In this document: positions 1 through 64,000 of the stretch, in pieces
How positions within the stretch are numbered: position 1 is the stretch's first letter
Layout: each line of letters opens with the position of its first letter
NCBI GenBank assembly: GCA_964637355.1
Contig: CAZWVG010000004.1
Span: 1,517 to 65,516, forward strand
Reading direction: 5' to 3'
DNA from: an uncultured Gemmatimonadaceae bacterium
Lineage (GTDB): Bacteria > Gemmatimonadota > Gemmatimonadetes > Gemmatimonadales > Gemmatimonadaceae
Length of the DNA stretch: 64,000 nucleotides
The notes under the pieces: generated by a model
Database searches by the model: none
What the model was told of the DNA's origin: nothing
What the model saw: only the letters and a program-made list of their open reading frames with translations
Program-made: the position numbers and the translations under genes

Positions 1-1426
1 CTCCGTCCCCGCAGACGCGCCACCCGCCGCGGCGATGCCCGCGTCGTCCGGCGCAGCGGGAGCCGGAGAACTTCCGGCAGCTGCAAAAGGGCGGCGCGGC
101 AAGGGCGCTGAGCCGGCGCCACCCCCACAGCTCGTCTCGATGGCCACCGACGGCGAGACGTACGGCCATCACCACAAGTTCGCCGAGATGGCGCTGGCGC
201 GCGTCTTCGAGCTCCTCCCGCCGAACGGCGCAATGGTGGAGAACTACGCCTCGTTCCTCGCGCGACACCCCGCGGCACACGACGTAGTGCTTGTCGCTCC
301 GACGGCGTGGAGCTGCGCGCACGGCGTGGAGCGTTGGCGATCGGATTGCGGCTGCCGGAGCGACGGCGGGCGCTACCCGAGCCAGGCCTGGCGCACGCCG
401 CTCCGCGACGGGCTCGCCGCGCTCGCCACGGAGCTGCACGCGATCTTCGAACGAGATGGCGGTCCGCTCATGGGCGACGTCTGGAGCACGCGTGACGCGT
501 ATGGCGCCGCCGTCGGTCGGGGAGCCGACGCGCGCCATGCCTTCGCCGTCGCATCGATGCCCCCGGGCACGCCCCCTAAGTCCCAACAGCGCCTCGCCGA
601 ATTGCTGGAAATGGAGCGCGACGCGCTGCGGATGTTCACCTCGTGCGCCTGGTTCTTCGACGACATCGGCGGAATCGAGCCGCAGCAGGTGCTCAAGTAT
701 GCGGCGCGCGCAATCGCCCTCAGCGGTGACGAGGAACGACTGGCGGCGTCGCTGCGCGAGACGTTGCGGCTGGCGGCGAGCAACGACCACGCAACGGGCA
801 CGGGAGCCGATGTCTTCGACCGGCTGCGCGCGGGCCCCGATGCCGCGGCGCGCACCGCGGCCGCCGCTGGCGCACTCGCCGCACTCGGCATCGCCCCCAA
901 TGAAGAACTTGCCGCCGCTGCGGTTGCCGCCGAGGTGCACGGCGACGAGGTCGTCGTCACCGCGCGCGATACCGGGACATCGCGCCATTTCCGCGTCTCG
1001 GTGATCGAACAGTCGGTGCACGACATCACCTGCGAAGTTGCCGCACTCGAGGAAGAGGGGGGCGAGCGCTGGCGCATCCCGCTCCACGACTTCCCCGAGC
1101 GTCCGCGCCGCGCCGTGCGTCGCGCGCTCCGTCGCGCGCTCCTCCCGCGTGTCCTCACGAGCGAGGAGTTGGAGCAGCTGGCGATGGGGGAAGTGTCTCT
1201 CCGCCAACTCGTCGGCACCGCGCTCGAACGCGCGGTCGGGCGGCTGGCGAGCGGCGATCTCGCCCACGCCCTCGCCGACGTCGAAGGGCTGCTCGACCTC
1301 TTCGAGCAGTTGGAGACCAACGTTCCCTTCGACGTACAAACCACCTTCTGGCGCGTCTGGTCCGCGTCGTCGACGGTCCAGCGCGAGTTGCTCCAGGCGC
1401 TCCGCACTCGGCTCGGCTTCGAATAG
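1..1426 (+). CDS. GH57-family glycoside hydrolase (DUF3536-type C-terminal region), 5'-truncated by the window edge
   Basis: The frame is open from base 2 to the listed Met at 35. 'ATDGETYGHHHKF' and 'FTSCAWFFDDIGGIEPQQ' resemble the GH57 core and DUF3536 region. Recognised from memory only. Confidence 0.6.
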   Translation, partial: SVPADAPPAAAMPASSGAAGAGELPAAAKGRRGKGAEPAPPPQLVSMATDGETYGHHHKFAEMALARVFELLPPNGAMVENYASFLARHPAAHDVVLVAPTAWSCAHGVERWRSDCGCRSDGGRYPSQAWRTPLRDGLAALATELHAIFERDGGPLMGDVWSTRDAYGAAVGRGADARHAFAVASMPPGTPPKSQQRLAELLEMERDALRMFTSCAWFFDDIGGIEPQQVLKYAARAIALSGDEERLAASLRETLRLAASNDHATGTGADVFDRLRAGPDAAARTAAAAGALAALGIAPNEELAAAAVAAEVHGDEVVVTARDTGTSRHFRVSVIEQSVHDITCEVAALEEEGGERWRIPLHDFPERPRRAVRRALRRALLPRVLTSEELEQLAMGEVSLRQLVGTALERAVGRLASGDLAHALADVEGLLDLFEQLETNVPFDVQTTFWRVWSASSTVQRELLQALRTRLGFE

Positions 1427-1547
1427 TTCAGGTCAGCGCACACCCGGTTGCCGGTCGCGTCGGCGGTCAGCGCCGACCGGACGCCGGCGACCATTCATGA
1501 TGAGGTCCAGCGCGTAGCGCTCGCGCCCTTCGGACCCTTCACCGGGG

Positions 1548-2438
1548 ATGACGGATACATCCTTGCGACCTCTCGCCCCTCGAACGATGGCTCCGAACGA
1601 TTCGACCTTCGCGCTCCCCGACGACGCCTGGCTCTCATCGCTCTGCAGCGCGCGCGCGACGTACCAGCTCCCCCTGCGCGCCACGCAACGCGCGGCCGAT
1701 TTCACCGAGTCGGCACTCGATCTCCTCTTTCCGCACTTCGCCAACCAGCTCGACGGCGGGCTCGCGCGCATGCGCGCCGAGGTGACGGGCTTCGCCGAGG
1801 AGTCCGCGACGCTCTTCGCCGACTTCGGGACGGCGTCGAGCGATCGAGCCGCGGCCGAACTGGTGGCTGCGCTCCCAAAGCTCCGCAGCGACCTCATGGC
1901 CGATGCGCAGTTCATCGTCGATTCGGATCCGGCGGCGATGTCGGTCGATGAGGTGATCCTTGCCTATCCCGGCTTCCTCGCCACCGCGAGCTATCGCCTT
2001 GCGCACCTCGTGCGATCGCTCGGCGTTCGGCTCCTCCCGCGCCTCATCACCGAGCACGCGCACCAGCGCACGGGAATCGACATCCATCCCGGCGCCACCA
2101 TCGGCGTCCCGTTCGCCATCGACCACGGGACGGGGATCGTGATCGGCGAGACGGCACACGTCGGCGTGCGGGTGCGCATGTACCAGGGCGTCACGTTAGG
2201 CGCGCTGTCGGTGGAGAAGGCGCTGGCGAGCGCGAAGCGACACCCCACCATCGGCGACGACGCCGTGCTCTACGCGAACGCCACCGTCCTCGGGGGACGA
2301 ACCGTCGTGGGAGCGAAGAGTGTGGTGGGAGGAAACGTCTGGCTCACCCGATCGGTGCCGGACCATACGGTCGTGTACCATCAGCCGATGCAGGAGCGGT
2401 TGAACGAGTCGCCCGAGCTCGAGGTGTTCTACCCCTGA
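1548..2438 (+). CDS. cysE: serine O-acetyltransferase (left-handed beta-helix, hexapeptide repeats)
   Basis: 'GIDIHPGATIGVPFAIDHGTGIVIGETAHVG...IGDDAVLYANATVLGG' is the typical SAT/EpsC hexapeptide core. Confidence 0.85.
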   Translation: MTDTSLRPLAPRTMAPNDSTFALPDDAWLSSLCSARATYQLPLRATQRAADFTESALDLLFPHFANQLDGGLARMRAEVTGFAEESATLFADFGTASSDRAAAELVAALPKLRSDLMADAQFIVDSDPAAMSVDEVILAYPGFLATASYRLAHLVRSLGVRLLPRLITEHAHQRTGIDIHPGATIGVPFAIDHGTGIVIGETAHVGVRVRMYQGVTLGALSVEKALASAKRHPTIGDDAVLYANATVLGGRTVVGAKSVVGGNVWLTRSVPDHTVVYHQPMQERLNESPELEVFYP

Positions 2439-2452
2439 GTCCCCCGGTCATT

Positions 2453-2499
2453 CCCTCAACACTTGATTCAATCAGATGTTGAGGGTATGATCGGGCATG
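2453..2499 (+). promoter_or_regulatory. sigma70-like promoter with an overlapping palindrome upstream of padR; probably a leaderless transcript
   Basis: TTGATT (2463-2468), 17-nt spacer, TATGAT (2486-2491), then 5 nt to the ATG at 2497. A perfect 9-bp inverted repeat, CCCTCAACA (2453-2461) / TGTTGAGGG (2477-2485), brackets the -35 and the spacer. Confidence 0.5.
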
Positions 2500-2847
2500 G
2501 CCCAACCCGAACTCGACCTCCTGCAGGGGACGCTCGACGTCCTCGTCCTCCGCGCCCTGTCGTGGGGGACGATGCACGGCTATGCCGTCGCGCGCTTCAT
2601 TCGTGAGGGTTCCGACGGGAGCTTCCGCATCCTCGACGGGGCGCTCTACACCTCGCTGCACCGCATGGAGGAGCGCGGGTGGATCTCCTCGTCGTGGGGG
2701 CTCTCCGACCGCGGGAAGCGCGCCAAGTTCTACCAACTCACCGCAGCAGGGCGCAAGGCGTTGCGCGCCGAGTCGGCGTCGTGGGAGCAGTACGTCGCCG
2801 CGGTGGCCAAGGTAATGAACGCCGCTCCCACTCCCTCGCCCACCTGA
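2497..2847 (+). CDS. PadR-family transcriptional regulator
   Basis: 'LDVLVLRALSWGTMHGYAVARFI...LYTSLHRMEERGWISS' is a winged-helix PadR signature. The gene lies directly upstream of an ADOP permease, the classic pairing. Confidence 0.9.
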   Translation: MAQPELDLLQGTLDVLVLRALSWGTMHGYAVARFIREGSDGSFRILDGALYTSLHRMEERGWISSSWGLSDRGKRAKFYQLTAAGRKALRAESASWEQYVAAVAKVMNAAPTPSPT

Positions 2848-2864
2848 CGCGCCGTCGCTGACCC

Positions 2865-5576
2865 ATGGACTCCGACTCGCGCCCTCCGTTCTGGCGTCGC
2901 TACCTGCGATTCCTGCGCCCCGACACCGACGCCGACATCGACGACGAGCTGTCGTTTCACCTGGCGGAGCGTATCGAGGCGCTGCGAGCAGACGGCGTGG
3001 ACGATCATGAAGCGCGAACGCGAGCGCTCGCCGAGTTCGGCGATGTGCGCGCCGTGCGCCAGTCGCTGCAGGTGATCGACCGCCGCATGGACCAGCGCCG
3101 TGCGCGTGGCGAGTGGCTGGCGAACGCCATCACTCGCATGCGGCACGCACTGCGCGTCCTGCTTCGTCAACCCGGATTCACCGTCCCCGCGGTGGTCACG
3201 CTCGCGCTCGGCCTCGCCTCGACCGTCGCGATCTACACCCTGCTCGACACGATCGTGTTGCGCGCGCTCCCGTTCCCCCGCGCCGACCGCCTCGTCGCGC
3301 TCTCGTCACCGATGCCCAAACTCGATGACACATGGGGGATCGCGCGGCACCAGCTCTTCTACTACAAGGAGAATGCGCGGTCGATCGAGGACATGGCACT
3401 CTACCGGCGGAACGAGGCCACGCTGACCGGCGATGGTACGACGCAGTATTCGGAGCGCGTGCGCACTGCCGTGGTGAGTGCGGGCATCTTCGACGTCCTC
3501 GGCATCGTCCCCGAGTTCGGGCGCGTGCTTACGCCGGCCGACAATCTCGAGCGCACGCCGGCGAGCGTCGTCCTCTCGCATGCACTCTGGACGCGGCGCT
3601 TCGGCGGCGATCGCACGATCGTCGGGCGCACCATCGACGTCGAGGGGCTCTCGCTGTCGGTCGTTGGGATAGCGCCGCCCACCGCGCAGTTGCCCGAGGG
3701 ACCCGTCGACCTCTGGCTCCCGGACTACGTCGATCCCGCGGCGGCAGCGCAGAACAACCATGTGCGTGCGGCTGTCGCGCTCCTGCGCCCGGGGTACACC
3801 GCCGAGTCGGCGGAGCGCGATATCGCCCCGCTCGTACCGCGCATGGAAGAGGTCTTCCCCTCGGCGTATCCGAATCACTGGATCACCAACTCCGGTTTCC
3901 GCACCGCCGTCGTGCCGCTGCGCGACGACGTGGTGGGGCGTACGGTGATGCGCACGCTCTGGATCCTGCTGGCCGGCGTGCTCTTCGTGCTCGTGGTGGC
4001 GCTGGCGAACGTCGCCAACCTCCTCCTCGTGCGCGCCGACGGGCGGCGGCGCGAGGTGCTGGTGCGATCGGCGTTAGGCGCCCGTCGTGGCGACCTGCTG
4101 GCGTTGCACGTGACCGACGCGGTGGTGGTGACGGTCGTTGCCGGACTCGTGGCCTTCGTGCTCGTCCGTCTCGCGCTCGGCGCGCTTTCGTGGCTCGCGC
4201 CGCAGGGAATCCCGCGGCTCGCCGAGCTGCACGTCGGCCCTGGAACCGCCGCGCTCATGCTGACGCTCTCGCTGGCGCTTGGGCTCGTCCTTGGCGTCCT
4301 GACCGCCCGGGCCACGCGTGGGGAACAGGATCATGCCGCGCTCCGCGATGCGTCGCGTGGGCTCACCCTCACGCGCCGACAGGTGGGCGTGCGCGGGGCG
4401 CTCGTCGTGGCGCAGGTCGCGCTCGCGGTGGTGCTGCTCGCCGGCGCCGGGTTGATGCTGCGCTCCTTCCAGAAGCTGCGCGCGGTAAACCCCGGTTTTG
4501 TGGCTGACGGGGTGACCACCATGGAAGTCGCACTCCCCTCGGCGCGCTACGACGACGTACAGCGGGTGAGTGACTTCCATGAGCAGCTGGTGGCGGCCGT
4601 GCGCGCGATCCCCGGTGTGCAGGACGCAAGCCTCGTAGAACAGCTCCCGCTTACCGGGCGATCGGGGTGCACCGGGGTCTTGACCAACCAGCCCGGTGCA
4701 ACTGGTCGCAACGAGCAGTGCGTGACCACGCTGCAGGTGGCGCCTGGCTACTTCGAGGCGATGCGCATCCCGGTGCGGGGCGCTGCGAGCACATGGGACG
4801 ACCTGCATCGCGCTTCGGCCGGTGCCGTGGTCACCAGCGCACTCGCCGAGGTGTTGTGGCCGGGGGAGAATCCGCTCGGGCGGACGATTCGCTGCTGCAG
4901 CGAAGGGAGCGGGTGGTTCAGGGTGACAGGAGTGGTCGACAAACTGTACGATGCTGGCGTCGACGCGCCACAAATGCAGGCCGTCTTCTTCCCGCTCGTT
5001 CCCGTCCCGGGCGCCGACCTGCAGTGGCTTGCACGCAATGTGAGCCTGGTGGTGCGGGCCCCGGGGCTCGCCCCGGCCGACCTCTTCCCGCTCGTGCAGC
5101 GTGAGGTGGGGCGCCTCGACCCGCAGGTCCCGGTGACCGGCGCGCGAGCGCTCGCCGATGTCGTCGCCGCGTCGATGGCCAATCGCACCTTCACGCTCTA
5201 CCTGCTCGCGGCAGCCGCGGCGATCGCCGTTCTGCTCAGCGCCGTTGGTCTCTACGCCGTGATCTCGTACGTGGTCGGCCATCGACTCGGTGAGATCGGG
5301 ATCCGGATGGCACTCGGTGCGCGGACGACGCAGGTGGCTCGGCTGGTGGTGGGGCAGTCGCTCGCGCTGGCGTTGACTGGCGTGGTCCTGGGCGTCGGCG
5401 GTGCGCTCGCGACGACGCGCGTGCTGGGGGCGCTGCTGTATCAGGTGCAACCGCGCGACCCGCTGGTGCTCGCCGCGGTCTCGGCGATGCTGGTGACAAT
5501 CGCTGTGGTGGCGAGCCTGGCGCCGACATGGCGGGCGGCGCACGTGGATCCGGCGCTGGCGCTCCGGGGAGAATAG
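2865..5576 (+). CDS. ADOP-type ABC transporter permease (MacB-like periplasmic core plus duplicated FtsX domains)
   Basis: 903 aa. The N-terminal 'ELSFHLAERIEAL...EFGDVRAV' leader and two FtsX-like TM bundles are present. The architecture is typical of acidobacterial/gemmatimonad duplicated orphan permeases. Confidence 0.85.
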   Translation: MDSDSRPPFWRRYLRFLRPDTDADIDDELSFHLAERIEALRADGVDDHEARTRALAEFGDVRAVRQSLQVIDRRMDQRRARGEWLANAITRMRHALRVLLRQPGFTVPAVVTLALGLASTVAIYTLLDTIVLRALPFPRADRLVALSSPMPKLDDTWGIARHQLFYYKENARSIEDMALYRRNEATLTGDGTTQYSERVRTAVVSAGIFDVLGIVPEFGRVLTPADNLERTPASVVLSHALWTRRFGGDRTIVGRTIDVEGLSLSVVGIAPPTAQLPEGPVDLWLPDYVDPAAAAQNNHVRAAVALLRPGYTAESAERDIAPLVPRMEEVFPSAYPNHWITNSGFRTAVVPLRDDVVGRTVMRTLWILLAGVLFVLVVALANVANLLLVRADGRRREVLVRSALGARRGDLLALHVTDAVVVTVVAGLVAFVLVRLALGALSWLAPQGIPRLAELHVGPGTAALMLTLSLALGLVLGVLTARATRGEQDHAALRDASRGLTLTRRQVGVRGALVVAQVALAVVLLAGAGLMLRSFQKLRAVNPGFVADGVTTMEVALPSARYDDVQRVSDFHEQLVAAVRAIPGVQDASLVEQLPLTGRSGCTGVLTNQPGATGRNEQCVTTLQVAPGYFEAMRIPVRGAASTWDDLHRASAGAVVTSALAEVLWPGENPLGRTIRCCSEGSGWFRVTGVVDKLYDAGVDAPQMQAVFFPLVPVPGADLQWLARNVSLVVRAPGLAPADLFPLVQREVGRLDPQVPVTGARALADVVAASMANRTFTLYLLAAAAAIAVLLSAVGLYAVISYVVGHRLGEIGIRMALGARTTQVARLVVGQSLALALTGVVLGVGGALATTRVLGALLYQVQPRDPLVLAAVSAMLVTIAVVASLAPTWRAAHVDPALALRGE

Positions 5577-5620
5577 CGGGGAAGAGGGGGCGACGGACGA
5601 GTGGTTCGACCGTGCGGCCG

Positions 5621-8326
5621 CTATTCCACCTCGGCCAGGGCGGCCGCCGAGCGAACCTCTTCGTCTCGCCCGAGGGTTTTCCACTGTTGCAACAGCGCGG
5701 CGAACTGCAGCGCCGGGACTGGGCGAGAGAAGAAATAGCCCTGGCCGAGCGCGCACCCTAACGATTGAAGCCAGGCAAGCTGTTCGCGCGATTCGATCCC
5801 CTCGGCAAGCGTGCGCATCGACAGGCTCTGGCCCATTGCGACGATTGCCCGCGTCACGCCCGCCTGCGACGTGTCTTCCCGCTCCCAGCTCACGAAGCTC
5901 TTGTCGACCTTGAGCACGTCGATGGGGAATCGTCGCAGGTAGGAGAGCGCCGAATATCCCGTGCCGAAGTCGTCGAGCGCAATGCGCACACCAAGCGCGC
6001 GCAGCGCCTGCAGTCGCTCGGCGAGTTCGCCATCGTTGGCGACGAGCACACTTTCGGTCAGCTCGATCGCCAGCACACTCCCATCGACGCCGGCGCCGGC
6101 CAGCGCCGTCGTCACGTCGTCGATCAGTCGAGCGTCGTGGAACTGTCGCGCCGACACGTTGACGGCGACCCGAAAGTGCACCGATGGGTCGGCGAGTTCG
6201 ACAAATCGGCGCGCGTCACGCATCGCGTGCTGCAGCACCACCCGTCCGATCGCGACGATCAGGTCGGTCTCTTCGGCGATGGCGATGAAGCGACCCGGGA
6301 GAACGAGCCCCCGTTCGGGATGGTTCCACCTGACGAGCGCCTCGGCGCCGGTCACCTGCCCGCTTCGCAGGTCGATCACCGGCTGATAGGCGAGCTCGAA
6401 CTCCTCGTGCTCGAGTGCGCGGCGTAACCCCGCCTCGATGTGATGCCGCTCGGCGATCTCCGCGCGCATCGTGCTCGAGAACAATTCGACGCGACTTCGT
6501 CCCGAAGCCTTCGCACCATACATCGCCACGTCGGCGTCGGTGAGCACTTCGTGCGCGTCCTGATGGTCGGCGGCCCACGCAATGCCGATGCTCGCGCGCA
6601 CGGAGACCTCGCGATCGCCCAGGCGCACCGGTGGTTGCAGCGCCTCCTGAATGCGGGCCGCGGCAGCTTCTGCTTCTTCGGGACGCTGCAGATCCTCGAG
6701 CAGGATCGCGAACTCGTCACCGCCGAGGCGCGCGACCGTGTCTTCGCTCCGCAGTGCCCCCTGGAGACGATTGGCAACCGACACGAGCAGCGCATCGCCG
6801 CGCGCATGGCCGAGCGAGTCGTTCACGATCTTGAAGTGATCGAGATCGATGAGGAGTACCGCCACCGCGCCGGCGTGCCGCTGGCGTCGAGCGAGCGCGT
6901 GCGACAAGCGATCGCCAAAGAGGCGACGATTCCCCAGTCCGGTGAGCGGATCACGAAGGGCCTGATCGATCAGCTGCACCTCGAGCGCCTTGCGCTCGGA
7001 GATGTCGCGTCCGTTCACCACCAGACCGCCGATCGACGGTTCATGGAGGAGGTTCGCACCGACCGATTCGACCCATCGCCATTCTCCGCGCGAGTCGCGC
7101 AGCCGGACGACCATCGACTCGCGCGGCGTTTCGCCGTCGAGGAGTCGCTGCATGCGCTTGCACGCTTCGGGCGCATCGTCACGGTGAATCTCCTTCGTGA
7201 TGTCGCGACCGATGAGGAGTTCGGGAGGGATGCCGAGCACGTCGAGGTGCGATGGGCTCGCGTACCGGATCGTGAAATCGCGCCCAATGATCAACAGCAT
7301 GTCCGAGCCATGGCGCACGAGCGCGGCGAGCCGGGCGTCGGATTGGGCGAGGAGGCGTTCCTTCTGGAGCGCCATCACTTCGTGCAGGGAGAGGAGCTGG
7401 CGCGCCAGCACGAGCGTCATCTGCACGCCGAGGGCAACGCTCAGCACGATGGCGGTGCGACGCTCGTCGAGCAGGACGGCCACCAGCAGCAGGGCGTAGC
7501 ACGCCACCACCAGGAAGTACGGGAGCCGCGCGACGCGCGCACGTCGCGACGGCTCCCGTGTCGGGAGGGTCGCGTGGGCGGCGCCGAAGCCGACGGCCGC
7601 CCACGAGCCGTACCACGCTGCGGCGACGAACCAGGGCGACGATTGCGTGACGCTGGATGGAAGCGCGTACCACGCGTCGCCGAAGAGTCCGAAGAGCAAG
7701 GATATGCCCAGGGCCTGCGCCCACACGGGAAGGCCTTGGGTATCGCGGCGTACCCAGAGCAACGCGAGGCCGATCAGCGTCGCCAGGTCCACGAGCGGAG
7801 AGAGAAGGAGCACCGCGTCGCGCCACTCGTGCATCGGACGAACCTCTCCCCCGGCGAAACTCACCGTCGCCACGACCAGCGTCGCCGCCGACGTGGCCAG
7901 GATGGAGGCGTCGAGGATGGTGCGCACGAGCTCCGGCCAACCGCTCGGTGCACGCCATCCGCGAAAGAGACCCACCAGCACCAACACCGCGAACAGGACG
8001 TTGCCGAGATCGGCGATTCCTGAATCGAGTGTGCGTCCAGAGAGCCAGGCGACGTACCACGCGGCGTCGTAGGCGAAGAATCCGACGATCCCGACAAGGA
8101 TCCACCCCCACGTTCCGCTAGGGTCGTACCGTCGGCGTCTCCACCAGGCGCGCACCCCCGCCGCCAGTGTGACGAGCGTGAGCAGCGACGAATGGCCATA
8201 CAACGGGTCGAACACGTCGCGGGGGAGGAGCAACGACGCGAGCGCGCCCAGGATCGCAATGGCGACGCCTGCGCGCGCCACCAGGATCCAACCCCGATCG
8301 GAGGCGTCAGCAGCTGCAACTTGCAT
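5621..8326 (-). CDS. membrane-anchored PAS-GGDEF-EAL cyclic-di-GMP turnover protein
   Basis: Multi-TM N-terminus, a PAS-like segment, 'RLGGDEFAIL' (GGDEF), and 'EALVRW...DDFGTGYS' (EAL). Confidence 0.9.
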   Translation of the reverse strand: MQVAAADASDRGWILVARAGVAIAILGALASLLLPRDVFDPLYGHSSLLTLVTLAAGVRAWWRRRRYDPSGTWGWILVGIVGFFAYDAAWYVAWLSGRTLDSGIADLGNVLFAVLVLVGLFRGWRAPSGWPELVRTILDASILATSAATLVVATVSFAGGEVRPMHEWRDAVLLLSPLVDLATLIGLALLWVRRDTQGLPVWAQALGISLLFGLFGDAWYALPSSVTQSSPWFVAAAWYGSWAAVGFGAAHATLPTREPSRRARVARLPYFLVVACYALLLVAVLLDERRTAIVLSVALGVQMTLVLARQLLSLHEVMALQKERLLAQSDARLAALVRHGSDMLLIIGRDFTIRYASPSHLDVLGIPPELLIGRDITKEIHRDDAPEACKRMQRLLDGETPRESMVVRLRDSRGEWRWVESVGANLLHEPSIGGLVVNGRDISERKALEVQLIDQALRDPLTGLGNRRLFGDRLSHALARRQRHAGAVAVLLIDLDHFKIVNDSLGHARGDALLVSVANRLQGALRSEDTVARLGGDEFAILLEDLQRPEEAEAAAARIQEALQPPVRLGDREVSVRASIGIAWAADHQDAHEVLTDADVAMYGAKASGRSRVELFSSTMRAEIAERHHIEAGLRRALEHEEFELAYQPVIDLRSGQVTGAEALVRWNHPERGLVLPGRFIAIAEETDLIVAIGRVVLQHAMRDARRFVELADPSVHFRVAVNVSARQFHDARLIDDVTTALAGAGVDGSVLAIELTESVLVANDGELAERLQALRALGVRIALDDFGTGYSALSYLRRFPIDVLKVDKSFVSWEREDTSQAGVTRAIVAMGQSLSMRTLAEGIESREQLAWLQSLGCALGQGYFFSRPVPALQFAALLQQWKTLGRDEEVRSAAALAEVE

Positions 8327-8455
8327 GTCCTCGCGAGTATCGGCAGCGGGGATGCGTAGTCGAAGCGTCGGTTGACGATCGCCAGGAGGCTACGACTATC
8401 GGGCTGCCGACATTCGGCGCAAGTTGGCATCCCGCGTCGCCCCAACGAGGTCAGA

Positions 8456-9622
8456 ATGACCGAATCGCCCGCACCTTCGAGCCTTGATCGCCGCGCCTTC
8501 CTTGCCAGCTCCGTGGCTATTGCCGCGTCTGGGCGGGGGGCGCTCTCTCGTATCGCGCTCCCCAATCACGGCGTAGGCGCGGCCGATGCGCCAGCCGCGA
8601 GCTGGCCCGGCTACGACAAAGCCACCGTCATCGACTTCCTCTCCAGCCCCGGCTACTTCAACTACCCGCTCAACCCTCCGCTCGACGATGCGATGGTTGC
8701 GCACGCCGTGCATTCGGGAATCACCGCCTGCAACCTCACCGTCAGCAGCAGCGGTTTCGCCGACACGGTCGAGAACATCGCGCGCTGGATGACGCGTATC
8801 GAGCAGCGACCGAAGGCATTCCGGCAGGTGCGCACCGTCGCCGACATCGCCGACGCCAAGGCGACGGGGCGGCTCGGCGTGGTGCTCGGCTTTCAGGACA
8901 CGGTCCCCTTCGAGGGGCGCATCGAAAACGTCGAGATCTTCCGCAACCTTGGCGTCCGCGTCACGCAACTCACCTACAACGTGCGCAACCTCGTGGGTGA
9001 CGGCTGTCTCGAACCGGCAAACGGCGGTTTGTCGCGCTTCGGTCGCTCCGTCGTGGAACGAATGAACGAGGTGGGGATGCTGGTCGACCTGAGTCACTGC
9101 GGACAGAAGACCACCGCCGAGGGGATCGCGGTATCGAAGCTCCCGGTGTCGATCACGCATAGCGGGTGCAATGCCGTCGCGCGCCACCCGCGCTCCAAGG
9201 ACGACGCCGAATTGCGCGCGCTGTCGCAGAAGGGCGGGGTGATCGGCATCTACCTCATGCCCTTCCTCTCACCCGGGCGCGTCCCCACGCGCAACGACGT
9301 CCTCGACCACATCGAGCACGCCATCAACGTGTGCGGTGAAGACCATGTAGGTATCGGGAGCGACCTCTCCACGACGCCGATCGATGGCTCGGGGGACTAC
9401 GTGACGCGGCACCGCGAGTTCGTTGCCGGCCGCATCGCCAAGGGGATCGCCGCGCCTAACGAAGATCCCGACATCCTGTTCACCGTACCGGAGCTCAACA
9501 ACGACCGGCGCCTGGAGCTGATCGCGGAAGGGATGGCGGGGCGAGGGCATGGGAGTGCGCGGATCGCGAAGGTGATCGGGGGGAATTGGCTGCGGCTGTT
9601 TGGGGAGACGTGGGTGGCGTGA
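8456..9622 (+). CDS. membrane dipeptidase, peptidase family M19, with a Tat signal
   Basis: The internal ATG at 8456 gives 'MTESPAPSSLDRRAFLASSVAIAA' (twin-arginine signal). 'MLVDLSHCG' and 'HVGIGSD' are renal-dipeptidase-like motifs. Confidence 0.8.
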   Translation: MTESPAPSSLDRRAFLASSVAIAASGRGALSRIALPNHGVGAADAPAASWPGYDKATVIDFLSSPGYFNYPLNPPLDDAMVAHAVHSGITACNLTVSSSGFADTVENIARWMTRIEQRPKAFRQVRTVADIADAKATGRLGVVLGFQDTVPFEGRIENVEIFRNLGVRVTQLTYNVRNLVGDGCLEPANGGLSRFGRSVVERMNEVGMLVDLSHCGQKTTAEGIAVSKLPVSITHSGCNAVARHPRSKDDAELRALSQKGGVIGIYLMPFLSPGRVPTRNDVLDHIEHAINVCGEDHVGIGSDLSTTPIDGSGDYVTRHREFVAGRIAKGIAAPNEDPDILFTVPELNNDRRLELIAEGMAGRGHGSARIAKVIGGNWLRLFGETWVA

Positions 9623-9667
9623 GGGAGAAGGGAGAGCGAACGGTCTCCCGCGTGCTTCTCCGCTCAC
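9619..9667. terminator. putative bidirectional terminator hairpin between convergent genes
   Basis: GTGAGGGAGAAG (9619-9630) pairs with CTTCTCC-g-CTCAC (9655-9667), 12 bp with one bulge. There is an inner 5-bp stem. No U-tract. Confidence 0.4.
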
Positions 9668-9680
9668 GCGCCCCACGCAC

Positions 9681-10340
9681 TCACGCCGCACACTGCTGCG
9701 TCGGCACCTGGTAGTCGCACGAGCAGTGCCCCGACCGGCAGTGCATCTCCGACGCTGACTTGTGCCGCGCGCACTTCCAGCACTGCGCCACGTCGCGCTC
9801 GGTGTCCGCGAGCCCGAGGAGGCGCGATGCTTCGGCGCCACCACCGGGTCTCAGGTCCTTCACCACCGGCGTCCCCGCGTCATCGAACGAGAGCTCCGCG
9901 ACCAGCGCGAACCCCGCCTTCAGGATGCCGGCGCCCGACGCGTGGTTTTCCGGGGCATACGCGATCCAGAGGCGTTCGGACTCACTCGACTCGGCCGTGG
10001 CAATCTCCTCGAGCAACCGCGGGTAGATGCCGCGCCCGCGAAAGGCTGGGAGCGTGACGAAGTTCCACAGGTAGCGATCGCCGCGCGGGATGGAGAACTC
10101 GACCTTGAGCTCACCGATTGTCGCCGATTCCGTGGCGACCCATCCCCACGCTGCCGCCTCGCCATCGATCCACGCGACGTAGGCGCGATGTCCCTGATCG
10201 AGCCGGCGTTCGATCTCCCCAACGCTGCGTTGCTGCAAGGCGGCCATCACCTCGGCGCTGTGTTCGCGCCTCACGGCGAGCCCGCGCAGCGCGGGGAGCG
10301 ACTCGTGGGCATCGTCCCGGTGGCGAAGTGCAATCGGCAT
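9681..10340 (-). CDS. GNAT-family N-acetyltransferase with a Cys-rich C-terminal tail
   Basis: 'FVTLPAFRGRGIYPRLL' is the acetyl-CoA loop. The tail is 'CWKCARHKSASEMHCRSGHCSCDYQVPTQQC'. The start is taken at the ATG at 10340, 1 nt after the upstream stop. Confidence 0.75.
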   Translation of the reverse strand: MPIALRHRDDAHESLPALRGLAVRREHSAEVMAALQQRSVGEIERRLDQGHRAYVAWIDGEAAAWGWVATESATIGELKVEFSIPRGDRYLWNFVTLPAFRGRGIYPRLLEEIATAESSESERLWIAYAPENHASGAGILKAGFALVAELSFDDAGTPVVKDLRPGGGAEASRLLGLADTERDVAQCWKCARHKSASEMHCRSGHCSCDYQVPTQQCAA

Positions 10341-10341
10341 C

Positions 10342-11544
10342 TCAGTGACCCTCGGCGTGGGGAAAGGTGACGGGGCTCGTGATCGTGCGAAGGAAGGCGT
10401 CGAGCTGCTGCAGCTCCTTGTCCGACAGGCGCAACCGCTTGAGCTCACTGTGCCCGATGGACGCCTTTGGCGCGTTGTTGTAGTGCGTGAGCACTTCCTG
10501 CATCGAACCGAACTGCCCGCCGTGCATGAACGGGGCGCGATTGACCGCGTTGCGCAGCGATGGCGTCTTGAATGCGCCGACCAGCTCCTCCCCCTCGGTC
10601 ACGGCGAAGCGCAGCTCCGAGCACTCCTCTGGCTTGGCGTCGCTGTACGGCGAGAGGCAGTTGAACTCTCCCTTCATCGCCAGCTGCACGCCGGCGGTGC
10701 GTCCGCTGTCGTGCTGCACGCCCGAGCGCGACTGCGGCACGCCGATGTTGTGGAAGTGGTCGTCGGTGAAGCGCGGTCCGTTGTGACAGTCGGCGCAGTT
10801 GGCCTTGCCGATGAAGAGGCGCAGGCCGGCGCGCTCATCGGGCGACAAATCGTCCTGCGGTTGATGCGCGCCCCCTGCGACTTCCACCGCGACAAAGCGG
10901 TCGAAGCGACTCGGGGTGAAGGTGATCTGTCTCTCGTACGCCGCGATCGCCTTGCCGATGTTGGCGTACACGCGATTCACGTCGCTCCCGGCCTCGGGAG
11001 CAGCGCCGAAGACCTGCGCATACTCCTTGGCGTAGCGTTCGCGCACGAGCTGGGCGTACTGCGCCCGCGTTCCGCCGTGCTCGACCGCGCTCTCGAGCGG
11101 ACCGAGTGCCTGCGCCCAGTGACTGTCGGCGCGCCCGTCCCAGAATTGCCACGGACTGTACGCGGTCCCGGCGATCGGCATGGTACGACGCCCGGCAGTA
11201 CCCACGCCCTTGCCGAGGGCGATACCGTCCTGGAAGTCCTTCCCCGGCTGGTGACAGGTGGCGCAGGAGACACGCCCGTTGCCGCTCATCAACGTGTCGA
11301 AGAAGAGGCGAGCGCCAAGCCGTGCCGCGTCGGGGCGATCGGCGTAGGCGTTCGATGGATCGGCGGGGAGCGCGGGAAGCGAGGCGAGGGAGAGCGACTG
11401 GAGCATCGAGCGCTCGTCGGCGGTCCAGGGAGCGTCGGGGCGACTCCCGCCCTGCGTCGCCCAGGCTGCACTCCCGCTGTAGGCCAGCGGGAGTGCGAGG
11501 ACGAGGGCGGTTGCGGCGAGTCGGAGTGTGCGTGCGGAGGGCAT
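10342..11544 (-). CDS. di-haem cytochrome c peroxidase (CCP/MauG family)
   Basis: Two CxxCH motifs ('CATCH', 'CADCH'). The signal peptide 'MPSARTLRLAATALVLALPLA' follows from the internal ATG at 11544. Confidence 0.85.
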   Translation of the reverse strand: MPSARTLRLAATALVLALPLAYSGSAAWATQGGSRPDAPWTADERSMLQSLSLASLPALPADPSNAYADRPDAARLGARLFFDTLMSGNGRVSCATCHQPGKDFQDGIALGKGVGTAGRRTMPIAGTAYSPWQFWDGRADSHWAQALGPLESAVEHGGTRAQYAQLVRERYAKEYAQVFGAAPEAGSDVNRVYANIGKAIAAYERQITFTPSRFDRFVAVEVAGGAHQPQDDLSPDERAGLRLFIGKANCADCHNGPRFTDDHFHNIGVPQSRSGVQHDSGRTAGVQLAMKGEFNCLSPYSDAKPEECSELRFAVTEGEELVGAFKTPSLRNAVNRAPFMHGGQFGSMQEVLTHYNNAPKASIGHSELKRLRLSDKELQQLDAFLRTITSPVTFPHAEGH

Positions 11545-11552
11545 CGTCGTGC

Positions 11553-12011
11553 TCAGAGCTTGAGATTGAAGACGACGGTATCGGTCCCGGCGGCTGCGTC
11601 GACGCGGAACTTCACCACCCACCACCCGCCCATGTTGAACTTCATCCCCTCGACCAGGTGGTCGCCGCCCCCGAACTGGCGCGTGACGAGCGGCTTCGTG
11701 GGGAGCCCGTGACCATGCTGGGGCATTCCGCCCCACACGGAGATTGCAGCGGAGTCGACGGCGGTGCTGTCGACCGTTTCCACGTGCAGCGTCCAGGTGT
11801 GGAGCCTCCCTTCGGGGATCGAATCGCCAGTGGGCTTGATGGTCGCGCGGTAGAGCGCGTGCTCGCTCGTGCGCGTGCGTCCGAATTCCGACGCGGCCGG
11901 TGGCTTCATGAACATCATGCAGCCGTTGAGGAGCGTGAGCGACAGAGCGGCAAGCGAGAGTTGGAACGTCCGTGGAGCGGCGAAGCGGATGGTGCGAAGC
12001 AGGGAGCGCAT
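11553..12011 (-). CDS. FixH/YtkA-like lipoprotein
   Basis: Lipobox 'LLNGC'. 'WTLHVETVD...GGMPQHGHGLP...GGWWVVKFRV' resembles the YtkA/FixH Ig-like domain. The stop lies 8 nt before the CCP start. Confidence 0.55.
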   Translation of the reverse strand: MRSLLRTIRFAAPRTFQLSLAALSLTLLNGCMMFMKPPAASEFGRTRTSEHALYRATIKPTGDSIPEGRLHTWTLHVETVDSTAVDSAAISVWGGMPQHGHGLPTKPLVTRQFGGGDHLVEGMKFNMGGWWVVKFRVDAAAGTDTVVFNLKL

Positions 12012-12135
12012 ATGATCCTCAGGATGTGAGCGTGCGTGATGTGTGCGAGCGGTGTGTTGCGAGCAGAATGCTATCGGAGATGTGCGGGGAGGGATTGAAT
12101 GCAGCGGCTGACCTGTGCGCTGCGAGACAAACCGT

Positions 12136-12918
12136 CTACTGCGTGACGATGGAGAGGAGCGCCGTGGAGAGCGCGCGCACGGCGTCGCGCTTGCGGCCGA
12201 GCGGCTTCCCGAGCGAGAGGCGCAGGTAACGCCCGCTCGATTCGCGTGGGGCGTTGCTCACGCTGCTCTCGCCGGCACGCGTGGCCGGCGAGCCGAAGGG
12301 GCGCGAGATGCCCGCGCGTACCCCGATCGAAAACGCGCCGGTGGCACGCGTGGCGAGTCGAAGCTCGGCGGCCATGCCGATGCCGGCCAATGCGCTCGTC
12401 GACGAGAGCGACGAGCCGCGCGCCGGATCGCGTACCACATCGTCGTACGCCACGTCGTCGCGCTGCTCCATGCGAAGCGACGAGCGGCGCACGCCGATCG
12501 AGGCGAGTGACTGCACGAAGAGTCGCGGGCGGTCCACAAGCGCAATGCCGGCGTCCAGCGTCGCGCTCCCGAACGAAATGCGGTTCTTCCACGCCCCCTG
12601 CGCTGCGCGCTGCGGAAGCGCGGTCTCGCCGCTCCCGCCGATGATGAAGCGATCGAAGCGAGCATACGCCGAGACGCCGAACGTCGCCGCATCGGCCGAG
12701 AAGGCGGGGCGCTCGTGCGCCGCGAGCATCGTGTTGAGTTCGTCGAGCCCGAGGTGGGCTGTCCCCAGCTGCACGCTGACCGATCCCACCGACCAACGCG
12801 GGATGTATCGGGCGACAACGACGGAATCGGCGACTTCCTGCCCGCGAACGGTGCGGGAGGGTCCAGCGAGGCTGGCGCCGAGTGCGACCAGCGAGACGGA
12901 AAGGCGAAGCGTGATCAT
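12136..12918 (-). CDS. secreted hypothetical protein, probable outer-membrane beta-barrel
   Basis: Has a signal peptide and alternating beta-strand-like pattern, is Gly/Ser/Ala-rich, and is of beta-barrel-compatible size. Confidence 0.45.
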   Translation of the reverse strand: MITLRLSVSLVALGASLAGPSRTVRGQEVADSVVVARYIPRWSVGSVSVQLGTAHLGLDELNTMLAAHERPAFSADAATFGVSAYARFDRFIIGGSGETALPQRAAQGAWKNRISFGSATLDAGIALVDRPRLFVQSLASIGVRRSSLRMEQRDDVAYDDVVRDPARGSSLSSTSALAGIGMAAELRLATRATGAFSIGVRAGISRPFGSPATRAGESSVSNAPRESSGRYLRLSLGKPLGRKRDAVRALSTALLSIVTQ

Positions 12919-13128
12919 GATGGGGTCCGGTGTGGGTTGAGAAGTAACCGGACGATGCGCCGACGAGTTAGGGATCGCTTGAACGGAGCGGCTACCCCCG
13001 GAAAGTCAGCCCCTGCGTTCAAGTCGCCCCATCCCGGCATCGGCATCATTCACACGCGAACGGCACCTCACGCGTCCGCGAATAGCCGTCGACCTGTCGC
13101 CGACTCACTTCCATCGCCCGCACTTCCA

Positions 13129-13797
13129 ATGACCAGACGCCAACGTCTCATCGACGTGAGCCACACCGTCGAACAGGGAATGATCACCTACAAGGGGCTT
13201 CCCGCTCCCATCATCTGTGACTGGCGGAGCCGCGAGGAATCGCGGGCGATCTACGACGGCGCCGAGTTCCAGATCGGGAAGGTCGAGATGGTTGGTAACA
13301 CCGGGACGTACATCGACAGTCCCTTTCATCGTTATGCACTCGGCAAGGACCTCTCCGAGCTTCCGCTGGAGTCAGTCGCCGACCTGGAGTGCATCATCGT
13401 GCGCATCGACCCCACGGCCGGCGCATCGATTGACACCGTCCCACTCTCCCCGCACGACGTGCGCGGCAAGGCGGTCCTCTTCCACACCGGGTGGGACCGT
13501 CACTGGCGCACCGACGCCTACTTCGAGGGGCACGCCCACCTCACCGAGCGCGCCGCCGAGTGGCTAGTGAACGCGGGGGCGGCGCTGGTGGGGATCGACT
13601 CGATGAACGTCGACAGCATCGCGACCGGCGCGCGTCCGGTGCACACCGCGCTGCTCGGCGAAGAGATCCCGATCGTCGAGCACTTGTGCGGACTTGGCAG
13701 TGCGCCGACTCGCGGTGGTCGCTTCTCGGCGGTCCCCGTCAAGGTGAAGGGGTGCGGCACCTTCCCGGTGCGCGCCTACATCTCAGTTGCCGACTGA
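13129..13797 (+). CDS. cyclase-family protein (kynurenine-formamidase-like fold)
   Basis: 'LIDVSHTVEQGM...GNTGTYIDSPFH...LFHTGWD...LVGIDSMNVD'. The start is the ATG at 13129. The upstream part of the 12715 ORF is antisense to the neighbouring gene. Confidence 0.7.
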   Translation: MTRRQRLIDVSHTVEQGMITYKGLPAPIICDWRSREESRAIYDGAEFQIGKVEMVGNTGTYIDSPFHRYALGKDLSELPLESVADLECIIVRIDPTAGASIDTVPLSPHDVRGKAVLFHTGWDRHWRTDAYFEGHAHLTERAAEWLVNAGAALVGIDSMNVDSIATGARPVHTALLGEEIPIVEHLCGLGSAPTRGGRFSAVPVKVKGCGTFPVRAYISVAD

Positions 13798-14595
13798 CGC
13801 CTCGGCGCGGCGCACGTTAGGCTCGGGAAGCGACGGCGTAATGCGCATCGCCGACGGCGCGAAGGCGAAGTAGCGCACCGACGTGCGACTCAGGTGCGCG
13901 GCGTCGGCGAACCCCGCTGCGTGCGCCGCTTCGGAGAGCGTCGCCCCCTGCATGAGGAGATCCCACGTGAGGAGGAAGCGCTTCCAGAGAAGGAAGGGGC
14001 GCAATCCCATGCCCGTTTCTTCGCTGAAGACATGCCGGAAGCGACTCGGCGAAAGGCAGGCATGCGACGCGACTTCGTCGAGGGTGATCTGCCGCGCGAT
14101 GTGCTGGTTGATGTAGGCAATGGCAGTGAGGATCCGCGGATCGGTCACGACGGCGGGCTCGACTCCTTCGGCCAGCGTGCTCACCACCAGGCGGAGCATG
14201 CGGATCGACTCGTCGCGGCGTCCTGCCAGCGATTCCTCGAAGATCGCCCGCGTGATCCCGCGCAATGCCGGCGTTCCTACATCGGTGATGCCGGAACGCA
14301 GGTAGCGCTGCGCGATGGCGCGCCCCTCGCGCGTCTCCGGTTCCACGAAGATCACCGCGCCGTACGGCGAGTCGGTCACGTCGATCGAATGCGGATGGCG
14401 TGACGGGATCGCGGTGAGCGAATGCGTGCGCCACGGTTCCGTTTCGCTCGCGCGAACGCGATGCTCCCCCTCGCTCGCCACGAGGAGCTGCATCGCGTGG
14501 TGCGCATGCACGGGGATCGAGCGATCGTGGCGTCCGAGAAAGACGCACCCGCCATCCCACGCGAGAAACTGGCCGATGCCGACCTGCTTCGTCAT
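13783..14595 (-). CDS. AraC-family transcriptional regulator
   Basis: C-terminal double HTH 'ITLDEVASHACLSPSRFRHVFSEETGMGLRPFLLWKR...AAHAAGFADAAHLSR'. The 3' end overlaps the convergent cyclase gene by 15 nt. Confidence 0.85.
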   Translation of the reverse strand: MTKQVGIGQFLAWDGGCVFLGRHDRSIPVHAHHAMQLLVASEGEHRVRASETEPWRTHSLTAIPSRHPHSIDVTDSPYGAVIFVEPETREGRAIAQRYLRSGITDVGTPALRGITRAIFEESLAGRRDESIRMLRLVVSTLAEGVEPAVVTDPRILTAIAYINQHIARQITLDEVASHACLSPSRFRHVFSEETGMGLRPFLLWKRFLLTWDLLMQGATLSEAAHAAGFADAAHLSRTSVRYFAFAPSAMRITPSLPEPNVRRAEASVGN

Positions 14596-14638
14596 GGCGG
14601 CGAAGCTACCGGTGCCGGAGCGCCTTGGACAGAGGGCG

Positions 14639-15718
14639 CTACGCCGCCTCCCCCCTCGTGATGTGCCGCGCGACGAACGCGGCGTCGACACCCACTCCGC
14701 CGATCAGCGCCGACGCGATCGTGTGCTGAAAACGAAGCCCGACGAAGTAGAGCCCGGGCGCCTCGCGGACGACGCCGCGCTCCGTTCGCGGCGCCCGCCC
14801 GTCGGTCGGGAACGGAAGACGAATCCACTCGAAGTCGGGGGCGAACCCGGTCGCCCAGATCACCGTCTGCACGTCGAGGACCTTCCCGTCGGCGACAGGG
14901 GCACCGTGCTCCACCCCCGTCACCCGTCCGACTCGCTCGATGCCGGCGCGCGCGAAATCCCCCTCGGAGACTCCGACGACCGGGTCGTGCCTAACGCGGT
15001 CGCGCAGGAGTCGCCCCGCCCAGTTGTTCGACGAGAGTCGCGTGACCAGGGGCCAGAGCCACCAGTGAATGTCGCGCCCGAGGAGCCGGTTGGGGAAGTT
15101 GCGCATGCGCGCGCCGGCGAGCGTGACCGGGCGAAAGCGCGAGACCTCGAGCGCGATCCGCCCGCCGGCGTTGCCGACGCCGACCACCAGCACGCGCCCC
15201 TCGGGAAGCGCGAACGGGTTGCGGTATTCGCTCGAGTGCAGCTGCCGGATCTCGGGCGAGAGCGCTCCGGCGAGCGACGGAATGCTCGGTGTGTGGAAGG
15301 GGCCCGTCGCGACGACGACGTTGCGCGCCTCGTACGTAAGCTCCTCGGTCTCGATGCGATACCACCCGGCGAAGCGGGTGAGCGCCCTGACGCGTGTGTT
15401 GAGGCGGACCGGGAGGTCGAAGTGCTGCGCATAGCGCTCCAGGTAATCTGCCAGCTCGTCCTTGTCGGGGAGGTGCGACGAACGGGCGGGGAAAGGCAAA
15501 CCGGGGAGAGCGGTGAAGGCGGCGGAGGTGAAGACGCGGAGCGAGTCCCAGCGCTGGCGCCAGCTCTCGCCGATGCGAGGAGCCCCGTCGAGGATGAGGA
15601 AGTCGGCGTCGCGGCGTGCGAGGTGGTAGCCAACCGCCAGCCCCGCCTGGCCGGCGCCGATGACGATCGTGTCGTAGCGCTCGATGCGGGTGCGGGAGCG
15701 CGCGAGTTGGGGGAGCAT
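14639..15718 (-). CDS. FAD/NAD(P)-binding flavin-monooxygenase-like oxidoreductase
   Basis: 'YDTIVIGAGQAGLAVG' and a second 'VLVVGVGNAGGRIA' are Rossmann motifs. The start is uncertain (15718 or 15772). Confidence 0.7.
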   Translation of the reverse strand: MLPQLARSRTRIERYDTIVIGAGQAGLAVGYHLARRDADFLILDGAPRIGESWRQRWDSLRVFTSAAFTALPGLPFPARSSHLPDKDELADYLERYAQHFDLPVRLNTRVRALTRFAGWYRIETEELTYEARNVVVATGPFHTPSIPSLAGALSPEIRQLHSSEYRNPFALPEGRVLVVGVGNAGGRIALEVSRFRPVTLAGARMRNFPNRLLGRDIHWWLWPLVTRLSSNNWAGRLLRDRVRHDPVVGVSEGDFARAGIERVGRVTGVEHGAPVADGKVLDVQTVIWATGFAPDFEWIRLPFPTDGRAPRTERGVVREAPGLYFVGLRFQHTIASALIGGVGVDAAFVARHITRGEAA

Positions 15719-15971
15719 GGTACGGACTCGAAGCGTGGAGTGATGACGCCGGATCGACCGTCGCGGTGTCATCACGAGAATGCCACACCAGCGTCCAATC
15801 GTCTTGAACGCTCAGGCTGACCTGTCGTCGGCGAGCGCGGATGTCCGCGCCTCGACACCTGCGCCCCCGCGTTGCATTCTCACGCGTGACGAACCCACAT
15901 CATTCGCTTCATTCCATCACGTACCGGCTGCCAACGCCGGACCGAGGTAGCGCTACGCCGATGTTCGCCAT

Positions 15972-17222
15972 TTGCGCCCGATCGTGTGTGCGTCGGTCAG
16001 CGCGGGAGGGTTCGTGCTTTCCCTCCTGACCGGCATCCGCGTCATCGACTTCACCACCGTCGTTCTCGGTCCGTACGCCGGGCAGATGCTCGGCGACCTT
16101 GGCGCCGACGTCATCAAGGTCGAGCCGCTCGCCGGCGACGTCTTTCGCGCGGTGCGCCCAGGCCATCACGCCGAGATGGGCGCCGGCTACCTCAACCTCA
16201 ATCGCAACAAGCGATCGCTGGCGATCGACATGCGTCGCCCCGAAGGGAGGACGGTGATCGATCGGCTCGTCATGAGCGCCGACGTGGTGATCCACAACAT
16301 GCGCGCTGCATCTGCCGACCGGCTGGGGATCGGCTTCGAGCGCCTCAAGGGGATCAATCCGCGCATCGCCTACTGCTTCACCGCGGGATTCGGCGTCGGC
16401 GGGCGTGACGAGGACCTCCCCGCCTACGACGACACGATCCAGGCCCGCTCCGGCGTCGCCGCGCTCAATGCCCTCGCGACCGGGGAGCCGCGCTATCTCT
16501 CGACGATCGTCGCCGACAAGGTGGGCGGACTGCACCTGACGGTGGGAGCGCTGGCGGCGCTGGCCGCGCGCGACCGGGCCGGCGAGGCGACCTGCGTGGA
16601 AGCGCCGATGTTCGAGTCGATGGTCTCGTTCCTCATGGCCGAGCAGCTGGCGGGGCGCACCTTCGTCCCGCCGTTAGGCAGGACAGGGTACGACCGGTTG
16701 CTCTCGCCCTATCGCAAGCCGCATCGCACGGCCGATGGCTTCATCGGGATCCTCCCGTACAACACTCAGCAGTGGACGCGCTTCCTCACGCTGATCGGGC
16801 GCGACGACCTCGCGACTGACCCAAGGGTGACCGATCCGGTGGAGCGGAGCCGCAACATCGACATGCTCTACTCCATCATCGAGGAGGCGCTCCCCGCGCG
16901 CACCTCGAACGAGTGGCTCGCCCTGCTCGGCGAGCGTGACATTCCCTGCGCGCCGGTGAACTCGCTCGAGGAAGTGCTCGACGATCCACATCTGGCAGAC
17001 GTGGGGATGTTCGTCGAGATGGATCACCCGACGGAGGGGCGCGTGGTGAACGTGCGCTCCCCGTTTCGGAGCGGAGAGAGCACGGGCGACATTCCGGCCC
17101 CGCAGCTAGGCGGCGACACTCGTGCGCTTCTCACGGAGCTGGGGTACGGCACCGAGGAGATCGAGGCGCTCGTGTCGAGCAGCGTCGTGGGAACGCCGAG
17201 CGATGCGGAGGGCGCATCGTGA
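15972..17222 (+). CDS. family III CoA-transferase (CaiB/BaiF type)
   Basis: 'LTGIRVIDFTTVVLGPYAGQMLGDLGADVIKVEP' is the family signature. The true start may lie slightly downstream. Confidence 0.85.
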   Translation: MRPIVCASVSAGGFVLSLLTGIRVIDFTTVVLGPYAGQMLGDLGADVIKVEPLAGDVFRAVRPGHHAEMGAGYLNLNRNKRSLAIDMRRPEGRTVIDRLVMSADVVIHNMRAASADRLGIGFERLKGINPRIAYCFTAGFGVGGRDEDLPAYDDTIQARSGVAALNALATGEPRYLSTIVADKVGGLHLTVGALAALAARDRAGEATCVEAPMFESMVSFLMAEQLAGRTFVPPLGRTGYDRLLSPYRKPHRTADGFIGILPYNTQQWTRFLTLIGRDDLATDPRVTDPVERSRNIDMLYSIIEEALPARTSNEWLALLGERDIPCAPVNSLEEVLDDPHLADVGMFVEMDHPTEGRVVNVRSPFRSGESTGDIPAPQLGGDTRALLTELGYGTEEIEALVSSSVVGTPSDAEGAS

Positions 17223-18499
17223 GGCGGATGCGAATCGCTGCGAAGCTTCTCGTCGCGGTCTCGCTGCTGGCGGGCTGCGATGCGTCCAAGGCTCCGCCGT
17301 CAGCCGCAACGCCGGGCGACAGCGTACTCCGCGCCGACCTCCAGGCTCTCGTCGACGCGCATCAGCTCCCCGGCGCCACCGCCGTGGTCGTGCGCCACGA
17401 CAGCGTACTCGCTCGAGAGACGGTCGGTTGGCTCGACGTCGAGAAGCAGGTGCCGCTCCCCGAGGACGCGATCTTTCGCCTGTACTCGATGTCCAAGCCC
17501 ATCACCAGCGTCGCGATCATGATGCTCATGGAGCAGGGGAAGCTCTCGCTCGACGACCCCGCCGAGACGTATCTCCCCGAATTCCACGACATGCGGGTGT
17601 ATGTCTCGGGATCGGCCGACGACATGGTGACAGAACCCGTTAGGCGCCCGATCACCATTCGCGACCTGCTCACGCACAGCTCGGGAATCGTCTACCACTT
17701 CACCGGCAACACGCCAGTGCATCAGTACTACCGCAAGCACGGCGTCATACGCGACACTCCGGTCGGACGAACGCCGGAGGACGGGGCGCCGGCGCGCTCG
17801 CTCGACCAGCTCGTCGAACGCATCGGCAAGGCGCCGCTCCTGCACCAGCCTGGCCCGCCGTTTCACTACAGCTATTCCACCACGGTACTCGGCGCGATCA
17901 TCCAACGCGTGACGGGGAAGACACTCGACCAGGCACTGGAAGCGCTTCTCTTCACGCCGCTCGGCATGACCGATACCGGCTTCTTCGTCAGTGACGCGCA
18001 GCTTCCTCGCTTCACCACGCTCTACTCAGCGACCGAGTCGGGGATCGAGCCGATCGAGGCGCCAGTCACGTCGGACTATCGCGATCGTGCGCGCCTCCTC
18101 GACGGCGGTGGCGCGTTGGCGGCGACGGCGAACGACTACCTGCGCTTCGCCCGGATGCTCGCCGACGGCGGGACGCTCCACGGACGCACCTACCTCTCGG
18201 CAGCAGACGTGGACAGCATGTTCACGCCACGCGCGACGATCGAGGGGCTCGGTCCGCAGACCACCCCCTTCGGCTACGGCTTCGCCCTCGGCGACTCGGC
18301 GAGCGATGCAGCGCACCAGCTCCCGCTCGGCGGCGCGAGTTGGTCAGGCTCGGGGAACACCTACTTCTACGTCGATCCGAGACGTCACGCCGTGGCGCTC
18401 CTCATGACCCACGAGCTCACGCCTGGCGCCACCGCCCAACGCACCGCCACCTTCCGCGCGCTGCTCAACCGCGCCGCCGAGCGAATAATCGCGCACTGA
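17219..18499 (+). CDS. beta-lactamase-fold serine hydrolase, lipoprotein
   Basis: Lipobox 'LLAGC' and S-x-x-K 'SMSK'. GTGA overlap with the CoA-transferase stop (alternative ATG at 17228). Confidence 0.8.
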   Translation: MRRMRIAAKLLVAVSLLAGCDASKAPPSAATPGDSVLRADLQALVDAHQLPGATAVVVRHDSVLARETVGWLDVEKQVPLPEDAIFRLYSMSKPITSVAIMMLMEQGKLSLDDPAETYLPEFHDMRVYVSGSADDMVTEPVRRPITIRDLLTHSSGIVYHFTGNTPVHQYYRKHGVIRDTPVGRTPEDGAPARSLDQLVERIGKAPLLHQPGPPFHYSYSTTVLGAIIQRVTGKTLDQALEALLFTPLGMTDTGFFVSDAQLPRFTTLYSATESGIEPIEAPVTSDYRDRARLLDGGGALAATANDYLRFARMLADGGTLHGRTYLSAADVDSMFTPRATIEGLGPQTTPFGYGFALGDSASDAAHQLPLGGASWSGSGNTYFYVDPRRHAVALLMTHELTPGATAQRTATFRALLNRAAERIIAH

Positions 18500-18500
18500 T

Positions 18501-19790
18501 ATGCTCGCATTCGCCGGTTTGGCCACGATCGGGCTGGTATTGGCGGCGATCCTCAGCAAGCGGATGTCGCCGCTCGTGGCGCTGGCGAGCATCCCGTTCG
18601 TCGTCGCCCTCCTCCTCGGAAAGTGGGGGAGCGCGGGGAAGTTCATGCTGGATGGGATGGGGACCGTGGCGCCGATGGCCGCCATGTTCCTCTTTGCGAT
18701 CCTCTTCTTCTCGATCCTGTCGGACGCGGGACTGTTTCGACCGGTCGTCGAAGGCATCGTGCGCTTCTCGCGCGATCACCCGGCGCGGGTGGCGTTAGGC
18801 ACTGCCATCCTGACGACCATTGCCCATCTCGATGGCTCCGGGGCATCGACGTTCCTCATCGTCGTGCCGGCGCTCGTCCCGGTGTACGACCGGCTCGGAA
18901 TCGACCGTCGCATGCTCCCCTGCATCGTCGCCATGGCCGCCGGCGTCGGGAACATGCTCCCGTGGGGCGGGCCGACCATACGGGCGTCGACCGCGCTCGA
19001 GGTCCCGGTCATGGAGCTGTTCTCGCCGGTCATCCCCGTGTACGCCGTGGGGGTGGCAGCCATGCTCGGGTTGTCATGGTGGATCGGGAGCCGACACGCC
19101 GTTGCACCTGTCGGCCAGTTGCACGCTCCCGTCGCCGTCGAGCTCACCGACGACCGGGACCCCGTGCCGCTCGGTACGCGCTACTGGTTCAACGTCCTCA
19201 CCGTGGTTGCCGTGCTGGGGGTGATGGTCGCCACGCTCCTCCCGCCCGCCGCCGTCTTCCTGCTCGGGACCATCGTCGCGCTCACGGTCAACGTGCGCTC
19301 CACCGATGCGCAGCGCGACGCCATCAACCGTCACGCGCCGGCGGCGATCGCCATGGTCGCCATCCTCCTTGCTGCGGGAAGCTTCACCGGGATCATGCGC
19401 GGGACCGGGATGCTCGACGCACTCGCGCATGCGGGGGCCGAGCTGCTCCCGGGAAACGCATCACGCCATCTCCCGTTGGTGACCGGTGTACTGTCCATGC
19501 CGCTCTCCCTCTTCTTTGATCCCGACTCGTTCTACTTCGGCGTCCTCCCGGTGCTCGGCGGCATCGCGCAGCACGGCGGCGTGCCGGCCATTGAGGTCGG
19601 GCGGGCAGCGATTCTCGGGCAGATGACGACAGGGTTTCCTGTGAGCCCGATGACGCCGTCGACGTTTCTGCTGGTCGGGCTCGCCGGTGTCGAACTGGCC
19701 GATCACCAGCGCTACACCATACGGTATCTGTTCATCCTGACGCTCGTCATGGTCGTCGCCGCGGTGCTCGTCGGTGTGATCTCAGTGTAA
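18501..19790 (+). CDS. CitMHS-family citrate/carboxylate:cation symporter
   Basis: About 12 TM segments. 'HLDGSGASTFLIVVPALVPVYDRLG' and 'GNMLPWGGP' are typical of CitMHS. The start is 1 nt after the upstream stop. Confidence 0.8.
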   Translation: MLAFAGLATIGLVLAAILSKRMSPLVALASIPFVVALLLGKWGSAGKFMLDGMGTVAPMAAMFLFAILFFSILSDAGLFRPVVEGIVRFSRDHPARVALGTAILTTIAHLDGSGASTFLIVVPALVPVYDRLGIDRRMLPCIVAMAAGVGNMLPWGGPTIRASTALEVPVMELFSPVIPVYAVGVAAMLGLSWWIGSRHAVAPVGQLHAPVAVELTDDRDPVPLGTRYWFNVLTVVAVLGVMVATLLPPAAVFLLGTIVALTVNVRSTDAQRDAINRHAPAAIAMVAILLAAGSFTGIMRGTGMLDALAHAGAELLPGNASRHLPLVTGVLSMPLSLFFDPDSFYFGVLPVLGGIAQHGGVPAIEVGRAAILGQMTTGFPVSPMTPSTFLLVGLAGVELADHQRYTIRYLFILTLVMVVAAVLVGVISV

Positions 19791-20162
19791 TGACGAAGCG
19801 CTCGGTGTGACGGGCAGTCGCTCCGACGCTTTGGGATCATCCCCGAAACGGTTAGGCACAGGATCGCCGTCCATGCAGGCGAAGACGAAGTTCACGATCG
19901 GCACGATAAGCCACCATCCGGTGTGATCCGTGTCGTGCATCCGCCGAACGCCGACTGCGACGATCGGGACCATCACGGCGAGCTCATAGATCCTCGCGAG
20001 CACTCCTCCGTCTTCGCCTCTCGTCAGTCCCAGCACATCCTCCACGACCGCAATGACGATCATGATGAGCACGCTGAACAGCACGAAGTACCAATACTCC
20101 TTTCGCCGCGCGCGTCCAGTGAATGTCGCGTACGCTCGCAGCGCCTGGATGTACCACCCCAT
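19782..20162 (-). CDS. DUF805-family inner-membrane protein
   Basis: 'FTGRARRKEYWYFVLF...VRRMHDTDHTGWW' is the canonical DUF805 pattern. ATG at 20162. Confidence 0.8.
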   Translation of the reverse strand: MGWYIQALRAYATFTGRARRKEYWYFVLFSVLIMIVIAVVEDVLGLTRGEDGGVLARIYELAVMVPIVAVGVRRMHDTDHTGWWLIVPIVNFVFACMDGDPVPNRFGDDPKASERLPVTPSASSLH

Positions 20163-20665
20163 CTTCCCGCCTCCCTTCGCTCGAGCAGGTGAAAAGGACC
20201 GCTGCAGGTCCAATGATGCTGCGGCGGCATAGACCTTCTGTCAAGACGAGTCGCCCGCACGAGGACACGCTCTGGCTTGCACGCAAAGCAGTTGGAGATA
20301 CACGATGGCCGAACTTGCCACGAACATCGTCTGCAGCCGGTTCGACAGCGAAGCCGAAGCCGCCGCGCCGTACCGTTGTCCATGCAGTCGCTGACTCGGG
20401 AGCGTGACCGTTCTACGCGCCGACGCAGGCGGCGGTACGGGGAGCCGGCGCGACGTTCGCCTTCCCGGCGACGACTAAGCGCCAGGTGCCTGAGCTGCGA
20501 CCGCCAAGCCGGTAGGGGCGGCGGCGCTAGCGTTCGAGGTTCCGGCTGGTCGGCGATGGTTCGCGAGACGACGGGGTAACGCTTGATGCGCAGGTGAGCT
20601 ACGATCCGGGTATCGCGTCCGCATCGCATGATGCCTTGGCCTTCACCCTGCCCCCGTCGTCTCCC

Positions 20666-22165
20666 ATGAACGTGCGTGTCGTCACAGTGGGCGCGGTGGC
20701 GTTGCTCGGGCTGCTCGCGCCCGCCGCCCGTGCCGCACCGGCTCCCGCGCCAGTTCGCTGCGCCGAGTTAGTGCAGCTGCGCCTCCCCCATCTCGTCGTC
20801 CTCGAAGCCGTCGAGTCCCGGAGGATTCAGTTCGTTTCCAAGCCGATCCCCAACGGCGAGCCACACATCATCGAGCAGGCGGCAATGTGCCGAGTGCGCG
20901 GCGTCTCGACGCCGGTGCCGGGATCGCGTATCGGTTTCGAGCTGCAGATGCCGCTGGCTCGCGCGTGGAATCATCGCATCAGGATGTTCGGGAATGGCGG
21001 CTACTCGAGCGCCATCCCGGGTGACCGGCTGCGCGAGGCGGTGAATGGCGGCTACGCGGCGCTCGGCACCGATACCGGGCACGATGGCGACGATCCGGAA
21101 TTTGCCGTGGGGCGTCCGGAAAGCATTGATGACTGGGGACACCGCGCCGTGCATGAAAGCATCGTCGCGGCGAAGGCGCTGGTCGCGGCGTACTACGGCG
21201 AGTCCGCGCAGTGGAGCTACTTCGACGGCTGCTCCACCGGCGGGCATCAAGCGCTCATGGAGGCGCAGCGGTATCCCACGGACTTCAACGGGATCGTCGC
21301 CGGCGCCCCAGGCAACAACCGCACGCGGCTCAACGTCGGCTTCCTCTGGCAGTTCGTCGCCAATCATCGCACCGACGGCTCGCTCATCCTCGCCCCGGAG
21401 AAGCTGCACCTGCTGACCGAGGGAGTGCTGGCGACGTGCGGGTCAGCGGATGAGCGCAACCGCGGCTATCTCGACGATCCATTCGCTTGCCAGTTCGATC
21501 CAGCCATGTTGCAATGTGGCGTTGGGGGTGACAGTGCCACCTGCCTGACGAGTGATGAAGTGGCAGCGGCGCGCCGCATGTATGCTGGCGCCCGAAACCC
21601 GCGCACCGGCGAACAGCTGTATCCCCCGTGGCTTCCGGGGAGCGAATTCTACGCGCCGCCGGGCAGGCAGTTCTCGAGCTGGAGTCTGTACTGGGCCGAT
21701 CCCCTGCGTCCTGGGCAGCCAGCGCGATCCACCTTCTGGCGCTTCTGGGCATTTGGGGATGCGCGCTGGGACTGGAAGTCCTTCGACTTCGATCGCGACG
21801 TGGCGCGCCTCGCCCCGCTGGCTCGGCGTATCGACGCCAACGACCCGGATCTCACCGCGTTTCACGCTGCAGGCGGAAAGCTCATCCAGTATCATGGGCT
21901 GATCGACCCCGTCGTGAGCCCGTGGGACTCGCGAGACTACTACGATCGTGTGGTCGCTCGTGCAGGCCACGGCGTGGCGGCTTTCTATCGGTTGTATTTC
22001 CTCCCGGGCGTCGCGCATTGCGGCGGTGGCCCTGGTCTCGCGCCAACGAACCTGAACGAGGCGATCGAGGGGTGGGTCGAGCGCGGTGTGGCGCCGGCGG
22101 CGCTCGGGGTGCGGTCGGCGAATGGAGAGGAGGGGAGGGTAGGGGAGTATCGACGGGGCGACTAG
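20666..22165 (+). CDS. tannase/feruloyl-esterase-family alpha/beta hydrolase
   Basis: Signal peptide from the ATG at 20666. 'YFDGCSTGGHQALMEAQRYPTDFNGIVAGAPG' is the family nucleophile region. Confidence 0.85.
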   Translation: MNVRVVTVGAVALLGLLAPAARAAPAPAPVRCAELVQLRLPHLVVLEAVESRRIQFVSKPIPNGEPHIIEQAAMCRVRGVSTPVPGSRIGFELQMPLARAWNHRIRMFGNGGYSSAIPGDRLREAVNGGYAALGTDTGHDGDDPEFAVGRPESIDDWGHRAVHESIVAAKALVAAYYGESAQWSYFDGCSTGGHQALMEAQRYPTDFNGIVAGAPGNNRTRLNVGFLWQFVANHRTDGSLILAPEKLHLLTEGVLATCGSADERNRGYLDDPFACQFDPAMLQCGVGGDSATCLTSDEVAAARRMYAGARNPRTGEQLYPPWLPGSEFYAPPGRQFSSWSLYWADPLRPGQPARSTFWRFWAFGDARWDWKSFDFDRDVARLAPLARRIDANDPDLTAFHAAGGKLIQYHGLIDPVVSPWDSRDYYDRVVARAGHGVAAFYRLYFLPGVAHCGGGPGLAPTNLNEAIEGWVERGVAPAALGVRSANGEEGRVGEYRRGD

Positions 22166-22480
22166 GAGGCAGATCGACCGGAAGCTGAGCCGAATCGGAG
22201 GCGTGACGCCGGATCTGGCACTTGCACATCCTCCATAGTGCCACCTACTGCGCAAATGGAACTATGCGAATAGCCGCCGCGGTCATTGGGAATGATCGCC
22301 GGAGAGATTCGGGAGGCGCCCTGATCATCCGCCTCTCATCGGGGTAGCACGCGCCGACGCCTGCGAAGACTCCGCACGACGCTTCTGGCTCGTACGGCTC
22401 GTCCCTCAACCGAATGCGGGCGTCACTCGTACTTCGTCTGTAGGGATCGCACGCGCATCGCCTCCCCCAACGATTCCGCC

Positions 22481-24469
22481 ATGCGACCGTCGCCTCAGAT
22501 CGTCTCAGCGCCGCGTCCGGCACTACGTCTCCTGATCCGGAGCGCGCTCGGGCTTGTCCTCGGTCTCGCAGCGTGTAGCGGCGACCCGACCAATCCCACG
22601 GATACGACGCCCGGGGTCGACACTCCAAACTTCCAGCGCAGCATCGATCCACCCTGGATCGCCTACGCGTCGAACCTGCACGAGTTCGGCGTGGACCTCG
22701 GCGTCCGCCGATCGGGGCGCTCGGGCTACGTCCGCTCCATCGCCGACGTGCCGCCGACAGGCAGCGCGTTCGGCGCCCTCATTCAGTCCATCTCGGCGCT
22801 CGAGTATCGCGGCAAGCGACTTCGCCTCTCGGGATACGTACGCACCGACAAGGTCACCGAGCGTGGCGCGGGACTCTGGATGCGCATCGATTCGCCCACG
22901 CGCACGACCGCCTTCGACAACATGGTCGAATTCAATCGGCCGATCCTCGGGGACAACGATTGGACGCGCCAATCCGTGGTCCTCGATGTGGCCGACGACG
23001 CCATCGGTGTGACCTTCGGCCTCCTGCTTTCCGGAGGTGGAGTCGCCCGCGTCGACGACATGACGCTCGAAGTCGTCGACTCGTCGGTGCCAACGACCGG
23101 GACGGTGAATCTCGAACCCGATGGACGCGACAGCGTCGCCCAGATCGGCTACTACACGCGCCTCGGTCACGTCCCCGAAAATCTCGACTTCGAGGGCTCG
23201 ACCAGCGTCTTCGAGCTCACCTCGCAGTGGATGAAGGGTGCGACGCGCCCCTTCGACAGCGCCGAGCCCGGGACGGGGAGTGCCGATCTCACCGAGTTGG
23301 GGCGCATCATCGGGAACGCGCGCGTCGCAGCATTCGGCGAGGCGACGCACGGGTCGCGCGAGTTCTTCCGCATGAAGCACCGCGCCTTCGAATATCTGGT
23401 GGAGGAGCGTGGCTTCACGCATTTCCTCATCGAAGCCACGATGCCCGAGGCGCGGGCGCTCGACCGATATGTGACCACGGGAGTGGGCGATCCCGCGAAG
23501 CTGCTCGCGAACCTGTACTTCTGGACGTGGAACACACAGGAGGTGCTCGACCTCATCCAGTGGATGCGCACCTACAACCTGCGTGCCGGTGCGCCGCGCC
23601 TCCACTTCTACGGCATCGACATGCAGTATCCGCATGAAGCAATGGACAGCATCACGGTGATGCTGACCCGCGCCGATGCGGAGGTCGCGGCCCAGGGCGC
23701 GGAGGCCGTTGCCTGCTTCGACGGGGTGCGCGATAGCGCTCGGCACCTCGACCTGGTCCAGTACGCCGCGCTCCCCCAGCACATCCGCGACCGGTGCGCC
23801 CTCCTGCTCGCCCAGCTTGCCGACACCGTCGCCGCGCACGTGGGGAGCTGGAGCTCATCGCTCTCTTCCGACGACGCCGAATGGCTCACCCAGTACATCA
23901 CGCTCGCGCGTCAATGGGAGCGGATGGCGCGCACGAGCTACGCCGCCGGTGGCTCGCGCGAGCGCGACCGGGCGATGGCCGACAACGTGCTCTGGATCGC
24001 AGCGCGCGAACCGCAGGCGAAGCTGTTCGTGTGGGCGCACAATGCCCACGTGAGCCGGCGAGCAACGGCGATGGGACAGCATCTTGGCGACGCGCTCGGC
24101 GATGCCTACCGCAATGCGGCGTTCACCTTCGGCACTGCGCGCTTCAATGCGATCACCGCGCTGCCTAACGGTACCTATGGTGCGCTGCAGGCACACCAGG
24201 TGAGCGGCGTGGGGCCGGGGCGCCCCATCGAGTCGTACTTCCTCGCCACCGGCGAGCACCGCCTCTTTCTCGACACGCACAAGGTGTCGTCGGGGGAGAG
24301 CGGGACGTTCGTGCTCGATCGACGCCCCGTGGCGATGCGATCGATCGGCGCGGTCTTCTCCCCGGAGAATCCCAACGCGTACTTCGAGACGATCCTCCTC
24401 CCGCTCGACTACGACGCGATCATCTGGTTCGACTTCGTGAGTGAGTCGAAGCTCTTGCTGGGGAGCTAG
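22481..24469 (+). CDS. erythromycin-esterase-family protein with an N-terminal jelly-roll-like extension
   Basis: 'AAFGEATHGSREFFRMKHRAFEYLVEERGFTHFLIEA' is the Ere-family motif. There is a lipoprotein-like leader. Confidence 0.75.
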   Translation: MRPSPQIVSAPRPALRLLIRSALGLVLGLAACSGDPTNPTDTTPGVDTPNFQRSIDPPWIAYASNLHEFGVDLGVRRSGRSGYVRSIADVPPTGSAFGALIQSISALEYRGKRLRLSGYVRTDKVTERGAGLWMRIDSPTRTTAFDNMVEFNRPILGDNDWTRQSVVLDVADDAIGVTFGLLLSGGGVARVDDMTLEVVDSSVPTTGTVNLEPDGRDSVAQIGYYTRLGHVPENLDFEGSTSVFELTSQWMKGATRPFDSAEPGTGSADLTELGRIIGNARVAAFGEATHGSREFFRMKHRAFEYLVEERGFTHFLIEATMPEARALDRYVTTGVGDPAKLLANLYFWTWNTQEVLDLIQWMRTYNLRAGAPRLHFYGIDMQYPHEAMDSITVMLTRADAEVAAQGAEAVACFDGVRDSARHLDLVQYAALPQHIRDRCALLLAQLADTVAAHVGSWSSSLSSDDAEWLTQYITLARQWERMARTSYAAGGSRERDRAMADNVLWIAAREPQAKLFVWAHNAHVSRRATAMGQHLGDALGDAYRNAAFTFGTARFNAITALPNGTYGALQAHQVSGVGPGRPIESYFLATGEHRLFLDTHKVSSGESGTFVLDRRPVAMRSIGAVFSPENPNAYFETILLPLDYDAIIWFDFVSESKLLLGS

Positions 24470-24503
24470 GTGCGCGGGGCGGCTGCGCCGTCGCAGGCGG
24501 CTC

Positions 24504-25904
24504 TCACTGCTTCCGCGCCCGCTGCGTCCCCCCGTTCTGCTTGAGCGTCAGCGTCATCACGCCGTCTGAATCCCTTTCGAACGAAACCGTTGCCGGCACG
24601 ACACGCAGCGAGAACTCATGATCGTTCGACGGCCAGAGCCGGAATCGCGGCTGGTTGGTCGCCTGTACGAAGAGCTTGTCCCCCACGAGCGTGACCTCGG
24701 CCACGAACGTTGGCGCCAGCGGATACTTGCCAACGTAGGATTGCAGGACCGCGTGATCGATGTTCACCATCGGACGCGCCGAGACCGTGGGCACGGGCAT
24801 GCTGGGGTCGAGGAGCGTGAAGCCCACCACGTCGGATTGCTCGCCACCGCTGGTGAGAACGACGACGGCGTTGCGCGACGAGTTGTCGACGCCGAAGAAG
24901 GTGCGGAAGCCGCCAGTCCCACCATTGTGCCAGGTGATGCGCTTCCCGTCCTTCTCGCGCACGTGCCACCCGAGGGCTATGCGCATCCCCGGGATCGTCG
25001 TCGGGCGACGAGGTTCGATCGCCAACGCGATCGCCTTGGCGAGCGGACCCTTGCCGTCAAGGGCCGACGTGATGGCGCGGGCGAGCTTCATCATGTCGCG
25101 CGCCGAGGAACGGAGCGCACCGGCAGCGGCCAGGGTGGGGAGATCCCACGCCGGGACCGCTTCCATGTCGGCGTCATGCCCGGCCACGAAGCGCTTCGCC
25201 ATGCTCGGCGTGAGCGTGATGCGTGTATCGTACATGCCTAACGGGTTGAGGACGCGCTCGATGAGGAGCTGCTCGTACGACTTTCCGGCGCGGAGCGCGA
25301 GCGCGTGCCCTAACAATCCCATGCCGAGGTTGGAGTACTCGTATTGCGCCCCGGGATCGCGCGGGAGCGTGTACGAGGAGAGAAACTCGTACATCTGGGC
25401 GACCGTGTAGTCGGCGTACGGGTTGCTCGTGTCCTTGGGCTTCATGTTGAGCGGGAGGCGCGGGAGCCCCGAGCTCGCCGTGGCCAGGTCGAGGAGCGTG
25501 ATGACCTTCCCGTTGCGCGAGGGGACGGTGACGCTCGCCGGGAGGTACTTCGCGACCGGGTCATCGAGCGCCACCTCGCCGCGCACGACCATGTCGGCGA
25601 GGAGGATGTTGGTGAACGCCTTGGTGATCGACCCGATCTCGTAGATCGCGTCGGGATCGACGAGCGGCGTGTCGCCGAAGTTCGATCGCCCGTAGGAGAC
25701 GTAGCGCTCCTTTCCGCGCTCGAGCATCCCCACCACGATCGAGGCGGCGTAGCCATTGTCGACGCGCTCGGCCAGGCGCGCGCGAATGACGCTGTCCGGC
25801 GGAAAGTCGAACGAGGCGGCGGCGGGAGTCTGCGCGTAGCCGGCCGAGGTCGACAGCGCGATGAGGGCGAGCGTCGGGAGCGGCGCGAGGCGGAAACGGC
25901 GCAT
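24504..25904 (-). CDS. beta-lactamase-related serine hydrolase (secreted)
   Basis: S-x-x-K 'SITK' in 'YEIGSITKAFT'. Signal peptide from the ATG at 25904. The first codon of the 25937 ORF is TTG and lies inside a promoter-like repeat. Confidence 0.8.
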   Translation of the reverse strand: MRRFRLAPLPTLALIALSTSAGYAQTPAAASFDFPPDSVIRARLAERVDNGYAASIVVGMLERGKERYVSYGRSNFGDTPLVDPDAIYEIGSITKAFTNILLADMVVRGEVALDDPVAKYLPASVTVPSRNGKVITLLDLATASSGLPRLPLNMKPKDTSNPYADYTVAQMYEFLSSYTLPRDPGAQYEYSNLGMGLLGHALALRAGKSYEQLLIERVLNPLGMYDTRITLTPSMAKRFVAGHDADMEAVPAWDLPTLAAAGALRSSARDMMKLARAITSALDGKGPLAKAIALAIEPRRPTTIPGMRIALGWHVREKDGKRITWHNGGTGGFRTFFGVDNSSRNAVVVLTSGGEQSDVVGFTLLDPSMPVPTVSARPMVNIDHAVLQSYVGKYPLAPTFVAEVTLVGDKLFVQATNQPRFRLWPSNDHEFSLRVVPATVSFERDSDGVMTLTLKQNGGTQRARKQ

Positions 25905-25924
25905 GGGCGGGGAAGATGCGAGGA

Positions 25925-25936
25925 GAATTGTATACA
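25925..25936. repeat. copy 1 of the 12-nt repeat GAATTGTATACA (contains the palindrome TGTATACA)
   Basis: Exact 12/12 match to 26101-26112. AT-rich in a GC-rich divergent intergenic region. The reverse strand reads TACAAT. Confidence 0.9.
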
Positions 25937-26100
25937 AATGGAAGGTAAATGGTGGCGCGGGATTGTGCGGGCCGGCGGGGGGCTTGGCGGTGGGGAGGGA
26001 GATGGTGGAGGGACGGGAGACGGGGGACGGGAGTGCGCCTGCGGCGCGGGAGGAGGCGGAAACGCCAAGGAGGTGGCGCGCGGGGTGCTGCGCTCGAGCC

Positions 26101-26112
26101 GAATTGTATACA
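26101..26112. repeat. copy 2 of the 12-nt repeat GAATTGTATACA
   Basis: Exact direct repeat of 25925-25936, 176 bp downstream and about 100 nt upstream of the tricorn-like gene start. Confidence 0.9.
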
Positions 26113-26210
26113 GATTTGGCGATCCCCCCACGAGGACGAGCGACGGCATGCGTGCATCTGACGAGAAAGGACCTGTTGCGAACGAGAGCGGTTTTCGAGA
26201 CACGCCCGCG

Positions 26211-29492
<3,282 letters not shown>

Positions 29493-29527
29493 GCTGCATC
29501 AGAACACGCATTCTTTCGAGGAAGCTG

Positions 29528-31675
29528 ATGAAGACCCTTTCGGCCTGCCGTACTACGCTGCGCATCGTTGGTGTAGCGACTCTGCTCGTCGCCGCGCCAG
29601 CGCCCGCGCAGCAGTTCACCGTCGGCCAGGTCACGACGTTCCCATTCCCGACCGAGCTCGTGACCGCCCGCACCGGCCACCGCATGGCGTGGGTGCTTGA
29701 GGATCACGGCGCGCGAAACGTCTGGGGCGCCGAAGGCCCATCGTGGACTCCGCGCAAACTCACCACCTTCACGCAGGACGACGGACAGGACCTCACCCAG
29801 CTCACCTTCACGGCAGACGGCACCCAACTCGTCTTCGTGCGCGGCGGCAATCACGGCTCCAACTGGCCATCGCCGGGAGGGATCGAACCCAACCCCGCCA
29901 GCGGTACCAGGCGCACGCGCATCGAGATCTGGACCGTCCCGTGGAGTGGCGGCGGCGGGCGGATGCTTGCCCCCGGCGATGCGCCCGTGGTGAATCCCAA
30001 CGGCGATCGAGTGGCCTACATCGACGGCGGGCAGGTGTCAGTTGTGCCACTCGCGCCGGGTGGGAAGGGTGAATCGCTCTTCTTCGCGCGCGGTACCAGC
30101 GGCGACCTGGCGTGGTCGCCTAACGGGAAATCGCTCGCCTTCGTCTCCGAGCGTCCGGGCGGCTACGCACTGCTTGGTCTCTTCACCGGGGCAGACACGC
30201 CGGTTCGCTGGCTGGCGAGCAACACCGACAGGGTCAGTTCCCCCGTCTGGTCGCCCGACGGGAGCGAGATCGCCTTCGTCAGCCAGCCGGGGGCCGGGGG
30301 AGCGCCGGAGACGCTCCTCGAGCAGCATCCCAATCCCTGGTCGATCGAGGTCGTGAAGGTTGCAACCGGCGAGGTGCGCACCGCGTGGGCGAGCCCGCAC
30401 ACGCTACTCGGCTCGCGCCCGTACACGCAGGGAGGCACCAATCTGGCGTGGGGAGCCGGCGGGCGACTCGTCTTCGTGGCCAACCTCGACGGCTGGCCGC
30501 ATCTCTATTCGGTGGCGTCGACCGGTGGCGCTCCGCTCCTCCTCACCCCCGGAAACTTCATGGTGGAGTTTGTCACCATGTCGCCGGACCGCGGCTCGGT
30601 GGTCTACAACGCAAATGCCGGCCCCGATCCCGCGGATGACGACCGGCGGCATCTCTTTGCTGTCCCCGTCGACGCGCCGCGCCCTGTGCAGCTCACCAGG
30701 GGAACAGACCTGGAGTGGAGCCCCGCGGTCACTGGCGACGGACGGACCATCGCCCTGCTCAGCAGCGGCCCCACGCGCCCGCCGCTTCCTGCGGTTCTCC
30801 CGATCGACGGCGGCACCCCGACGCTCCTCGGCGCCGACCGCGTTCCCAAGGATTTTCCCGGCAACGCGCTCGTCGTGCCGGAGAAGGTCGTCATCCCCTC
30901 GATCGACGGCACGCCTGTCCACATGCAGCTCTTCAAGTCGGCTGCAGGACCAACCAAGCGCCCGGCCGTCGTCTACGTGCACGGCGGTCCACCGAGGCAG
31001 ATGCTGCTGGGCTTCCACTACTGGCACTACTACGCGTCGGACTATGCGGTGAACCAGTACCTGGCGAGCCGAGGATTCGTCGTCGTCTCGGTCAACTACC
31101 GCCTCGGCATCGGCTACGGCGATCATTTCATGCAGCCCGAGCATGCCGGTGCGGCCGGCGCCGCCGAGTATCAGGATGTGCTCGCGGCGCAGCAGTACCT
31201 GGCCAGTCGCCCTGATGTTGACGCGAGCCGCATCGGGATCTGGGGCGGGTCGTACGGCGGGTACCTCACCGCGCTCGCGCTCGCCCGCAACTCCAACCTC
31301 TTCGCCGCCGGCGTCGACATCCACGGCGTGCACGACTGGATCGCAGCGTACGGCGACTACTTCAAGAACCTGCAGCTCAAGTACGAGAAGCCTACCGATC
31401 TGCAGCGTGCGCTCGACGTTGCCTGGCTGTCGTCGCCGGTCGCCGACATCGGCAAGTGGCGTTCGCCGGTGCTGCTGATCCAGGGCGACGACGATCGCAA
31501 CGTGGAGGTATCGCAGACCGTGGATCTCGTGCAGCGGCTTCGGGCGGAGGGGGTCGACTTCGAGCAGCTCCTGATCCCTGACGAGATTCACGACTTCCTG
31601 CGTTATGCGACGTGGCAGGAGGTGGGGGCGGCGGTGACGGCGTATCTGGAGCGGAAGTTGGGGGTGGTGCAGTGA
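29528..31675 (+). CDS. S9-family peptidase (prolyl oligopeptidase/dipeptidyl peptidase type) with an N-terminal PD40 propeller
   Basis: Signal peptide from the ATG at 29528 (GAGGAAG 6 nt upstream). Nucleophile elbow 'GIWGGSYGGYLT'. 'QGDDDRNV...DEIHDF' gives the acid/His. Confidence 0.85.
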   Translation: MKTLSACRTTLRIVGVATLLVAAPAPAQQFTVGQVTTFPFPTELVTARTGHRMAWVLEDHGARNVWGAEGPSWTPRKLTTFTQDDGQDLTQLTFTADGTQLVFVRGGNHGSNWPSPGGIEPNPASGTRRTRIEIWTVPWSGGGGRMLAPGDAPVVNPNGDRVAYIDGGQVSVVPLAPGGKGESLFFARGTSGDLAWSPNGKSLAFVSERPGGYALLGLFTGADTPVRWLASNTDRVSSPVWSPDGSEIAFVSQPGAGGAPETLLEQHPNPWSIEVVKVATGEVRTAWASPHTLLGSRPYTQGGTNLAWGAGGRLVFVANLDGWPHLYSVASTGGAPLLLTPGNFMVEFVTMSPDRGSVVYNANAGPDPADDDRRHLFAVPVDAPRPVQLTRGTDLEWSPAVTGDGRTIALLSSGPTRPPLPAVLPIDGGTPTLLGADRVPKDFPGNALVVPEKVVIPSIDGTPVHMQLFKSAAGPTKRPAVVYVHGGPPRQMLLGFHYWHYYASDYAVNQYLASRGFVVVSVNYRLGIGYGDHFMQPEHAGAAGAAEYQDVLAAQQYLASRPDVDASRIGIWGGSYGGYLTALALARNSNLFAAGVDIHGVHDWIAAYGDYFKNLQLKYEKPTDLQRALDVAWLSSPVADIGKWRSPVLLIQGDDDRNVEVSQTVDLVQRLRAEGVDFEQLLIPDEIHDFLRYATWQEVGAAVTAYLERKLGVVQ

Positions 31676-31741
31676 GCGGCGTTCGATCATTGGGGCGGGA
31701 GTCGTAAAGGGGAGCGACGACTCGTGGCGCTGAGTAGCGGT

Positions 31742-32320
31742 CTACTCCCGGTGCACGCTGCGAAAGTACGCGGCGAGATCGATCACGAGCGGTTCGCGTT
31801 CGGCATCGGGCTGCCACACGAGCGAGTCCACTAGGTTCTCCGGTTTATCGTCGCCAGGGCGCCATCGCTCTACGAGACGAGCAGCGGGATCGACGATCCA
31901 GTACTCTGGCACCGATTCGGATTGGTAGAGCGAACGCTTCTGGTGACGATCGACGTGCGCAGTAACTGGCGAGTCGACCTCAACCGCCAGAATCAGGCGA
32001 CCCACGTCCTCGAACCGTTCGGCGCCGCGACCGTTGATCGTTGGAATCACGAAGACGTCAGGCTCCACGCTTCGACTCGGTGAAAACGTCACCTCGGCAC
32101 GGGCCATCAGGCACTCGAGTGAGCACGAGCGAGCGTACGGGTGCAGCTGAAAGATCAGGTCACCCACTGCACGCTGGTGCAGCCACGACGGTGTCGGCGT
32201 TTCGAACAGCTCCCCGTCGATGACTTCGTAGCGCCGACCCTCGTCCGGGAGCGCGCGGACTTCCTCAATCGTCCAATCGCGGCGCTCGAAATCCGGTCGC
32301 AGGGGTGACGGCATGACCAT
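31742..32320 (-). CDS. Uma2-family (DUF820) restriction-endonuclease-like protein
   Basis: 'YEVIDGEL...PSWLHQ...EPDVFVIP...LAVEVDSP...KRSLYQSESVPEYWIVDP' is the canonical Uma2 layout. Confidence 0.8.
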   Translation of the reverse strand: MVMPSPLRPDFERRDWTIEEVRALPDEGRRYEVIDGELFETPTPSWLHQRAVGDLIFQLHPYARSCSLECLMARAEVTFSPSRSVEPDVFVIPTINGRGAERFEDVGRLILAVEVDSPVTAHVDRHQKRSLYQSESVPEYWIVDPAARLVERWRPGDDKPENLVDSLVWQPDAEREPLVIDLAAYFRSVHRE

Positions 32321-32623
32321 AGCGTCCGCTCGGCGCAGTTAGGCGGGCAAGGGTGCATGCGAGCATCATGAGCCCTCCCGGGCTACGAGCCACTACCGGT
32401 TCATCGCCGAGTGTGGCGAAAACGTGCGCGCGGAACCCGCGGACTCAGCCTCGTGGACGACCCTCCGCGGAGGCACTCCTGCACGGACGCCCGCGCTTCA
32501 CTCGGAAGTCCTCGACTTCCGAGTACTTCCGGGTCGGAGCAGCAGGGCGAGGGAGGGGGAACAAGCAAGCGTCGTCGCCCCCGTCTGCTTGCCGCGAGTC
32601 GTCCGCTCGATCGATATTGGGTC

Positions 32624-32818
32624 ATGAACCCCGCGCTTGCGTACCAACTCGAGCGAATTCGCGCGATGAGCGTGGAAGAGAAGCTGCGCATTTCGCACGC
32701 GCTGTGGATCGAGGCGCGCGCGGTGCTCGCCGCGGGTGTCCGGGCGCGGTATCCGGAGTGGACGGAGGCAGAGGTCGCGGAGCGGGTGCGAGAGTTGATG
32801 CGTGACGCGCGGGACTAG
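32624..32818 (+). CDS. small hypothetical protein (64 aa), partner of the downstream nucleotidyltransferase-like gene
   Basis: An ATG at 32624 lies within the 32411 ORF. The product is helical, and its 3' end overlaps the next gene by 17 nt. Confidence 0.45.
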   Translation: MNPALAYQLERIRAMSVEEKLRISHALWIEARAVLAAGVRARYPEWTEAEVAERVRELMRDARD

Positions 32819-33377
32819 CCTCATCGGGCTCTTCATTGCGCCGCTTAACCGCGCAGGGCTGGACTATGCGGTCACCGGTGGACTGGCTGCCATAGCGTAC
32901 GGCCACCCTCGGCTAACGCTCGACGTCGACCTGGTGATTCGGCTCGGAGCTGGCGATGCATCCAGGTTCGCGGAGCTCTGGTCGCCCGAGGAGTTCTACT
33001 GTCCGCCGGTAGAAGTCGTCGAACAGGAGCGAGAGCGTTCGGAGCACGGGCACTTCAACGTGATCCATTCCGAGTCGACCATGCGCGCTGACGTCTATCT
33101 GGCGGGCGAGGATCCGCTGCAGGCATGGGCGCTCGCGGAGCACGTGACACGAACGGTAGAAGGCGAGGCGGTTCGCTTCGCGCCGATCGAATACGTCATC
33201 GTCAACAAGCTTCTCTACGCGCGCTCGGGTGGCTCCGATCGGCACTTGCGAGACGTGGCACGGATGGTCGAGGCGAGTGGAGAGTTCATTCGCGCTGACA
33301 CGCTGCGAGGATGGATCACGCGACTCAATCTCGCCGAGGAGTGGGAGCGTGCAGAGGGATTCGTAGGGAGAGAATAG
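32802..33377 (+). CDS. nucleotidyltransferase-fold protein (minimal-NTase/AbiEii-like, family uncertain)
   Basis: 'GLDYAVTGGLAAIAYGHPRLTLDVDLVI' matches the GG...G..R.T.D.D NTase core. Confidence 0.5.
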   Translation: MTRGTSLIGLFIAPLNRAGLDYAVTGGLAAIAYGHPRLTLDVDLVIRLGAGDASRFAELWSPEEFYCPPVEVVEQERERSEHGHFNVIHSESTMRADVYLAGEDPLQAWALAEHVTRTVEGEAVRFAPIEYVIVNKLLYARSGGSDRHLRDVARMVEASGEFIRADTLRGWITRLNLAEEWERAEGFVGRE

Positions 33378-33510
33378 CTGCGACGCGACGCTTCACCGAT
33401 CCATTGGGCGGCATCAAGCGCGCACTCGGAGCGTCTTTTGCACCTTGTTATAGCCAGCCTATAACAAGCGACCGCCGCGCCGCCTGTGTGATAGGCAGCC
33501 TATGATATGG

Positions 33511-34989
33511 CTACCGCGACGCCCCCTTCAGCCGATGCGCCCCCAACCCCGGCTGCTTCATGAGCCGCTCGATATCCTCGATCTCGATGGGGACGAACGC
33601 CGAGAGGTTCTCGTAGCCCGACTCCGTCATGAGGATCATGTCTTCGAGCCGCACCGAGAGGGACCCGTCGTCGAGCGTCATCTGCGGTTCGATCGTGAAG
33701 ATGTATCCCGGCTCGAGCGTGACCGTCGGGTTGCGCACGTCGTGCACTTCCATCCCCACACTGTGGCCGAGTACTGCGCGCAGGCCGGAGCCGTCCGGGT
33801 TGCGGCGGTAACGGGCGACAAAAGCATCGGCTGCCGCGCGTATCTTGGGATCGGTGAAACGGTAGTGCGCCATTATCGTGTCCATCTTCACCACCGCGCT
33901 GTCCATGATCTCGCGCCCCGTCACGTGCACGCGGATCGACGTCATCAGCGCCTGGTAGAGGCGCAGGTAGATCGTGTAGAACTCGCGCTGGCGCGGCGTG
34001 AAGCGCCCGTTGGCGGGGAAGACGCGCGTGACGTCGGTCGTGTAGTTAGCGAGATCAGGGGCCCAGTCGAACTGCACGAGGTCACCGTCGGCGAGCGTCG
34101 CGCGGTTCCTGTGGTAGTGCGAGTACGGCATGTTGCGCCCGGTGGCGATGAGCGGGAAGTACGACTCGCCGAAGGCGCCGCCGCGCTTGTAGACGTATTC
34201 GGCCGCTGCCTCGAGCTCGTACTCGCGCATCCCCGGCTCCGCGTCGCGCATTACTTCCATGATCGCCAGCCCCGCGAGGTTCGTCGCTTCGCGGATGACG
34301 GCGATCTCGCGCGGACTCTTCACCGCGCGCATCGTGTCGAGGATCGAATCGAGCGCTACAACCTGGGAGCGGGGCGCTGCGGCGCGCACGTGGGCGATGA
34401 ACACTTCCTCGCGCGACTCGCGCCCGTCCCACGGATCGATTTTGGTGGCAGCGACGTGCGCCCGCACGTCGCCTAGTGATTCGCTGCCGAGGACTTCCGG
34501 ATTGAACGTCGTGTAGATCGTGCGCCCCTCGGCGCCGATCCTGGCGAGTGCAGTGGCGAAGGAGTCGCGCGGCGCGATCGCATCGACGCCGGTGATGCGG
34601 ACCGATTCGGAGTCGACGCCCAGGTAGGGGCCGATCATCCGTTCGCGGCGCGCTGTCCGTGGTTGGAGGAAGAGCGTGGTGCGTTTGTCGCGGCCGTCGA
34701 TGATGAGGAGGGCGCGGGGTTCGACGACGCCGGTGAGGTAGAAGAACTGGTTGCTTTGGCGGAGGGGGGATTCGCCGGGGCGTTCGGGGGTGCCTTGGAG
34801 GATGGCGACGGCGGGGCCGATGGCGGAGAGGACGCGCGCTCGGCGAGCCGCGAACTCCTCGGGTGGGAAGGCGTTGGTGAAGCCTTGTTGGGCGCGTGCT
34901 GTCGCTGGTAGGAAAAGCGCGGCTGCACAGACGCATGCGAGCGTGAGTGCGATGCGTGGGACGAAGGGGCGGCGTGGCGAGCAAGACAT
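33511..34989 (-). CDS. Xaa-Pro aminopeptidase (peptidase M24B), secreted
   Basis: Signal peptide. 'VQFDWAPDLANYTTDVTRVF', 'LGHSVGMEVHD' and 'FTIEPQ' are the pita-bread metal ligand motifs. Confidence 0.85.
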   Translation of the reverse strand: MSCSPRRPFVPRIALTLACVCAAALFLPATARAQQGFTNAFPPEEFAARRARVLSAIGPAVAILQGTPERPGESPLRQSNQFFYLTGVVEPRALLIIDGRDKRTTLFLQPRTARRERMIGPYLGVDSESVRITGVDAIAPRDSFATALARIGAEGRTIYTTFNPEVLGSESLGDVRAHVAATKIDPWDGRESREEVFIAHVRAAAPRSQVVALDSILDTMRAVKSPREIAVIREATNLAGLAIMEVMRDAEPGMREYELEAAAEYVYKRGGAFGESYFPLIATGRNMPYSHYHRNRATLADGDLVQFDWAPDLANYTTDVTRVFPANGRFTPRQREFYTIYLRLYQALMTSIRVHVTGREIMDSAVVKMDTIMAHYRFTDPKIRAAADAFVARYRRNPDGSGLRAVLGHSVGMEVHDVRNPTVTLEPGYIFTIEPQMTLDDGSLSVRLEDMILMTESGYENLSAFVPIEIEDIERLMKQPGLGAHRLKGASR

Positions 34990-35218
34990 TCTCGAGGTTT
35001 CGTAGGAAGACTCTCGAAAGTACGCGCCAGCGAGATGGCGGCTAGCGCAAGGCGTTCACTCGCAGGAACGCTCCTGACATCGGGGAGAGCCAGCTTCGTC
35101 GGGCGACGGATTGCACGAGACGGCCGCGCGCGGCGCACTTGAGAACGGGTCCAAATGAACTGCCGCGACACTGTACCGGCGAGCGGCGTTAGGCTCGCCC
35201 GCCGGTGGCCAGACGTGG

Positions 35219-35860
35219 CTACTTCTTCCCGAACTCGAGTCCGACGTAGAACGACAGCACGCGATTCTGGATCTTGAAGTCCGACGAGATATCCGAGAAG
35301 CCGTGCGAATATCGCGCGCCGAGCGTGCCGCGAAGCTGCGCGAGCGGGAATCCGATACCGCCCCCGATCACGCCGCCGAAGTCCACCGAGTTGACGGAGT
35401 CGACGTCGTCATCGCAGTTGGAGTCGACGCTCACGCCGCCGCCTGATGCGCCGATCTTGCAACTGAGCTTGAGTCCAACGTAGGGACCAACGTAGGCGTG
35501 CGGCGCTACGCCGCCCTCCGTGCGGCTCTCCAACTGCAGAAGGAGCGGGACGTCGAGATACGCGAGCTTGAAGGAGACTTTCGCCGAGATGTCGCCTCCG
35601 CTGATGGAGCTCTCGGCGCCCTTCCGCGCGAAGAGCAATTCCGGCCGGAACGACACACCTCCGGACAGCGGCTTTACGACGTACGCACCGATCATGAAGG
35701 TCGTCAGTCGATCCACATCTTCCGCGTCGCTCCCACCAAACGTGGCGGAGCTGAGCCCTCCCATTACTCCGAACTTTGGCGCTCCGTCCGAGGACTGCGC
35801 GGCGAGCGGCATCGACAACGTCAAAAGCAACAGTGTCACGACCCGGTCACGTACCCGCAT
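35219..35860 (-). CDS. small outer-membrane beta-barrel protein (OmpW/OmpA-beta-barrel-like)
   Basis: Signal peptide 'MRVRDRVVTLLLLTLSMPLAAQ' from the ATG at 35860. Alternating beta pattern and terminal 'YVGLEFGKK'. Confidence 0.65.
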   Translation of the reverse strand: MRVRDRVVTLLLLTLSMPLAAQSSDGAPKFGVMGGLSSATFGGSDAEDVDRLTTFMIGAYVVKPLSGGVSFRPELLFARKGAESSISGGDISAKVSFKLAYLDVPLLLQLESRTEGGVAPHAYVGPYVGLKLSCKIGASGGGVSVDSNCDDDVDSVNSVDFGGVIGGGIGFPLAQLRGTLGARYSHGFSDISSDFKIQNRVLSFYVGLEFGKK

Positions 35861-35957
35861 GGTTCCCTCCCTTCGACACGTTGTGAGAGCGCGCGGCACC
35901 CCAGTGCTGCGCAGCATGACACTAAAGCACGTGTGTGTGTAGGGCAAGCGCGGTGGG

Positions 35958-36309
35958 TCAACCCGTGCGTATCAGGGTAGGCTGATCGGTGACGAGAGGC
36001 GGAGGCCAATCGCGCACACCCAGACAACGAAGCGAGGACTGCGCAACTGAATCCCAGCGCACGCTCCGCAAGCGTCCACATTCTCGAAGCGCTCAACGAC
36101 GCGTCCATCGATCGTTGGTACGAGAAGCACGTCGCGCTCGACGCTCAGGCTTCCGGCGAACGCCACTTCGGCGGGGGGGCGAGGCACTCGAGCGCATACT
36201 GCCTGGCATAGTGGCGCAGGACCGAGAACATCTCGACCGCAGCCCGCTCGTGCAACAACGAATGCGCGGAGTTCGCGAACAGCTGTGGAGGAAGCGTCCG
36301 CGATCGCAT
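35958..36309 (-). pseudogene. decayed Uma2-family paralogue (N-terminus missing, at least two frameshifts)
   Basis: My reverse-strand translation gives 'QLFANSAHSLLHERAAVEMFSVLRHYARQYALECL', then a frameshift at the G7 run (36173-36179). It continues 'PAEVAFAGSLSVERDVLLVPTIDGRVVERFENVD', then a second shift to 'GRLRSVRWDSV...'. This is colinear with 'ELFETPTPSWLHQRAVGDLIFQLHPYARSCSLECLMARAEVTFSPSRSVEPDVFVIPTINGRGAERFEDVGRLILAVEVDSP' of the intact Uma2 at 31742-32320. Confidence 0.7.
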
Positions 36310-37074
36310 CTATGTCGACCGTGCCAGACTTACCGCTTCGGTCACGAGCAACTCGTGCGCCTCTCGCCCCTCATGACCCCGAAACACGCGGCCACTTGCT
36401 GAACGCGGATAGAAGCTCGGATGGGACAGGGCCGCCCAAACGGACGACCCGCCTGAATGCAGCTGAACGTTAGAAAGTATCGATAACCCGCGCTCGTCGA
36501 TCTCCCGCAGTGTCGTGCGCGACGTCCACGGTTCGAGTCCGCGGCCGAGCGGCGCGACGAGCGAGGGTACCCAGGCGCCCAGCACGAGCACGAGGCGAGG
36601 CTGCTGGACTTCGAGCTGTACCCTTAGGAAGTCGCGGCACTCGGTGACAAACCGTGGGCTTAGTGAACCAGGGTATCGGCCGGTCGTTGCGGCGCCAAGA
36701 CGTAGTCCCATGTAGAAGTTGGTGAAGAAGCACGACTCGAGCGGAACTCCAGCCTCGCGGAGCATCTTGGTCAGCGATCGCCAGGTGGGTTGATTAGGCG
36801 ATTCCATTCCAAGCTCAAGTGACTTCTCGTAGCCGCGCTCAGAATGAAAGTCGTGACCGAGTACCATGACACCGCCGACGGGAAACTCTGCCAGGACGTC
36901 GGAGCGCGCTGGGTTCCAGAGGCCTAGGCCTCCCGGGAAGAATGAGGTGTACGCGATGGGCGCAGGGACTTGCAAGCATCCGTCGGGATACCCGGCAATC
37001 GCCAGGTGCGCTTGCCAAAGCCGACGCGCAGAATGCTCGGCGGCGTCGCCACTCATTGATCTGCGTTCATTCAC
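36310..37074 (-). CDS. uracil-DNA-glycosylase-superfamily protein (divergent, family unassigned)
   Basis: The UDG-fold motif order is 'GGVMVLGHDF' (motif A position), 'CFFTNFYMG', 'PRLVLVLGAWV', 'LSHPSFY' (HPS motif B). The first codon at 37074 is GTG (alternative ATG at 37056). It overlaps or abuts the HNH gene. Confidence 0.55.
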   Translation of the reverse strand: MNERRSMSGDAAEHSARRLWQAHLAIAGYPDGCLQVPAPIAYTSFFPGGLGLWNPARSDVLAEFPVGGVMVLGHDFHSERGYEKSLELGMESPNQPTWRSLTKMLREAGVPLESCFFTNFYMGLRLGAATTGRYPGSLSPRFVTECRDFLRVQLEVQQPRLVLVLGAWVPSLVAPLGRGLEPWTSRTTLREIDERGLSILSNVQLHSGGSSVWAALSHPSFYPRSASGRVFRGHEGREAHELLVTEAVSLARST

Positions 37075-38014
37075 GGGGCAGCACCAACTTCATCACGAGT
37101 TTCCGCGCCTCATCGATTGAAAGAGGCGGTGTCCGTCGGTGCAAAACGGCGTGACAGTTAGGACAGACCGGTCGCAAGTCGGCGATAGGGTCGGTACTCC
37201 GCTGTTCTGAGGTTGTGGCAAGCGGATTCAGATGATGAACATGTATGAGATCCCTCGCAATCGGACCGTATCGGGCTTCCAGGCTCACCTCGCACACGCA
37301 GCAAGTCGTACCAAAATGTGCGATGCACGCGCGTCGCGCGGCGGAGTTCCTCTCACGCGCAGACTGCACAACATCACGCACACTCCCTTCGTCGAAGGTG
37401 CTAACCACATTCGGTTCTAACTCGCTGAAGGACCCATCGCTCGCGGGCGCACTTCCTTCAAGAGCGACACGCACGTACGTCGGCTGCGGAATCGGCTTGC
37501 CGCTCAACTCGCCAAGCAGGCGGACCATGCCCGGGTGATGCGACTTGGGAGTCGCCCCGTTGATGCCCGTGGACGCCGCCACCTCCAGATGCTTAAGGTG
37601 CGCTTCCTCAATCGCTTCAAGGCTATCTGCAAGCCCAGTCGACGCCTCAATCCCAAAGACGGCATACGTTGAGTCCGGAGCGGACGCATACCCTCCCGGC
37701 GACTGTAGGTCTCCGCGAGCGTTTAGCGCGAGAGCCGACTTCCTCCCGAGCGTCGGCAAGTGAACCATCACGGCAATCAGCCCTCGCTGCAACGCGATGG
37801 CTTCCAGACGGCCGACGTTGAGTCGCAGGCGGGACGGTGACTTGGAAAGGCCCCACCTCGCCGGAGTAAGTTCATGCGCTATGCGAATCGAAGTCGCCAG
37901 TCGATCGACGGCGAGCGCACGTACGCCTTTGTCTGGCAACAGGCGCTCGAGATAGGAGAATAGTTTCTCTTCCTTCCATCTCTCGACGTAGGCTTCGGAG
38001 TAGTCGGCCGTCAT
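37067..38014 (-). CDS. HNH endonuclease with an uncharacterised ~220-aa N-terminal domain
   Basis: C-terminal 'CCVCE...DLIHVHHLNPL...VCPNCHAVLH' is an HNH/His-Me finger with a Cys4 zinc site. Confidence 0.8.
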   Translation of the reverse strand: MTADYSEAYVERWKEEKLFSYLERLLPDKGVRALAVDRLATSIRIAHELTPARWGLSKSPSRLRLNVGRLEAIALQRGLIAVMVHLPTLGRKSALALNARGDLQSPGGYASAPDSTYAVFGIEASTGLADSLEAIEEAHLKHLEVAASTGINGATPKSHHPGMVRLLGELSGKPIPQPTYVRVALEGSAPASDGSFSELEPNVVSTFDEGSVRDVVQSARERNSAARRACIAHFGTTCCVCEVSLEARYGPIARDLIHVHHLNPLATTSEQRSTDPIADLRPVCPNCHAVLHRRTPPLSIDEARKLVMKLVLPRE

Positions 38015-38125
38015 GCTTCGAACGTGGGTAATGGAGTTCGACGTCTGAACGGAGCAAGAACTTGGCGATGCGTCGGCGTGTCGACTGCTGTATGCGTGAT
38101 CATTTCCTTTCCGCGTGTAGGAAGT

Positions 38126-38833
38126 TCATTCAAAACCGGCAACAGGAAGAGCATTCAACTCTGCCCTCGCCTCGCGCCACGCGGGATAGTGCTCGCTCAA
38201 CAGCTCCACAAACCGCGCACTGTGCGTCGGTACCCTCAGGTGCACCATCTCGTGCACCACCACGTACTCCAGGAGATCCTTCGGCTTCTTCACCAGCTCG
38301 GTGTTGAGCCTGATGTGATGCGCAGCCGGGTTGCAGCTCCCCCACTTCGTCTTCATGCGCTGTAGGAAGTACCGCGACACACGAACCTTCAGGCGACTCT
38401 CCCACTTCTCGATCAGCGGTGGTACGGCGCGGTGCAGCAGCGCCTTGTGCCAGGCGTGCAGTACGGCAGCCCGTTTAGATCGATCGGCCTCCGGGCGGAC
38501 GGTAAGCGTGATGCGCCGGTGGTCGAGCGTCACGCTCGGCTGTTCGTCACGCTCGACGACCTTCAGGAGATATCGCTTTCCCCACACGTAGTGGCTCTCG
38601 CGCGTGACCAAGGCCCGCCGCGGCTCGCGCGCCTGCGCTCGGAGCTCCCTCCGGCGGGCGCGAATCCAGCCCAGCCGCGAGATCGCATACGCGCGCGCCA
38701 CTTCGAGACGCGTCGCGGTAGGCGCCACGAGAGTCACACGCCCTGTCGGCGGATGTACCGACAGGTGCACGTGTTTCACATCCTTCCGCGTCACCGCGAC
38801 CGAAATGTCGCCGAGACGGATTGTCTCGCTCAT
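38126..38833 (-). CDS. M48/DUF45 (YgjP-like, SprT-like) zinc metallopeptidase
   Basis: '[36 protein letters not shown]' contains HExxH. ATGA start/stop overlap with hsdR at 38830-38833. Confidence 0.85.
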
Positions 38834-41800
38834 TCGTATCCGCGTATCTGCTTCAGCAGCCCGAACAACGCTTTGGTCGCTGCACGATTGCGGTGGAGCA
38901 GGGGGTATAGCGCGTTGAGCACCTGAGCCTCGCGCGCCTGGTCGCCCTTCCAGCCGGCAGGGGCGCGCTCACGAAGCGCGCGGTCGATCTCTAGGGCGAG
39001 GTCGACGAGCTCGCTCTCCTCCACCGGCGGCGACTCGGCGACCTGAGTCGCGTCGCCGTCCCGCTGAGCAAGGATCTGCGGGAGATTGCGGAAGATGACC
39101 GTGGCTTCCAGACGGCCGTGCAATGCCGCCGGCACCTCGTCGTGCGCTCCCTTCGCGGCTAGTTGCCGCGCCAACCCTTCGGCCTTTCGAAGGAACGCCT
39201 CGTACGCCGCGGTATCCGCGCGGCTCTGTGCGATGAGGTCATCGAGCAGTGCGGACATCTGCTCGTAGAAGCGCGGATCGGTCAGCTGATCGCGAATGAT
39301 GGTCTTGCGGACGTTGTTGATGATCCCTTCCGCGATCGCGTTGCGAGACAGCTTTCCTGCTGCATTGAGCTTGCGAGCGATCGCGTCGTTGATCCCAGTC
39401 TCGACGATCAGCTCGACGAGCGAGAGCTCGCCGAGCGCGCCAATGTTCGTCGCCCGGTCTGCCTGGACGTACGTGTTGAGGAGGTGGCGCATGTCGGCCT
39501 CGTACGGCTTTATGTCCAGCTCCTCACCCGAGTGCTTCTTGATGGCCGAGCGGATCTCGCCGTGGAACTCGACCTCCTGAAGGAGCTGCGCCGCCTCGGC
39601 GTCGCTGAAGCCCGTCTCGGCCAGGTTCTGCGCGATCTCAGCATAGGCACGGACAAAGGTTGCAACGCCCTTGTAGTACGCGATCCTCAGCGCCTCGGTC
39701 TCGTTGAGCGCATTCGGATTGGAAGCGTCGCCGCAGAAGTAGTGGAGGAACTGCTCCACCTGCTGCGGTGGCGCCACCGGCGCGCACAGGTAGTGCAGCG
39801 CCTCGCGTGCTTCGTCGAGCTTCCGGCGTCCCTCGACGAGCCAGTCCTTCAGCTGGATGTTGTTCGGCCCTCCATTGCCCGGGTCGGTGTCGAGTTCGTC
39901 GGAGCTGTAGACGGCGATCGCTTCCTCCACTTCTCCGAACAGCTCCTTGTAGTCGACGATGTGCCCGTAATCCTTGTCGTCGCCGTCGAGCCGGTTGGTG
40001 CGACAGATGGCTTGGAACAGGTTGTGGTCGCGCAGCTCGTTGTCGAGATAGATGTACGTGCAGCTTGGCGCGTCGAAGCCAGTGAGGAGCTTGCTCACCA
40101 CGATGAGCAGCTTGAGGTTGGCCGGTTCGTGAATGAAGCGGCGCTTCGCTTCCTCCTCGTACTGCGTGGTCGTCTGACCATACTTCAGCACGTGCTGGGT
40201 ATAGGTGTCGAACTTGTAGCGCTCGTCGCTCTTGGACGACTCGCGGGAGATCGCGTTGTGGTTCGGCTCGTACGACGTGATGATCCCGCAGTACTGCCCG
40301 AAGGGCGTGTTCTGAAAGAGGCGGAAGTAGTGGCACGCGTCGTAAATCGACGGCGCCACGAGGATCGCCGTCCCGCGATCGTTGTTGAGTCGCGGCTTGA
40401 GGCTGAAGTCCTCAATGATGTCGGCGATGATGCGCTGCTTGCGCTCTCCCGCGCTCATCAGCTTCTCGAGCGTCGCCCACGTCTTGCGCACGAGCGCCTT
40501 CTGGAAGTTGTTTAGCCCCCGAGTCTTCTGTTCGAACCACGCATCGATGGCGGCTTGTGAGGTGAGCCGTTGGGGTACGTCGCGCGCCTCGTACTTGAGG
40601 TCGAGGATCACGCCGTCGGCCACCCCTTCATGGAACTTGTAGGTGTGGATGTAGGTGCCGAAGACGTCGCGCGTCATCTGCTTGTCCTTGCGCAGCAGAG
40701 GTGTCCCTGTGAAGCCGATGAAGATCGCCCCCTCCAGCCAGCGCTTCATCTGCGCGTTCATGTCGCCCCCCTGCGTGCGGTGGCATTCGTCCACGAAGAC
40801 GTAGAAGCGCCCCAATGTACGAGGCGGTTCTCCCTGCAGGTCCGAGACGTCGAACTTGTGGAGCAGCGCGCATAGCAGGCGGGGCGTGGCGCTCCCCAGC
40901 TTCTCGACGAAGTCGGCTCGGGAAGTGATCCTCGGCGACGGCGAGTCTTCCCCGATGACCCCCGCGTTCATCATCACACCCATGATCTGCTTGTCCAGCT
41001 CATCGCGATCGGTGATGATGAGCACGCGAGCCGCAGCGTCGTGTTCCAGAAGCCACTTGGCGAGGAGCACCATCAGGATGCTCTTTCCGCTCCCCTGGGT
41101 GTGCCAGATGACGCCCCCTTCTCGCTTGGCGACCCGCTCCTGTGCCGCCTTCACGGCGAAGAACTGGTGCGGGCGCGGGACCTTTTTGTGGCCGGCGTCG
41201 AACACCATGAAGTTCCGGACGAGGTCGAGCAGTCTCGCCTTGCTGCACAGCTGCGCCAGCGGTCGATCGAGCAGCGCTCCTTCCACGGGAGTCGCGGTGT
41301 TCGGCGCCTCGTCCTTCCATTGCACGAAGAACTGCTCTGGCGTGCCGGTTGTCCCGTAGCGCAGCCCCTGCGAGTCGCTCCCGGCCAGTACCAGTTGCAC
41401 GGTGCTGAAGAACTGCTTGTTGAAAATCTCTTCCTGGTTGGTGATCAGCTGCCGCACGCCGTCGGCCAGCTCCACGGAGCTGCGCTTGAGCTCCAGCACC
41501 GCGATGGCGAGCCCGTTGAGATACAGCACCACATCCGGCCGTCGCTGATACCCGCCCTTGAGCGTCACCTCTTCGGCGAGCGCGAAGTCGTTCTGCTCCG
41601 GGTGCTCCCAGTCGATCAGGTGCACCGTCTCATGTGCCTGCCCCGGTGCCACCTGCACGGGGACGCCGTAGCGCAGGAGCTGGTACGTGCGCAGGTTCGC
41701 CTGGTAGAGCGTGACGCCCGTGGAGTCAGCGGCTGTTTCGAGTTTGTGTAGCGCGCCCGAGATGTGGGCGGCGGAATACCCGCGCGCAGCGAGGTTCGCG

Positions 41801-41952
41801 CGCAGGATCCCCGCTTCGATGCCGCGGTTGTTCTCGCGTTTGCTCCAGTCGCCGAGGTAGCGGAAGCCGAGTGAGTCGGGGCGCGAATCGTTCGTGAAGA
41901 GCGCGACGACGCGGTCTTGTGTGCGACGTTCGGAGCGCGGCCTCTCACTCAT
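38830..41952 (-). CDS. hsdR: type I restriction enzyme R subunit
   Basis: N-terminal PD...ELK nuclease ('[22 protein letters not shown]'), SF2 motor '[10 protein letters not shown]' and '[10 protein letters not shown]', and a C-terminal helical domain. The ATG at 41952 overlaps the upstream TGA (ATGA). Confidence 0.95.
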
Positions 41953-43367
41953 CACAGAAGCTCCCAATGTCCGCCCTTTCGCGGGCCGACGAAGCGGAGC
42001 TTGCCGGCCTTGACTAGCTTCGCCGTGGCCCGTTCCACCGCGCTGAGCGACTTGCCCAATCTCGCGGCGACGGCCGCCAGCGTCAGTTCAGGGTCGGTCG
42101 CCAGTGCGGCGAGAATCTGTTCCGGCGTTTTCACCCGCCTGTTCACCGGCGTTTCTACCGGCGTTTCTACCGGCGTTTCTACCGGCGTTTCTACCGGCGC
42201 TATTCCGCCGCCCGCTTCCGCCTCCCTTGTACGCCTAACGACATTCGCGGCGTACGGGAAGGTGATCCACAGCCCGGATTCCTCGGTCAGGATCACGGGC
42301 GCCGGGAATCCTGCCTGTCGGCAGGCGGCGAACATGCGCTCGATCCCACGCCCCCACGCCTCGATCTCTCCGGCCCGGAAGAAAACGTTGGCGAGATCCG
42401 GATTGAACGGCTGGGAAGCGTGCTTCTTCTTCAGCTGCGCCACGGTCCATGCCGATGGCAACTGACCGGGGTTCCAGATCATGAGCTTGTCGGCGTACAC
42501 GCTGATCTGAACTGGTACGCCTGACGCGTAGTCCTTGTGGATGATTGCGTTCAGCACTGCTTCCCGAAGAGCCGCCTCGGGAACCGGCAAGGTCTCGACC
42601 CGCTGAATACCACGGTACGTGATCCCCGCCTTGAGATACTTGGTGAGCAGTAGGTCAATCGTCCCGCCCACCTGCGAGAATAGGTCGCCGTGGACCTCGT
42701 CGTGGTACAGCAGGTCGTCGTCAGTCCGGAAGTAGCCGATCTTCACGTACGCGCCGGTCACGAACTGCTCCGGCTCGGGGTGGAACGCCAGCACGGCCGC
42801 GCGCTTGAGATGCGTGCCCTCGCGCAGATGCAGCTTTTCGATCAGCCCGGTCGTCGTTTCCTTCAGGTCGGCGGCACTCATGCGCCGGCTCTGACGGGCC
42901 TTGGCTCGAAACGCCTCGATCGCAGCCTTGGACAGGGCGCGTACCGAGACACTCGGAACCGGAACACCGTCCCACGCACGCCCCTGCTTGCGCAGTAGGA
43001 ACTTGTCGAGTGCGGCCCCTTTGAGCTCCTGCTTCGTGCTCCCGCTGCGAAGATGGTACTCCCCCTTGTAGCTCACGGGGTAGGGATACGGCTCAACGCG
43101 GATCTCGATCAGGTCCTTCCCCGATGCGCGCACCAGGAGCACGTCGGCCATGATGCCGAGCACGTCGCGAATCTTGTTCGGTAGGTCGGCGAGTAGCTTC
43201 TTCGCGTCCGCCACCCCAACGGCTACTCCCTTGTCATTGCGCCCGATCACCAGCACGCCGCCCTCGGCGTTAGCGAACCCACAGAGCCAACGCAGGTACT
43301 CGTCGCGCCACGTCTCCTTCCATTCGACGTGTTGGGATTCCATGCGAGAGCGGCGCCGCTCAGGCAT
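41952..43367 (-). CDS. AlbA_2 (Schlafen-like) / HATPase_c_4 / wHTH protein
   Basis: '[11 protein letters not shown]...[17 protein letters not shown]' is the AlbA_2 N-terminus, 'LNAIIHKDY' the ATPase-like middle, and there is a C-terminal winged helix. Start at 43367 or 43343. Confidence 0.75.
42145..42200. repeat. 12-bp tandem repeat (ACCGGCGTTTCT x4 plus a partial unit) encoding (VETP)n
   Basis: Units at 42145, 42157, 42169 and 42181, then 8 nt of a fifth. It is in frame in the linker before the C-terminal wHTH of the AlbA_2 protein. Confidence 0.95.
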
Positions 43368-45324
43368 CGGCCACTTCTGCAAGCACCTCAGACTCTACAT
43401 ATCGCTTGAATGACGCGTCGTCGGTAAAGCAGCGAAAGCCTGCTTGGCTCGCAAGCGTCACGGTGGCGAGTTCCTCATTGAGGAGCACGACCACAGGCTG
43501 ACTGAGCTCTTCCTGCAGGCCGTTAGGCCAGGCAAGATCGAGGACCGCCAACTGTTCTCCGCTGTTGGAATCGGCCAACTCGAACGACATCACGCCGCGC
43601 GGTAGCCCGCACGATTCCACCCACTCATTCATCTCCTCGAGCGCTTCCTCCTCCTCTTCGCTGCTGATACCGCCGCGGACGGCGAGTGGTGTCGGAAGTG
43701 TCGCGGACGCGCCGGCGAGCCATCGTACATCACCGTGCAACAGTTCTTCCATGCGGCGATTGAGTTCGGCTGCCAACAGCACCTTGCGGGCCTCGAGGAA
43801 GTCCCGGAACCGCTCGATCTTCCAGAGCGCGGGATCATCCGGTATCCACTGCGAGGCGAGCGCACCCTTGTGCGCCGCCTCGACCTTCGGGAAGTAGTCT
43901 TCCGGGAGGCGATCGGTGATGCGCAGGTTGGTGTCCTTGGTCAGGAAGCAGAAGTTCGCGAGTGCGTTCACCTCTGCCCGCTTGTAGTTGCGCTTGTAGA
44001 GTTGAGCCTTCGGGAAGATGTGGTGTACCTCCAACCGACTCATCCTCCCCAGCAGACTCGCCTTGAGCGGGAGGCCAGTGCCCCAGTCACGCGATTCACC
44101 CATTCGCGTTAGCAGATAGAGCACCGGATAGAAGCGCGCGCCAAGGCTCCAGCCGGTAAAGTGGCCCGCTTCTGCGCGGAGGCCGCCGTGCCAGAGTCGT
44201 AGTTGTTCGAGCAGCTTGTCGAGGCCACCGTCTGCGCCCTCGAGCGCGGCAAGGTCCTGATCGATGAATGATTCCGTCGAGCCCGAGAAGCGCCCCCACA
44301 TCGCTGCCTGCACATACCAGAAGAGCAACTTGTCGCGCTCGTGCTCATTCATCGGGCCAAGCCGATTCGCCAGTCGCTGGTCGAGATAGCGCACCATCAC
44401 CGGCACGCCAAATCGTCCGAAGAAAACCTGGTCGTGGTCGAGCCCGAGCCGGCCGGCGATCAGATTCAGGCTGGTCTCGATGTGCCGCGTCGTGCGCGCG
44501 AGCGCCTCCTGTACCTCAGCCGCAGACTTCTCGTGGAGGTACAGAAACTTGGCCTCGCCGGTGAGCACAGTGTTCACCGACCGAAGCAACCAGTCGAGCG
44601 AGAAGTGGTAGTCGCTCTGCGCCCATGACTTGAGGGTGGTCTTCATCGTATCACGCCCCTCTGGCCAGTCGGCGCAGATCTTCGCGAGCGCAAGATCTCC
44701 CTTGGAGAGTTTGGTTCCCCCGCTGTTCACGCGGTTGAAGATGTCGACGACTACGTCGAGCGACTTGTCAGTCCCAGTGACCTCCTCGATGTGCAGATCC
44801 ACGTCGATGATTCCGAGCAGCCGGCTCAAGCGAGCGACGTAGTCGCCGACCTTGGCGGAGAGCTGCGGCTGCGCCGTTAGGCGCGTGACGAACAGTCCGA
44901 GTCCCGACGTACCTTGCGCCATCAGCTCCGTCACGTCGATCCAGCGCGGATCGTCCTTCATCTTCGCCGGCTGGTAGAACTCGAAGCGTTCGTCTTCCAG
45001 GTGGAAGCGAAGTCCGGTAAACGCCTTGGCGTTGCCGTCGAAGAAGCGCGGGGGCTTGCCGCGTACGACGCCGTAGAGCGACGTCATGCGCTGCTGTCCA
45101 TCGAGCAACAGCTTTACGATGCCGGCAGCCAACGGGCCGTCGCCGCGATGCGTGGCCGTCAAGGACTCGGTTGCCCACACGAGCAGTCCACCGACGGGAT
45201 GCCGGCGATAGAGCGAGTCGAAGAGTCCGCGAACCTGGTCGCGATTCCAGACGTAGCCACGCTGGAACTCGGGCAGTGCCATGTGGCCGCTGTCGATGTG
45301 GTCGAGGATGGTGGAGATCTTCAT
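43360..45324 (-). CDS. DUF262 (ParB-like NTPase) + His-Me/DUF1524-like nuclease, GmrSD/BrxU-type, with an extra ~150-aa C-terminal domain
   Basis: 'LPEFQRGYVWNRDQV', 'LLDGQQRMTSL' and later 'LEVHHIFPKAQLY...NALANFCFLTKDTN'. Confidence 0.8.
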   Translation of the reverse strand: MKISTILDHIDSGHMALPEFQRGYVWNRDQVRGLFDSLYRRHPVGGLLVWATESLTATHRGDGPLAAGIVKLLLDGQQRMTSLYGVVRGKPPRFFDGNAKAFTGLRFHLEDERFEFYQPAKMKDDPRWIDVTELMAQGTSGLGLFVTRLTAQPQLSAKVGDYVARLSRLLGIIDVDLHIEEVTGTDKSLDVVVDIFNRVNSGGTKLSKGDLALAKICADWPEGRDTMKTTLKSWAQSDYHFSLDWLLRSVNTVLTGEAKFLYLHEKSAAEVQEALARTTRHIETSLNLIAGRLGLDHDQVFFGRFGVPVMVRYLDQRLANRLGPMNEHERDKLLFWYVQAAMWGRFSGSTESFIDQDLAALEGADGGLDKLLEQLRLWHGGLRAEAGHFTGWSLGARFYPVLYLLTRMGESRDWGTGLPLKASLLGRMSRLEVHHIFPKAQLYKRNYKRAEVNALANFCFLTKDTNLRITDRLPEDYFPKVEAAHKGALASQWIPDDPALWKIERFRDFLEARKVLLAAELNRRMEELLHGDVRWLAGASATLPTPLAVRGGISSEEEEEALEEMNEWVESCGLPRGVMSFELADSNSGEQLAVLDLAWPNGLQEELSQPVVVLLNEELATVTLASQAGFRCFTDDASFKRYVESEVLAEVADA

Positions 45325-45334
45325 GGATGTCGAA

Positions 45335-46063
45335 TCATGTCGCGGTAACAGGAACCCAGATCCAACCTTCGCCCTGCGTCACCTCGTCCGGTGGTGGAAC
45401 AAGGAGCTCGCGCCGAGTATCGAAGAGGTGCGCGATCACGGCGCAGATGCGAGCGTCATCCTTATCATCGTGCCCCAGCGAGGGTTGGCCGCCGAGGACT
45501 GCGGTGACGGCCGGTGTGCTACGGCTGGCGGCGGGATACGTCTCGATCGCGCGAAACCCATCACCATCGGTCCAAATGCCGCAGCTCTCGACGTGTGGTG
45601 CGAACTTGGCCAGGACGTGCATCCCTTTCGTTGCCTGGCTTCCGATCATGTCCTTGACCGCCGACAACGGACTCTTGCCGCGCTCGAAGAGGTAGCGTTC
45701 GGTGTAGCGGAACAAGTAGCGATTCAGCCCCGACGTTTTGTGGGGCTCGACGTAGCCCTGCCGGGAGATCAGGCGCACGAACTCGATCGGGAAGCCGAGC
45801 GGTGTGTCGATCGCCATGGTGATGCGCGGCGGCACTGCGGGATAGGGCGCGCGGCACTTGGTGAAGAGTGCACGGAGCCAGTCGCTGATGCTGCGTGACG
45901 AGGCGATGCACTCACGCAGGTTGCCGCGCCAAGGTGTTCCGACGATGGCCAGACTCTCGTCGAGAATGACGATCGCATCGCGGCTCGCGCCGTTCTTGTC
46001 GCAATTCCAGCCGCCGACGTCCCAGCCGATGAAGAACGACGGTCGCTCGATCTCGTTCTTCAT
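45335..46063 (-). CDS. DUF429-like predicted RNase-H-fold nuclease
   Basis: 'FFIGWDVGGWNC' (first strand with Asp), 'AIETYPAAS', 'HDDKDDARICAVIAHLF'. The family call is from memory. ATGA overlap with the hsdS stop. Confidence 0.5.
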   Translation of the reverse strand: MKNEIERPSFFIGWDVGGWNCDKNGASRDAIVILDESLAIVGTPWRGNLRECIASSRSISDWLRALFTKCRAPYPAVPPRITMAIDTPLGFPIEFVRLISRQGYVEPHKTSGLNRYLFRYTERYLFERGKSPLSAVKDMIGSQATKGMHVLAKFAPHVESCGIWTDGDGFRAIETYPAASRSTPAVTAVLGGQPSLGHDDKDDARICAVIAHLFDTRRELLVPPPDEVTQGEGWIWVPVTAT

Positions 46064-47313
46064 ACCAGCCGAGTCTTCCCGGTGAGCAGCTCCTGCATCA
46101 TCCCCTGCTTGAGCCCGCGAGTCTTGTCGCGGCGGGCTTCGAGGGCAGCGATCTCCGCATCCATGTCCGTGAGCACCTCCGCGATCGCAACCTGCTCGGT
46201 CACCGACGGCAAACGCATCTCGACACTGGCCACGTGCGCCCGAGTCGTCGCGTACACCTTCGTCCCGGCGGCGAGTCGCCGGAGTTGAGAGGCAAACGCC
46301 GGGCAGAACTGAAGGAAGCCCTTGAAGCCATCGGCCAGCACCGACTTGTCGAATCGCGCGGCAATCGTGTGCAGTCCCGCCACGACCTCGGCGGAGCCCA
46401 CACCCTTCATCTCCACTGACTTGCTCACCCCGGCGACGTCCTCCGACGCATCCGCGATCACCAGGTCACCGTCCTGCAGACGCGCGAGGCGCGCGGCCTT
46501 CGCTTCCGGAAGGCATGGCAGCAAGCCCGGCGTCATGAAAGAGTCGCCGGCGGCGTGCACGTCACCGTAGTGGACGTCTCTGACTCTTCCCTCGGGGAGA
46601 AGCTCGGCGCGCGAGTTGACTCCATTCCGCAGAAACGTGACGTGGTCCCCCAACCGCCTCACCTCCCACTCCCCACCAAACCCCGGCAGCCGCGTCTTCC
46701 CGGTGAGCAGTTGCTGCATGGCCGCCTGCTTGAGATCGCGTTTCTTGGCGTTGAGCCGCTCCAGCCCGTCCAGCAGCGCATCCATATCGCTCAAGGCGGA
46801 GGCGATGGCGCGTTGCTCGGCGAAGGTCGGCGGAAGTGGGACCTGTATCGAACGCACCTGACTGAAGTTCAGTCCTTGTCGATTTCCTCCAGCTTGGAAG
46901 CTGTCAACTTGCCGCTGACCGCCGGATGAGAGAAGAAATTGGCAGAGGTACTGCGGATCCAAAGACTGAGCTGCTGTGCGGACGACGCACACGTGCTGAT
47001 TGACGTTGCCACCTTCGAGTCGGGCGTCGGCGACCGCGCAGCGACCGATCGAAGCACCGGTGATGTTTAGGAGGACGTCGCCACGTTGCAGCTCGGTGTC
47101 AGGGAAGGTCGCGTGCGTCGAATCGTCGATGAACGCAATGTCATCGAGCAACAAGACTCCCCACCCAACATTCTGACTTCGCACAAAAGGGCGACCCGCA
47201 TTCCTGTATACGCGTTGCCCGCCGCTCGGCGTAACCCCGCTACCAACCTTCACCGCGCGTTCGCCAATCGACTCGACTGTCCATTCTGCCGGAAGGATGC
47301 CGATGGCCGTCAT
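46060..47313 (-). CDS. hsdS: type I R-M specificity subunit with two target-recognition domains
   Basis: Central 'FAEQRAIASALSDMDALLDGLERLNAKKRDLKQAAMQQLLTGKTRLPGF' and C-terminal 'TEQVAIAEVLTDMDAEIAALEARRDKTRGLKQGMMQELLTGKTRL' conserved repeats. A 17-nt identical DNA repeat occurs at 46073 and 46694. ATG at 47313 (alternative GTG at 47337). Confidence 0.9.
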   Translation of the reverse strand: MTAIGILPAEWTVESIGERAVKVGSGVTPSGGQRVYRNAGRPFVRSQNVGWGVLLLDDIAFIDDSTHATFPDTELQRGDVLLNITGASIGRCAVADARLEGGNVNQHVCVVRTAAQSLDPQYLCQFLLSSGGQRQVDSFQAGGNRQGLNFSQVRSIQVPLPPTFAEQRAIASALSDMDALLDGLERLNAKKRDLKQAAMQQLLTGKTRLPGFGGEWEVRRLGDHVTFLRNGVNSRAELLPEGRVRDVHYGDVHAAGDSFMTPGLLPCLPEAKAARLARLQDGDLVIADASEDVAGVSKSVEMKGVGSAEVVAGLHTIAARFDKSVLADGFKGFLQFCPAFASQLRRLAAGTKVYATTRAHVASVEMRLPSVTEQVAIAEVLTDMDAEIAALEARRDKTRGLKQGMMQELLTGKTRLV

Positions 47314-47327
47314 CTTGTATCCCCGCT

Positions 47328-49748
47328 TCACCTCCACGCTGATCTCATCGACTTGAGGTGATCGTCAACCCGCACTGAATGCCCCGCCACGTTGTCGACG
47401 AGCGTTTGCAGCGGAGTCACGTATCGCTCCGCCAGCTCGCGAAGTCGACTGGTTAGTCTCTGAGACACACGATCCAGCTCCCCATTCACCTCAGCCGACA
47501 ACCGCGCCATCCACTTCTCGTCCACAACCAGCGTCTTCACCTCCCCCTCGGTCAGTGTCGGATACTTGTCATACGACAACCCGTCGAGCGCCGCCTCCAG
47601 CTCCCTCACCGCACGCTTGAGTGAGGCCTCACTCTCGGAGAGTTCCAGCCAGCGCTTCAGCACCGCCGCTTCGTCCTTCGCCTCCTTGTCGCCCTTGATC
47701 TCCTTCAACCGCGCGTTGACCTCCGCCTTGGCCACCTTGTCGAGCGCGCCGAAGTATCCCTCCTCGCCACCGTGCTCCTCCTCCATCTCGGCGAGTTCCG
47801 AGGTGAGTCCCTCCAGCGCCACCTGCATCGTCTCGACCGCCTCCTGCTCCTTCGCGAAGCACTGCGCGACGAGCAACGGCTTGGGAACCAGGTCGCACGC
47901 CCACCCCTTGTCCTTCCGCTTCCCCTTCTTGTCGGTCTCTACGATGCGCGCGGTGCGCGCCACCCAGCCGTCGGCGGCGATGAGGTAGCAGTCGTCCTGC
48001 ATCGTCTCGCCCCAGAAGTCCATCAGGTGCTGGTAGACGTCGTAGGAATCGAGCAGCGGTGCCCCCTTGAAGGCATCGAGCAGCCGCTCGGCGATGGACT
48101 CGATGAGCGTCCTGGGATGGCCCCCCTTGTCGAACGCCGTGAGCTGCAACGTGGCGTCGTGGCGCCAGCGGTCGAAGCGCTCGCGCGACAGCCGGTTGAA
48201 GGCGGCGAACTCCTCGTGCTCGAGGATGGCCTTCTTCACCTCGCCGATCGGGAGCCTGAGCTGCGAGTACCCCGGGCGTCCGGCCGACTCGAACAGCACC
48301 GCGCGCACGGACGGCAGCACTTCCCAGTAGGTGCCGAGTGCGTCAAGGTCGCGATTGGGGATCCCTCCGCGCAGGTGGCCCTCGATGTCCTGCAGGTCCT
48401 CCGGCTCGCTCGTGTCGACGTAGCGCGGGAGGTTGAGGTTGAAGTCGTTCTTCGCATCGGCGATCTCGTCCAGCGGCACCAGGCGCGCGTAGCGCGGAAC
48501 GTCTACCTGCTTGCGGAAAGTGTCGACGATGCGATGGATGTCCTGCTCGCGCAGCCGGTTCTTGTTCCCGTCCTTGATGAACCCCTTGCTCGCGTCAATC
48601 ATGAAAACGCCCTTGCGTGCCGCTGCGTTCTCCTTGTCGAGCACCAGAATGCAGGCGGGGATCCCCGTGCCGTAGAACAAGTTCGCCGGGAGCCCGATGA
48701 TTCCCTTGAGTATCCCGGAGCGCACCAGCTTCTCGCGGATCGCTGCCTCGGCGTTGCCGCGGAAGAGCACGCCGTGTGGAAGGATGCAGGCTCCTTTCCC
48801 TGCGCTCCTGAGGGAGCGGATGATGTGCAGCAGGAAGGCATAGTCTCCCTGCTTGGCCGGCGGCACTCCCCAGGCAAAGCGTTGCCATGGGTCGTTGTCA
48901 GGCGTTAGGCCAACGCTCCACGTCTTGACCGAGAACGGCGGATTGGCGACGACGTAGTCGTAGGTGCGCAGCTGCTCGCCGTCCTTGAACTTGGGCGCGG
49001 CAAGCGTGTTCCCCTGCTGGATGTTGGCCGTGGGGAAGTCGTGCAGGATCATGTTCATGCGCGCGAGACCGGCGGTGGTCACGTCCATCTCCTGCCCTTC
49101 CAGCGTGATGTGCTTTCCCGCCTGCGCGGCGACCTTGAGCAGCAGCGAGCCCGAGCCGCACGTCGGGTCGTACGCGGTCGTCGATGCCTTGGTGTTCTGC
49201 GCCGAGATACCGATCACCTGGGCGATCACGCGGCTCACCTCGGCCGGCGTGTAGAACTGCCCTTTGCTCTTGCCACTCTCGGTGGCGAAGTGGCGCATCA
49301 GATATTCGTAGGCGTCGCCGAGAATGTCGTCGTGGTCGGCGCGGTTCTGCGAGAAGTCGAGCTCCGGCTTCTCGAAGATCGCGATCAGATCCGACAGGCG
49401 ATCCACCATCGCCTTCCCTTCGCCCAGCTTGTTGGGATCGTTGAAGTCGGGAAAGTCGCTGCGCGCCAGCCGCTCGTTCGCCTCGATGAGGGGCTGGATG
49501 ACCTGCGTGTTGATCCTGTCGCCGATGTCGCTCCTTCCCTTGAGCGCCACCATGTCCGCGAAGCTCGAGCCCTTCGGGATGATGACGGGCGGCGCGAAGT
49601 CTCTGCTGTTCCCGTACTTGTCGCTGATGTACTTGATGAACAGCATGAACAGGACGTAGTCCTTGTACTGACTTGCATCCATGCCGCCGCGCAGCGCGTC
49701 ACACGACGCCCAGATGGAGGAGTAGAGATCGGACTTCTTTAGTGCCAT
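47328..49748 (-). CDS. hsdM: type I R-M N6-adenine DNA methyltransferase subunit, long form with a ~300-aa coiled-coil C-terminal extension
   Basis: HsdM N-domain 'LYSSIWASCDALRGGMDASQYKDYVLFMLFIKYISDKY', AdoMet 'AYDPTCGSGSLL', catalytic 'VVANPPFS'. Confidence 0.95.
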   Translation of the reverse strand: MALKKSDLYSSIWASCDALRGGMDASQYKDYVLFMLFIKYISDKYGNSRDFAPPVIIPKGSSFADMVALKGRSDIGDRINTQVIQPLIEANERLARSDFPDFNDPNKLGEGKAMVDRLSDLIAIFEKPELDFSQNRADHDDILGDAYEYLMRHFATESGKSKGQFYTPAEVSRVIAQVIGISAQNTKASTTAYDPTCGSGSLLLKVAAQAGKHITLEGQEMDVTTAGLARMNMILHDFPTANIQQGNTLAAPKFKDGEQLRTYDYVVANPPFSVKTWSVGLTPDNDPWQRFAWGVPPAKQGDYAFLLHIIRSLRSAGKGACILPHGVLFRGNAEAAIREKLVRSGILKGIIGLPANLFYGTGIPACILVLDKENAAARKGVFMIDASKGFIKDGNKNRLREQDIHRIVDTFRKQVDVPRYARLVPLDEIADAKNDFNLNLPRYVDTSEPEDLQDIEGHLRGGIPNRDLDALGTYWEVLPSVRAVLFESAGRPGYSQLRLPIGEVKKAILEHEEFAAFNRLSRERFDRWRHDATLQLTAFDKGGHPRTLIESIAERLLDAFKGAPLLDSYDVYQHLMDFWGETMQDDCYLIAADGWVARTARIVETDKKGKRKDKGWACDLVPKPLLVAQCFAKEQEAVETMQVALEGLTSELAEMEEEHGGEEGYFGALDKVAKAEVNARLKEIKGDKEAKDEAAVLKRWLELSESEASLKRAVRELEAALDGLSYDKYPTLTEGEVKTLVVDEKWMARLSAEVNGELDRVSQRLTSRLRELAERYVTPLQTLVDNVAGHSVRVDDHLKSMRSAWR

Positions 49749-49796
49749 TCGGTGAGTTGGGCTAAGTATTGCGTGCAGCGGGCGCCCGAATCGGGG

Positions 49797-50648
49797 TCAG
49801 GCGCTGGCTTGCGCGGCTTGCAGTTCGTTGAGTGTGCGGCCGTCCTTTGCTTTCCACGCGTCGCGTCCATTTGCACTGCGGCCGAGAATCACACCGGCGG
49901 CCGAACTTGGCGAGGGGAACACATAGTTCTGCGTGAAGACGTACCTGTCTTTTCCCGCCTTGAGTACGCCGTTCTCGGCGAGTGCAGCTCGCAGTTCGAC
50001 TATGTACGGATAACAGGACTTGACCTCGTCCAATGCGGCTTCGCTCCCTGTGAGGACGACGAAGCCCTCGGCGGTCTCGAATCCCCGTGCTGTCACGCCG
50101 CGTCCGCTCATCGAGAGTTCCGGCGCAGCGGGCGCCTGTAGCGCTACAGTCGAGAAGACGCCGAGTCCAAGGACCGGGAAGCACATCAGCGCTTCTTCGA
50201 GAAAGCCCTCAGCCTCCGCAGCGTCCGATTCGGATAGCGAGGGAAGGGCGGGGCGATTGCCGTTGTCGAGCGTGCAGCGCTTGGCTTTGTCAGCCAGGTC
50301 GACCAAGCGGGACTCGAGGAACTGAACGTGCGCCTTGTTGAGGTTCTCGTCCTTGCTGGTGAAGGCGAAGCAGGTCGTCCAGAAGTCCTTGTTCGCCGCG
50401 TGCTGCTCGAGCCGAGGGCGAATCGGATCGCCTTCTCCGACGTAGACGCGCGGTAGGCCGGACTCTTCGGGCGGGCCGACGAGGACGTAGACTCCAGTTC
50501 GCGTCATCTCCCGTCGGTGCCTCCCCTCCGGGAAGAGAGGGCGCGGTATCAGCAGCCCGGCGCCGCTCCAATTGGACTTCTCGATGATGCGGATCCCCTC
50601 GGGATCGCCGGCGGGGACGAAGATCTTGATGGTGTAGGGTCGCGGCAT
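49797..50648 (-). CDS. GIY-YIG nuclease-like protein with a DUF4357-type C-terminal domain
   Basis: 'TGVYVLVG...VYVGEGDPIRPRLEQH...' is GIY-YIG-like. C-terminal 'AEGFVVLTGSEA...' resembles DUF4357. It is the first gene of the minus-strand chain. Confidence 0.6.
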   Translation of the reverse strand: MPRPYTIKIFVPAGDPEGIRIIEKSNWSGAGLLIPRPLFPEGRHRREMTRTGVYVLVGPPEESGLPRVYVGEGDPIRPRLEQHAANKDFWTTCFAFTSKDENLNKAHVQFLESRLVDLADKAKRCTLDNGNRPALPSLSESDAAEAEGFLEEALMCFPVLGLGVFSTVALQAPAAPELSMSGRGVTARGFETAEGFVVLTGSEAALDEVKSCYPYIVELRAALAENGVLKAGKDRYVFTQNYVFPSPSSAAGVILGRSANGRDAWKAKDGRTLNELQAAQASA

Positions 50649-50982
50649 GACGATCACTCACCGCCGAAATGACAGCGGTCATCTGGGCATCGCCCGTGTG
50701 AGGCGCTCCGAGCTTGGCGCGGTTCGCGCTCGCATCGCGGCGTTGCTGTCACTTCTCCCCCACCCCCCTGTCTCCGCATCGCGCGCTCCGGTGACCAGCT
50801 CTCGGACGTCCGACCTGACCGAGCCACGATAACCACGGGTACCGACAGCGGCCAGAACCGTGGTTCCGGGGAATCGACCGAACTCCTCGGCACAAGCACC
50901 ACGCCTCTCCAGCGAACACGCTGCCGGAAGCGTGGCCGGTCGCGACGGCAAGGGAAACATCTGAGCTGGCGCAGAAACTATA

Positions 50983-51053
50983 CAGTACTTGCCATAGGAC
51001 AGTAAGTAGCACATAGTACTGTCAGTACTGCCATTAACACCTCACAGGACTGC
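50983..51053 (+). promoter_or_regulatory. array of four operator-like decamers in the AT-rich spacer upstream of 51057
   Basis: CAGTACTTGCC (50983), TAGTACTGTC (51014), CAGTACTGCC (51023), CAGGACTGCC (51044). Three contain the palindrome AGTACT. Spacings are 31, 9 and 21 bp. Confidence 0.5.
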
Positions 51054-51056
51054 CCA

Positions 51057-51632
51057 ATGGGAAAGATCTCAATCGACGTCGATCAGGAGGTGTTCGAGCA
51101 TCTGCAGGGACGCGCCACGCCGTTTGTCGACAGTCCCAACGATGTACTGCGCCGCCTTCTTCTGACGCCGCTACCCGAAGTTCCGGAGGCGTCGAGGACT
51201 CGACAGCGAGCTACCTCAGCTGAGCGACGTGCGGCGAGACACGGTGGCCCGGTGCCGGCCGACGCCTTCGTCTCGCGAGTGATTCATCAGGAGCTCGGCG
51301 AGGGCTTCAAACGCCGCCCGCCGTTCCGGATGATGTTCGAATCGAAAGACGCGCTGGCGTATTTCCAGAACTTCAACAAGGAGACGGATCATCTCTGGTA
51401 TCGGGTGACCCAGAATCCTTGGCGCGAACTCACGTCAGCGCGGAAGAAGGCATGGCTCTGCCTCAGCAACCCCGCCGAGGGTTACTGCTACGTGATCCCC
51501 GTTTCCGAAATCCAGGCGCAGGTGCAGCGCGCGCGCTGGAGCCGTCCGTATCTGGAGGTCAACATCGATCCGGCCACCTCACGCTGGACGGAACTCGATT
51601 GGCGGCTGGATCAGTATCTCGTTCGTGCCTAA
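51057..51632 (+). CDS. hypothetical protein with a SeqA-N/Arc-like ribbon-helix-helix N-terminus
   Basis: 'ISIDVDQEVFEHLQGRATPFVDSPNDVLRRLL' parallels the SeqA N-terminal pattern I.vD.e.y.yi....ges.sdiLRR.L. The C-terminal 110 aa are unassigned. Confidence 0.45.
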   Translation: MGKISIDVDQEVFEHLQGRATPFVDSPNDVLRRLLLTPLPEVPEASRTRQRATSAERRAARHGGPVPADAFVSRVIHQELGEGFKRRPPFRMMFESKDALAYFQNFNKETDHLWYRVTQNPWRELTSARKKAWLCLSNPAEGYCYVIPVSEIQAQVQRARWSRPYLEVNIDPATSRWTELDWRLDQYLVRA

Positions 51633-51717
51633 CAATAGTCTGCGAGAATTTCGGCGTCGTTGAGCGCTGACTGACTCGAGTGGCTCGCTGAGACGTCGAT
51701 CAACTTTCGACCAACTA

Positions 51718-53214
51718 ATGAACGCCAACCGCACCGAATCCATCAAAGAGCTGCTGTGCTCCGTGGCCGAGAATGATCCGACCTTCCCCACGGACGTCGA
51801 CGAGTTGGTGGAGCCTAACGCGGCGGCCGCCGAGATCGTCGGTGAAGGCGTCCGCAGCCGTGCGCGGCTAGTTTTGGACGTCGTAAACTGCATTCGTGCG
51901 AATGGCCTTCAGGCCAAGAAGCCTTCCCGTGTGCGTCTCTCAGGAGCACTTCGGCCGCTTGCCTCCAAGTCGCGCGAAACTGCGCATTTTGTTGAAGTCG
52001 TCGCCGCAATCGTCCGACATGCGCCGCAGGCACCGAGGCCGCAGCGCGTCGTTGCGACTCGCGCGGCTTCGAGTTTTCATCCGAACCGCAGGCGAGATGA
52101 CGACGGGCGAGCCGTCGGGGGCGTTCGCGCCTTCCTCTCCGTCTTCACGTTTCCAAGCGATCCGTGCTCGCTTCGCCTAGAGCCAGACGAGCACGGATTG
52201 TTCGAGACGCCGCTCGACCAGGTGCTCGCAGGCCCTTCAAACTGGTCGGCACCACGCTATGCGGAGGCGGGCGATGTGTGCTTCTTCTACTACTCGAAGC
52301 GATCACGTCAGAATGTGAAGCGCGTTCGGCGCCTTCTCGAACGCGAGGGCAGACTACACAGACGGCTTCGCCAGTTCATCGACCGCGCGGAGCTACAAGC
52401 GGAGCAGTACGCGGGACGGCTTGTTGCGTACTCCTTCGTGCTCGCGAAGGCGCACCGTGACGACAGACTCTCGAGCGAAGACTACGACTGGGGGAATCGA
52501 ATCTTGGCGCCGATGGGAAGTGTGTACGTGCTGCAGCAGTCGCTAGACCTCATGAGGTTTCGCGACACGCTGCCGTTTCCGCACGGTCAGACGATTGTTC
52601 CTTTGCAGCCGAGCGAGTTTGTACGGCTGATGGAAGCGCTGCGGTCGGAGGGGAATGACCTAGATCCACGCCTGCAACGCGCTTTGCCGGTAAGCGTGAG
52701 TCGTGAACTCATCACGTCGCAGAATTGGCGAAAGGTCGCCTGTAGCAAGGCGCATCGCTTCCTCAACGAGCAGGAAGTGCGTGGAGACTTCATCGACTAC
52801 TTCCTCGACGAGTTGCGCGATTTGCGAACCACGGTCGCGCGGGAAGTCGATTGTCGCACTGCCGGCCGCGTACTGGGTCGCGTGGACTACGTCGTACGAT
52901 TGCGGGGTCACGCTGTCCCCGTTGAGGCAAAGCTGAATGTGCGTGCTGAGCGAGATCTTCCGCGGCAGATGCGTCAGTATCTCGAAGCCGAGGAGTTCGT
53001 CGCGTGGAGGATGGGTCGTCCTGCTACTCTTCGTACGCCGTGGTCGAAGCTCGGGATCGTTGTGGATGTGGCGGGTTTGTACGTGCTCAACGAGGGTGGT
53101 TTCGTGGGTTGCACAAGTGATTCACCTGTCATTCGTCGTCTCGAAATCGGCGGTTTGAGTCGACCTGTGCTTCGAGCACGAATCGCGGGGGCGCTGCAAC
53201 TATTGGGAACCTAG
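51718..53214 (+). CDS. hypothetical 498-aa protein with a C-terminal PD-(D/E)xK nuclease motif and a possible PUA/EVE-like middle segment
   Basis: 'GRVDYVVRLRGHAVPVEAKLN' is a D...E-x-K core preceded by the acidic helix 'EQEVRGDFIDYFLDEL'. 'YAEAGDVCFFYYSKRS' resembles the GD..lfYhS strand of EVE/ASCH domains (weak). Confidence 0.45.
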   Translation: MNANRTESIKELLCSVAENDPTFPTDVDELVEPNAAAAEIVGEGVRSRARLVLDVVNCIRANGLQAKKPSRVRLSGALRPLASKSRETAHFVEVVAAIVRHAPQAPRPQRVVATRAASSFHPNRRRDDDGRAVGGVRAFLSVFTFPSDPCSLRLEPDEHGLFETPLDQVLAGPSNWSAPRYAEAGDVCFFYYSKRSRQNVKRVRRLLEREGRLHRRLRQFIDRAELQAEQYAGRLVAYSFVLAKAHRDDRLSSEDYDWGNRILAPMGSVYVLQQSLDLMRFRDTLPFPHGQTIVPLQPSEFVRLMEALRSEGNDLDPRLQRALPVSVSRELITSQNWRKVACSKAHRFLNEQEVRGDFIDYFLDELRDLRTTVAREVDCRTAGRVLGRVDYVVRLRGHAVPVEAKLNVRAERDLPRQMRQYLEAEEFVAWRMGRPATLRTPWSKLGIVVDVAGLYVLNEGGFVGCTSDSPVIRRLEIGGLSRPVLRARIAGALQLLGT

Positions 53215-53380
53215 CGCGGCAGGAGAGGGGCGCAGCGCGCGAAGTGGGCTCGGGAATGCTCCGCCATATTGGCAATTGAGCGTGTGGTTCCCCAAGCGCC
53301 GTGTTGCATCGAACGGCCAACAATCGTCCTCCCTTGCATGCGCGTCGATTCCTGTGACGCCACGGCACCCGGAGGACTCA

Positions 53381-54007
53381 ATGAAGGTGTGTCCATACTG
53401 CGCCGAAGACATCCAAGATGGCGCAATCATCTGCAAGCACTGCCGCTCTTCGCTGAAGGACTCGAATCAACGCAGCGGTGTAGCGCTGAGCTCGGCGATC
53501 TCGCCCAAAGCACCAGTTACGGTGAGGACACCGCTGGTTCTGGCCCTCGCACTGGCCGCGGTCGTCGCACTCGTTGTGATCATCGCGCGCCCCGCGCCGG
53601 ACGCTTCGCCGCCGCCCGCTGCGGTGATGACGGCGACTCCGCCGCGGCCTCCGAAAGTGTGGAATCTCGCCTCCATGTCGGACTTCGACGTAAGCGCCGG
53701 CAAGATCCTGAGTTTGGAGTGGGATGTCCCCGTCGACCAGCCGAACTGCCGCCTCACTGGACGCGTCGAGGTTACCGAGGGTGGCAGCAAAGACGTGCAG
53801 GTCTTCCTCACGTCGCGCGACGAGTTCACCAACCTCGAGAATGGGCACAACGCCAAGTCGTACCTGGCCACTGACAGAACCACGGTCGCGACGTTGGACG
53901 TGCGGGTGAATGAGCCGGGAGCGAAGGTGCTCGCGATCAGCAATGCCTTTTCGCTGCTCACGTCCAAGCACGTACAGATGCGGGATGTGAAGGCGGTCTG
54001 TACCTAA
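53381..54007 (+). CDS. zinc-ribbon / single-TM / extracytoplasmic beta-sandwich protein
   Basis: GGAGGA lies 4 nt upstream of the ATG at 53381. 'CPYCAEDIQDGAIICKHC' is followed by the TM helix 'LVLALALAAVVALVVII'. Confidence 0.6.
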   Translation: MKVCPYCAEDIQDGAIICKHCRSSLKDSNQRSGVALSSAISPKAPVTVRTPLVLALALAAVVALVVIIARPAPDASPPPAAVMTATPPRPPKVWNLASMSDFDVSAGKILSLEWDVPVDQPNCRLTGRVEVTEGGSKDVQVFLTSRDEFTNLENGHNAKSYLATDRTTVATLDVRVNEPGAKVLAISNAFSLLTSKHVQMRDVKAVCT

Positions 54008-54463
54008 CGCGGGGAACGCGCACCGTCGAGACGGCGCGCGCTCGCGTGCGATACTACCCTTGAGCGTCCTCAGGAGCTCATCCCGCACTCTGACCGCGGC
54101 GACATTCTCCGGCCTTCAGCAGGTGGCTCGGCTGCAAGGCGGAAAGCGGAGAATCGCCTTGACGGTTTAATTCAACCGCAGAAGCCGGCAACTCGTCGGA
54201 CGCGTCGATGCGACGCGAGTTTATCCGATTGCGATAAGATCGCAAAACTCGATCAAACTCACCGGCTCCCGATTCAGTCGGTTGCGGTTCGGAGCATCAC
54301 CTACCCGCCGCGCCCGGCGTGCTCAGCGCGCGCGGAGGAAGACTCGATGCCGGCTTGTGGCGCGAGCGGCAACGTCGTGGCGAGCGGATCGCACCTTCTT
54401 TTGCGAGTTCGTGTATCTCCGGGTTGCGTCCGTCAGTCCGACCAGCCCTCGCCGCCCCCGCCC

Positions 54464-55198
54464 GTGAACCTCAGAATCACGCTAGCCCTCCTAGCCCTTG
54501 CAGGCACAGATCTCCACGCCCAACTCGGCCATGGCGACGGCTTCCTCTTCCGCACCCCCACCTTCCGCCTCGCCCTCGCCGCCGGCTACGCCGCCCCCCG
54601 CGCCCAAAGCGACATCTACGACCTCCTCACCACCGAATTCACCCTCAACAAGTCCGACTTCGCCTCGGCCACCTTTAACCTCTCCGCCGGCGTCCACGTC
54701 ACCCCCCGCCTCGAAGTCGGCCTCAGCGGCTCCTGGGCCGGCCGCACCGCCGACTCCGAATCGCGCGACTTCATCGGCGAAGACAACCTCCCGGTCCTCC
54801 AGTCGACCACGCTCGACCGCACGACCATCATGGCCACCGCCCGCCTCTCCCTCCTCGAGCCGGGGCGCGCGATCGGGCGATACGCGTGGATCCCCAACCG
54901 GGTAGTCCCCTACATAGGCGGCGGGGCCGGCGCAGTCCGCTACTCGCTCCGGCAGAAGGGAGAGTTCGTCGACAAGGAGACGCTCGACATCTTCGCGGAC
55001 ACCTTCGAATCCTCCGGCTGGTCGCTCGGCGCCCTGGGGCTCGCCGGGACGGACATCTCGCTCTCCCCCCGTTTCGGGCTCACGCTCGAGGGGCGATATC
55101 TCCTGAGCCGCGCCACGATGAACGGCGACTTCAGTACGTTCAACAAGATCGACCTTTCGGGGTATGATGCCTCGCTCGGGTTGTTCGTCAGGTTCTGA
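54464..55198 (+). CDS. outer-membrane beta-barrel protein
   Basis: The GTG at 54464 gives the signal 'VNLRITLALLALAGTDLHAQ'. Alternating strands and terminal 'LGLFVRF'. Confidence 0.55.
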   Translation: MNLRITLALLALAGTDLHAQLGHGDGFLFRTPTFRLALAAGYAAPRAQSDIYDLLTTEFTLNKSDFASATFNLSAGVHVTPRLEVGLSGSWAGRTADSESRDFIGEDNLPVLQSTTLDRTTIMATARLSLLEPGRAIGRYAWIPNRVVPYIGGGAGAVRYSLRQKGEFVDKETLDIFADTFESSGWSLGALGLAGTDISLSPRFGLTLEGRYLLSRATMNGDFSTFNKIDLSGYDASLGLFVRF

Positions 55199-55212
55199 CC
55201 GGAGGTCCCCCC

Positions 55213-56370
55213 ATGTACCGATTCACTGCACGCCTCGCTTTGGTCTTGGCCGCCATGGCCTTCGCGCCGCCGGCAGGCGCACAGGGCGACAGTTCACCGT
55301 TCGCTCCGTGGATCGGCTGCTGGGACCTGGTGCCGCGCGACGGGTTCGGTGCGAGTAACGAGCGCGTCTGCGTCATCCCGACCGACAAGCCGACCGTAGT
55401 CGACCTGGTCTCTCTCGCGGGAGACAGCATCGCCTCCCGCCAGCAGCTCGACGCGACGGCCTCCAAGCGTGACGTGAAGGAGGGGGACTGCGCCGGTGTG
55501 GAGGACGTGAACGCGACGGGCGCACGCGTCTACCTGCGGACTACGATGCGCTGCAAGGAACAGAATCGCCTGGTGAACAGCGTGATGGCGATCTCGCGCG
55601 ACGGGGAGTGGCTCGACGTGCGTGGCGTGGCGTTCGGGACTAACGTCGGCGTGCGCGCCAACCGCTATCGCGAAGCCCCCGCCTCCGCTCGCCTCCCGGC
55701 CGAAGTCGCGAAGGCGCTCGAGGGGCGCCCGCGCGGGATGAACGCGGCGCGCGTGGCCGCCGCGGGCACGATGCAGCTGAGCGACGTGGAAGAAGCCTCC
55801 CGCTATCTCGAGGTAGGGGTGCTCCAAACGCTGCTCGCCGAGCGAGGGCAGGGGTTCGCACTCGACGCGAAGAACCTCGAGGCGCTCGACGAGGCGGGCG
55901 TCGACCCGCAGGTGATCGACATCATGGTGGCGCTTTCGTACCCGCAGGTCTTCGCCCTCGATCGCACGGCGCTGGGTGACGCGCCCCCCGACACGCGCGG
56001 CGAGAACTACGGTGGCGGCTATGACCGTGGAGGGTACGACCGCGGCGGGTACTACGGCGGCGGATATCCGTACGGCTACGATCCCTACGGCTACGGCTAC
56101 GGGCGCGGCAGCGGCTGGTTGTACGGACGCCGCCCCATCGTGGTGGTGGACCGCGGTTCAGGCAACACGGTCGACGAGCACGGGAAAGTCGTGAAGGGGC
56201 GCGGCTACGTCTCGCCGCGGAGTGATGGATCGTCGAGCTCCTCGGGTTCCTCGGGCTCCGCGCGTCCCAGCAGTTCGTCGGGCGGGAGTTCGTCCGGCTC
56301 GGCGGGGCGGGCGAGCTCCGGGAGCGACAAGCAGACGAGCACGGGGCGGAAGGCGAAGAAGAAGCCGTGA
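55213..56370 (+). CDS. secreted hypothetical protein with a Gly/Tyr/Arg-rich and poly-Ser low-complexity tail
   Basis: Signal peptide 'MYRFTARLALVLAAMAFAPPAGAQG'. The tail is 'GGGYDRGGYDRGGYYGGGYPYGYDPYGYGYGRGSG...SSSSSGSSGSARPSSSSGGSSSGS...KAKKKP'. Confidence 0.6.
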   Translation: MYRFTARLALVLAAMAFAPPAGAQGDSSPFAPWIGCWDLVPRDGFGASNERVCVIPTDKPTVVDLVSLAGDSIASRQQLDATASKRDVKEGDCAGVEDVNATGARVYLRTTMRCKEQNRLVNSVMAISRDGEWLDVRGVAFGTNVGVRANRYREAPASARLPAEVAKALEGRPRGMNAARVAAAGTMQLSDVEEASRYLEVGVLQTLLAERGQGFALDAKNLEALDEAGVDPQVIDIMVALSYPQVFALDRTALGDAPPDTRGENYGGGYDRGGYDRGGYYGGGYPYGYDPYGYGYGRGSGWLYGRRPIVVVDRGSGNTVDEHGKVVKGRGYVSPRSDGSSSSSGSSGSARPSSSSGGSSSGSAGRASSGSDKQTSTGRKAKKKP

Positions 56371-56417
56371 GCTGGGACCGCCCGCTCTTCACGTCATAGC
56401 GCGGCGGTCATCTGGTT

Positions 56418-57407
56418 TCAGTCGGCAAAGTCTGGTTGCATCGCCTTGACCCGCGGCGTGAAGACGCGGGAGAACAACTCGACGTGCTCTCGAAGCCACG
56501 AGAAGTACTCCGGCCAGTTCGCGCGCTCCTGCAAATCTGCGGCACGGCGTACGTAGACCTTCGCCTGTCGGCTATCCGGCGGATTGTGCCAAGTGACCGC
56601 GACGCCGAGCGCCTTGTCGATCGCGCGTCGGTCCCTCTCCAGCGACCTGAAAAAGGCCTTCGCGTCGCGATGGTTCACGACCATCTCGACGCGAAGCTCA
56701 TTGGAGTCATAGGTCTCGAGCGCCGAGTCATAGAACGACGCGATGGAGCAGATCGTGAACCCCGAACGTCCGACTGCGTGTGGCATCCAGACGCGCGGAT
56801 ACGGCTTGGCGGCGCGAATCGATGAGGCTTTCTCGAGATACTCCTTGTACGCAGTCCAGAACTCGAGCTGAAGCGACCCCTTGGCGGAGAGCGCACTGCC
56901 GCCCTTTGAACTTCGTACGCGCTTCGACCAGTCGTTCGGCTTTGAGACAATATTGAATCGCGGGGCGACGGCCGAGGATCCGATTCGCCACAGCTCGACC
57001 TGAATGCCGAAGAAGTTGAAGTCTTCACCGGTGATCTCGTTCAACCAGTCGAGCGCCGCCCGATGCTCTTCGGTGAAGCGCGCCGAGATCCAGATAATGG
57101 TCGCGGCCTGAAGGCCGGCAGCATACGTGATCAGCTGCCCGAGATGCGTATGGTCTGTGCGCTCGAGCTGATTCTCGATCAGCACCCAGTTGTCGGTCCC
57201 CGTATCCTTGCAGAGCAGGTCGGCGCGGAATGGACCTACGTCGCGCTCCTGCTCTTCGAGTACGAGCGAGAGATCCAGCGTCTCACTGAGTAGCGCCAGA
57301 TTGGACTCCTCGGCAAGCCATGACGTGAAATGCCGCGCTTCGTGCTGCCAGATGCGTCGAAGGTCGACGGGTTCGAGGCGGGCGAGGGAGGAAGGAGACG
57401 TGGGCAT
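56418..57407 (-). CDS. PD-(D/E)xK (NucS-like) nuclease + DUF4268 protein
   Basis: 'RRIWQHEARHFTSWLAE...RADLLCKD...WVLIENQLERTDHTHLGQLITYAA...HRAALDWLN', then the DUF4268-like 'LEFWTAYKEYL'. ATG at 57407. Confidence 0.6.
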   Translation of the reverse strand: MPTSPSSLARLEPVDLRRIWQHEARHFTSWLAEESNLALLSETLDLSLVLEEQERDVGPFRADLLCKDTGTDNWVLIENQLERTDHTHLGQLITYAAGLQAATIIWISARFTEEHRAALDWLNEITGEDFNFFGIQVELWRIGSSAVAPRFNIVSKPNDWSKRVRSSKGGSALSAKGSLQLEFWTAYKEYLEKASSIRAAKPYPRVWMPHAVGRSGFTICSIASFYDSALETYDSNELRVEMVVNHRDAKAFFRSLERDRRAIDKALGVAVTWHNPPDSRQAKVYVRRAADLQERANWPEYFSWLREHVELFSRVFTPRVKAMQPDFAD

Positions 57408-57751
57408 TTCGCACTCGGAACGAATAGGAAGCGCTGCGATCCCAACAATGCGCCGGAGTGCGGGCGCTTCGCCAGCGAAATGCGGTGCAACGCTCTCGCG
57501 CCCCCTATGGCAGGTGACGTGCACGCATCGTTCGAGAGGCGTGAGCGCTGATCGAGCTGCGACAGCTAGAGATCAAAAGGCATACGCCTGGTCGACAGAC
57601 TTGCGTCATAGCCAGTATCTGACGCTCGCTAGACGGGCCCTGACGCGCCTGAGACGGGCTCGACGGATCAACTCCATCGCTGGAATAGCGCTGCGGAGCA
57701 GCGGTCACGAAGCCGCGCCGCACCCACCCAATACCGCGACGGAGAATTGAC

Positions 57752-60742
57752 ATGCAACGACGATCTACGGAGTCCTCGCGCTCCATTCTCTTGCGTGCAG
57801 TAGGCTCGCTGTTGCTGCTCGTTCTGGCTGCGTGTGCAGACGAAGCGAATACGGTGGCTGGAGTATCGGCCAACTCGGCGGTGGTCGCCGGCGGCTCGTC
57901 GCTGCAGGTGGCCGCGCTTCCCGTGCTCGAGCGAGACGGAGTCACCTTCACGGTATCACCGGTGATCGAACTCCGTGACGAGCGTGGGAATCTGCTCGTG
58001 GGGACACCGGCATCGATCGAGGTCGGTCTCGCGACGGGGACGGGAAGGCTCGACGGAACACGGATCGTTGGTACCACGACAGGGCGAGCCGTCTTCGACA
58101 ACCTGCGCTTCCTCGGGACCGGCCCGGTGGTGCTGCGCTTCAATGCGAAGGGCTTCGGAGGCGTCAAGAGCGACACGTTCTACGTCGCCGCCCGGACGAT
58201 CTCTCTCGATCCGTCCAGCATGCAATTGATATCGGATTCGGCGGCGATGGCCGACGGAAGGTACGCCTTCACGGTGCAGGGAACGCCACCGACCATCGAC
58301 TCGGGAACAGTGGTGGTTCTCCCGGACATCGGGAGGGCGCGTCGCGTCCTTGCGGTGCAGTCGTCCGGCGGCGTGTTGACACTGCGCACGGGAGACGTCG
58401 GCGTCGAAGAGCTGGGGTTTGTTGGGGCGTACGCCGATTCGGTCGATCTCTCGAGCAGTAGCGCGCCGAGCAGAATCAGAAGCATCGCTGGCGTACCGTC
58501 AGCCTCCGCTGCGCCTCTGTTTCCAACTGTTAGCATCAACGGGCTCGGTCTTGGCTTCGGAAGTTCCGCGACGGCGACCGCTTCGCTGCAGATGACGTTT
58601 GCCGCGTACATGAAGCGGGCGATCGCCTTCGATAAGTTCGGTCGACTCGTTTCCGTCGACATGTCGCTCGGCGGGACCGTAACGCTGCGGGGGCAGCTGG
58701 ACGTTACAGCAACTGCCGCGACGAAGCAGTCCGTGAGTGTGCCGGTCATTCCCGCGACCGTCTGCTTTCCAGCATCAATTGGTCCGGTTGTCGGATGCCT
58801 CGCGCCGAGCGTGACGTTCAACGCCAGTTTGACGACAACGGGTGCGATGACGCGATCGGAATTGGTCACCGCTACTGGGAACCTGGCGGGCGGGATGCAC
58901 TACGACGCGCAGTCCGGCGTCACGATCACGCAAAGTGCAAGTGCTGCGCTCACCGCCTCGAAACTCGTGAGCGCGTCGGTCGATCAGACCATCCAGCTCT
59001 CTCTGACTCCCGAGATGCAGTGGCGCCTGTTTGGATTGCCAGCAGGACCGTTTGTGGCGGCGGGTCCGTTTATTCGCGTGACTGAGACCGTGAGCTCCAC
59101 GCCTCCCACATTCAGCCGGGTCTGCGATTGGGGATTGGAGCTGAAGGGTGGAGTGAAGCTGCAGCTAACACCGCTTCTGAATCTCTCGGTGTCTTCGTCC
59201 AAGAGCGCTCCTTTCGGCACCTTCAGCTGCCCGACACAAACGCCGCCGCCTCCGCCTAACGCGAGCCTCGTCGCGTACTACCCCTTCGACGGCAACGCGA
59301 ACGACGCCTCTGGCAACGGATTCGACGCGACATTCAACAACGCACAACTCGCGGCCGGCGTCTCCGGGCAGACCAACACCGCATATCACTTCAACGGCGC
59401 GAGCGAGATTCGCCTCCCCGCAACTCCAACCAACAGCTTGACTGCAGGAACCGTATCGGTGTGGGTCCGGCTGGATGACACGAACGCGCAGTACAACATC
59501 TTCGCGAAGGTGCCGTCCGCAGGTACCTATCCGATGCGCGTCCAGTTCGGCGGAGCGGCCAGCGGCGCGTACGCTCCGATCGAACGGTGGTGCTTCATCG
59601 TGAATACGCCGCCGCCAGGAGACTGCACCTCACCGGCGTACTCGTTCACGCCGACCTCCTTCCTGTACGACTTCACGAGCTGGCATCTCTACACGTTCAC
59701 GTGGACCACGTCGGGGCGGCAAATCTATCGAGATGGATTCCTCATTACCTCGATCGCGGCTGTCGCGAGCTCTCCCGCATCGGGTGAGCTTGTCCTGAGC
59801 CCGCCCTCCACATCCGGTACCGGAGTGCCGGAGCGACTCAAGGGCTCACTCGATGATCTCCGCATCTACAACTACGCGCTCTCGGCGAGTGAAGTGGCTG
59901 CGCTCTATTCGGCTCCTCCCGGTCCCGCACCCGTCAGCGGAGGACACATCGCCTTCATGAGCGTTCAGCCGTCGGGCGCGGAAGAGATCTTCGCGATGGA
60001 CCCAAGCGGCGGACAGCGGACGCAACTGACATTCCGGGGACTGCACTCCGAGAGCCCGCAGTGGTCGCCCGATGGCTCTCAAATCGCTTATCAGGGCGAT
60101 GTGACTTCGCGACAGAACTTCGAGATACACGTCATGAACGCGGACGGATCGAACGACCACGTCGTGTCGCCCGACCCGTCAGACGATGCGCAGCCATTCT
60201 GGTCTCCCGATGGCAAGCAGATCGTCTTCCAGAGCCGGCGCGCCGTCGGTGCGTGTGCAGGGCAGGGAGCGGAGTACAAGATCTACGTCATGGATGTGAA
60301 CGGGGCCAACCTCACCTGTCTCGGATTCCAGGGCGTACAGAGCGAGACGCCGAGCTTCTCGCCCGACGGTTCGAAGATCACCTACTTTGTGAACCTAGGT
60401 CCTGGACAGGCGGAGATCTGGGTCATGAACGCGAATGGCAGCAACAAGGTCAGGCTCACGTCGGGGGCGCAGGACTTCTTTCCCCGCTGGTCGCCCGACG
60501 GGACGCAGATCCTCTTCGAGCGGAATGCGGCGTCCATCTGCGTGATGTACGCCAACGGATCTGGCGTGAACTGCGTGGCGTCCGGTCGCTATCCCTCGTG
60601 GTCGCCGAGCAGTGGGCACATTGTTTTCACGAACCTGGTCGGCGGCGTCGAGCAGATATTCCGGGTCGCGAGAACGGGAGGGGCAGTCGTCCGAGTGGCG
60701 ACCACCAGTACTCGTGATCTCGAACCGGTCTGGACGCACTAG
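57752..60742 (+). CDS. large lipoprotein: Ig-like domains + LamG/concanavalin-like domain + C-terminal PD40 (TolB-like) propeller
   Basis: Lipobox 'LAAC'. 'LVAYYPFDGNANDASGNG...LDDLRIYNYALSASEV' is a LamG signature. Repeated 'SPQWSPDGSQIAY / FWSPDGKQIVF / SFSPDGSKITY / RWSPDGTQILF' blades. Confidence 0.8.
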   Translation: MQRRSTESSRSILLRAVGSLLLLVLAACADEANTVAGVSANSAVVAGGSSLQVAALPVLERDGVTFTVSPVIELRDERGNLLVGTPASIEVGLATGTGRLDGTRIVGTTTGRAVFDNLRFLGTGPVVLRFNAKGFGGVKSDTFYVAARTISLDPSSMQLISDSAAMADGRYAFTVQGTPPTIDSGTVVVLPDIGRARRVLAVQSSGGVLTLRTGDVGVEELGFVGAYADSVDLSSSSAPSRIRSIAGVPSASAAPLFPTVSINGLGLGFGSSATATASLQMTFAAYMKRAIAFDKFGRLVSVDMSLGGTVTLRGQLDVTATAATKQSVSVPVIPATVCFPASIGPVVGCLAPSVTFNASLTTTGAMTRSELVTATGNLAGGMHYDAQSGVTITQSASAALTASKLVSASVDQTIQLSLTPEMQWRLFGLPAGPFVAAGPFIRVTETVSSTPPTFSRVCDWGLELKGGVKLQLTPLLNLSVSSSKSAPFGTFSCPTQTPPPPPNASLVAYYPFDGNANDASGNGFDATFNNAQLAAGVSGQTNTAYHFNGASEIRLPATPTNSLTAGTVSVWVRLDDTNAQYNIFAKVPSAGTYPMRVQFGGAASGAYAPIERWCFIVNTPPPGDCTSPAYSFTPTSFLYDFTSWHLYTFTWTTSGRQIYRDGFLITSIAAVASSPASGELVLSPPSTSGTGVPERLKGSLDDLRIYNYALSASEVAALYSAPPGPAPVSGGHIAFMSVQPSGAEEIFAMDPSGGQRTQLTFRGLHSESPQWSPDGSQIAYQGDVTSRQNFEIHVMNADGSNDHVVSPDPSDDAQPFWSPDGKQIVFQSRRAVGACAGQGAEYKIYVMDVNGANLTCLGFQGVQSETPSFSPDGSKITYFVNLGPGQAEIWVMNANGSNKVRLTSGAQDFFPRWSPDGTQILFERNAASICVMYANGSGVNCVASGRYPSWSPSSGHIVFTNLVGGVEQIFRVARTGGAVVRVATTSTRDLEPVWTH

Positions 60743-60758
60743 ACGATGCGGAGTCGAT

Positions 60759-60786
60759 GCGCCCCATCCGATCTCGGATGGGGCGC
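60759..60786. terminator. strong GC-rich hairpin between convergent genes (putative bidirectional terminator)
   Basis: GCGCCCCATCCGA (60759-60771), tc, TCGGATGGGGCGC (60774-60786) are perfect 13-nt arms. There is no U-tract on either side. Confidence 0.55.
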
Positions 60787-60815
60787 ACGATGGCCGGCCT
60801 GACGAGGAAGTTCTG

Positions 60816-63800
60816 TTAGAAGCTCTTGGCGGCCGCCCAATCCACGTCGCGCAGGACCCCTTCGAGCACCCGCACACGTCCGACCAGCATTCGCGTGTCG
60901 ACCGAGTTGCCGCCGAGGAGAATCCGCATCTCGGCACCTGGGCGGACCGTGGCGGGCAAGATGCCCACGACCCGTCCGTCGAGCGCCAGTCCGCAACGGC
61001 CATCGGGCAAAATCTGTACGCGAACGGTGTGCCAATTCCCGGAAAGCCAGTCGTCGGTGGGCACATGCAGTAATATCCCGCGTCGAGACGTACTGAAGGT
61101 CATGCTCCCCTCTCCACTGCCGGTGCGCGACTCCTCCGGGTACCCGAAGTCGCACACGAAGGAACGGACACGAAAGTCGGGAACCGCGTTCGCTCCGGCA
61201 TTAAAGCTGAAGGGCAACGTATCGACGTCCTGCCGAATGCCGACGCCGAAGATCTGCCACTGCGCGCGCGTCACCGGAGTCGATACCTCGAGTTCGACTG
61301 CGAGACCATGGCGGCCGTCGAACGTGGGCCTCGATAGCGCCGAGCTCGAGAAGCGTCCCTCCCCGTTGTTGAAGAACGCTCGGCGACCAGTGGAAGCCTC
61401 CACCACCACAGGCAGTGGCTTGCCGAACCGCATCCAGCGATCCAACCATGACGCGCTCCACGTCTCATCGAGCCTAACAACGGCGGAATCCGTCGTGACA
61501 CGAAGACGGATGGAATCGCGCGTGACGCCGCCCACGTCCGCCCGCACGACCAGCTCCGACGACGCTCCGCGGGCGACGACGATGCCGGTGAGTGAATCGA
61601 CCGTCCCGGCAGCGGTATCTTCGAGCGACCACCGAATGCTGCCGCGAAACGGGAGCACCCGGTCGCGGCTGTCGATCAGCGAAGCGGAGAGGCGGACAGG
61701 CACACCGACAGGTGCAATACGCGTCGCGACCGTGTCGATGACGACGCGCGAGGGAGCGGCGGTCGCGGCACTCGCGAGCCACACGGCACCGAGCAATCGT
61801 CCGGCACTCTCGGGCACGCCAATTTCGCGGATGAGCGCCGGGGCCCCGAGGGGAAAGACTGCCGGCTTCGGCGGTCCGTCGGCCGTGAGGGCGCATACGC
61901 AGAAGACCCAACGTCCGTCTGAACTCACGCTGGTGAGTCCTCCGGCGTTCTCGGTGACGATGACCGACTCGCCGGTCGACCATTGCCAGACGCGAAGGCG
62001 ATTGAACCACCCTTCGGCTTCCTGCGCAACGATCTGTTCGTCGTCGATCCATCCGAGGGCGGCGAGACCAAACCCGGGAGCGCCTTCACGGCACTGCAGC
62101 TGGCGACTGGCGATGTCGATGACGCACAGCTGGTTCCGCGAGCGCCCCCAATTCGATCGCCCAGAGGCGAGATAGCGCCCGCTGGGTGACCACTTTGGCG
62201 GCCCGTCACTGGCAGGTCCGTCCGTAAGGCGGGTGACGGTGTTGTCCGCCAAGCGCACCATCGCGATATCGTAGTGGCTGAGGGTATCCCACCGAGCGGT
62301 CGAGAACGCGACGTATTCGCCGTTAGGCGATACGCTCGGTGATTCATTGTCGCCAGGTGCGGGCGCGATCGCGGTCGACACGCCCCCACGATCGTGTTGC
62401 ACGACCTCGATGTCGCCGTCTTCTCCGACGACTTCCTCGACGAACAGCGCGCTCCGACGCGGATCCCACGTGGCGGTGAAGGCATTCGTGGGCTTGAGTC
62501 TGAACGCTGCGCCCTCCCGCCACGGCGCCGACGCGAGCGGACGATACGGTGTCCAATCCTCCTCGCGTAGCGCCACTTCGCGGAATGCGCCGTTTTCCAA
62601 CGAGTCCGCGAAAATTAGCGCCAGGATGGCGTCGGGCGATGCGGGCGCAGGCTGCGCGATGGTCGCGTAGAGGAGGAGCGAGGTGGTCAAACCTCCAGCT
62701 GCAAGCGCCCCCGCCCGCCGCGCCCGCGACACCAACCCCATCCGCCACGTCAACGGCGCTCCCGACACCATCTCGGTCACATCGTCACCGCTCGCATCGG
62801 GCCCGAGCAGTTCGCGCGCCAGCTCCCGCAAACTCCGGCGATCTCCTGCAGCAAACTGTTGGCCGGCAAACTTCCTGAACAGCGCTCGGCACCGCGACCG
62901 CTCGCCACTCATCCGCAACAGCCGGCTCGCCCGCTGCGCCGACGCCTCGGTGATCGGCTCCATCTCCATCAACGCCCGCCCCACATCGGCTGCGCCCTTG
63001 TGGAAACTCTCCGGGCTCAGGAGCGACCGCACCTCCTCGAGAATCTCGTCGTGCGCCAGCGACCAATCGTCGTCCAACTGCACGACAAGCCCGCGCGCCT
63101 CGAGCGAGGCGAGTCGCCCGGCGGTGTCGGCGCTATTGGTGCCCGATGCGGCGATGAGCGCCCGCATCGGCAGCGGCGTGCCGGCGATCGCCAGGAGCGT
63201 GAGAAGCCAGCTGTCACCGCGCTCCATCCCGTCGAGCCGAGCCCGCAACACATTCCCGTTGTAGAGCGCCTCGCGCAGCTCACCCTGGCGCTCGGCGACC
63301 CAGCTCCCCCCCGCTCGCCGCAGCAGGGCGCGCTGTTCGAGCAGCTGCAACAACTCCAACGTGAGCAGCGGCGACCCCTTGGCGGCGGTGCACACCGCTT
63401 CGGCGAAGTGCTGCGCCCACTCCTCGTCAGGCAGTTCGGCGATGCTCAGGATCAACTCATCGACATTCGCGACGTCGAGCACCGGGAGCTCCACATGACG
63501 CGTGGTGCCGTGCGACATGGCCGGCACGCGCCGCGCCTCGGGTCGAGCGGTTGTCACGAGGAGGATCTTGCTGTCGGCGAGTCGCTCGATGAGCGCGGTG
63601 ATCAGCACGAGCGACGCCTCGTCCCACCAATGCAGGTCGTCGAGCAACACGGCGACGGGATGCTCGAACGAGATCGCCGTCGCGAGTTCGGCAATGGCGA
63701 CGGTGCGCGCCCGCATGACATCCTCGGGCGGGGCATGGCGCGGCGGCGCCTCGAAATAGGTGGAGAGCGACGGATTGAGCGCCACGAGGGTGCCGGCGGT

Positions 63801-64000
63801 CGCCGGGGCGATGCTCTGCTTTCCAGGGAGAGAACAAAGCCCCCCGGCAAGCTCGCTCGCGACGCCGTAGGCGATCTCGCGCGTGCCGATGGATCCGGTG
63901 GCCATCACGACCTTGCCACGCATCCCTCGAATGCGCGACGCCAGATCCCTCAGAAGTCGAGTCTTCCCGAGCCCTGCACGCGCCGAGACATGCATGTGCA
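60816..64000 (-). CDS. AAA_16-type ATPase / TM / PD40 propeller / Ig-like / LamG-like multidomain protein, 5'-truncated by the window edge
   Basis: Walker A 'ARAGLGKTRL' sits at the very first residues and the frame is open to base 64000. 'VAVLLDDLHWWDEAS' is Walker B-like, and 'SVSPNGEYVAFS' and 'KWSPSGRYLASG' are blades. Confidence 0.75.
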   Translation of the reverse strand, partial: HMHVSARAGLGKTRLLRDLASRIRGMRGKVVMATGSIGTREIAYGVASELAGGLCSLPGKQSIAPATAGTLVALNPSLSTYFEAPPRHAPPEDVMRARTVAIAELATAISFEHPVAVLLDDLHWWDEASLVLITALIERLADSKILLVTTARPEARRVPAMSHGTTRHVELPVLDVANVDELILSIAELPDEEWAQHFAEAVCTAAKGSPLLTLELLQLLEQRALLRRAGGSWVAERQGELREALYNGNVLRARLDGMERGDSWLLTLLAIAGTPLPMRALIAASGTNSADTAGRLASLEARGLVVQLDDDWSLAHDEILEEVRSLLSPESFHKGAADVGRALMEMEPITEASAQRASRLLRMSGERSRCRALFRKFAGQQFAAGDRRSLRELARELLGPDASGDDVTEMVSGAPLTWRMGLVSRARRAGALAAGGLTTSLLLYATIAQPAPASPDAILALIFADSLENGAFREVALREEDWTPYRPLASAPWREGAAFRLKPTNAFTATWDPRRSALFVEEVVGEDGDIEVVQHDRGGVSTAIAPAPGDNESPSVSPNGEYVAFSTARWDTLSHYDIAMVRLADNTVTRLTDGPASDGPPKWSPSGRYLASGRSNWGRSRNQLCVIDIASRQLQCREGAPGFGLAALGWIDDEQIVAQEAEGWFNRLRVWQWSTGESVIVTENAGGLTSVSSDGRWVFCVCALTADGPPKPAVFPLGAPALIREIGVPESAGRLLGAVWLASAATAAPSRVVIDTVATRIAPVGVPVRLSASLIDSRDRVLPFRGSIRWSLEDTAAGTVDSLTGIVVARGASSELVVRADVGGVTRDSIRLRVTTDSAVVRLDETWSASWLDRWMRFGKPLPVVVEASTGRRAFFNNGEGRFSSSALSRPTFDGRHGLAVELEVSTPVTRAQWQIFGVGIRQDVDTLPFSFNAGANAVPDFRVRSFVCDFGYPEESRTGSGEGSMTFSTSRRGILLHVPTDDWLSGNWHTVRVQILPDGRCGLALDGRVVGILPATVRPGAEMRILLGGNSVDTRMLVGRVRVLEGVLRDVDWAAAKSF

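Follow-up and report, generated by a model that had tools for sequence, protein, structure and literature searches.

GCCTAACG, a lineage-specific, hyper-abundant DNA word in a group of Gemmatimonadaceae and a candidate DNA-level self tag

Why does one non-palindromic octamer, GCCTAACG (reverse complement CGTTAGGC), recur throughout a stretch of bacterial DNA, and what keeps it there? The stretch, here called the window, comprises 64,000 nt of an uncultured Gemmatimonadaceae bacterium (assembly GCA_964637355.1, contig CAZWVG010000004.1, positions 1,517 to 65,516, forward strand). The source organism is a soil bacterium. The initial annotation counted 21 exact copies in the 64-kb window, and our recount gives the same number, with 10 copies reading GCCTAACG on the plus strand and 11 on the minus strand. 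Nineteen of the 21 coordinates were correct; the copy placed at 17639 starts at 17638, and that placed at 51823 starts at 51813. The exact copies are:

2194..2201, minus: antisense, gene 1548-2438 (+); coding strand ACG-TTA-GGC (Thr-Leu-Gly)
4072..4079, minus: antisense, MacB/FtsX permease gene 2865-5576 (+); GCG-TTA-GGC (Ala-Leu-Gly)
9454..9461, plus: sense, M19 dipeptidase gene 8372-9622 (+); GCG-CCT-AAC-GAA (Ala-Pro-Asn-Glu)
13815..13822, minus: sense, AraC-type regulator gene 13783-14691 (-); GAG-CCT-AAC-GTG
14989..14996, plus: antisense, flavin monooxygenase-like gene 14639-15775 (-); CGC-GTT-AGG-CAC (Arg-Val-Arg-His)
16672..16679, minus: antisense, CoA-transferase III gene 15972-17222 (+); GCC-GTT-AGG-CAG
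17638..17645, minus: antisense, beta-lactamase-family gene 17219-18499 (+); CCC-GTT-AGG-CGC
18793..18800, minus: antisense, CitMHS transporter gene 18501-19790 (+); GCG-TTA-GGC
24163..24170, plus: sense, erythromycin-esterase-family gene 22481-24469 (+); CTG-CCT-AAC-GGT
25236..25243, plus: antisense, beta-lactamase-family gene 24504-25904 (-); CCG-TTA-GGC
26297..26304, plus: sense, tricorn protease gene 25938-29492 (+); CAG-CCT-AAC-GCG; kept in the L087 and L088 orthologues
27923..27930, plus: sense, same tricorn protease gene; CCG-CCT-AAC-GTC; kept in L088, missing in L087 (CCC-ACC)
30118..30125, plus: sense, S9 peptidase gene 29528-31675 (+); TCG-CCT-AAC-GGG
35187..35194, minus: intergenic, between the aminopeptidase P gene (33511-34989, -) and the OMP gene (35219-35860, -)
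42233..42240, plus: defence island; antisense, Schlafen/AlbA_2 gene 41952-43382 (-); GTC-GTT-AGG-CGT
43521..43528, minus: defence island; sense, GmrSD/HEC-05-like gene 43360-45324 (-); TGG-CCT-AAC-GGC
44875..44882, minus: defence island; sense, same GmrSD/HEC-05-like gene; CGC-CTA-ACG (Arg-Leu-Thr)
48903..48910, minus: defence island; sense, type I hsdM 47328-49748 (-); GGC-CTA-ACG
51813..51820, plus: sense, gene 51718-53214 (+); GAG-CCT-AAC-GCG
59254..59261, plus: sense, PD40/LamG gene 57752-60742 (+); CCG-CCT-AAC-GCG
62321..62328, minus: sense, AAA_16/PD40 gene 60816-63998 (-); TCG-CCT-AAC-GGC

In terms of placement, 20 of the 21 copies are genic and one, at 35187, is not. The 12 sense copies read xxG-CCT-AAC-G (Pro-Asn, 10 copies) or GC-CTA-ACG (Leu-Thr, 2), and the 8 antisense copies CG-TTA-GGC (Leu-Gly, 4) or C-GTT-AGG-C (Val-Arg, 4), which bears out the earlier observation that all four stop-free frames are used and extends it to both senses. 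The rare codons reported at the word are also real: the called genes of the window contain 15 TTA codons in total, and 4 of these fall within it. Conservation had been said to end with the 8 nt; this is correct for the remaining flanks but not for position -1, where 15 of the 21 copies have a pyrimidine.

The strong over-representation claimed at the outset persists under Markov, dinucleotide and codon-aware nulls. Dinucleotide shuffles of the window yield a mean of 1.23 copies (maximum 5), and Markov models of orders 1-3 predict 0.5-1.15; by Markov z-score (z = 21-28), GCCTAACG ranks first among all window octamers. The strictest null applied, a synonymous-codon shuffle that preserves every protein and codon usage, gives a mean of 2.0 copies (sd 1.0, maximum 7 in 300 shuffles) against 21 observed, and the enrichment is therefore at least 10-fold. 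That half of the genic copies (10/20) encode Pro-Asn and that several host genes contain PD40 repeats might suggest an artefact, produced by codon usage, by recurrent peptide motifs, by paralogous domains or by a mobile repeat. This reading, to which we give next to no credence, is refuted by the synonymous-codon shuffle, by the unconserved flanks and by homologues in other lineages, which encode the same peptides without the word. The use of four frames and both senses also speaks against it, as does the dispersal of GCCTAACG, whereas the high-scoring words checked in loci L032, L085 and L076 are tandem arrays.

GCCTAACG is a lineage-specific, hyper-abundant DNA word, present at approximately 10-50 times expectation in the window bacterium, its relatives (one of them culturable) and some of their viruses. 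It is the top octamer also in the Gemmatimonadaceae loci L010, L046, L065, L079 and L082, and L087 and L088 hold 10 copies each in about 23 kb. Its density in seven other Gemmatimonadaceae genomes is 0.33-1.6 per kb; the window and seven loci together contain 121 copies in 212 kb (2-5 expected), as against 2 copies in 245 kb of other Gemmatimonadota and no enrichment in 75 other genome loci or 70 metagenome loci (about 2 Mb). In cultured Gemmatirosa kalamazoonensis KBS708, plasmid 2 carries 701 copies in 1.04 Mb (362 in a 550-kb sample, 6-17 expected) and a plasmid 1 sample carries 29 in 50 kb; every replicon looked at has the word. Phage contigs L216/L302 (terminase, DNA polymerase) contain 9 copies in 16.8 kb, and contig L231 (tape-measure and tail genes) carries it as well. 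Such bona fide phage contigs match the host in density, whereas phage relatives in other hosts lack the word. The defence island of the window (about 36.3-50.7 kb) had been credited with five copies and holds four, the copy at 35187 falling outside it; it is nevertheless about as dense in the word as the remainder (0.28 vs 0.34 per kb), as had been stated. The earlier view of the island as a long-term resident or an arrival from the same lineage agrees with these data; even this lineage's phages carry the word.

Across carriers, CCTAAC forms a near-invariant core; Gemmatirosa is strict about the first G, A is tolerated in place of the last G, and position -1 prefers a pyrimidine. The 550-kb Gemmatirosa plasmid sample has 426 CCTAAC hexamers, of which 422 fall within GCCTAACN and 362 belong to the exact word. 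At -1, T and C are equally common in Gemmatirosa, and the window favours C; L010/L046 frequently have A at +1, and some genomes tolerate ACCTAACG. One-mismatch variants show little enrichment in the window or the Gemmatirosa plasmid sample; as a class they are not enriched in the window (34 observed vs 45 expected), the exception being the last-base variants GCCTAACH (5 vs 1.5). GCCTAACA is the sole variant enriched in every carrier genome. The edge-mismatch relatives listed by the initial annotation all exist, including the two in which TAA is a true stop codon:

5756..5763, plus: variant CCCTAACG
19850..19857, minus: variant GCCTAACC
26854..26861, minus: variant GCCTAACC
32337..32344, minus: variant GCCTAACT
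51627..51634, plus: variant GCCTAACA; TAA is the stop codon of gene 51057-51632
54002..54009, plus: variant ACCTAACG; TAA is the stop codon of gene 53276-54007
61472..61479, plus: variant GCCTAACA

Comparison with word-free homologues reveals that the word arises both via rare synonymous codons at conserved peptides and via amino-acid replacement; at tricorn protease site 26297, for example, word-free homologues have Pro-Thr/Ser/Asp/Ala. Typically, two or three changes, not one, separate homologous sequence from the word. In 12 of 17 directed comparisons, set against a baseline of 10%, the orthologous position retains the word, and this in orthologues whose third-position identity is only 54-61% and whose synonymous sites are nearly saturated. 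Together, the codon-aware null, the four frames and both senses, the modes of origin, the positional conservation and the lineage specificity support the original proposal of a force that acts on the DNA word itself, and not on peptides, codons or a mobile repeat.

One such force, also proposed initially, would be lineage-specific biased repair or mutation of the very-short-patch type, which turns near-matches into the word wherever DNA replicates in these cells. Lineage specificity, presence on all DNA residing in the lineage (phages included) and the near absence of one-mismatch neighbours in Gemmatirosa, seen in the hexamer counts above, are as expected from it. However, the neighbour spectrum lends no support, as the neighbours predicted to be depleted by a C-to-T model are equally absent in control genomes; moreover, the positions are conserved rather than replenished at random sites, and two or three changes are required. 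On the plasmid, 28% of copies lie in non-coding-like sequence, roughly double the 15% of random positions, and 5 of 6 copies in phage L216 are intergenic, which argues for placement by cost, not by mutation. We know of no repair system with 8-9 bp asymmetric specificity, and we consider this explanation quite improbable.

The absence of orientation bias noted at first holds more widely: copies in the eight chromosomal loci split 61:60 between the strands, and those on the 1.04-Mb plasmid 366:335. A 75:25 skew is rejected (log10 BF -4.9 and -25, respectively), as are skews of 65% or more. The balance within the loci and over the whole 1-Mb plasmid rejects replichore-oriented functions. Copies are spaced slightly more evenly than a Poisson process predicts (CV 0.908 vs 0.999 ± 0.038), with no word-free deserts across the 1-Mb plasmid. 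Adjacent copies favour a shared orientation (399 vs 301); close inverted pairs are rare (14 among 701 copies), with no terminator-like pairs as in Neisseria.

These data bear on a Chi-type self tag that would act after entry, the word attenuating a helicase-nuclease (RecBCD/AddAB-like) or other surveillance enzyme, or switching it to recombination, such that DNA surviving in the cells (chromosomes, megaplasmids, islands, phages) is selected or driven to carry the word in both orientations. A non-palindromic 8-mer at a Chi-like density of one per 0.7-3 kb, the lack of deserts on the plasmid and the host-level density in real phage contigs, but not in relatives from other hosts, are consistent with this notion, as is the intergenic bias in L216, which would arise if selection for the word's presence kept coding costs minimal. 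Phages relying on host recombination are reportedly enriched in host Chi, a result ascribed to Bobay et al. The replication-oriented skew that is, to our knowledge, a signature of all characterised Chi sites is nonetheless absent; the word relies on rare codons and imposes amino-acid replacements, whereas E. coli Chi consists of frequent codons; and an enrichment of 20-58-fold over Markov expectations is far above known Chi. We regard a Chi-type role as unlikely.

Of similarly low probability, in our estimation, is a HIP1-like word, bound by a chromosome-structuring protein or modified by an m5C methyltransferase and maintained by purifying selection at numerous sites that serve nucleoid organisation or a global role related to it. 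In its scale of over-representation the word matches HIP1 (15-300-fold), and like HIP1 it is conserved at orthologous sites (Xu et al., PMC5861425); the slightly more even spacing, the shared orientation of neighbouring copies and the presence on all replicons looked at also fit. Against it, the word is not palindromic, selection at thousands of individual sites strong enough to impose rare codons and residue changes would be hard to sustain without drive, and host nucleoid sites would seem of little use to a phage that has its own polymerase. In addition, the published SMRT methylome of the carrier KBS708 found only RGATCY, ATGCAC and CCAGN7TCA (PMC3974934), so the word carries no m6A or m4C there, which narrows the earlier suggestion of a methylation motif to a possible m5C mark.

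The likeliest reading, which we hold tentatively and with slightly less than even confidence, is that YGCCTAACG is a DNA-level self tag of a Gemmatimonadaceae group, kept by drive or selection and most probably serving as a DNA uptake sequence. We infer the link to DNA uptake and, with it, natural competence of the carriers. A putative natural-transformation receptor would bind word-bearing double-stranded DNA in either orientation, and fragments with the word would be preferentially taken up and recombine into the chromosome; word-creating mutations would thereby be over-transmitted and word-destroying ones under-transmitted, a molecular drive. With time the word would accumulate on both strands until it occurs about once every 0.7-3 kb, settling at least cost in rare synonymous codons, residues under little constraint, stop codons and spacers. 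An AT-containing word in DNA of 66-73% G+C, being rare in unrelated genomes, would suit a discriminating tag. The known uptake sequences USS and DUS are likewise located at poorly conserved residues, affect peptide composition and reach thousands of copies (Findlay & Redfield, PMC2817400).

Several observations count against uptake. Uptake sequences are reportedly missing from genes without homologues in relatives (PMC2817400), whereas the word reaches host density both in the defence island and in genuine phage contigs. While 35-65% of USS/DUS fall in ORFs (PMC2817400), the window, 20 of whose 21 copies are genic, has no intergenic excess. Terminator-like inverted pairs are absent, one-mismatch variants are barely enriched, and our literature search found no natural transformation reported for the phylum. 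If the word is an uptake sequence, it would be the first outside Proteobacteria.

Among known systems, KOPS/SRS and other architecture-imparting sequences are, like the word, over-represented asymmetric octamers, but they are strongly polarised toward dif, whereas both orientations of the word are equally frequent in single loci and over a whole 1-Mb replicon. Chi (GCTGGTGG in E. coli) and other RecBCD/AddAB hotspots, which are 5-8-mers, share with it a non-palindromic, taxon-specific, over-represented sequence at about one per few kb and enrichment in some phages. Chi sites follow the direction of replication and consist of common codons; the word is unskewed, made of rare codons and far more enriched. 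HIP1 (GCGATCGC, cyanobacteria) is likewise a hyper-abundant octamer, genic in several frames and conserved at orthologous sites (PMC5861425), and a 2024 preprint ties it to natural-transformation efficiency (10.1101/2024.09.10.611283). It is, however, a palindrome methylated by orphan methyltransferases, whereas the word is asymmetric and free of m6A or m4C in the KBS708 methylome. DUS (GCCGTCTGAA and dialects, Neisseriaceae), read by the minor pilin ComP, resembles the word as a lineage-wide tag common to several genera. The word's small between-species flank differences (-1, +1 and ACCTAACG tolerance) recall the DUS dialects, which are said to differ slightly between species at flanking positions. 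DUS often form terminators as inverted pairs, an arrangement from which the word departs. DUS are also mostly intergenic (34.5% in ORFs; PMC2817400), whereas the word is mostly genic. USS (AAGTGCGGT core, Pasteurellaceae) differs in sequence and phylum, and the word has no AT-rich flanking consensus, little enrichment of one-mismatch variants, no intergenic excess in the window, and host density in phage contigs and the defence island. Both are short, non-palindromic, dispersed words that number in the hundreds to thousands, occupy both strands at roughly one copy per kb and keep their positions between related species; both have family-level specificity and are genic in particular frames, at poorly conserved residues, with altered peptide composition (PMC2817400). 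Overall, the word looks most like the "self" tags by which a few bacteria recognise their own environmental DNA during uptake.

The window contains 21 copies of the octamer GCCTAACG/CGTTAGGC, of which 10 read on the + strand and 11 on the − strand. This recount agrees with the initial annotation, all but two of whose copy coordinates were also accurate (17639 should read 17638, and 51823 should read 51813). Dinucleotide-preserving shuffles of the window contain a mean of 1.23 copies (maximum 5), and Markov chains of order 1–3 predict 0.5–1.15 copies; by the latter measure no other octamer in the window is as over-represented as this word (z of 21–28). For a codon-aware null, synonymous codons of 42 window genes, called by GC3 and Pfam, were permuted within genes or window-wide, leaving the proteins and the codon usage unchanged, including the codons contributed by the word itself; this gave a mean of 2.0 copies (sd 1.0, maximum 7 in 300 shuffles). 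The over-representation first noted by eye thus holds under all three kinds of null (21 copies against 0.5–2.0 expected). The codon shuffle (2.0 versus 21) rejects a codon or peptide artefact, and the enrichment is neither below about 2-fold nor the product of repeated peptides, the two outcomes that the initial annotation had named as counting against its claim.

Twenty of the 21 copies are genic and one is intergenic, which leaves the window without an intergenic excess, and the gene calls agree with the earlier statement that the genic copies use all four stop-free frames. Ten read xxG-CCT-AAC-G (Pro-Asn), two read GC-CTA-ACG (Leu-Thr), and the antisense copies are divided between CG-TTA-GGC (Leu-Gly; four copies) and C-GTT-AGG-C (Val-Arg; four copies). 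Across all called window genes, 4 of the 15 TTA codons lie inside the word. The flanks (±25 nt) hold no information apart from a pyrimidine at −1, which extends the word to YGCCTAACG; the earlier view that conservation ends at 8 nt is right for the flanks and misses this base. One-mismatch neighbors in the window are not enriched as a class, changes of the last base excepted. Alignments of 21, 80, and 362 copies likewise contain no information outside −1 to +8, and these uninformative flanks reject a mobile repeat. In L032, L085, and L076, three unrelated loci, the high-scoring words that were inspected are tandem arrays, and this word is dispersed. Its abundance is not due to chance, codon usage, peptide repeats, or mobile repeats.

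The distribution of the word was followed in 80 tricorn-containing loci of GTDB species representatives, among the matches listed, to which L087 and L088, closer relatives, were added through a separate search for contigs encoding the tricorn protein (window 25938–29492, + strand), and in metagenome loci and the plasmids of Gemmatirosa kalamazoonensis KBS708.

Copies of the word in the compared sequences
L010, Gemmatimonadaceae MAG: 13 copies in 8.3 kb
L046, Gemmatimonadaceae MAG: 34 copies in 23.3 kb
L065, Gemmatimonadaceae MAG: 15 copies in 23.5 kb
L079, Gemmatimonadaceae MAG: 8 copies in 23.2 kb
L082, Gemmatimonadetes MAG: 10 copies in 23.2 kb
L087 (GCA_016713015.1) and L088: 10 copies each in about 23 kb
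Remaining 75 tricorn-containing genome loci among the matches listed: 0–2 copies each, background
70 metagenome loci, 716 kb: at most 2 copies per locus, no enrichment
G. kalamazoonensis KBS708 plasmid 2: 701 copies in 1,040,503 bp (0.67 per kb)
KBS708 plasmid 1 sample: 29 copies in 50 kb

The word is the top octamer in L010, L046, L065, L079, L082, and Gemmatirosa, and its density varies between carrier species from 0.33 to 1.6 per kb. The eight carrier loci, window included, together hold 121 copies in 212 kb versus 2–5 expected, and non-carrier Gemmatimonadota hold 2 copies in 245 kb. The 75 background loci include ∼18 other Gemmatimonadota as well as Acidobacteriota and Bacteroidota; over genomes and metagenomes combined, the word is at background in ∼145 non-carrier loci. 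Metagenome contigs matched with the tricorn protein are neither close relatives nor carriers. The best named relatives of the tricorn protease are from Gemmatimonadetes MAGs (77%) and Gemmatirosa (63%), and the gene tree built to examine carrier monophyly has intermixed paralogues and is therefore uninformative on that point. One window protein has exact copies on JGI and Logan metagenome contigs. Six loci (L001–L006) are 99.9–100% identical to the window and thus offer no informative SNPs.

Plasmid 2 of KBS708, a cultured type strain, was put together in full from PLSDB. A 550-kb sample of it contains 362 copies versus 6–17 expected; of the 426 CCTAAC hexamers in this sample, 422 are part of GCCTAACN. 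The first G shows no variation, 307 of the 362 copies are preceded by T or C at −1, and the sole enriched variant is GCCTAACA (45 versus 1.8 expected). The plasmid record (NZ_CP007130.1) has the same ∼2.55-kb sequence at both ends (1–2555 and 1037950–1040503), probably an untrimmed assembly overlap of a circular record, and two copies of the word are consequently counted twice.

A literature search on the literal word returned only primers and the Caenorhabditis elegans telomere repeat, and no publication was found that joins the word with Gemmatimonadota, describes competence in them, or suggests that the phylum has uptake sequences. The telomere repeat in question is TTAGGC, and the tolerated variant GCCTAACA also falls within the conserved 5′ part of the 16S rRNA that many Gram-negative species share; both resemblances account for spurious literature matches and are probably coincidental.

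The codon alignment of the tricorn genes reveals how copies originate. At a conserved Arg-Leu-Thr, carriers have CGC-CTA-ACG and others CGG-CTC-ACC; at a Leu-Gly, carriers have TTA-GGC and others CTC-GGC. The protein itself is altered at some sites: a Pro-Asn of the window is Pro-Thr, Pro-Ser, Pro-Asp, or Pro-Ala in every word-free homologue, and a conserved WSPDG has become WSPNG in L065. At columns 1578–1585, in the peptide x-Leu-Gly-Ala-Asp, the Leu is encoded by TTA, a very rare codon, in L010, L065, L079, L082, and the window and in 0 of 14 word-free homologues; this TTA yields the exact word or GCCTAACA, and the window reads CCCTAACA, as ATG-TTA-GGG. The five carriers either inherited it from a common ancestor or acquired it convergently in response to one and the same pressure.

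Conservation in orthologues, a check proposed with the original observation, gave a positive result. Among the window, L087, and L088, in which third-position identity at identical residues is 54–61%, the word is kept in 12 of 17 directed comparisons versus a 10% baseline for arbitrary 8-mers, and four of seven distinct word positions are common to at least two species; between paralogues or over greater distances the positions differ. The conserved positions and the cost-sensitive placement of copies both speak against biased repair as the source of the word, and we consider that explanation very improbable.

No orientation bias is evident by strand or by transcription, as had been concluded from the window. 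The strand counts are 61:60 in the eight chromosomal loci and 366:335 on plasmid 2, and the log10 Bayes factors for a 75:25 skew, −4.9 (chromosomal loci) and −25 (plasmid bins), rule such a skew out. These counts also reject a replichore-polarized motif such as classical Chi or KOPS. The best bipartition of plasmid 2 by word orientation is ∼56:44 (P = 0.04), and its GC skew is weak; neighboring copies have the same orientation in 399 cases versus 301 opposite, which would be explained by frame preferences within operons. Sense and antisense copies stand at 58:49 for the window group and at ∼38:62 for Gemmatirosa, and this lack of a consistent transcription polarity makes a role at the RNA level unlikely.

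Spacing on plasmid 2 is slightly more even than under random placement (CV of 0.908 versus 0.999 ± 0.038), gaps of 100–500 nt between copies are depleted, and word deserts do not exceed chance expectation. In Gemmatirosa, 28% of copies are in sequence without codon periodicity, versus 15% of random positions, and ∼3% occupy stop-containing frames. Close inverted pairs number only 14 among the 701 copies, and a repeat and IS depletion test found the plasmid almost repeat-free. Two short tandem arrays (∼108118–108170 and 697547–697600), with units of 12 nt (GCCTAACGCGAC) and 15 nt (GCCTAACGGCGGGAT), each contain the word; a like 12-nt doublet is present in the tape-measure gene of phage contig L231 (6604 and 6616) and in L205.

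G. kalamazoonensis KBS708 (ATCC BAA-2150) is culturable, and its SMRT methylome contains only RGATCY, ATGCAC, and CCAGN7TCA, each >99% modified (PMC3974934). Since several hundred copies per Mb would be visible in such data, the word carries no m6A or m4C and is rejected as a site of either modification; m5C is invisible to that method. An m5C site, or a structural or protein-binding site, is what a reading modeled on the cyanobacterial word HIP1 would propose. We regard this as unlikely, and it may in the end converge with an uptake function, as HIP1 has recently been tied to transformation efficiency (10.1101/2024.09.10.611283).

At ∼36.3–50.7 kb the window has a type I R-M locus into which candidate defense genes are inserted; these lie between and beside the R-M subunit genes (36310–50657).

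Genes of the defense island (window coordinates)
38126–38833, YgjP-like candidate defense gene
38830–41967, hsdR of the type I R-M system
41952–43382, Schlafen/AlbA_2 candidate defense gene with wHTH
43360–45324, GmrSD/HEC-05-like candidate defense gene
45335–46063, PDC-S44 candidate defense gene
46060–47337, hsdS of the type I R-M system
47328–49748, hsdM of the type I R-M system
49797–50657, PDC-S14/DUF4357 candidate defense gene

An adjoining pair of UDG-like (36310–37056) and HNH (37067–38014) genes has no PADLOC match, and a gene for a putative Uma2-family (PF05685) endonuclease (31742–32320) lies just outside the island. Type I recognition sites are bipartite, and the word is accordingly rejected as the site of the window's own R-M system. 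The island has about the same word density as the window average, as first reported, with four copies rather than five.

Phage contigs with the word were found by an IMG/VR scan for close direct word pairs, which returned chiefly chance matches and four high-G+C contigs with dispersed copies. The densities of 0.4–1.2 copies per kb in phage contigs L216/L302, L231, L229, and L244 are subject to the ascertainment bias of that scan. The 16.8 kb of L216/L302, with genes for a terminase and a DNA polymerase, contain 9 copies; five of the six that fall in the 10-kb L216 part are intergenic. One short intergenic spacer of L216 (IMGVR_UViG_3300020577_002214, 3700–3820) has two copies 23 nt apart and the near-copy CGTTAGGT; a perfect inverted repeat of 11 bp (GCCGATCCGCC...GGCGGATCGGC) overlaps the second copy. 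L231, whose genes include those for tail proteins and a tape-measure protein, carries the word as well. The mobile element L229 (IMGVR_UViG_3300044812_000039) encodes a ParB-like protein and has seven copies, three of which (1159, 2144, and 3942) supply the TAA stop of consecutive genes as GCC-TAA-CGA, so that the stop-containing frame is in use at gene ends. Thirty-one high-G+C phage relatives, picked regardless of the word, have 0–1 copies each, which argues that the word tracks the host lineage and not the phage lineage.

These phage data fit somewhat better with a Chi-like tag that acts after DNA entry, as any DNA surviving in these cells would need it. In its classical form such a tag is at odds with the absent strand skew and with the rare codons of which the word is made, and we give it a low probability. 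Among the functions suggested by the initial annotation, the replichore-oriented motif is dismissed by the strand counts and the m6A/m4C site by the SMRT data, repair is disfavored, and an uptake-like sequence appears the most likely. The word is asymmetric, hyper-abundant, lineage-wide, without strand skew, and spaced slightly more evenly than at random; in genes it occupies cheap positions, where it overrides codon preference and sometimes the residue, and it is conserved between related species. For these reasons it fits an uptake sequence. Uptake sequences in general are explained, by common consent, through molecular drive, in which biased uptake is followed by recombination, and thousands of sites can thereby persist without strong selection on each. 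By analogy, the word may have been spread in the same way, and we tentatively favor this as the most likely mechanism. Three findings count against it: the defense island and the phages are as word-dense as the host, an intergenic excess is absent in the window, and one-mismatch variants are nearly absent. With slightly more reserve, we suggest that this group of Gemmatimonadaceae could be naturally transformable and that YGCCTAACG might be an independently arisen DNA uptake sequence, co-opted by the phages and megaplasmids of the lineage.

To our knowledge, only two families, both proteobacterial, are established as recognizing their own DNA by sequence during uptake. An uptake function would make this the first DNA uptake sequence outside the Proteobacteria and would predict natural competence in Gemmatimonadota, a route toward genetic tools for a phylum that is abundant yet little studied in soil and wastewater. 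It bears on the long-standing questions of how self tags originate and spread and what the similar cyanobacterial HIP1 does. An independent example in another phylum would provide a third system for weighing drive against selection, with a simple 8–9-bp word, species densities of 0.33 to 1.6 per kb, and a cultured carrier with a finished genome, KBS708, in which the idea is directly testable. Since phage contigs carry the word and their relatives are without it, it can also serve as a marker that assigns metagenomic contigs, plasmids, and phages to the host lineage.

In terms of known systems, REP and MITE elements are conserved beyond their core and mostly intergenic, whereas this word is mostly genic. 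Chi is co-directional with replication, whereas here a 75:25 skew is rejected. HIP1 is palindromic and the target of an orphan methyltransferase, whereas GCCTAACG differs from its reverse complement CGTTAGGC and is absent from the KBS708 SMRT motifs (PMC3974934), m5C being unseen by that method; HIP1 and the word are alike in conservation at orthologous sites beyond neutral (12/17 versus 10%). USS and DUS, the uptake sequences of Pasteurellaceae and Neisseriaceae, are expected to be scarce in mobile or recently acquired DNA such as prophages and islands, unlike the word, which is about at the window average in the island and at 0.4–1.2 per kb in phage contigs. Their intergenic excess and terminator-like inverted pairs compare with 28% versus 15% and 14 pairs among 701 copies on the plasmid and 1 of 21 in the window. 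The word resembles them in its dispersed copies above composition and codon expectation, with 701 on plasmid 2 versus hundreds to thousands (1,471, 765, and 1,892 in the study of Findlay and Redfield; PMC2817400), in lineage restriction, being common to carriers and at background in ∼145 loci, and in equal orientations without replication or transcription polarity. USS and DUS also favor poorly conserved residues and affect tripeptide frequencies (PMC2817400), and the word corresponds in its cheap genic positions, its peptide changes, and its conservation among relatives. Provisionally, we view it as a lineage-specific, hyper-abundant DNA word whose combination of features matches that of the DNA uptake sequences, the family to which it may belong.

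Follow-up and report, generated by a model that had tools for sequence, protein, structure and literature searches.

The locus examined here raises the question of whether ten tightly packed genes, among which a type I restriction-modification (R-M) system has been split open by other genes, constitute a single defence system with coupled parts or an assembly of separate ones. The original prediction, made from the 64,000-nucleotide stretch of DNA in which the genes lie (the window), held that the combination was not recognisable as a described system, and that it implied co-regulated and possibly physically coupled layers of defence. Based upon the domain content of the ten proteins and upon a comparison with 160 related loci, we consider the locus likely to be a mosaic defence island, assembled on a four-gene core (hsdM-hsdS-hsdR-ygjP-like), in which the hsdS|hsdR junction is a recurrent cargo site occupied by three autonomous modules and the outer three genes were separately acquired.

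The gene chain and its junctions

All ten minus-strand open reading frames are present head to tail at 36310-50648 as originally described, and both the sequence and the gene models that JGI gives for the source contig (283, 806, 425, 242, 654, 467, 1040, 235, 315 and 248 aa, in chain order) bear out their packing (Table 1). The expected gaps of 10-48 nt are found between the GIY-YIG/DUF4357 gene and hsdM (48 nt), the DUF429-like and GmrSD-like genes (10 nt), the GmrSD-like and AlbA_2 genes (16 nt, from ATG 43343) and the HNH and UDG genes (10 nt, from ATG 37056), and the 111-nt spacer is likewise confirmed. At hsdM/hsdS, a start at ATG 47313 would leave a gap of 14 nt and one at GTG 47337 an overlap of 10 nt, the latter being favoured because it agrees with the JGI call and with four relatives that overlap by the same length. 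Three ATGA overlaps had been proposed, and those of hsdS/DUF429-like (46060-46063) and hsdR/YgjP (38830-38833) stand, but the AlbA_2/hsdR junction (41950-41954) reads TGATG, a 1-nt overlap from ATG 41952 that would become GTGA were the start GTG 41955. Overlapping start and stop codons are widespread where prokaryotic genes run in the same direction, and as such three overlaps among nine junctions are unremarkable by themselves; the non-random part is the recurrence of the same overlaps (hsdS to DUF429-like, hsdR to YgjP) in relatives.

Table 1. Features of the gene chain and its borders, listed in chain order and numbered from the first nucleotide of the window.
Feature	Coordinates	Strand	Basis and remarks
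Divergent intergenic region 5' of the chain, 408 nt	50649..51056	.	Presumed promoter region
GIY-YIG-like/DUF4357 protein, 283 aa, ahead of hsdM	49797..50648	-	DUF4357 3e-21; PADLOC PDC-S14 1e-100; GC3 0.76
hsdM, methyltransferase subunit, 806 aa	47328..49748	-	N6_Mtase 2e-98; HsdM_N 4e-14
hsdS, specificity subunit	46060..47337	-	Methylase_S; 425 aa from GTG 47337 or 417 aa from ATG 47313
DUF429-like protein, putative RNase-H fold, 242 aa, cargo 1	45335..46063	-	PADLOC PDC-S44 5e-96; start overlaps hsdS stop (ATGA)
GmrSD/BrxU-like type IV restriction enzyme candidate, 654 aa, cargo 2	43360..45324	-	GmrSD_N 4e-25; HEC-05 3e-47
AlbA_2 (Schlafen-like) + HATPase_c_4 + winged-HTH protein, 463 aa, cargo 3	41952..43343	-	Pfam; stop overlaps hsdR start
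hsdR, restriction/translocase subunit, 1040 aa	38830..41952	-	HSDR_N 8e-34; SWI2_SNF2 3e-66; T1R_D3-like
YgjP-like/SprT-like Zn-metallopeptidase, 235 aa	38126..38833	-	YgjP-like 7e-54; HEMVH at residue 194; start overlaps hsdR stop
Spacer, 111 nt	38015..38125	.	Splits conserved R-M block from two locus-specific trailing genes
McrA-like HNH endonuclease candidate, 315 aa	37067..38014	-	HNH weak, 4e-4; locus-specific neighbour
Divergent UDG-superfamily protein, 248 aa	36310..37056	-	AF2 model and Foldseek fold; locus-specific neighbour

A promoter and terminator scan of 35.5-51.7 kb, which is uninformative at 63% GC, returned nothing above the shuffled expectation on the minus strand and no consensus promoter or terminator in the 111-nt spacer; the only sigma-70-like site found in the 408-nt region ahead of the chain is on the plus strand.

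The type I R-M core

HsdM, HsdS and HsdR each carry the domains that define the subunits of a type I enzyme, HsdR combining a nuclease with an SF2 translocase. HsdM scores 263 bits against TIGR00497 (cut-off 242.75) and matches PADLOC MTase_I over its full length, its C-terminal ~350 aa being without a Pfam domain, and HsdR scores 471 bits against TIGR00348 (cut-off 284.55); the GC3 of the two genes is 0.88 and 0.85, respectively. HsdS matches PADLOC Specificity_I over residues 2-424 (2e-78), and its gene contains an internal 102-nt repeat with copies 621 nt apart, in keeping with two target-recognition regions. As first proposed, three unrelated genes of defence type stand between hsdM-hsdS and hsdR.

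The metallopeptidase gene at the 3' end of hsdR had been regarded as an M48 passenger trailing the system, a view that does not survive the comparison with relatives: a YgjP-like gene lies immediately 3' of hsdR in all 76 of the 76 relatives (75-85% HsdR identity), and the two genes overlap by 1, 4 or 11 nt in 24 of 26 loci. The YgjP-like peptidase gene is invariably associated with hsdR and is the fourth gene of the R-M core. No role is assigned to a YgjP/SprT-like partner of hsdR in the literature examined on such loci. ArdC, another metalloprotease-domain protein, counteracts hsdRMS.

Cargo between hsdS and hsdR

Most of the predicted domain labels hold when checked by Pfam, PADLOC, motifs and fold, but DUF429 falls under the Pfam threshold, GIY-YIG has no Pfam match, and HNH and UDG are weak by Pfam, the last being confirmed by fold. 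The Pfam DUF429 model (PF04250) gives E 0.035 and 14.3 bits for the first cargo protein against a gathering cut-off of 23, with weak matches in 20 of 25 relatives (best 5e-5). Its AF2 model (pLDDT 78) returned no Foldseek match below E 0.05, the top weak matches being mostly RNase-H-like (ExoI, EndoV, PIWI, RNase H1), and a sequence search of solved structures gave no meaningful matches. The family invariably retains D15, D86, E174, D200 and D203 and comprises 1562 homologues of 60-74% identity across phyla; a tblastn search against plasmids yielded just one weak match, in a record of chromosomal size. The -4 overlap with hsdS recurs in 20 loci from Proteobacteria, Verrucomicrobia, Acidobacteriota, Sumerlaeota and the archaeon Methanosarcina.

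In its N-terminal part the second cargo protein carries a DUF262 (GmrS) domain, whose DGQQR motif falls at residue 75, and it matches BrxU (7P9K) at 6e-10. Residues 433-437 read HHIFP, a His-Me-like motif that by eye resembles the DHIYP of BrxU and has Asn residues after it; the C-terminus has no Pfam DUF1524 match and its alignment to that of BrxU is not significant. Orthologues of 71-86% identity occur in five of the related loci (L011, L014, L044, L058 and L110). The third cargo gene, which encodes a fourfold ETPV repeat, has a counterpart directly 5' of hsdR in ~9 of 80 close R-M relatives and also occurs in L014, L018 and L030, with the hsdR overlap kept in L014 and L018. PADLOC gave no strong model match for the AlbA_2-type, YgjP, HNH or UDG proteins, and the label of defence therefore rests on context for these four.

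The outer genes

The GIY-YIG label of the leading protein reflects GVY(52)/YVG(69) motifs only; Pfam detected no HTH in it, and a sequence search of solved structures gave no meaningful matches. Among the 969 homologues of the HNH protein, several bear the JGI name '5-methylcytosine-specific restriction protein A', and those elsewhere have different surroundings that lack a type I or UDG gene. The last protein falls just under the Pfam UDG cut-off (24.2 against 24.3 bits), and its AF2 model (pLDDT 95.8) has the UDG alpha/beta fold, with Foldseek matches to UdgX, family-4 UDG, SMUG1 and TDG (E 6e-7 to 5e-4, TM 0.5-0.7, ~17% identity). Its family keeps the motifs GHDF, FFTN and HPS, and its homologues adjoin other defence-type genes. 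A conserved HNH-UDG pair was considered and ruled out, two HNH and three UDG contexts being without the partner.

Related loci

The comparison covered 80 loci anchored on the DUF429-like gene, one per species, and 80 anchored on hsdR. Conservation of gene order holds for the core and its YgjP-like gene, but the ten-gene order was not found and the cargo varies. Both hsdS and hsdR are visible in 58 close relatives: the two adjoin in 38 and are parted in the remaining 20. As most have them adjacent, the split in the window is taken to be derived. The inserts in the 20 split relatives are varied, ranging from 0.5 to 6.9 kb, and carry AlbA_2-type genes (~9), GmrSD-like genes, PDC-S01, S02, S05, S06 and S15, HEC-06-like genes, AbiE, SoFic and PDC-M31. 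The cargo of the window occurs singly (the DUF429-like gene alone; the GmrSD-like gene alone in L110; the AlbA_2-type gene alone in L118 and L142) and in pairs (DUF429-like with GmrSD-like in L011, L044 and L058; DUF429-like with AlbA_2-type in L018 and L030). All three occur together only in the window and in L014, a Lysobacterales MAG with an identical seven-gene order. This identity suggests that the trio may at least once have been transferred together.

The DUF429-like gene lies inside type I loci in ~33 of the 80 species, and more than half of its 80 loci have no type I genes near and heterogeneous neighbours; it is without the GmrSD-like or AlbA_2-type gene in most loci, often accompanied by a PDC-S02 NucS-like gene instead, and occurs in only one of the 80 closest R-M relatives. 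The outer three genes are absent from the 80 DUF429-anchored loci, and the HNH and UDG genes from the 80 hsdR-anchored loci, where a GIY-YIG-type gene was seen once, at another position and with 33% identity; in none of the 160 does such a gene lie 5' of hsdM. As such, the notion that the ten genes form one unit is not sustained, as the outer three are essentially absent from these loci and homologues of the HNH and UDG genes occur in unrelated contexts. The GIY-YIG/DUF4357, HNH and UDG genes are probably separately acquired neighbours.

Discussion

The claim that the locus is not a described system was overstated. Its layout is that of published embedding, three of its families have already been designated PDC-S14, PDC-S44 and HEC-05, and RloF, the EPEC RRDM island and V. 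cholerae T1RM-TgvAB are known precedents. Payne et al. 2024 (bioRxiv 10.1101/2024.01.29.577857) describe the embedding of defence genes for type I R-M, BREX, DISARM and Hma systems alike, with PDC-S14 and PDC-S44 as candidates that were predicted because their genes lie inside BREX, DISARM or type I R-M systems, and HEC-05 as BrxU, found embedded in Hma systems. The window shares with the embedding described in that work the nesting of extra same-strand genes between type I core genes and, in its relatives, a rotating set of other PDC families. It differs in its trio of genes at a single junction, to which the main text of that work draws no attention, and in that its AlbA_2-HATPase_c_4-wHTH gene has no strong PADLOC model. 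The cargo families also occur outside type I loci, as is documented for GmrSD and AlbA_2.

A likeness in gene order is seen in the phage-active RRDM island of EPEC, rptR-hsdM-hsdS-darT-darG-hsdR-M48 (NAR 2025, PMC12255303), which, like the window, has a leader, hsdM, hsdS, cargo, hsdR and a terminal M48-family (here YgjP-like) peptidase gene right after hsdR. However, its cargo is the DarTG2 toxin-antitoxin rather than three nuclease/NTPase-type genes, and its leader is the 79-aa repressor RptR, with TAGCTA repeats in the promoter, rather than a 283-aa GIY-YIG/DUF4357 protein. The island has an active RptR-repressed promoter 5' of its first gene, and the site was called a likely recombination hot spot (PMC12255303). 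The most frequent neighbours of GmrSD homologues are type I R-M genes, a GmrSD/DUF262 gene between hsdS and hsdR being C. jejuni RloF (PMC4619093), and in the VPI-2 T1RM-TgvAB cluster of V. cholerae the type IV system inside it does not depend on HsdR nuclease activity (PMC11411939). Both resemble the window in having a GmrSD-family (DUF262 + His-Me) type IV enzyme, in the window a candidate one, within a type I cluster and in the proposed complementarity toward unmodified and hypermodified phage DNA. TgvAB needs two DUF262 proteins, whereas the window has a single BrxU-like protein with both motifs and unrelated neighbours. The DUF429-like and GmrSD-like genes as a TgvAB-like obligate pair are disfavoured, given that each is found without the other and that TgvA is a DUF262, not a DUF429, protein.

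From the observed anatomy, the family assignments and the variable cargo of relatives, we infer activities, co-transcription and complementarity as follows. HsdM2S would methylate host DNA and, with HsdR, cut unmodified invading DNA, while the GmrSD-like and McrA-like enzymes may deal with phages that evade type I restriction through modification of their DNA, and the other nuclease-type genes may add further layers of defence. The tight packing and conserved start/stop overlaps point to probable co-expression from one or more upstream promoters, and co-regulation of the chain, as originally suggested, is plausible. The modules would act independently and not as one complex. Counting against the mosaic view, the conserved hsdS/DUF429-like and AlbA_2/hsdR overlaps could reflect more than shared transcription, the trio may have travelled together as in L014, and no integrase, tRNA or flanking repeat accounts for the arrival of the island.

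PrrC lies between hsdS and hsdR of the prr locus and is kept in check by the R-M complex, and for that reason constitutes a precedent for physical coupling. In a comparable integrated system, one or more embedded proteins, above all a DUF429-like nuclease co-translated with HsdS, would bind HsdMS/HsdR and remain inactive until a phage anti-restriction factor disabled R-M, at which point they would fire. The DUF429-like gene does occupy the position of PrrC, the overlap with hsdS and the identity of the family are maintained across phyla, and the whole V. cholerae cluster protected 10-100 fold better than tgvAB alone (PMC11411939); this boost, however, was independent of HsdR nuclease activity and was explained by its authors through expression stoichiometry (PMC11411939). 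Furthermore, while PrrC, according to Payne et al. (10.1101/2024.01.29.577857), is found almost nowhere but inside type I R-M loci, the cargo of the window occurs freely outside such loci, and neither Pfam nor PADLOC found PrrC/RloC ABC-ATPase or anticodon-nuclease domains in the ten proteins. With the varied neighbours of the DUF429-like gene, its near absence from the closest R-M relatives and the unsplit majority of these, neither partner needs the other, and we regard an integrated system as very unlikely. Since each cargo gene is gained or lost without regard to the others or to R-M, physical coupling is not the favoured view.

It is also unlikely that the three cargo genes are one system, inserted as a unit in the manner of the two-protein TgvAB. 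TgvAB does provide a precedent for an embedded GmrSD-like system that depends on a second protein (PMC11411939), L014 has the same trio in the same order between hsdS and hsdR (68, 81 and 69% identity), and the DUF429-like and GmrSD-like genes are separated by 10 nt or overlap by 4 nt in L011, L014, L044 and L058. Yet HEC-05/BrxU acts as a single protein, the GmrSD-like orthologue of L110 (86%) has no DUF429-like gene beside it, the AlbA_2-type gene stands alone in ~9 loci, the DUF429-like gene is without both companions in most of its loci, and L030 has the reverse order, AlbA_2-type then DUF429-like. Arrival of all ten genes at once, as a single horizontally acquired operon-island, would accord with the regional GC of 62-64% (flanks 67-70%), the shared direction of the genes, the lack of minus-strand terminator-like sites within the chain and the identical copies in several samples. 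GC3, however, falls into three tiers (0.85-0.88 for hsdM and hsdR; 0.75-0.79 for hsdS, the cargo, GIY-YIG/DUF4357 and YgjP; 0.66-0.68 for HNH and UDG), the 111-nt spacer coincides with a compositional step (0.78-0.85 to 0.66-0.68), and no integrase, tRNA, att-like or flanking repeat was found at the borders. Together with the distribution of the outer genes, this renders a single arrival quite improbable and stepwise assembly of a mosaic island the preferred reading.

The window is a well-stocked but ordinary case of an already described and widespread layout. Several of its components are nevertheless useful leads: the invariant YgjP/SprT-like partner of HsdR, the PDC-S44/DUF429-like family with its unusual conservation and tight coupling to hsdS, and the small divergent UDG-superfamily clade in defence-type neighbourhoods. 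There is a small chance that the DUF429-like protein is a true accessory of this R-M family, acting as a latent nuclease that HsdMS restrains or through which it signals, and that the YgjP/SprT-like peptidase is a fourth subunit controlling HsdR; if so, the locus would be a physically integrated multi-layer machine and not a set of neighbours. These side leads would alter current understanding only if experiments show coupling. For this R-M family, the locus provides one more well-resolved case of the hsdS|hsdR junction as a slot for defence cargo, within a comparative series that runs from unsplit loci through single and double to triple cargo.

Organization and composition of the chain

Between 50648/50657 and 36310, ORF calling on the window returned ten minus-strand genes in head-to-tail packing. 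The JGI calls on a metagenome contig that carries the identical sequence, 3300028830 Ga0310361_1445553 (116.9 kb), contain the same ten, which bears out the packing originally claimed. The ATGA overlaps proposed for hsdS/DUF429-like (46060-46063) and hsdR/YgjP-like peptidase (38830-38833) are exact, as are the gaps of 48, 10, 16 and 10 nt and the 111-nt spacer. The third proposed ATGA, at AlbA_2/hsdR, is indeed an overlap, but it reads TGATG with 1 nt shared (ATG 41952), or GTGA if the start is GTG 41955. At hsdM/hsdS, the JGI gene call and the junctions of relatives allow a 10-nt overlap instead of a 14-nt gap.

HsdM (806 aa), HsdS and HsdR have unambiguous matches in Pfam, NCBIfam and PADLOC; the remaining assignments are tabulated, PDC- and HEC- names being PADLOC models. 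The C-terminal ~350 aa of HsdM (window 47328-48400; residues ~450-806, after N6_Mtase) contain no Pfam domain and are kept full-length in relatives at 55-80% identity. A structure search with the DUF429-like model (pLDDT 78) gave no significant PDB neighbour, and its weak matches are predominantly RNase-H-like folds, which fits the literature's assignment of DUF429 to the RNase H-like superfamily. Within the AlbA_2-HATPase_c_4 gene, a 12-nt tandem repeat (42122-42205) encodes ETPV four times in the linker before the wHTH; two JGI contigs from the same organism have five copies, and four Logan short-read contigs stop exactly within the repeat (loci L001, L002, L003-L006), the difference being either copy-number polymorphism or assembly instability.

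Features of the chain and its surroundings
Feature	Position	Strand	Evidence
Uma2-type PDC-S03 candidate	31742-32320	-	PADLOC 3e-23
Outer-membrane beta-barrel gene, left	35219-35947	-	GC3 0.79
UDG-fold protein	36310-37056	-	AlphaFold model pLDDT 95.8; structural matches UdgX, family-4 UDG, SMUG1, TDG
HNH protein	beyond 111-nt spacer	-	weak HNH match; homologues named McrA-like by JGI
YgjP-like/SprT-like zincin	38126-38833	-	Pfam/NCBIfam/PADLOC searches; HEMVH motif
AlbA_2-type protein	directly before hsdR	-	AlbA_2 + HATPase_c_4 + winged-HTH domains
GmrSD-like protein	between DUF429-like and AlbA_2 genes	-	GmrSD_N; HEC-05/BrxU match; DGQQR; HHIFP His-Me-like motif
DUF429-like protein, 242 aa	45335-46063	-	PADLOC PDC-S44 5e-96; DUF429 match sub-threshold
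GIY-YIG/DUF4357 protein	leads chain	-	DUF4357; GVY...YVG motifs; strong PADLOC PDC-S14 match
Three divergent genes	51057-54007	+	191-aa, faint SeqA_N/RHH-like N-terminus; 498-aa, no domain; 243-aa zinc-ribbon
Outer-membrane beta-barrel gene, right	54347-55198	+	GC3 0.86
PDC-S11 candidate	56418-57524	-	PADLOC 5e-117

GC content is ~67-70% across the window and 62-64% from roughly 31 to 54 kb. GC at third codon positions (GC3) is 0.85-0.88 for hsdM and hsdR, 0.75-0.79 for hsdS, the three genes embedded between hsdS and hsdR, the GIY-YIG/DUF4357 gene and YgjP, and 0.66-0.68 for the HNH and UDG-fold genes past the spacer, tiers that are consistent with a core, its cargo and locus-specific outer genes. 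The beta-barrel genes flanking this low-GC block have native-like GC3, and the left one adjoins the chain; direct repeats, tRNA and integrase were not found at the block's borders. The three divergent genes have lower GC3 (0.67-0.77) and no defence-model matches; a regulator of the chain may be among them. With the PDC-S11 and PDC-S03 candidates nearby, the wider neighbourhood is also rich in defence-type genes.

Gene order in related loci

An unbiased denominator is provided by the 80 closest metagenomic relatives of HsdR (75-85% identity). The YgjP-like gene lies directly 3' of hsdR in all 76 loci with enough sequence, and this YgjP/SprT-like Zn-peptidase acts like a fourth core gene in the type I family. 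Its start usually overlaps the hsdR stop, and the cited literature assigns the peptidase no role. Of the 80 loci, 38 have hsdS directly next to hsdR and 20 have the two 0.5-6.9 kb apart; in the remaining 22, mostly short contigs, hsdS was not seen. Among these 80, the AlbA_2-type gene occurs in ~9, a GmrSD-like orthologue (86%) in one and the DUF429-like gene in one, alongside further cargo (PDC-S01, S02, S05, S06, S15 and HEC-06-like proteins); the GIY-YIG type has a single instance, located downstream of YgjP and 33% identical.

A second set of 80 species-representative loci was retrieved with an alignment of 25 DUF429-like homologues and searched with the ten window proteins (tblastn cut-off 1e-6, at which R-M genes of other type I families may escape next to some of the DUF429-like genes). 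ORFs in related loci were called simply as the longest ones. In ~26 of the 80, hsdM/hsdS lie upstream and hsdR(+YgjP) downstream on the same strand, and ~7 others show a partial type I arrangement at contig ends. Alternative cargo within related R-M loci includes PDC-S02, AbiE, PDC-S15, SoFic and PDC-M31. The DUF429-like/GmrSD-like pair also occurs in L011, L044 (a Methanosarcina MAG) and L058, and the AlbA_2-type gene in L018 and L030, in L030 before the DUF429-like gene. In the remaining loci the DUF429-like gene has mixed neighbours, ranging from other PDC genes and integrases to a CBASS effector, a type IV enzyme and housekeeping genes. Gene order in relatives speaks against the ten genes being one unit: hsdM-hsdS-DUF429-like-GmrSD-like-AlbA_2-hsdR-YgjP recurs in one MAG among the 80 (L014, Lysobacterales), and tblastn found the GIY-YIG/DUF4357, HNH and UDG-fold genes in none. 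Across phyla, DUF429-like (PDC-S44) proteins retain 60-74% identity, an unusual degree of conservation, and their gene adjoins a NucS_C-type PDC-S02 gene in 9 loci.

In the contexts examined, HNH homologues lie near an MmeI-type enzyme or amid metabolic genes, and UDG-fold homologues adjoin a DEAD-HNH helicase, a PLD-SNF2-DUF3427 protein or a SIR2 protein (L098, L100, L102); the two were never found together there, nor either with a type I system. The UDG-fold family is small (76 clusters), a divergent UDG-superfamily branch with invariant GHDF, FFTN and HPS motifs; its gene stands beside defence-type genes in 3/3 contexts examined, and a glycosylase-type role in defence or counter-defence is possible.

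The 4-nt overlap of hsdS stop and DUF429-like start is present in 20 loci, including L044, and persists although HsdS is only ~35% identical. The hsdR/YgjP overlap (-1, -4 or -11) is found in 24/26 loci, and that of AlbA_2/hsdR in L014 and L018. Since these overlaps recur in relatives, the signals for translational coupling are genuine and of long standing; they move with gene pairs and not with the ten-gene chain.

Discussion

Judged from comparative sequence, the ancestral unit is hsdM-hsdS-hsdR-ygjP, with the hsdS|hsdR junction serving as a cargo slot, the three embedded genes as independent modules found singly, in pairs and all together, and the outer three as locus-specific. The chain had not been recognised as a described system, yet its architecture is already published. 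Payne et al. (bioRxiv 10.1101/2024.01.29.577857) describe exactly such 'embedding' in type I R-M, BREX, DISARM and Hma, the same architecture as here, derive PDC candidates from it and equate HEC-05 with BrxU. According to Machnicka et al., no genes neighbour GmrSD homologues more often than those of type I R-M, and DUF262 equates to RloF of C. jejuni, located between hsdS and hsdR. The EPEC RRDM island (PMC12255303), ordered rptR-hsdM-hsdS-darTG-hsdR-M48, has anti-phage activity; its first gene is preceded by an active promoter that RptR represses, and its site is a likely recombination hot spot according to its authors. In V. cholerae VPI-2 (PMC11411939), the GmrSD-like TgvAB lies inside a type I cluster and defends against hypermodified phages without needing the nuclease activity of HsdR. 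In light of these precedents, the locus places a new set of cargo genes in an already known layout.

The conserved coupling of the DUF429-like gene to hsdS makes it conceivable that its product is a PrrC-like effector guarded by the R-M system; however, this gene often lies outside type I loci and is rare among the closest R-M relatives, and we regard such guarding as improbable. We have considerable confidence instead in independent layers of defence, probably co-expressed. Type I restriction is predicted to target unmodified DNA and the GmrSD-like and McrA-like enzymes modified DNA, while the DUF429-like, GIY-YIG/DUF4357, AlbA_2-type and UDG-fold proteins would be further putative nucleic-acid-targeting modules. 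The SprT-like peptidase is probably linked to HsdR turnover, for which ArdC, reported as a metalloprotease-domain protein that defeats hsdRMS, offers a loose analogy.

Follow-up and report, generated by a model that had tools for sequence, protein, structure and literature searches.

An HNH nuclease gene and an overlapping UDG-like gene beside a type I R-M island: a possible co-acquired cassette of two separable defence modules

Two overlapping genes at the edge of a defence island, one for an HNH nuclease and one for a protein with the predicted fold of uracil-DNA glycosylases (UDGs), raise the question of whether they are the halves of a single restriction system or separate enzymes which were acquired together. 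In this work we have investigated this pair in a stretch of 64,000 nucleotides from an uncultured Gemmatimonadaceae bacterium (the window), for which a preliminary description had proposed a glycosylase-guided restriction module. Both genes lie on the minus strand. The HNH gene (37067..38014) is the upstream member and encodes 315 amino acids from an ATG start; the UDG-like gene (36310..37074) encodes 254 amino acids when it is read from a GTG. At the junction (37067..37074, minus strand) the TGA stop of the HNH gene and this GTG overlap by 8 nt, the sequence reading ...CCC CGT GAA TGA with the GTG at 37074. Public gene calls have chosen an alternative start for the UDG-like gene, the ATG at 37056, which gives a protein of 248 amino acids and lies 10 nt after the HNH stop. 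On the other side, a spacer of 111 nt (38015..38125, minus strand) separates the HNH gene from a YgjP-like/M48 gene. All of these positions agree with those given in the preliminary description. Sequence scans between 35900 and 38900 detected neither a sigma-70-like promoter nor an intrinsic terminator. The two genes are probably co-transcribed and translationally coupled, and it is possible that the spacer 5' of the HNH gene holds a separate transcription start. There are no source names on record for the two proteins, which belong to conserved families with 969 (HNH) and 232 (UDG-like) database matches.

The pair lies distally, at the end of a type I R-M / GmrSD island, which on the basis of Pfam matches extends over 38126..50657 on the minus strand, and its description as an island-edge locus was thus correct. 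Counting from the spacer, the island consists of genes for the YgjP-like M48 protein (38126-38833), HsdR (38830-41967), a Schlafen-AlbA_2/HATPase_c_4/wHTH protein (41952-43382), a GmrSD_N protein (43360-45324), a 242-aa protein of unknown function (45335-46063), HsdS (46060-47337), HsdM (47328-49748) and a DUF4357 protein (49797-50657), all of them on the minus strand. No tRNA genes which could mark the boundaries of the island were found in the 64-kb window, and the flanking host genes showed synteny with none of the UDG-like loci that we compared. The foreign look of the two genes, which had been judged from their codons by eye, is borne out by the GC content at third codon positions (GC3). 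With values of 0.678 for the UDG-like gene and 0.655 for the HNH gene, the pair has the lowest GC3 of the region, compared with 0.79-0.88 in the flanking host genes and 0.75-0.88 in the neighbouring type I R-M genes, and among the 690-nt windows of the 64 kb its GC content ranks in the lowest 7%. The break across the spacer, from 0.78 in the M48 gene to 0.66 in the HNH gene, suggests a separate acquisition. As the lowest GC3 is common to both genes and is unlike that of the adjacent R-M genes, a joint and more recent acquisition of the pair is suggested.

What kind of protein does the downstream gene encode? Judged by its AF2 model (pLDDT 94.7, pTM 0.91), the 254-aa protein is a UDG fold with a replaced motif A, as had been read from its motifs before. 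When we compared this model with the PDB using Foldseek, UdgX, family-4 UDG, SMUG1 and TDG were all recovered at probability 1.0, with a best E of 2.6e-7; there were 57 matches with E<=0.001, and the best 50 of these 57 all belong to the UDG superfamily. The Pfam UDG model (PF03167) gave 24.2 bits against a cut-off of 24.3, and many close homologues carry a precomputed PF03167 match. The NCBIfam UDG models reached 17-20 bits against cut-offs of 125-190, and a search of PADLOC-DB v2 returned no match. Conservation was assessed in an alignment of 52 homologues from more than 10 phyla. In this alignment four motifs, which follow each other in the order described previously, GHDFH (residues 73-77), FFTN (116-119), LVLVLGAWV (161-169) and HPS (218-220), all stand on invariant or nearly invariant columns. 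The motif A variant GHDFH (36844..36858, minus strand) comes right after strand beta-1 of the model (69-73); H74 and F76 are invariant and G73, D75 and H77 are kept in at least 90% of the homologues, one member having N at position 75. D75 stands at the third position of motif A, where, according to the established UDG literature, family 1 enzymes have their catalytic Asp and UDGs of families 2 and 3 have Asn. The four residues of FFTN (36718..36729, minus strand), at the end of beta-2 (115-119 in the model), are invariant, and a profile search aligned them to the YVTN of UdgX. N119 takes the place which the base-recognising Asn has in uracil-type UDGs. Motif B, HPS (36415..36423, minus strand), with invariant H218 and P219, follows the last predicted strand (209-216). 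The protein thus keeps the full predicted catalytic set of a monofunctional UDG, consisting of Asp75 (GHDFH), Asn119 and His218 (HPS). A further signature, FFPGGLGLW (residues 45-53; 36916..36942, minus strand), marks an extra N-terminal segment which precedes beta-1 in the model; F45, F46, P47, G48, G49 and G51 are invariant in the 52 homologues, and L52 and W53 are nearly so. Translation of the sequence confirmed the positions of these motifs and of the HNH domain described below.

The closest solved structures are those of UdgX and family 4 (6AIL, 1UI0, 4ZBX; Foldseek probability 1.0), with TM scores of 0.45-0.57 relative to the query and, at most, 0.72 relative to the target. The UDG-like protein shares with them the TN which ends beta-2, the HPS of motif B and, following beta-2, a long conserved loop, at a sequence identity of 11-19%. 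Membership of family 4 or UdgX was nevertheless rejected: the four-Cys Fe-S set is absent (only C115 and C146 are conserved), as is GE(A/G/Q)PG, and the position of the crosslinking His109 of UdgX (KRRIH loop) is taken by an invariant Gly. The catalytic residues resemble those of another family. Family 1 UNG has, according to the established literature, the same arrangement, with Asp third in motif A (GQDPY as against GHDFH), Asn after beta-2 and HPS. The Tyr of UNG that excludes 5-substituted uracils is replaced in the UDG-like family. No match to family 1 UNG was found at the level of sequence, and the extra N-terminal segment is a further difference from it. We therefore describe the family as one with a family-1-like predicted catalytic triad within an otherwise family-4-like fold. 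Since the recognition Asn is kept, the base removed is probably a uracil- or thymine-derived pyrimidine, an assignment which rests on three residues.

The upstream gene encodes a nuclease of two domains. Its C-terminal part (37070..37354, minus strand) is an HNH (beta-beta-alpha-Me) domain with a Cys4 zinc site, built from C238/C241, HVHH at 258-261, C284-P-N-C-H288 and H292; in 52 HNH homologues C238, C241, C284, C287, H260, H261, H288 and H292 are invariant or nearly so. Pfam HNH matches residues 255-293 with 20.9 bits, and with the family profile the HNH domain of E. coli McrA (6GHC) was found at E 2e-5. By these matches the nuclease domain is intact and of the McrA type, so that the earlier reading of the partner as a Cys4 HNH protein with an N-domain of unknown kind was confirmed. 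The N-terminal domain (residues 1-192; 37439..38014, minus strand) is modelled by AF2 with a pLDDT of about 95 over residues 10-180 and is joined to the nuclease by a linker (residues 193-220; 37355..37438, minus strand) of pLDDT <50, which is gap-rich and poorly conserved in the family alignment (A2). Conserved positions of the N-terminal domain among the 52 homologues are W54, G68, H139 and P176/P178. Its fold had no Foldseek match with E<=0.001 in the PDB or BFVD, and the domain had no match in Pfam, NCBIfam or PADLOC; it is a family-specific, structurally novel fold of about 190 residues and, possibly, a reader of DNA or of its modifications. We found 969 homologues of the HNH protein, and among the matches listed 119 of 120 have the same two-domain build. 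A search with the N-terminal domain alone returned just 2 proteins, a number limited by the word index of the search. About a quarter of the family carries additional, varied N-terminal extensions. The extension of one longer relative gave a weak EVE match (E 0.015), and two classes of extension had no sequence match in the PDB. Against PADLOC-DB v2 the protein matched ZorE and a type II REase model with E 0.014-0.018, which is not convincing. The matches in phage and plasmid collections were at the level of the HNH domain only, and those in viral contigs were likewise confined to the nuclease domain.

Both proteins resemble known defence enzymes. E. coli McrA (6GHC) and EVE-HNH enzymes such as VcaM4I also have a C-terminal Cys4 HNH domain (PMC7897488; PMC6765204), preceded by a non-catalytic N-terminal domain and a linker, and are likewise set in defence islands. 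The N-terminal domain described here is unlike that of McrA, the PUA/EVE/SRA folds or SBD, to judge by the PDB and BFVD searches above. By analogy with McrA and EVE-HNH, the HNH enzyme may be modification-dependent. The glycosylase side recalls Brig1, a UDG-superfamily anti-phage glycosylase which acts on alpha-glucosyl-5hmC and defends against T-even phages (PMC11078745); the preliminary description had named it correctly. Brig1, too, is a single-domain UDG fold whose nearest structures are family-4 UDGs, is found in a defence island and occurs sporadically, and it excises a base to leave replication-blocking abasic sites, as we propose below for the UDG-like protein. The differences are considerable. 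Brig1 has a GLNPG-type motif A and, at the place equivalent to N119, a Glu (Glu147) on the Watson-Crick face, whereas the UDG-like family has GHDFH and the invariant Asn119 (PMC11078745); the family also has the extra segment of roughly 65 amino acids with FFPGGxGLW, and here an overlapping nuclease gene. Membership of Brig1 was rejected, as an hhalign comparison between the family profile and Brig1, whose published sequence had been machine-read from the supplement, gave a probability of 0.3%. Brig2 and Brig3 are later defence glycosylases of the same superfamily; Brig2 is active on modified thymidines, with homologues which occur sporadically and in AT-rich regions (bioRxiv 10.1101/2025.10.29.685425; 10.64898/2026.02.25.707755). 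The nearest precedent for a glycosylase with a partner is Brig3-BapA, an operon of two overlapping genes, where the range is broadened by the partner. That partner is a glucosyl hydrolase encoded downstream, in contrast to the upstream nuclease here, and the active site of Brig3 (N50-P51-S52, E55, D127, N225) is, to judge by its published residues, unlike GHDFH/FFTN/HPS. There were no Brig entries among the best 50 of the 57 PDB fold matches. Restriction glycosylases of the PabI family follow the principle of base excision and then strand break at the abasic site, but they have the unrelated HALFPIPE fold and are sequence-specific, methylation-sensitive, methyltransferase-paired single enzymes (PMC10273834). 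Our literature search found no paper on a defence pair of a UDG-fold protein and an HNH nuclease.

Could the downstream protein nevertheless be an ordinary repair glycosylase of a rare UDG family, acting for example on uracil, hypoxanthine or oxidised pyrimidines, with a functionally meaningless adjacency to a stand-alone type IV HNH gene? All the classical catalytic features, including the uracil-type Asn and HPS, are kept, and the relatives are annotated in their sources simply as uracil-DNA glycosylase family proteins, both of which fit this explanation. The distribution of the family does not. At E<=1e-30 the family comprises 473 clusters out of 1.84 billion representatives, and 185,579 species genomes contained just 173 pattern-confirmed relatives, which are scattered very sparsely and patchily over more than 10 phyla. 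Several genomes hold two paralogues, in one case by tandem duplication. The GC content of the UDG-like gene is on average 3.5 points below that of its locus (lower in 52 of 67 loci, Wilcoxon p = 7e-7), and the defence glycosylases Dag and Brig2 have been described with a pattern of this kind. This looks like the genomic signature of an accessory gene, and, together with the overlap and the foreign GC3 shared with the HNH gene, it speaks against a repair enzyme. Phage and plasmid collections contained no homologues of the UDG-like protein, and viral contigs gave 5 matches, 2 of them full length. Ten members with N-terminal extensions showed no extra Pfam domain, so that their starts were probably over-called; fusion partners in the longer proteins were rejected for this reason.

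The neighbours of the family bear on the repair explanation from both sides. The 147 immediate neighbours in 80 genomes, scanned with Pfam and PADLOC, are mostly housekeeping, metabolic or envelope genes (for example M24/M20 peptidases, oxidoreductases, DUF1501, RDD and GGT), and PADLOC matches among them are almost nil, in agreement with a repair gene. About 3 of the 147 match defence helicase models, so that the general enrichment in defence islands for which the preliminary description had suggested a search is not demonstrated. Among the ORFs within 5 kb at 81 loci, compared all against all, no shared neighbour of the UDG-like gene was found, and conserved synteny is absent even among its closest relatives, which speaks against a repair gene. 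These closest relatives adjoin restriction-type nucleases: a SauUSI-like PLD-helicase-DUF3427 gene directly upstream (L083), a helicase-HNH gene (L081) and a DUF499-HEPN gene (L102). Elsewhere a GIY-YIG-RAMA gene, directly upstream, overlaps the UDG-like gene by 7 nt (L009), HsdR lies 17 nt upstream (L010) and an SNF2 defence helicase is located directly 5' (L057, L067). On balance we consider a repair role with a meaningless adjacency quite unlikely.

Is the HNH nuclease, then, an obligate partner? The preliminary description had named a lack of conserved adjacency in other genomes as a refutation, and such a lack is largely what we see: the exact pair occurs in this organism's population only, and the HNH family with the N-terminal domain was beside a UDG-like gene in 0 of 80 other genome loci. 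Conversely, 10 of 13 distinct contexts of the HNH family have no UDG-fold gene and other genes downstream. Each family is therefore separable and mostly found without the other. The linkage is nonetheless recurrent. In 2 of the 80 independent loci (L018, L042) other McrA-type HNH genes adjoin the UDG-like gene within about 0.6 kb, where well under 0.1 would be expected; in L042 the UDG-like gene is preceded by two HNH ORFs, the first of which has a non-homologous N-terminal region. A UDG-fold gene lies downstream in the remaining 3 of the 13 HNH-family contexts, and in 2 of these 3 it belongs to a different UDG family. At these two loci (L189, L091), which adjoin type I and MmeI-like R-M genes, a UDG-superfamily gene which is not orthologous overlaps the HNH homologue by 8 nt, and in L189 the GTG...TGA geometry is the same as here. 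What stands of the proposed glycosylase-guided restriction module is thus a weaker, facultative linkage of UDG-fold genes with HNH and other nuclease or helicase genes, and probably not an obligate system.

These observations bear directly on an obligate two-step base-excision restriction, in which the glycosylase would mark phage DNA by excising a modified base and the HNH enzyme would cut it, neither being effective alone. The N-terminal domain of the nuclease would recognise either the glycosylase-DNA complex or the abasic site itself, which would then become a strand break. The 8-nt overlap and the shared composition are in favour of this scheme, as are the nearby HNH genes of L018 and L042 and the partner swap, with identical geometry, at L189 and L091, which is hard to ascribe to chance since UDG-fold genes are rare per genome. 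As none of the known reader folds was recognised in the N-terminal domain, it might conceivably bind a new ligand, for instance an AP site. However, 77 of the 80 UDG-like loci have neither an HNH gene nearby nor any conserved partner, most HNH contexts lack a UDG-fold gene, and the HNH genes of L018 and L042 are without the N-terminal domain, which rules this domain out as the specific coupler. Brig1, Brig2 and Brig3, moreover, protect as single genes (PMC11078745; bioRxiv 10.1101/2025.10.29.685425; 10.64898/2026.02.25.707755), and the varied extensions of the HNH family are typical of self-contained modification-dependent nucleases. We regard the obligate scheme as unlikely. Perhaps the HNH enzyme, with its dedicated N-terminal domain, is instead recurrently coupled, at the level of translation, to interchangeable UDG-fold glycosylases, so that the excision product licenses cleavage; this, too, seems improbable to us. 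The target in such an excise-then-cut arrangement would be phage DNA with non-canonical pyrimidines, and the license either the excision product or the glycosylase bound to it.

A different relation would be one of self-protection. Could the HNH enzyme attack DNA with a given base or lesion while the glycosylase clears that base from the host chromosome, in the manner of the methyltransferase of an R-M pair, or restrains the nuclease in some other way? The tight translational coupling, with the putatively toxic nuclease gene first, would suit such an arrangement, and the pairing recurs with non-orthologous UDG-fold genes. It is difficult to reconcile with the fact that most HNH family members have no such partner and most UDG-like genes are solo, and we found no precedent in the literature. 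We think it very improbable.

The reading we prefer, to which we would give an even chance, is that the locus is a co-acquired two-gene cassette of two separable defence modules, an McrA-type HNH nuclease and a Brig-like glycosylase. According to this reading, the cassette was acquired as one piece beside the type I R-M / GmrSD island. Its first module would be a type IV-like McrA-type HNH endonuclease with a structurally novel N-terminal domain of ~190 amino acids, and its second a single-domain glycosylase from an uncharacterised, sporadic branch of the UDG superfamily. The glycosylase would flip out and excise a non-canonical base of invading DNA, leaving abasic sites which block replication, as with Brig1, Brig2 and Brig3, and the HNH enzyme would cut foreign (modified or damaged) DNA independently or additively. 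The data themselves show the folds, the conserved motifs, the overlap of the genes, their foreign composition, the island setting and a linkage which recurs but is facultative. Glycosylase activity, substrate class, defence function and cooperation of the two proteins are all what we infer; functional cooperation is plausible.

What would such a cassette mean? Glycosylase defence is a recent field, opened by Brig1 in 2024 (PMC11078745) and followed by Dag1/2, Brig2 and Brig3 in 2025-26 (bioRxiv 10.1101/2025.10.29.685425; 10.64898/2026.02.25.707755), and the defence glycosylases described so far are compact single-gene effectors. The present locus draws attention to a UDG family which comprises several hundred clusters in many phyla and is so far uncharacterised. 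UDG-fold glycosylases are found repeatedly directly behind restriction-type nucleases, and a single HNH family has overlapping UDG-fold partners of two unrelated kinds. If the enzymes do not cooperate, the locus is a clean case of defence-gene stacking and supplies a candidate Brig-like family. If they do, base-excision immunity would be joined to classical type IV restriction, and the pair may offer a new modified-base-specific enzyme for mapping DNA modifications of phages or epigenetic ones. Should excision indeed precede and permit the cut, it would be an undescribed two-enzyme restriction mechanism, with a new functional UDG family recognisable by GHDFH and FFPGGxGLW.

The cassette comprises two genes on the minus strand, an HNH gene of 315 aa with an ATG start (37067..38014) and a UDG-like gene of 254 aa with a GTG start (36310..37074), exactly where the preliminary description had placed them. 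As it had also stated, the UDG-like gene, with its GTG start at 37074, overlaps the HNH gene by 8 nt at the TGA stop, while an alternative in-frame ATG at 37056, which is the start in public gene calls, leaves a 10-nt gap and a protein of 248 aa; a 111-nt spacer sets the pair apart from the next upstream gene. The codon bias noted by eye in both genes was real: GC3 is 0.655 for the HNH gene and 0.678 for the UDG-like gene, against 0.79-0.88 in host genes (0.79-0.85 in those downstream, 0.84-0.88 in others) and 0.75-0.88 in the adjacent type I R-M genes, and the cassette lies within the lowest 7% of GC windows in the 64-kb window. The difference in GC3 from the R-M genes suggests that the pair was inserted separately from them and later. 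A scan of 35900-38900 found no sigma-70-type promoter or intrinsic terminator at the cassette boundaries, and the 64-kb window contains no tRNA gene that could mark a boundary.

Upstream of the pair and on the same minus strand, Pfam matches revealed a defence island: the YgjP-like M48 metallopeptidase (38126-38833), HsdR (38830-41967), a Schlafen AlbA_2/HATPase_c_4/wHTH protein (41952-43382), a GmrSD_N (DUF262) protein (43360-45324), a 242-aa protein without a Pfam match (45335-46063), HsdS (46060-47337), HsdM (47328-49748) and a DUF4357 protein (49797-50657). Since the genes downstream of the pair, for an outer-membrane beta-barrel protein and an M24 aminopeptidase, have host-like GC3, the pair lies, as first proposed, at the edge of the island. 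Within the island, the GmrSD_N, Schlafen and 242-aa genes (41952-46063) are extra genes between hsdS and hsdR of the type I R-M operon, and neighbours there overlap or almost abut, as in a single operon. Past the DUF4357 gene, two plus-strand genes without Pfam matches (191 aa and 498 aa; 51057-53214) have a low GC3 of 0.67-0.72, so that the foreign region may extend to about 53.2 kb.

Do the two genes of the cassette form one obligate system? We found no description of a UDG-fold and HNH pair in the literature. With each species represented by a single genome, a scan gave 173 relatives of the UDG-like protein; around the best 80 loci, with flanks of up to 8 kb, no member of the N-domain HNH family (HNH homologues sharing the ~190-aa N-terminal domain of the window protein) lay beside the UDG-like gene (0/80), and an all-against-all comparison of flanking ORFs detected no shared neighbour. 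The 147 immediate neighbours were mainly ordinary (M24/M20 peptidases, oxidoreductases, ThiC, DUF1501, RDD, GGT), and only about three of them matched defence helicase models. Seen from the HNH gene, the position downstream could be read in 13 distinct contexts, and in 10 of these no UDG-fold gene followed, the downstream gene being unrelated or absent. The exact pair occurred only on contigs apparently from the window's own population. Because the pair is conserved from neither side, the hypothesis of an obligate, conserved two-gene system fails. The preliminary description had put forward a candidate glycosylase-guided restriction module, and we now regard an obligate mechanism of this kind, excision followed by cutting, as unlikely.

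The linkage of HNH and UDG genes is instead facultative and recurrent. McrA-type HNH genes with other N-terminal regions lie at two of the 80 UDG-like loci, against a rough expectation well below 0.1. In an Akkermansiaceae MAG (L042:119-2666) a 348-aa McrA-type HNH gene, a second ORF with a weak HNH/HNH_5 match and the UDG-like gene are tightly packed on one strand; at L018 a convergent HNH gene is ~250 nt from the UDG-like gene. By eye alone, the first L042 protein looked EVE/PUA-like in its N-terminal region, which had no significant Pfam match. Nuclease and helicase genes of other types precede the UDG-like gene elsewhere. In a Flavobacteriales MAG (L009:7318-8729) the gene immediately upstream, overlapping the UDG-like gene by 7 nt, encodes a 222-aa GIY-YIG protein with a RAMA (restriction-enzyme adenine-methylase-associated) domain, and an HsdR homologue lies ~2.5 kb away. 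The UDG-like gene directly follows HsdR (17 nt) at L010 and an SNF2 defence-type helicase at L057 and L067. Among the four closest relatives examined (59-67% identity), three are near restriction-type genes: one (61% identical; L083:2821-7518) follows a SauUSI-like PLD-helicase-DUF3427 gene at a distance of 82 nt, another adjoins a helicase-HNH gene and another a DUF499-HEPN gene; the fourth (L100) has nondescript surroundings. The L083 gene is flanked by two Uma2-family genes, 70-73% identical to the Uma2 gene of the window (31742-32320).

The most telling case for facultative linkage comes from the HNH side. The HNH genes of P0129 (L189/L190; L189:4166-6600) and P0128 (L091:4956-8356) are overlapped by 8 nt by a UDG-superfamily gene, with the same GTG...TGA geometry as in the window. 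This gene (218 aa, motifs VGQNPA and AYCNLVRCRT, PF03167 at 24.4 bits) is family-4-like and belongs to another family than the window's UDG-like gene, with similarity at superfamily level only (hhalign probability 2.4%); at L091, on a contig of low coverage, it carries a frameshift. Both loci adjoin type I (HsdR) or MmeI-like R-M genes and a conserved helix-hairpin-helix protein (~230-250 aa, GIGPKTADYF, 58% identity between loci), and the arrangement may represent an HNH, UDG and HhH trio. Other HNH homologues have other neighbours. Those at L188:1314-2764 and L273:1698-2137, 42% identical to the window's, precede a conserved gene pair (138 aa and 345 aa) that is about 90% identical between the two loci, and at L273 a partial PD-(D/E)xK-like ORF lies upstream. 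P0130, found on 13 contigs, is followed at L085:6162-7826 by a 278-aa gene without a Pfam match and a DUF5131 (Gp37/Gp68-like) gene. At L197, another HNH-family locus, the upstream gene is NADAR/YbiA-like by eye.

The partner had been described as a Cys4 HNH protein with an unfamiliar N-domain, and this was borne out. Its C-terminal 95 residues carry an invariant Cys4 site and HVHH...N...H in the family alignment, and a profile of the family found the HNH domain of McrA from E. coli (6GHC, E 2e-5). Residues 1-190 were modelled confidently (pLDDT about 95), with no structural relative in PDB or BFVD and no family-library match. Among the matches listed, 119 of 120 homologues share the two-domain build and about a quarter are extended further at the N-terminus, by sequences that fall into at least four unrelated classes; one class has a weak EVE match (P0163, E 0.015) and two have no PDB sequence match. 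The extended proteins P0133-P0197 are 430-500 aa long, with extensions of 115-170 aa. Modification-dependent nucleases typically show such shuffling of N-terminal domains. In build the protein is similar to McrA and EVE-HNH enzymes, although its N-terminal domain differs from theirs.

The 254-aa protein scored 24.2 bits with Pfam UDG, 0.1 bit under the cut-off, and gave at most weak UdgX and family-4 matches in NCBIfam. Its AlphaFold2 model, built from an alignment of 52 homologues (pLDDT 94.7, pTM 0.91), matched UdgX, family-4 UDGs, SMUG1 and TDG at Foldseek probability 1.0 against PDB (best E 2.6e-7), and the proposed UDG fold therefore stands. The four UDG motifs quoted earlier occur in the order claimed, their coordinates verified by translation, and the invariant or almost invariant alignment columns coincide with canonical UDG functional positions: in alignment and model, a motif A variant G73-H-D75-F-H77 lies immediately past strand beta-1, F116-F-T-N119 at the end of beta-2 and H218-P-S past the last strand. 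D75, replaced by Asn in one homologue, is the third position of motif A, which is the catalytic Asp in family 1 (GQDPY) and Asn in families 2/3 (GxNPG). N119 is equivalent to the Asn with which uracil-type UDGs recognise the base; Brig1 has Glu there (PMC11078745). Family 4 membership was rejected, the four Fe-S cysteines being absent, and where UdgX has its crosslinking His this family has Gly. An additional N-terminal segment of ~65 aa bears an invariant FFPGGxGLW. We take the protein to be a putative active monofunctional glycosylase, whose substrate would probably be a base derived from uracil or thymine.

Could the glycosylase serve plain repair? Its family is small, with a scattered distribution: at E<=1e-30, 1.84 billion representatives yielded 473 clusters, with members in Gemmatimonadota, Acidobacteriota, Chloroflexota, Planctomycetota, Cyanobacteria, Proteobacteria, Bacteroidota, Firmicutes, Actinobacteriota, Verrucomicrobiota and others. 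Mean GC of the gene is 3.5 points below that of its own locus (negative at 52/67 loci, p = 7e-7), and at 37% of loci it falls in the lowest GC decile. Several genomes have two copies, and one locus a tandem duplication (L033:2445-4671, Ktedonobacterales MAG). The paired copies lie far apart in several Vicinamibacterales and Clostridia genomes: on contigs OZ253457.1 (L038, L048) and OY760734.1 (L039, L059) and in the MAGs of L049/L054 and L065/L068. This genomic profile is the one reported by Getz et al. for defence, not repair, glycosylases. No member was found in the plasmid and phage collections searched, and the family is rare in viral contigs. We consider a plain repair role quite improbable; a role in self-protection appears very improbable indeed.

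Known anti-phage glycosylases of the superfamily, Brig1 (PMC11078745), Brig2 and Brig3 (bioRxiv 10.1101/2025.10.29.685425; 10.64898/2026.02.25.707755), can act as single-gene effectors that excise modified bases, and Brig3 shares an operon of overlapping genes with an accessory hydrolase. Sequence comparison showed no homology of the window protein to Brig1. With middling confidence, we favour the view that the two genes were acquired together and are expressed together as a cassette, and that they encode separable defence modules, both DNA-targeting, whose linkage is facultative and recurrent: one would be a Brig-like glycosylase (compared in sequence with Brig1 only) representing a new UDG family, and the other a type IV-like HNH nuclease.

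Follow-up and report, generated by a model that had tools for sequence, protein, structure and literature searches.

A type I R-M operon in the window, a stretch of 64,000 nucleotides of DNA from an uncultured Gemmatimonadaceae bacterium, carries three genes between hsdS and hsdR, encoding a 242-aa protein, a 654-aa DUF262 protein and a 476-aa protein. Comparison with related loci shows that the first two are independent passenger genes of wide mobility and not a dedicated pair, and that the conserved partner of the 242-aa gene is hsdS. The arrangement is probably best read as a single type I R-M operon with three independent genes embedded between hsdS and hsdR.

The type I R-M operon and its embedded genes

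HsdM, HsdS and HsdR are encoded together in the window, which identifies a type I R-M system (Table 1). The genes are ordered hsdM-hsdS-242-aa-DUF262-476-aa-hsdR-ygjP, all on the minus strand, and no terminator-like sites were found on this strand within the operon. HsdM_N and N6_Mtase domains were found on a protein identical to the hsdM product, and the match of hsdS to NF007278 (3.1e-18) was under the cut-off. The ygjP gene comes after hsdR in most related loci. The DUF4357 protein, encoded directly upstream of hsdM, corresponds to the PADLOC candidate PDC-S14. The 476-aa protein contains three Pfam domains, SLFN_AlbA_2 (4.4e-13), HATPase_c_4 (1.6e-20) and a winged-HTH (4.9e-07). An identical operon is present on 14 contigs, in which the arrangement of the 242-aa and DUF262 genes is kept.

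Table 1. Genes and protein domains of the type I R-M locus, in window coordinates
Feature	Coordinates	Strand	Evidence
YgjP-like metallopeptidase gene	38126..38833	minus	Pfam YgjP-like 7.1e-54
hsdR, restriction subunit, 1045 aa	38830..41967	minus	TIGR00348 471 bits (cut-off 284.55)
476-aa SLFN_AlbA_2 + HATPase_c_4 + winged-HTH protein, embedded gene 3	41952..43382	minus	Pfam
654-aa GmrSD/BrxU-like type IV restriction enzyme candidate, embedded gene 2	43360..45324	minus	GmrSD_N 3.6e-25
Autonomous C-terminal domain of the 654-aa protein, ~100 aa, residues ~556-654	43363..43659	minus	AF2, homologs
Divergent GmrSD_C/DUF1524-like His-Me finger region of the 654-aa protein, residues 423-518	43771..44058	minus	PF07510, motifs
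DUF262 (GmrSD_N) domain of the 654-aa protein, residues 3-216, DGQQR at 75-79	44677..45318	minus	Pfam
242-aa PDC-S44 / distant DUF429-like protein, embedded gene 1	45335..46063	minus	PADLOC PDC-S44 5e-96
hsdS, specificity subunit, 425 aa	46060..47337	minus	Methylase_S on identical protein
hsdM, methyltransferase subunit, 806 aa	47328..49748	minus	TIGR00497 263 bits (cut-off 242.75)
286-aa DUF4357 protein	49797..50657	minus	Pfam DUF4357 3.2e-21; PADLOC PDC-S14 1.4e-100

At the junction with hsdS (...CTG GTA TGA AG...), the TGA stop of hsdS shares bases with the ATG that starts the 242-aa ORF (ATGA), and the TGA stop of the 242-aa ORF is followed by 10 nt, TTCGACATCC, and then by the ATG of the 654-aa ORF. 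An earlier reading of the locus, made from the DNA letters and their ORFs (the sequence-only reading), had given these ORF coordinates, overlap and gap, and all are borne out. It had also placed the DUF262 gene between hsdS and hsdR, which is correct; the gene does not, however, adjoin hsdR, because the 476-aa gene intervenes.

Family and predicted fold of the 242-aa protein

The 242-aa protein matched the PDC-S44 profile HMM over its full length (319 bits; residues 7-240 aligned to positions 4-249 of the 257 in the profile). Payne et al. ('guilt-by-embedding') derived PDC-S44 from genes found inside BREX, DISARM or type I R-M systems (bioRxiv 10.1101/2024.01.29.577857), and the window's gene, lying between hsdS and hsdR, shares both the family match and the embedding context. 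The earlier view that no defence role has been assigned to the family is therefore out of date, although the status of PDC-S44 is that of a candidate only. PDC-S44 is a predicted single-gene candidate that is mentioned in a single survey paper, and no published phenotype, mechanism or structure for it was found in the literature.

The assignment to DUF429 made at the same stage stands as a distant relationship and falls as full family membership, since Pfam DUF429 (PF04250) matched with 14.3 bits (E = 0.035) against a gathering score of 23. Weak DUF429 matches were present in 25 of 34 homologs (best 4.1e-5), and some homologs are named 'DUF429' or 'predicted nuclease with RNAse H fold' by NCBI / JGI. 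The topology and the placement of acidic residues are like those of DUF429 (PF04250; COG2410/COG4328/COG4923), which sits in clade D of the RNase-H-like superfamily, together with RuvC, terminase and transposase (PMC3985635). Majorek et al. described the context of DUF429 as conserved and the family as 'unlikely to be mobile' (PMC3985635). Unlike DUF429, the subfamily of the 242-aa protein is scattered across phyla in R-M operons and defence islands. A total of 1562 homologs were found at E ≤ 1e-3, the best 120 of which show 61-93% identity.

The motifs GWDVGGW, ETYPA and HDDKDD, picked out in the sequence-only reading, are present and fall on columns that are invariant among 34 homologs (D15, E174, D200 and D203). 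D86 is likewise invariant, as are four cysteines (C21, C70, C161 and C207). Comparison of a predicted structure with RNase H and RuvC folds, proposed as a check in that reading, revealed an RNase-H-like topology with weak structural matches. The AF2 model (pLDDT 87.3) has an RNase-H-like order of elements, beta-beta-beta-alpha-beta-alpha...beta-alpha, in which D15 ends strand 1, D86 ends strand 4, E174 is on strand 5, and D200 and D203 form a DxxD on the last helix. In the model, the acidic residues are placed as in RuvC-type nucleases. Foldseek matches were almost all to RNase-H-like proteins and all weak; the search against the PDB returned no significant solved relative (best E = 0.07), and the best BFVD match had E = 8.7e-4 but a TM-score of 0.28. 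From the modelled fold, we infer that the protein is a metal-dependent, RuvC-like candidate nuclease. The invariant cysteines could indicate a different chemistry.

The DUF262 protein and linkage of the two genes

The product of the neighbouring gene is GmrSD/BrxU-like, as had been proposed. In addition to the GmrSD_N match, it matched PADLOC HEC-05 (3.4e-47) and the BrxU structure 7P9K (E = 5.8e-10, N-terminal segments only), and has >7000 homologs at E ≤ 1e-10. Like BrxU, GmrSD and SspE (DUF262 + DUF1524), it contains a DUF262 domain with DGQQR, and its HHIFP (434-438, within VHHIFP at 433), followed by N453 and N466, corresponds to the (H/D/E)H-x-x-P His-Me motif, which is DHIYP in BrxU. 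Embedding in a larger defence system is also common to BrxU and the 654-aa protein. The two are only distantly related, and the match of the His-Me region to PF07510 (GmrSD_C) was weak (E = 0.042; 14.2 bits, with the gathering score at 23). The protein differs from BrxU, GmrSD and SspE in its extra C-terminal domain, which had been noted earlier with a size of ~150 aa and is in fact ~100 aa, following a linker. The acidic C-terminal stretch includes SSEEEEE at 554 and LDLAWP at 595. The AF2 model of the domain (pLDDT 93.7) has the order alpha-beta-beta-beta-alpha-beta-alpha, and 491 representatives of the domain were found at E ≤ 1e-3. No Pfam family was found for it. The best Foldseek match had E = 0.08, and the weak matches were mostly to PD-(D/E)xK proteins, so that the domain may adopt a PD-(D/E)xK / restriction-endonuclease-like fold.

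The two genes had been described as a tight DUF429 + GmrSD pair that could be a modification-dependent nuclease of two components, or in which the small protein could serve as a sensor or processing partner. The short gap without an obvious terminator, and the retention of the arrangement in loci L001 and L004 and on the 14 contigs, are consistent with an obligate pair of this kind. Adjacency occurs in three clades of the 242-aa tree (window/L001/L004; L033; L046). Because the 242-aa gene is always hsdS-proximal, the two embedded genes would be expected to adjoin wherever a locus has both. The counts speak largely against the pair. Four genome loci out of 80 (L001, L004, L033 and L046) have a DUF262 gene directly downstream of the 242-aa homolog, and GmrSD_N was found in 4 of 65 downstream neighbours. 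From the DUF262 side, none of 80 metagenome loci with DUF262 homologs at 74-86% identity contained a 242-aa homolog at E ≤ 1e-5, or at most one, if a possible remnant of its last 20 residues, 10 nt before DUF262 at a contig edge (L129, E = 0.026), is counted; these co-occurrence figures are raw counts and not measures of enrichment or depletion relative to the baseline frequency of each embedded gene across operons of the R-M family. In these loci hsdS abuts DUF262 directly in 36/74 and hsdR directly follows it in 34/67, and the DUF262 protein keeps its length (648-654 aa) when its gene is the only one between hsdS and hsdR. The related BrxU acts as a single protein (bioRxiv 10.1101/2024.01.29.577857). 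The sequence-only reading had itself named a lack of linkage to DUF262 as grounds for rejecting the pair, and no consistent linkage was found. An obligate two-component nuclease is thus highly improbable, and occasional cooperation between the two proteins may occur.

What is conserved is the linkage of the 242-aa gene to hsdS. The two genes abut in 26 of 78 loci and share the same 4-nt overlap in 22, and these hsdS-abutting loci span Pseudomonadota, Verrucomicrobiota, Acidobacteriota, Desulfobacterota and a Methanosarcina. The gene that follows varies, and can be hsdR, a gene for a NucS_C-like protein of ~308 aa, Schlafen/AlbA_2, Fic, AbiEi or DUF262. In L022, L029, L063 and L079, the 242-aa gene is the sole embedded gene and hsdR comes next.

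Possible roles of the embedded genes

Most genes that lie embedded in type I R-M systems serve in defence, and GmrSD-like genes are frequent among them (bioRxiv 10.1101/2024.01.29.577857). Taking the embedded genes as independent, the 242-aa protein would be a metal-dependent nuclease acting as a single-gene module, with its expression tied to HsdS through the conserved ATGA stop/start overlap. Its most likely role would be that of a second-line defence effector riding with the type I system. The 654-aa protein would be a self-sufficient BrxU/GmrSD-like type IV enzyme, composed of a DUF262 NTPase, a His-Me finger and the C-terminal domain, and would attack modified DNA that has evaded the type I enzyme. 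The third embedded gene would add the Schlafen/AlbA_2-HATPase_c_4-wHTH protein.

Two other explanations of the 242-aa protein, both unlikely and to about the same degree, were weighed against this one. The protein could be an accessory subunit of the type I R-M family and not an independent defence module, for example one that regulates how HsdS and HsdM assemble, or a nuclease that processes DNA ends or intermediates of stalled translocation. The ATGA coupling kept in 22 loci would fit such a subunit, as would the window's clade of the 242-aa tree, in which 17 of 19 members are R-M-embedded, and the moderate correlation between the identities of the 242-aa protein and HsdR (Spearman 0.45, p = 0.017, n = 28). 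However, type I R-M is absent within 10 kb in 44 of 78 loci, and most R-M operons of the same family lack the 242-aa gene, as all 80 DUF262 loci show. In L019, L046 and L071, HsdR shows 75-78% identity and the 242-aa protein just 52-58%, which indicates that the gene has been shuffled relative to the R-M backbone; such exchange between backbones argues against a subunit.

The remaining explanation gives the protein no defence role, and makes it either a selfish, resolvase- or transposase-like RNase-H-fold enzyme that inserts at permissive sites in operons, or a DUF429 enzyme with a housekeeping function that is carried along by chance. The presence of transposases, terminases and resolvases in the same RNase-H-like clade as DUF429 is compatible with it, as are weak structural matches of the model to DDE transposases and RuvC-like resolvases. 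Neighbours at the non-R-M loci include housekeeping-like genes (oxidoreductases, an MCP), and also Mokosh, AbiEi, Lamassu LmuB, Nhi, BrxH, integrases and transposases. Against this explanation, no inverted-repeat or element boundaries stand out, within operons the gene always runs in the same direction as its neighbours and with translational coupling, no homologs were found in phage records, and the only match in the plasmid collection was at 29% identity, in a 4.9-Mb Aeromonas record. The very high conservation across phyla (the identities of the best 120 homologs) also argues against it, as does the procedure of Payne et al., who removed non-defence families and those associated with mobility before they named the PDCs (bioRxiv 10.1101/2024.01.29.577857).

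Returning to the independent embedded effector, its control by the type I system may be compared with PrrC, which sits in the same position, hsdM-hsdS-X-hsdR, and is likewise co-transcribed. EcoprrI silences PrrC until Stp inactivates EcoprrI (bioRxiv 10.1101/2024.01.29.577857). Purely by analogy, the type I system may restrain the 242-aa protein as EcoprrI does PrrC. PrrC is almost exclusively R-M-embedded, whereas fewer than half of the loci of the 242-aa family are linked to R-M. Homology to PrrC was rejected, as no PrrC or ABC ATPase match was obtained in PADLOC or Pfam. A more specific proposal drawn from the same analogy, possible but doubtful, is that PDC-S44 is a new class of HsdS-coupled, RuvC-like guard, a single-protein defence nuclease that would be silenced by the R-M complex and freed when a phage anti-restriction protein disables this complex; in a subset of loci, it might in addition cooperate with the recurrent ~308-aa NucS_C-like neighbour. 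Such a guard would be of the PrrC type on an RNase-H fold, and not an ABC-ATPase anticodon nuclease.

Both proteins belong to catalogued families, PDC-S44 (a candidate) and GmrSD/BrxU-like enzymes, and embedded defence genes have already been documented, so that the locus as a whole is ordinary; the proposed two-component nuclease is not a conserved unit. The remaining interest is in PDC-S44 itself, with ~1560 homologs and high conservation across distant phyla, including an archaeon. If PDC-S44 were shown to be a nuclease and an R-M-controlled defence effector, it would represent a new type among the few R-M-guarded backup systems.

Layout of the operon and its surroundings

The 242-aa ORF belongs to a row of co-oriented minus-strand genes arranged around type I R-M genes. 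A pattern scan of the minus strand over 36-51.2 kb found no terminator-like sites, and 14 contigs on record carry the identical operon. The hsdS gene stops and the 242-aa ORF starts within one ATGA, and 10 nt (TTCGACATCC) lie between the end of this ORF and the start of the 654-aa DUF262 gene. All motifs quoted in the sequence-only reading were found in the sequence. That reading had placed the 242-aa and DUF262 genes between hsdS and hsdR; the slot is correct, but a Schlafen/AlbA_2-HATPase_c_4-wHTH gene (476 aa) separates the DUF262 gene from hsdR. As listed, the 476-aa ORF has a TTG start at 43382 and overlaps the end of the DUF262 gene by 23 nt (43360-43382). Directly 5' of hsdM, the 286-aa DUF4357 protein matches the PADLOC candidate PDC-S14 (1.4e-100).

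Features of the operon in the window
Feature	Position	Strand	Remark
286-aa DUF4357 gene	49797-50657	-	
hsdM	47328-49748	-	passes NCBIfam curated cut-off
hsdS	46060-47337	-	
242-aa ORF	45335-46063	-	
654-aa ORF (DUF262)	43360-45324	-	
Autonomous C-terminal domain of the DUF262 protein	43363-43659	-	residues ~556-654, ~100 aa
476-aa ORF	41952-43382	-	
hsdR	38830-41967	-	passes NCBIfam curated cut-off
ygjP-like gene	38126-38833	-	

The G+C content is 0.62-0.63 over ~36000-54300, compared with 0.67-0.70 in most other parts of the window, and this segment probably represents a defence island gained by horizontal transfer. No tRNA gene marking its borders was found in the window; in an identical contig (L161), genes with OMP beta-barrel matches lie on either side of the island. 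Two genes that overlap by 8 nt come directly after ygjP (36310-38014, minus strand). Their products, of 315 aa and 254 aa, weakly match HNH (E=4e-4) and the UDG superfamily (E=3.8e-5), respectively. PADLOC gave no match for either protein; at the edge of the island, the two genes may form a further small pair of defence type. Two divergently oriented genes at 51057-53214 (plus strand) adjoin the operon, encoding proteins of 191 aa and 498 aa. Neither has a Pfam family, and PADLOC gave only a faint Cas4-like (PD-(D/E)xK) match (E=0.0023), to the 498-aa protein.

Family and predicted fold of the 242-aa protein

The PADLOC-DB candidate PDC-S44 matches the 242-aa protein over its full length (5e-96). 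The family comprises 1562 members at E<=1e-3, the best 120 of which are 61-93% identical to the 242-aa protein and nearly all 236-257 aa long. Pfam at its thresholds assigned no family; the sole weak match was DUF429 (E=0.035, 14.3 bits against a gathering score of 23). The same weak match was present in 25 of 34 homologs (best 4.1e-5), with no second family recurring, and a few homologs carry the source names 'DUF429 domain-containing protein' or 'predicted nuclease with RNAse H fold'. By tblastn, the 242-aa protein matched none of the phage records, and in the plasmid collection it gave a single match (29% identity), in a 4.9-Mb Aeromonas record.

An AlphaFold2 model built from the homolog alignment (pLDDT 87.3, pTM 0.87) shows, in order, three strands, helices, strand 4 (residues 80-85) and a helical insert of lower confidence, then strands within residues 157-174 and a long final helix (residues 199-216). 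The invariant acidic columns in the alignment of 34 homologs include D15, D29, D86, D138, E174, D200 and D203. In the model, D15 is at the end of strand 1, D86 follows strand 4, E174 is at the end of the last strand, and the last helix carries D200 and D203 as a DxxD motif, a predicted arrangement that is the same as that of the carboxylates in E. coli RuvC (D7, E66, D138, D141). Across the same homologs C21, C70, C161 and C207 are invariant, and C52 and C180 nearly so. Four invariant cysteines are unusual in an RNase-H-fold nuclease, and may represent a metal site or a redox-sensitive feature.

A search of PDB sequences with the 34-sequence profile returned nothing at E<=10. Foldseek against the PDB revealed no significant solved relative (best E=0.07), the weak matches being PIWI, ExoI, EndoV, terminase nuclease and transposases. 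Against BFVD, the best match was a terminase (E=8.7e-4, TM 0.28), and further best matches were RuvC-like resolvases, DDE transposases and RNases H. Such weak matches point to a fold class only. Together with the element order and the carboxylates of the model, they therefore support the RNase-H-like fold class suggested by the sequence-only reading, but no family assignment more specific than 'distant DUF429-like' is supported. DUF429 was assigned by Majorek et al. to the RuvC/terminase/transposase clade of the RNase-H-like superfamily, with predicted nuclease activity (PMC3985635).

The DUF262 protein and its C-terminal domain

Assignment of the 654-aa protein to DUF262 was borne out by GmrSD_N, which matches residues 3-216 (3.6e-25); DGQQR lies at residue 75. 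PADLOC HEC-05 matched at 3.4e-47, and the closest solved relative by sequence was BrxU (7P9K, 5.8e-10, N-terminal segments only), to which HEC-05 corresponds (Payne et al., bioRxiv 10.1101/2024.01.29.577857). Residues 423-518 gave a GmrSD_C match below threshold (E=0.042), and contain HHIFP followed by N453 and N466; the His-Me motif in BrxU is instead DHIYP (Payne et al.). According to the same study, Hma and type I R-M systems frequently embed GmrSD-like genes, which may cover modified DNA beyond the restriction of the host system (bioRxiv 10.1101/2024.01.29.577857).

The additional C-terminal domain, previously estimated at ~150 aa, spans only ~100 residues and has no family in Pfam. At E<=1e-3 it has 491 representatives, and it mostly ends DUF262 proteins, but is found beside a Ser/Thr kinase domain too (P0369). 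The AF2 model (pLDDT 93.7) has the order alpha-beta-beta-beta-alpha-beta-alpha. Foldseek matches were weak (best E=0.08) and mostly to restriction-endonuclease-like proteins (DrdV nuclease domain, Exo5, Can2, TnsA, VRR_NUC, 3hrl). Both the D of DLAWP and the E of LLNE are among the conserved residues, and the lysine at the usual position is absent. The top match, P0241 (4677 aa, 22 stretches), is a SprB-repeat/T9SS protein and was treated as a repeat or compositional artefact. Many matches were to 'stand-alone' sequences of 105-180 aa; several of these begin with the linker of the DUF262 protein (ELLHG...), and many are therefore contig-edge fragments rather than genuine small proteins.

A single representative (P0336, 813 aa) fuses DUF262, the C-terminal domain and SLFN_AlbA_2, and a Schlafen-like gene follows DUF262 in locus L004 and in 4/80 metagenome loci. 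With the 23-nt overlap in the window, these cases hint at an occasional functional link between the DUF262 and Schlafen-like genes.

Co-occurrence of the two genes and its interpretation

A genome scan with one genome per GTDB species gave 204 stretches encoding a relative of the 242-aa protein. For the 80 loci kept, neighbours were examined by tblastn with the proteins of the window, ORF calling and a Pfam scan. The gene 3' of the 242-aa homolog differs between loci. By tblastn, DUF262, proposed as its regular partner, is directly downstream only in four of the 80 (L001, L004, L033, L046), and the Pfam scan found GmrSD_N in 4/65 immediate downstream neighbours. Elsewhere this position is occupied by hsdR itself (L022, L029, L063, L079), Schlafen/AlbA_2 genes (L002, L008, L016), or Fic-like or DUF6088/AbiEi genes (three loci each). 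The commonest non-R-M neighbour (12/80 loci) is a ~308-aa family with a NucS_C-like (PD-(D/E)xK) C-terminus, directly downstream in ten loci (L005, L006, L014, L018, L023, L025, L035, L038, L042, L071) and directly upstream, in flipped order, in L066 and L076. Against the L038 query (L038:10756-11682) its members show 60-76% identity, and three of the 12 loci have no type I R-M nearby. This family was found neither in the window nor in any of the 80 DUF262 loci, and may be a true partner of the 242-aa protein in a subset.

One archaeal contig (L033, Methanosarcina sp. MAG, NZ_DAOOUJ010000041.1) carries hsdM-hsdS-242aa-DUF262-hsdR-ygjP as in the window. Its 242-aa homolog is 53% and its DUF262 protein 71% identical to the counterpart in the window, and the DUF262 frame is seemingly split (145 + 504 aa). 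The locus points to a transfer of the entire cassette between domains.

From the DUF262 side, a search at E<=1e-10 gave >7000 relatives of the 654-aa protein. The best 120 of these are at least 79% identical to that protein and 648-663 aa long (nearly all 648-656), and therefore include the C-terminal domain. A metagenome scan gave 418 stretches encoding a DUF262 relative, of which the best 80 (74-86% identity, flank <=6 kb) were taken. No 242-aa homolog was found in these 80 at E<=1e-5, though 59 have at least 750 nt upstream. At E<=10, 20 residues encoded at the contig edge of L129, 85 nt upstream of DUF262, match the end of the 242-aa protein and lie at a fitting distance; the 242-aa gene is therefore present in at most 1/80 DUF262 loci. 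The C-terminus of HsdS adjoins the DUF262 gene in 36/74 loci, and HsdR begins right after it in 34/67. Thus the DUF262 gene is often embedded on its own in this same slot between hsdS and hsdR.

The 242-aa and DUF262 genes seldom occur together and are independent of each other. Adjacency is expected when both are present, because the 242-aa gene is always hsdS-proximal. The sequence-only reading had proposed a two-component modification-dependent nuclease, and had itself named absent linkage as evidence against it; with co-occurrence rare from both sides, the proposal is not supported. An obligate pair is highly improbable, and we are confident that the two are not a dedicated pair.

The 242-aa gene shows conserved translational coupling with hsdS: hsdS adjoins it in 26/78 loci, with a 4-nt overlap in 22 after ORF calling. 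In the tree of the 242-aa family, 17/19 members of the window's clade are R-M-embedded. These observations would fit an accessory subunit of the R-M system, which we consider unlikely. Type I R-M is nearby in 8 more of the 78 loci and lies nowhere within 10 kb in 44/78; other R-M-embedded clades alternate with non-embedded ones. Identities of the 242-aa protein and HsdR correlate loosely (Spearman 0.45), with clear swaps in L019, L046 and L071 (HsdR 75-78% vs 52-58% for the 242-aa protein). Outside R-M systems the family occurs in defence-island or mobile contexts, with neighbours including Mokosh MkoA/MkoC, AbiEi, LmuB, Nhi, BrxH, PDC-S02, integrases and transposases. Some housekeeping genes are among them, as a non-defence or selfish enzyme might have; such a role also seems improbable to us.

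We favour, as a reasonably probable explanation overall, a type I R-M operon with independent embedded genes. In this reading the 242-aa protein would be a metal-dependent nuclease acting as a single-gene defence module and as backup to the type I system, possibly restrained by the R-M complex in the way that EcoprrI restrains PrrC. The DUF262 protein would be a modification-dependent enzyme acting alone. The specific nuclease and backup-effector mechanism of the 242-aa protein is put forward tentatively.

Defence genes embedded in type I R-M, embedded GmrSD-like genes and the PDC-S44 family are all catalogued already (bioRxiv 10.1101/2024.01.29.577857). For PDC-S44, full-text literature gave a survey mention and no functional test, and neither 'PDC-S44' nor 'DUF429' occurs as a string in the supplementary files of Payne et al. 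The 286-aa PDC-S14 match adds a second PADLOC candidate to the same operon, in addition to PDC-S44. The remaining interest lies in PDC-S44 itself, a highly conserved, structurally orphan protein of predicted RNase-H-like fold that is coupled to HsdS.
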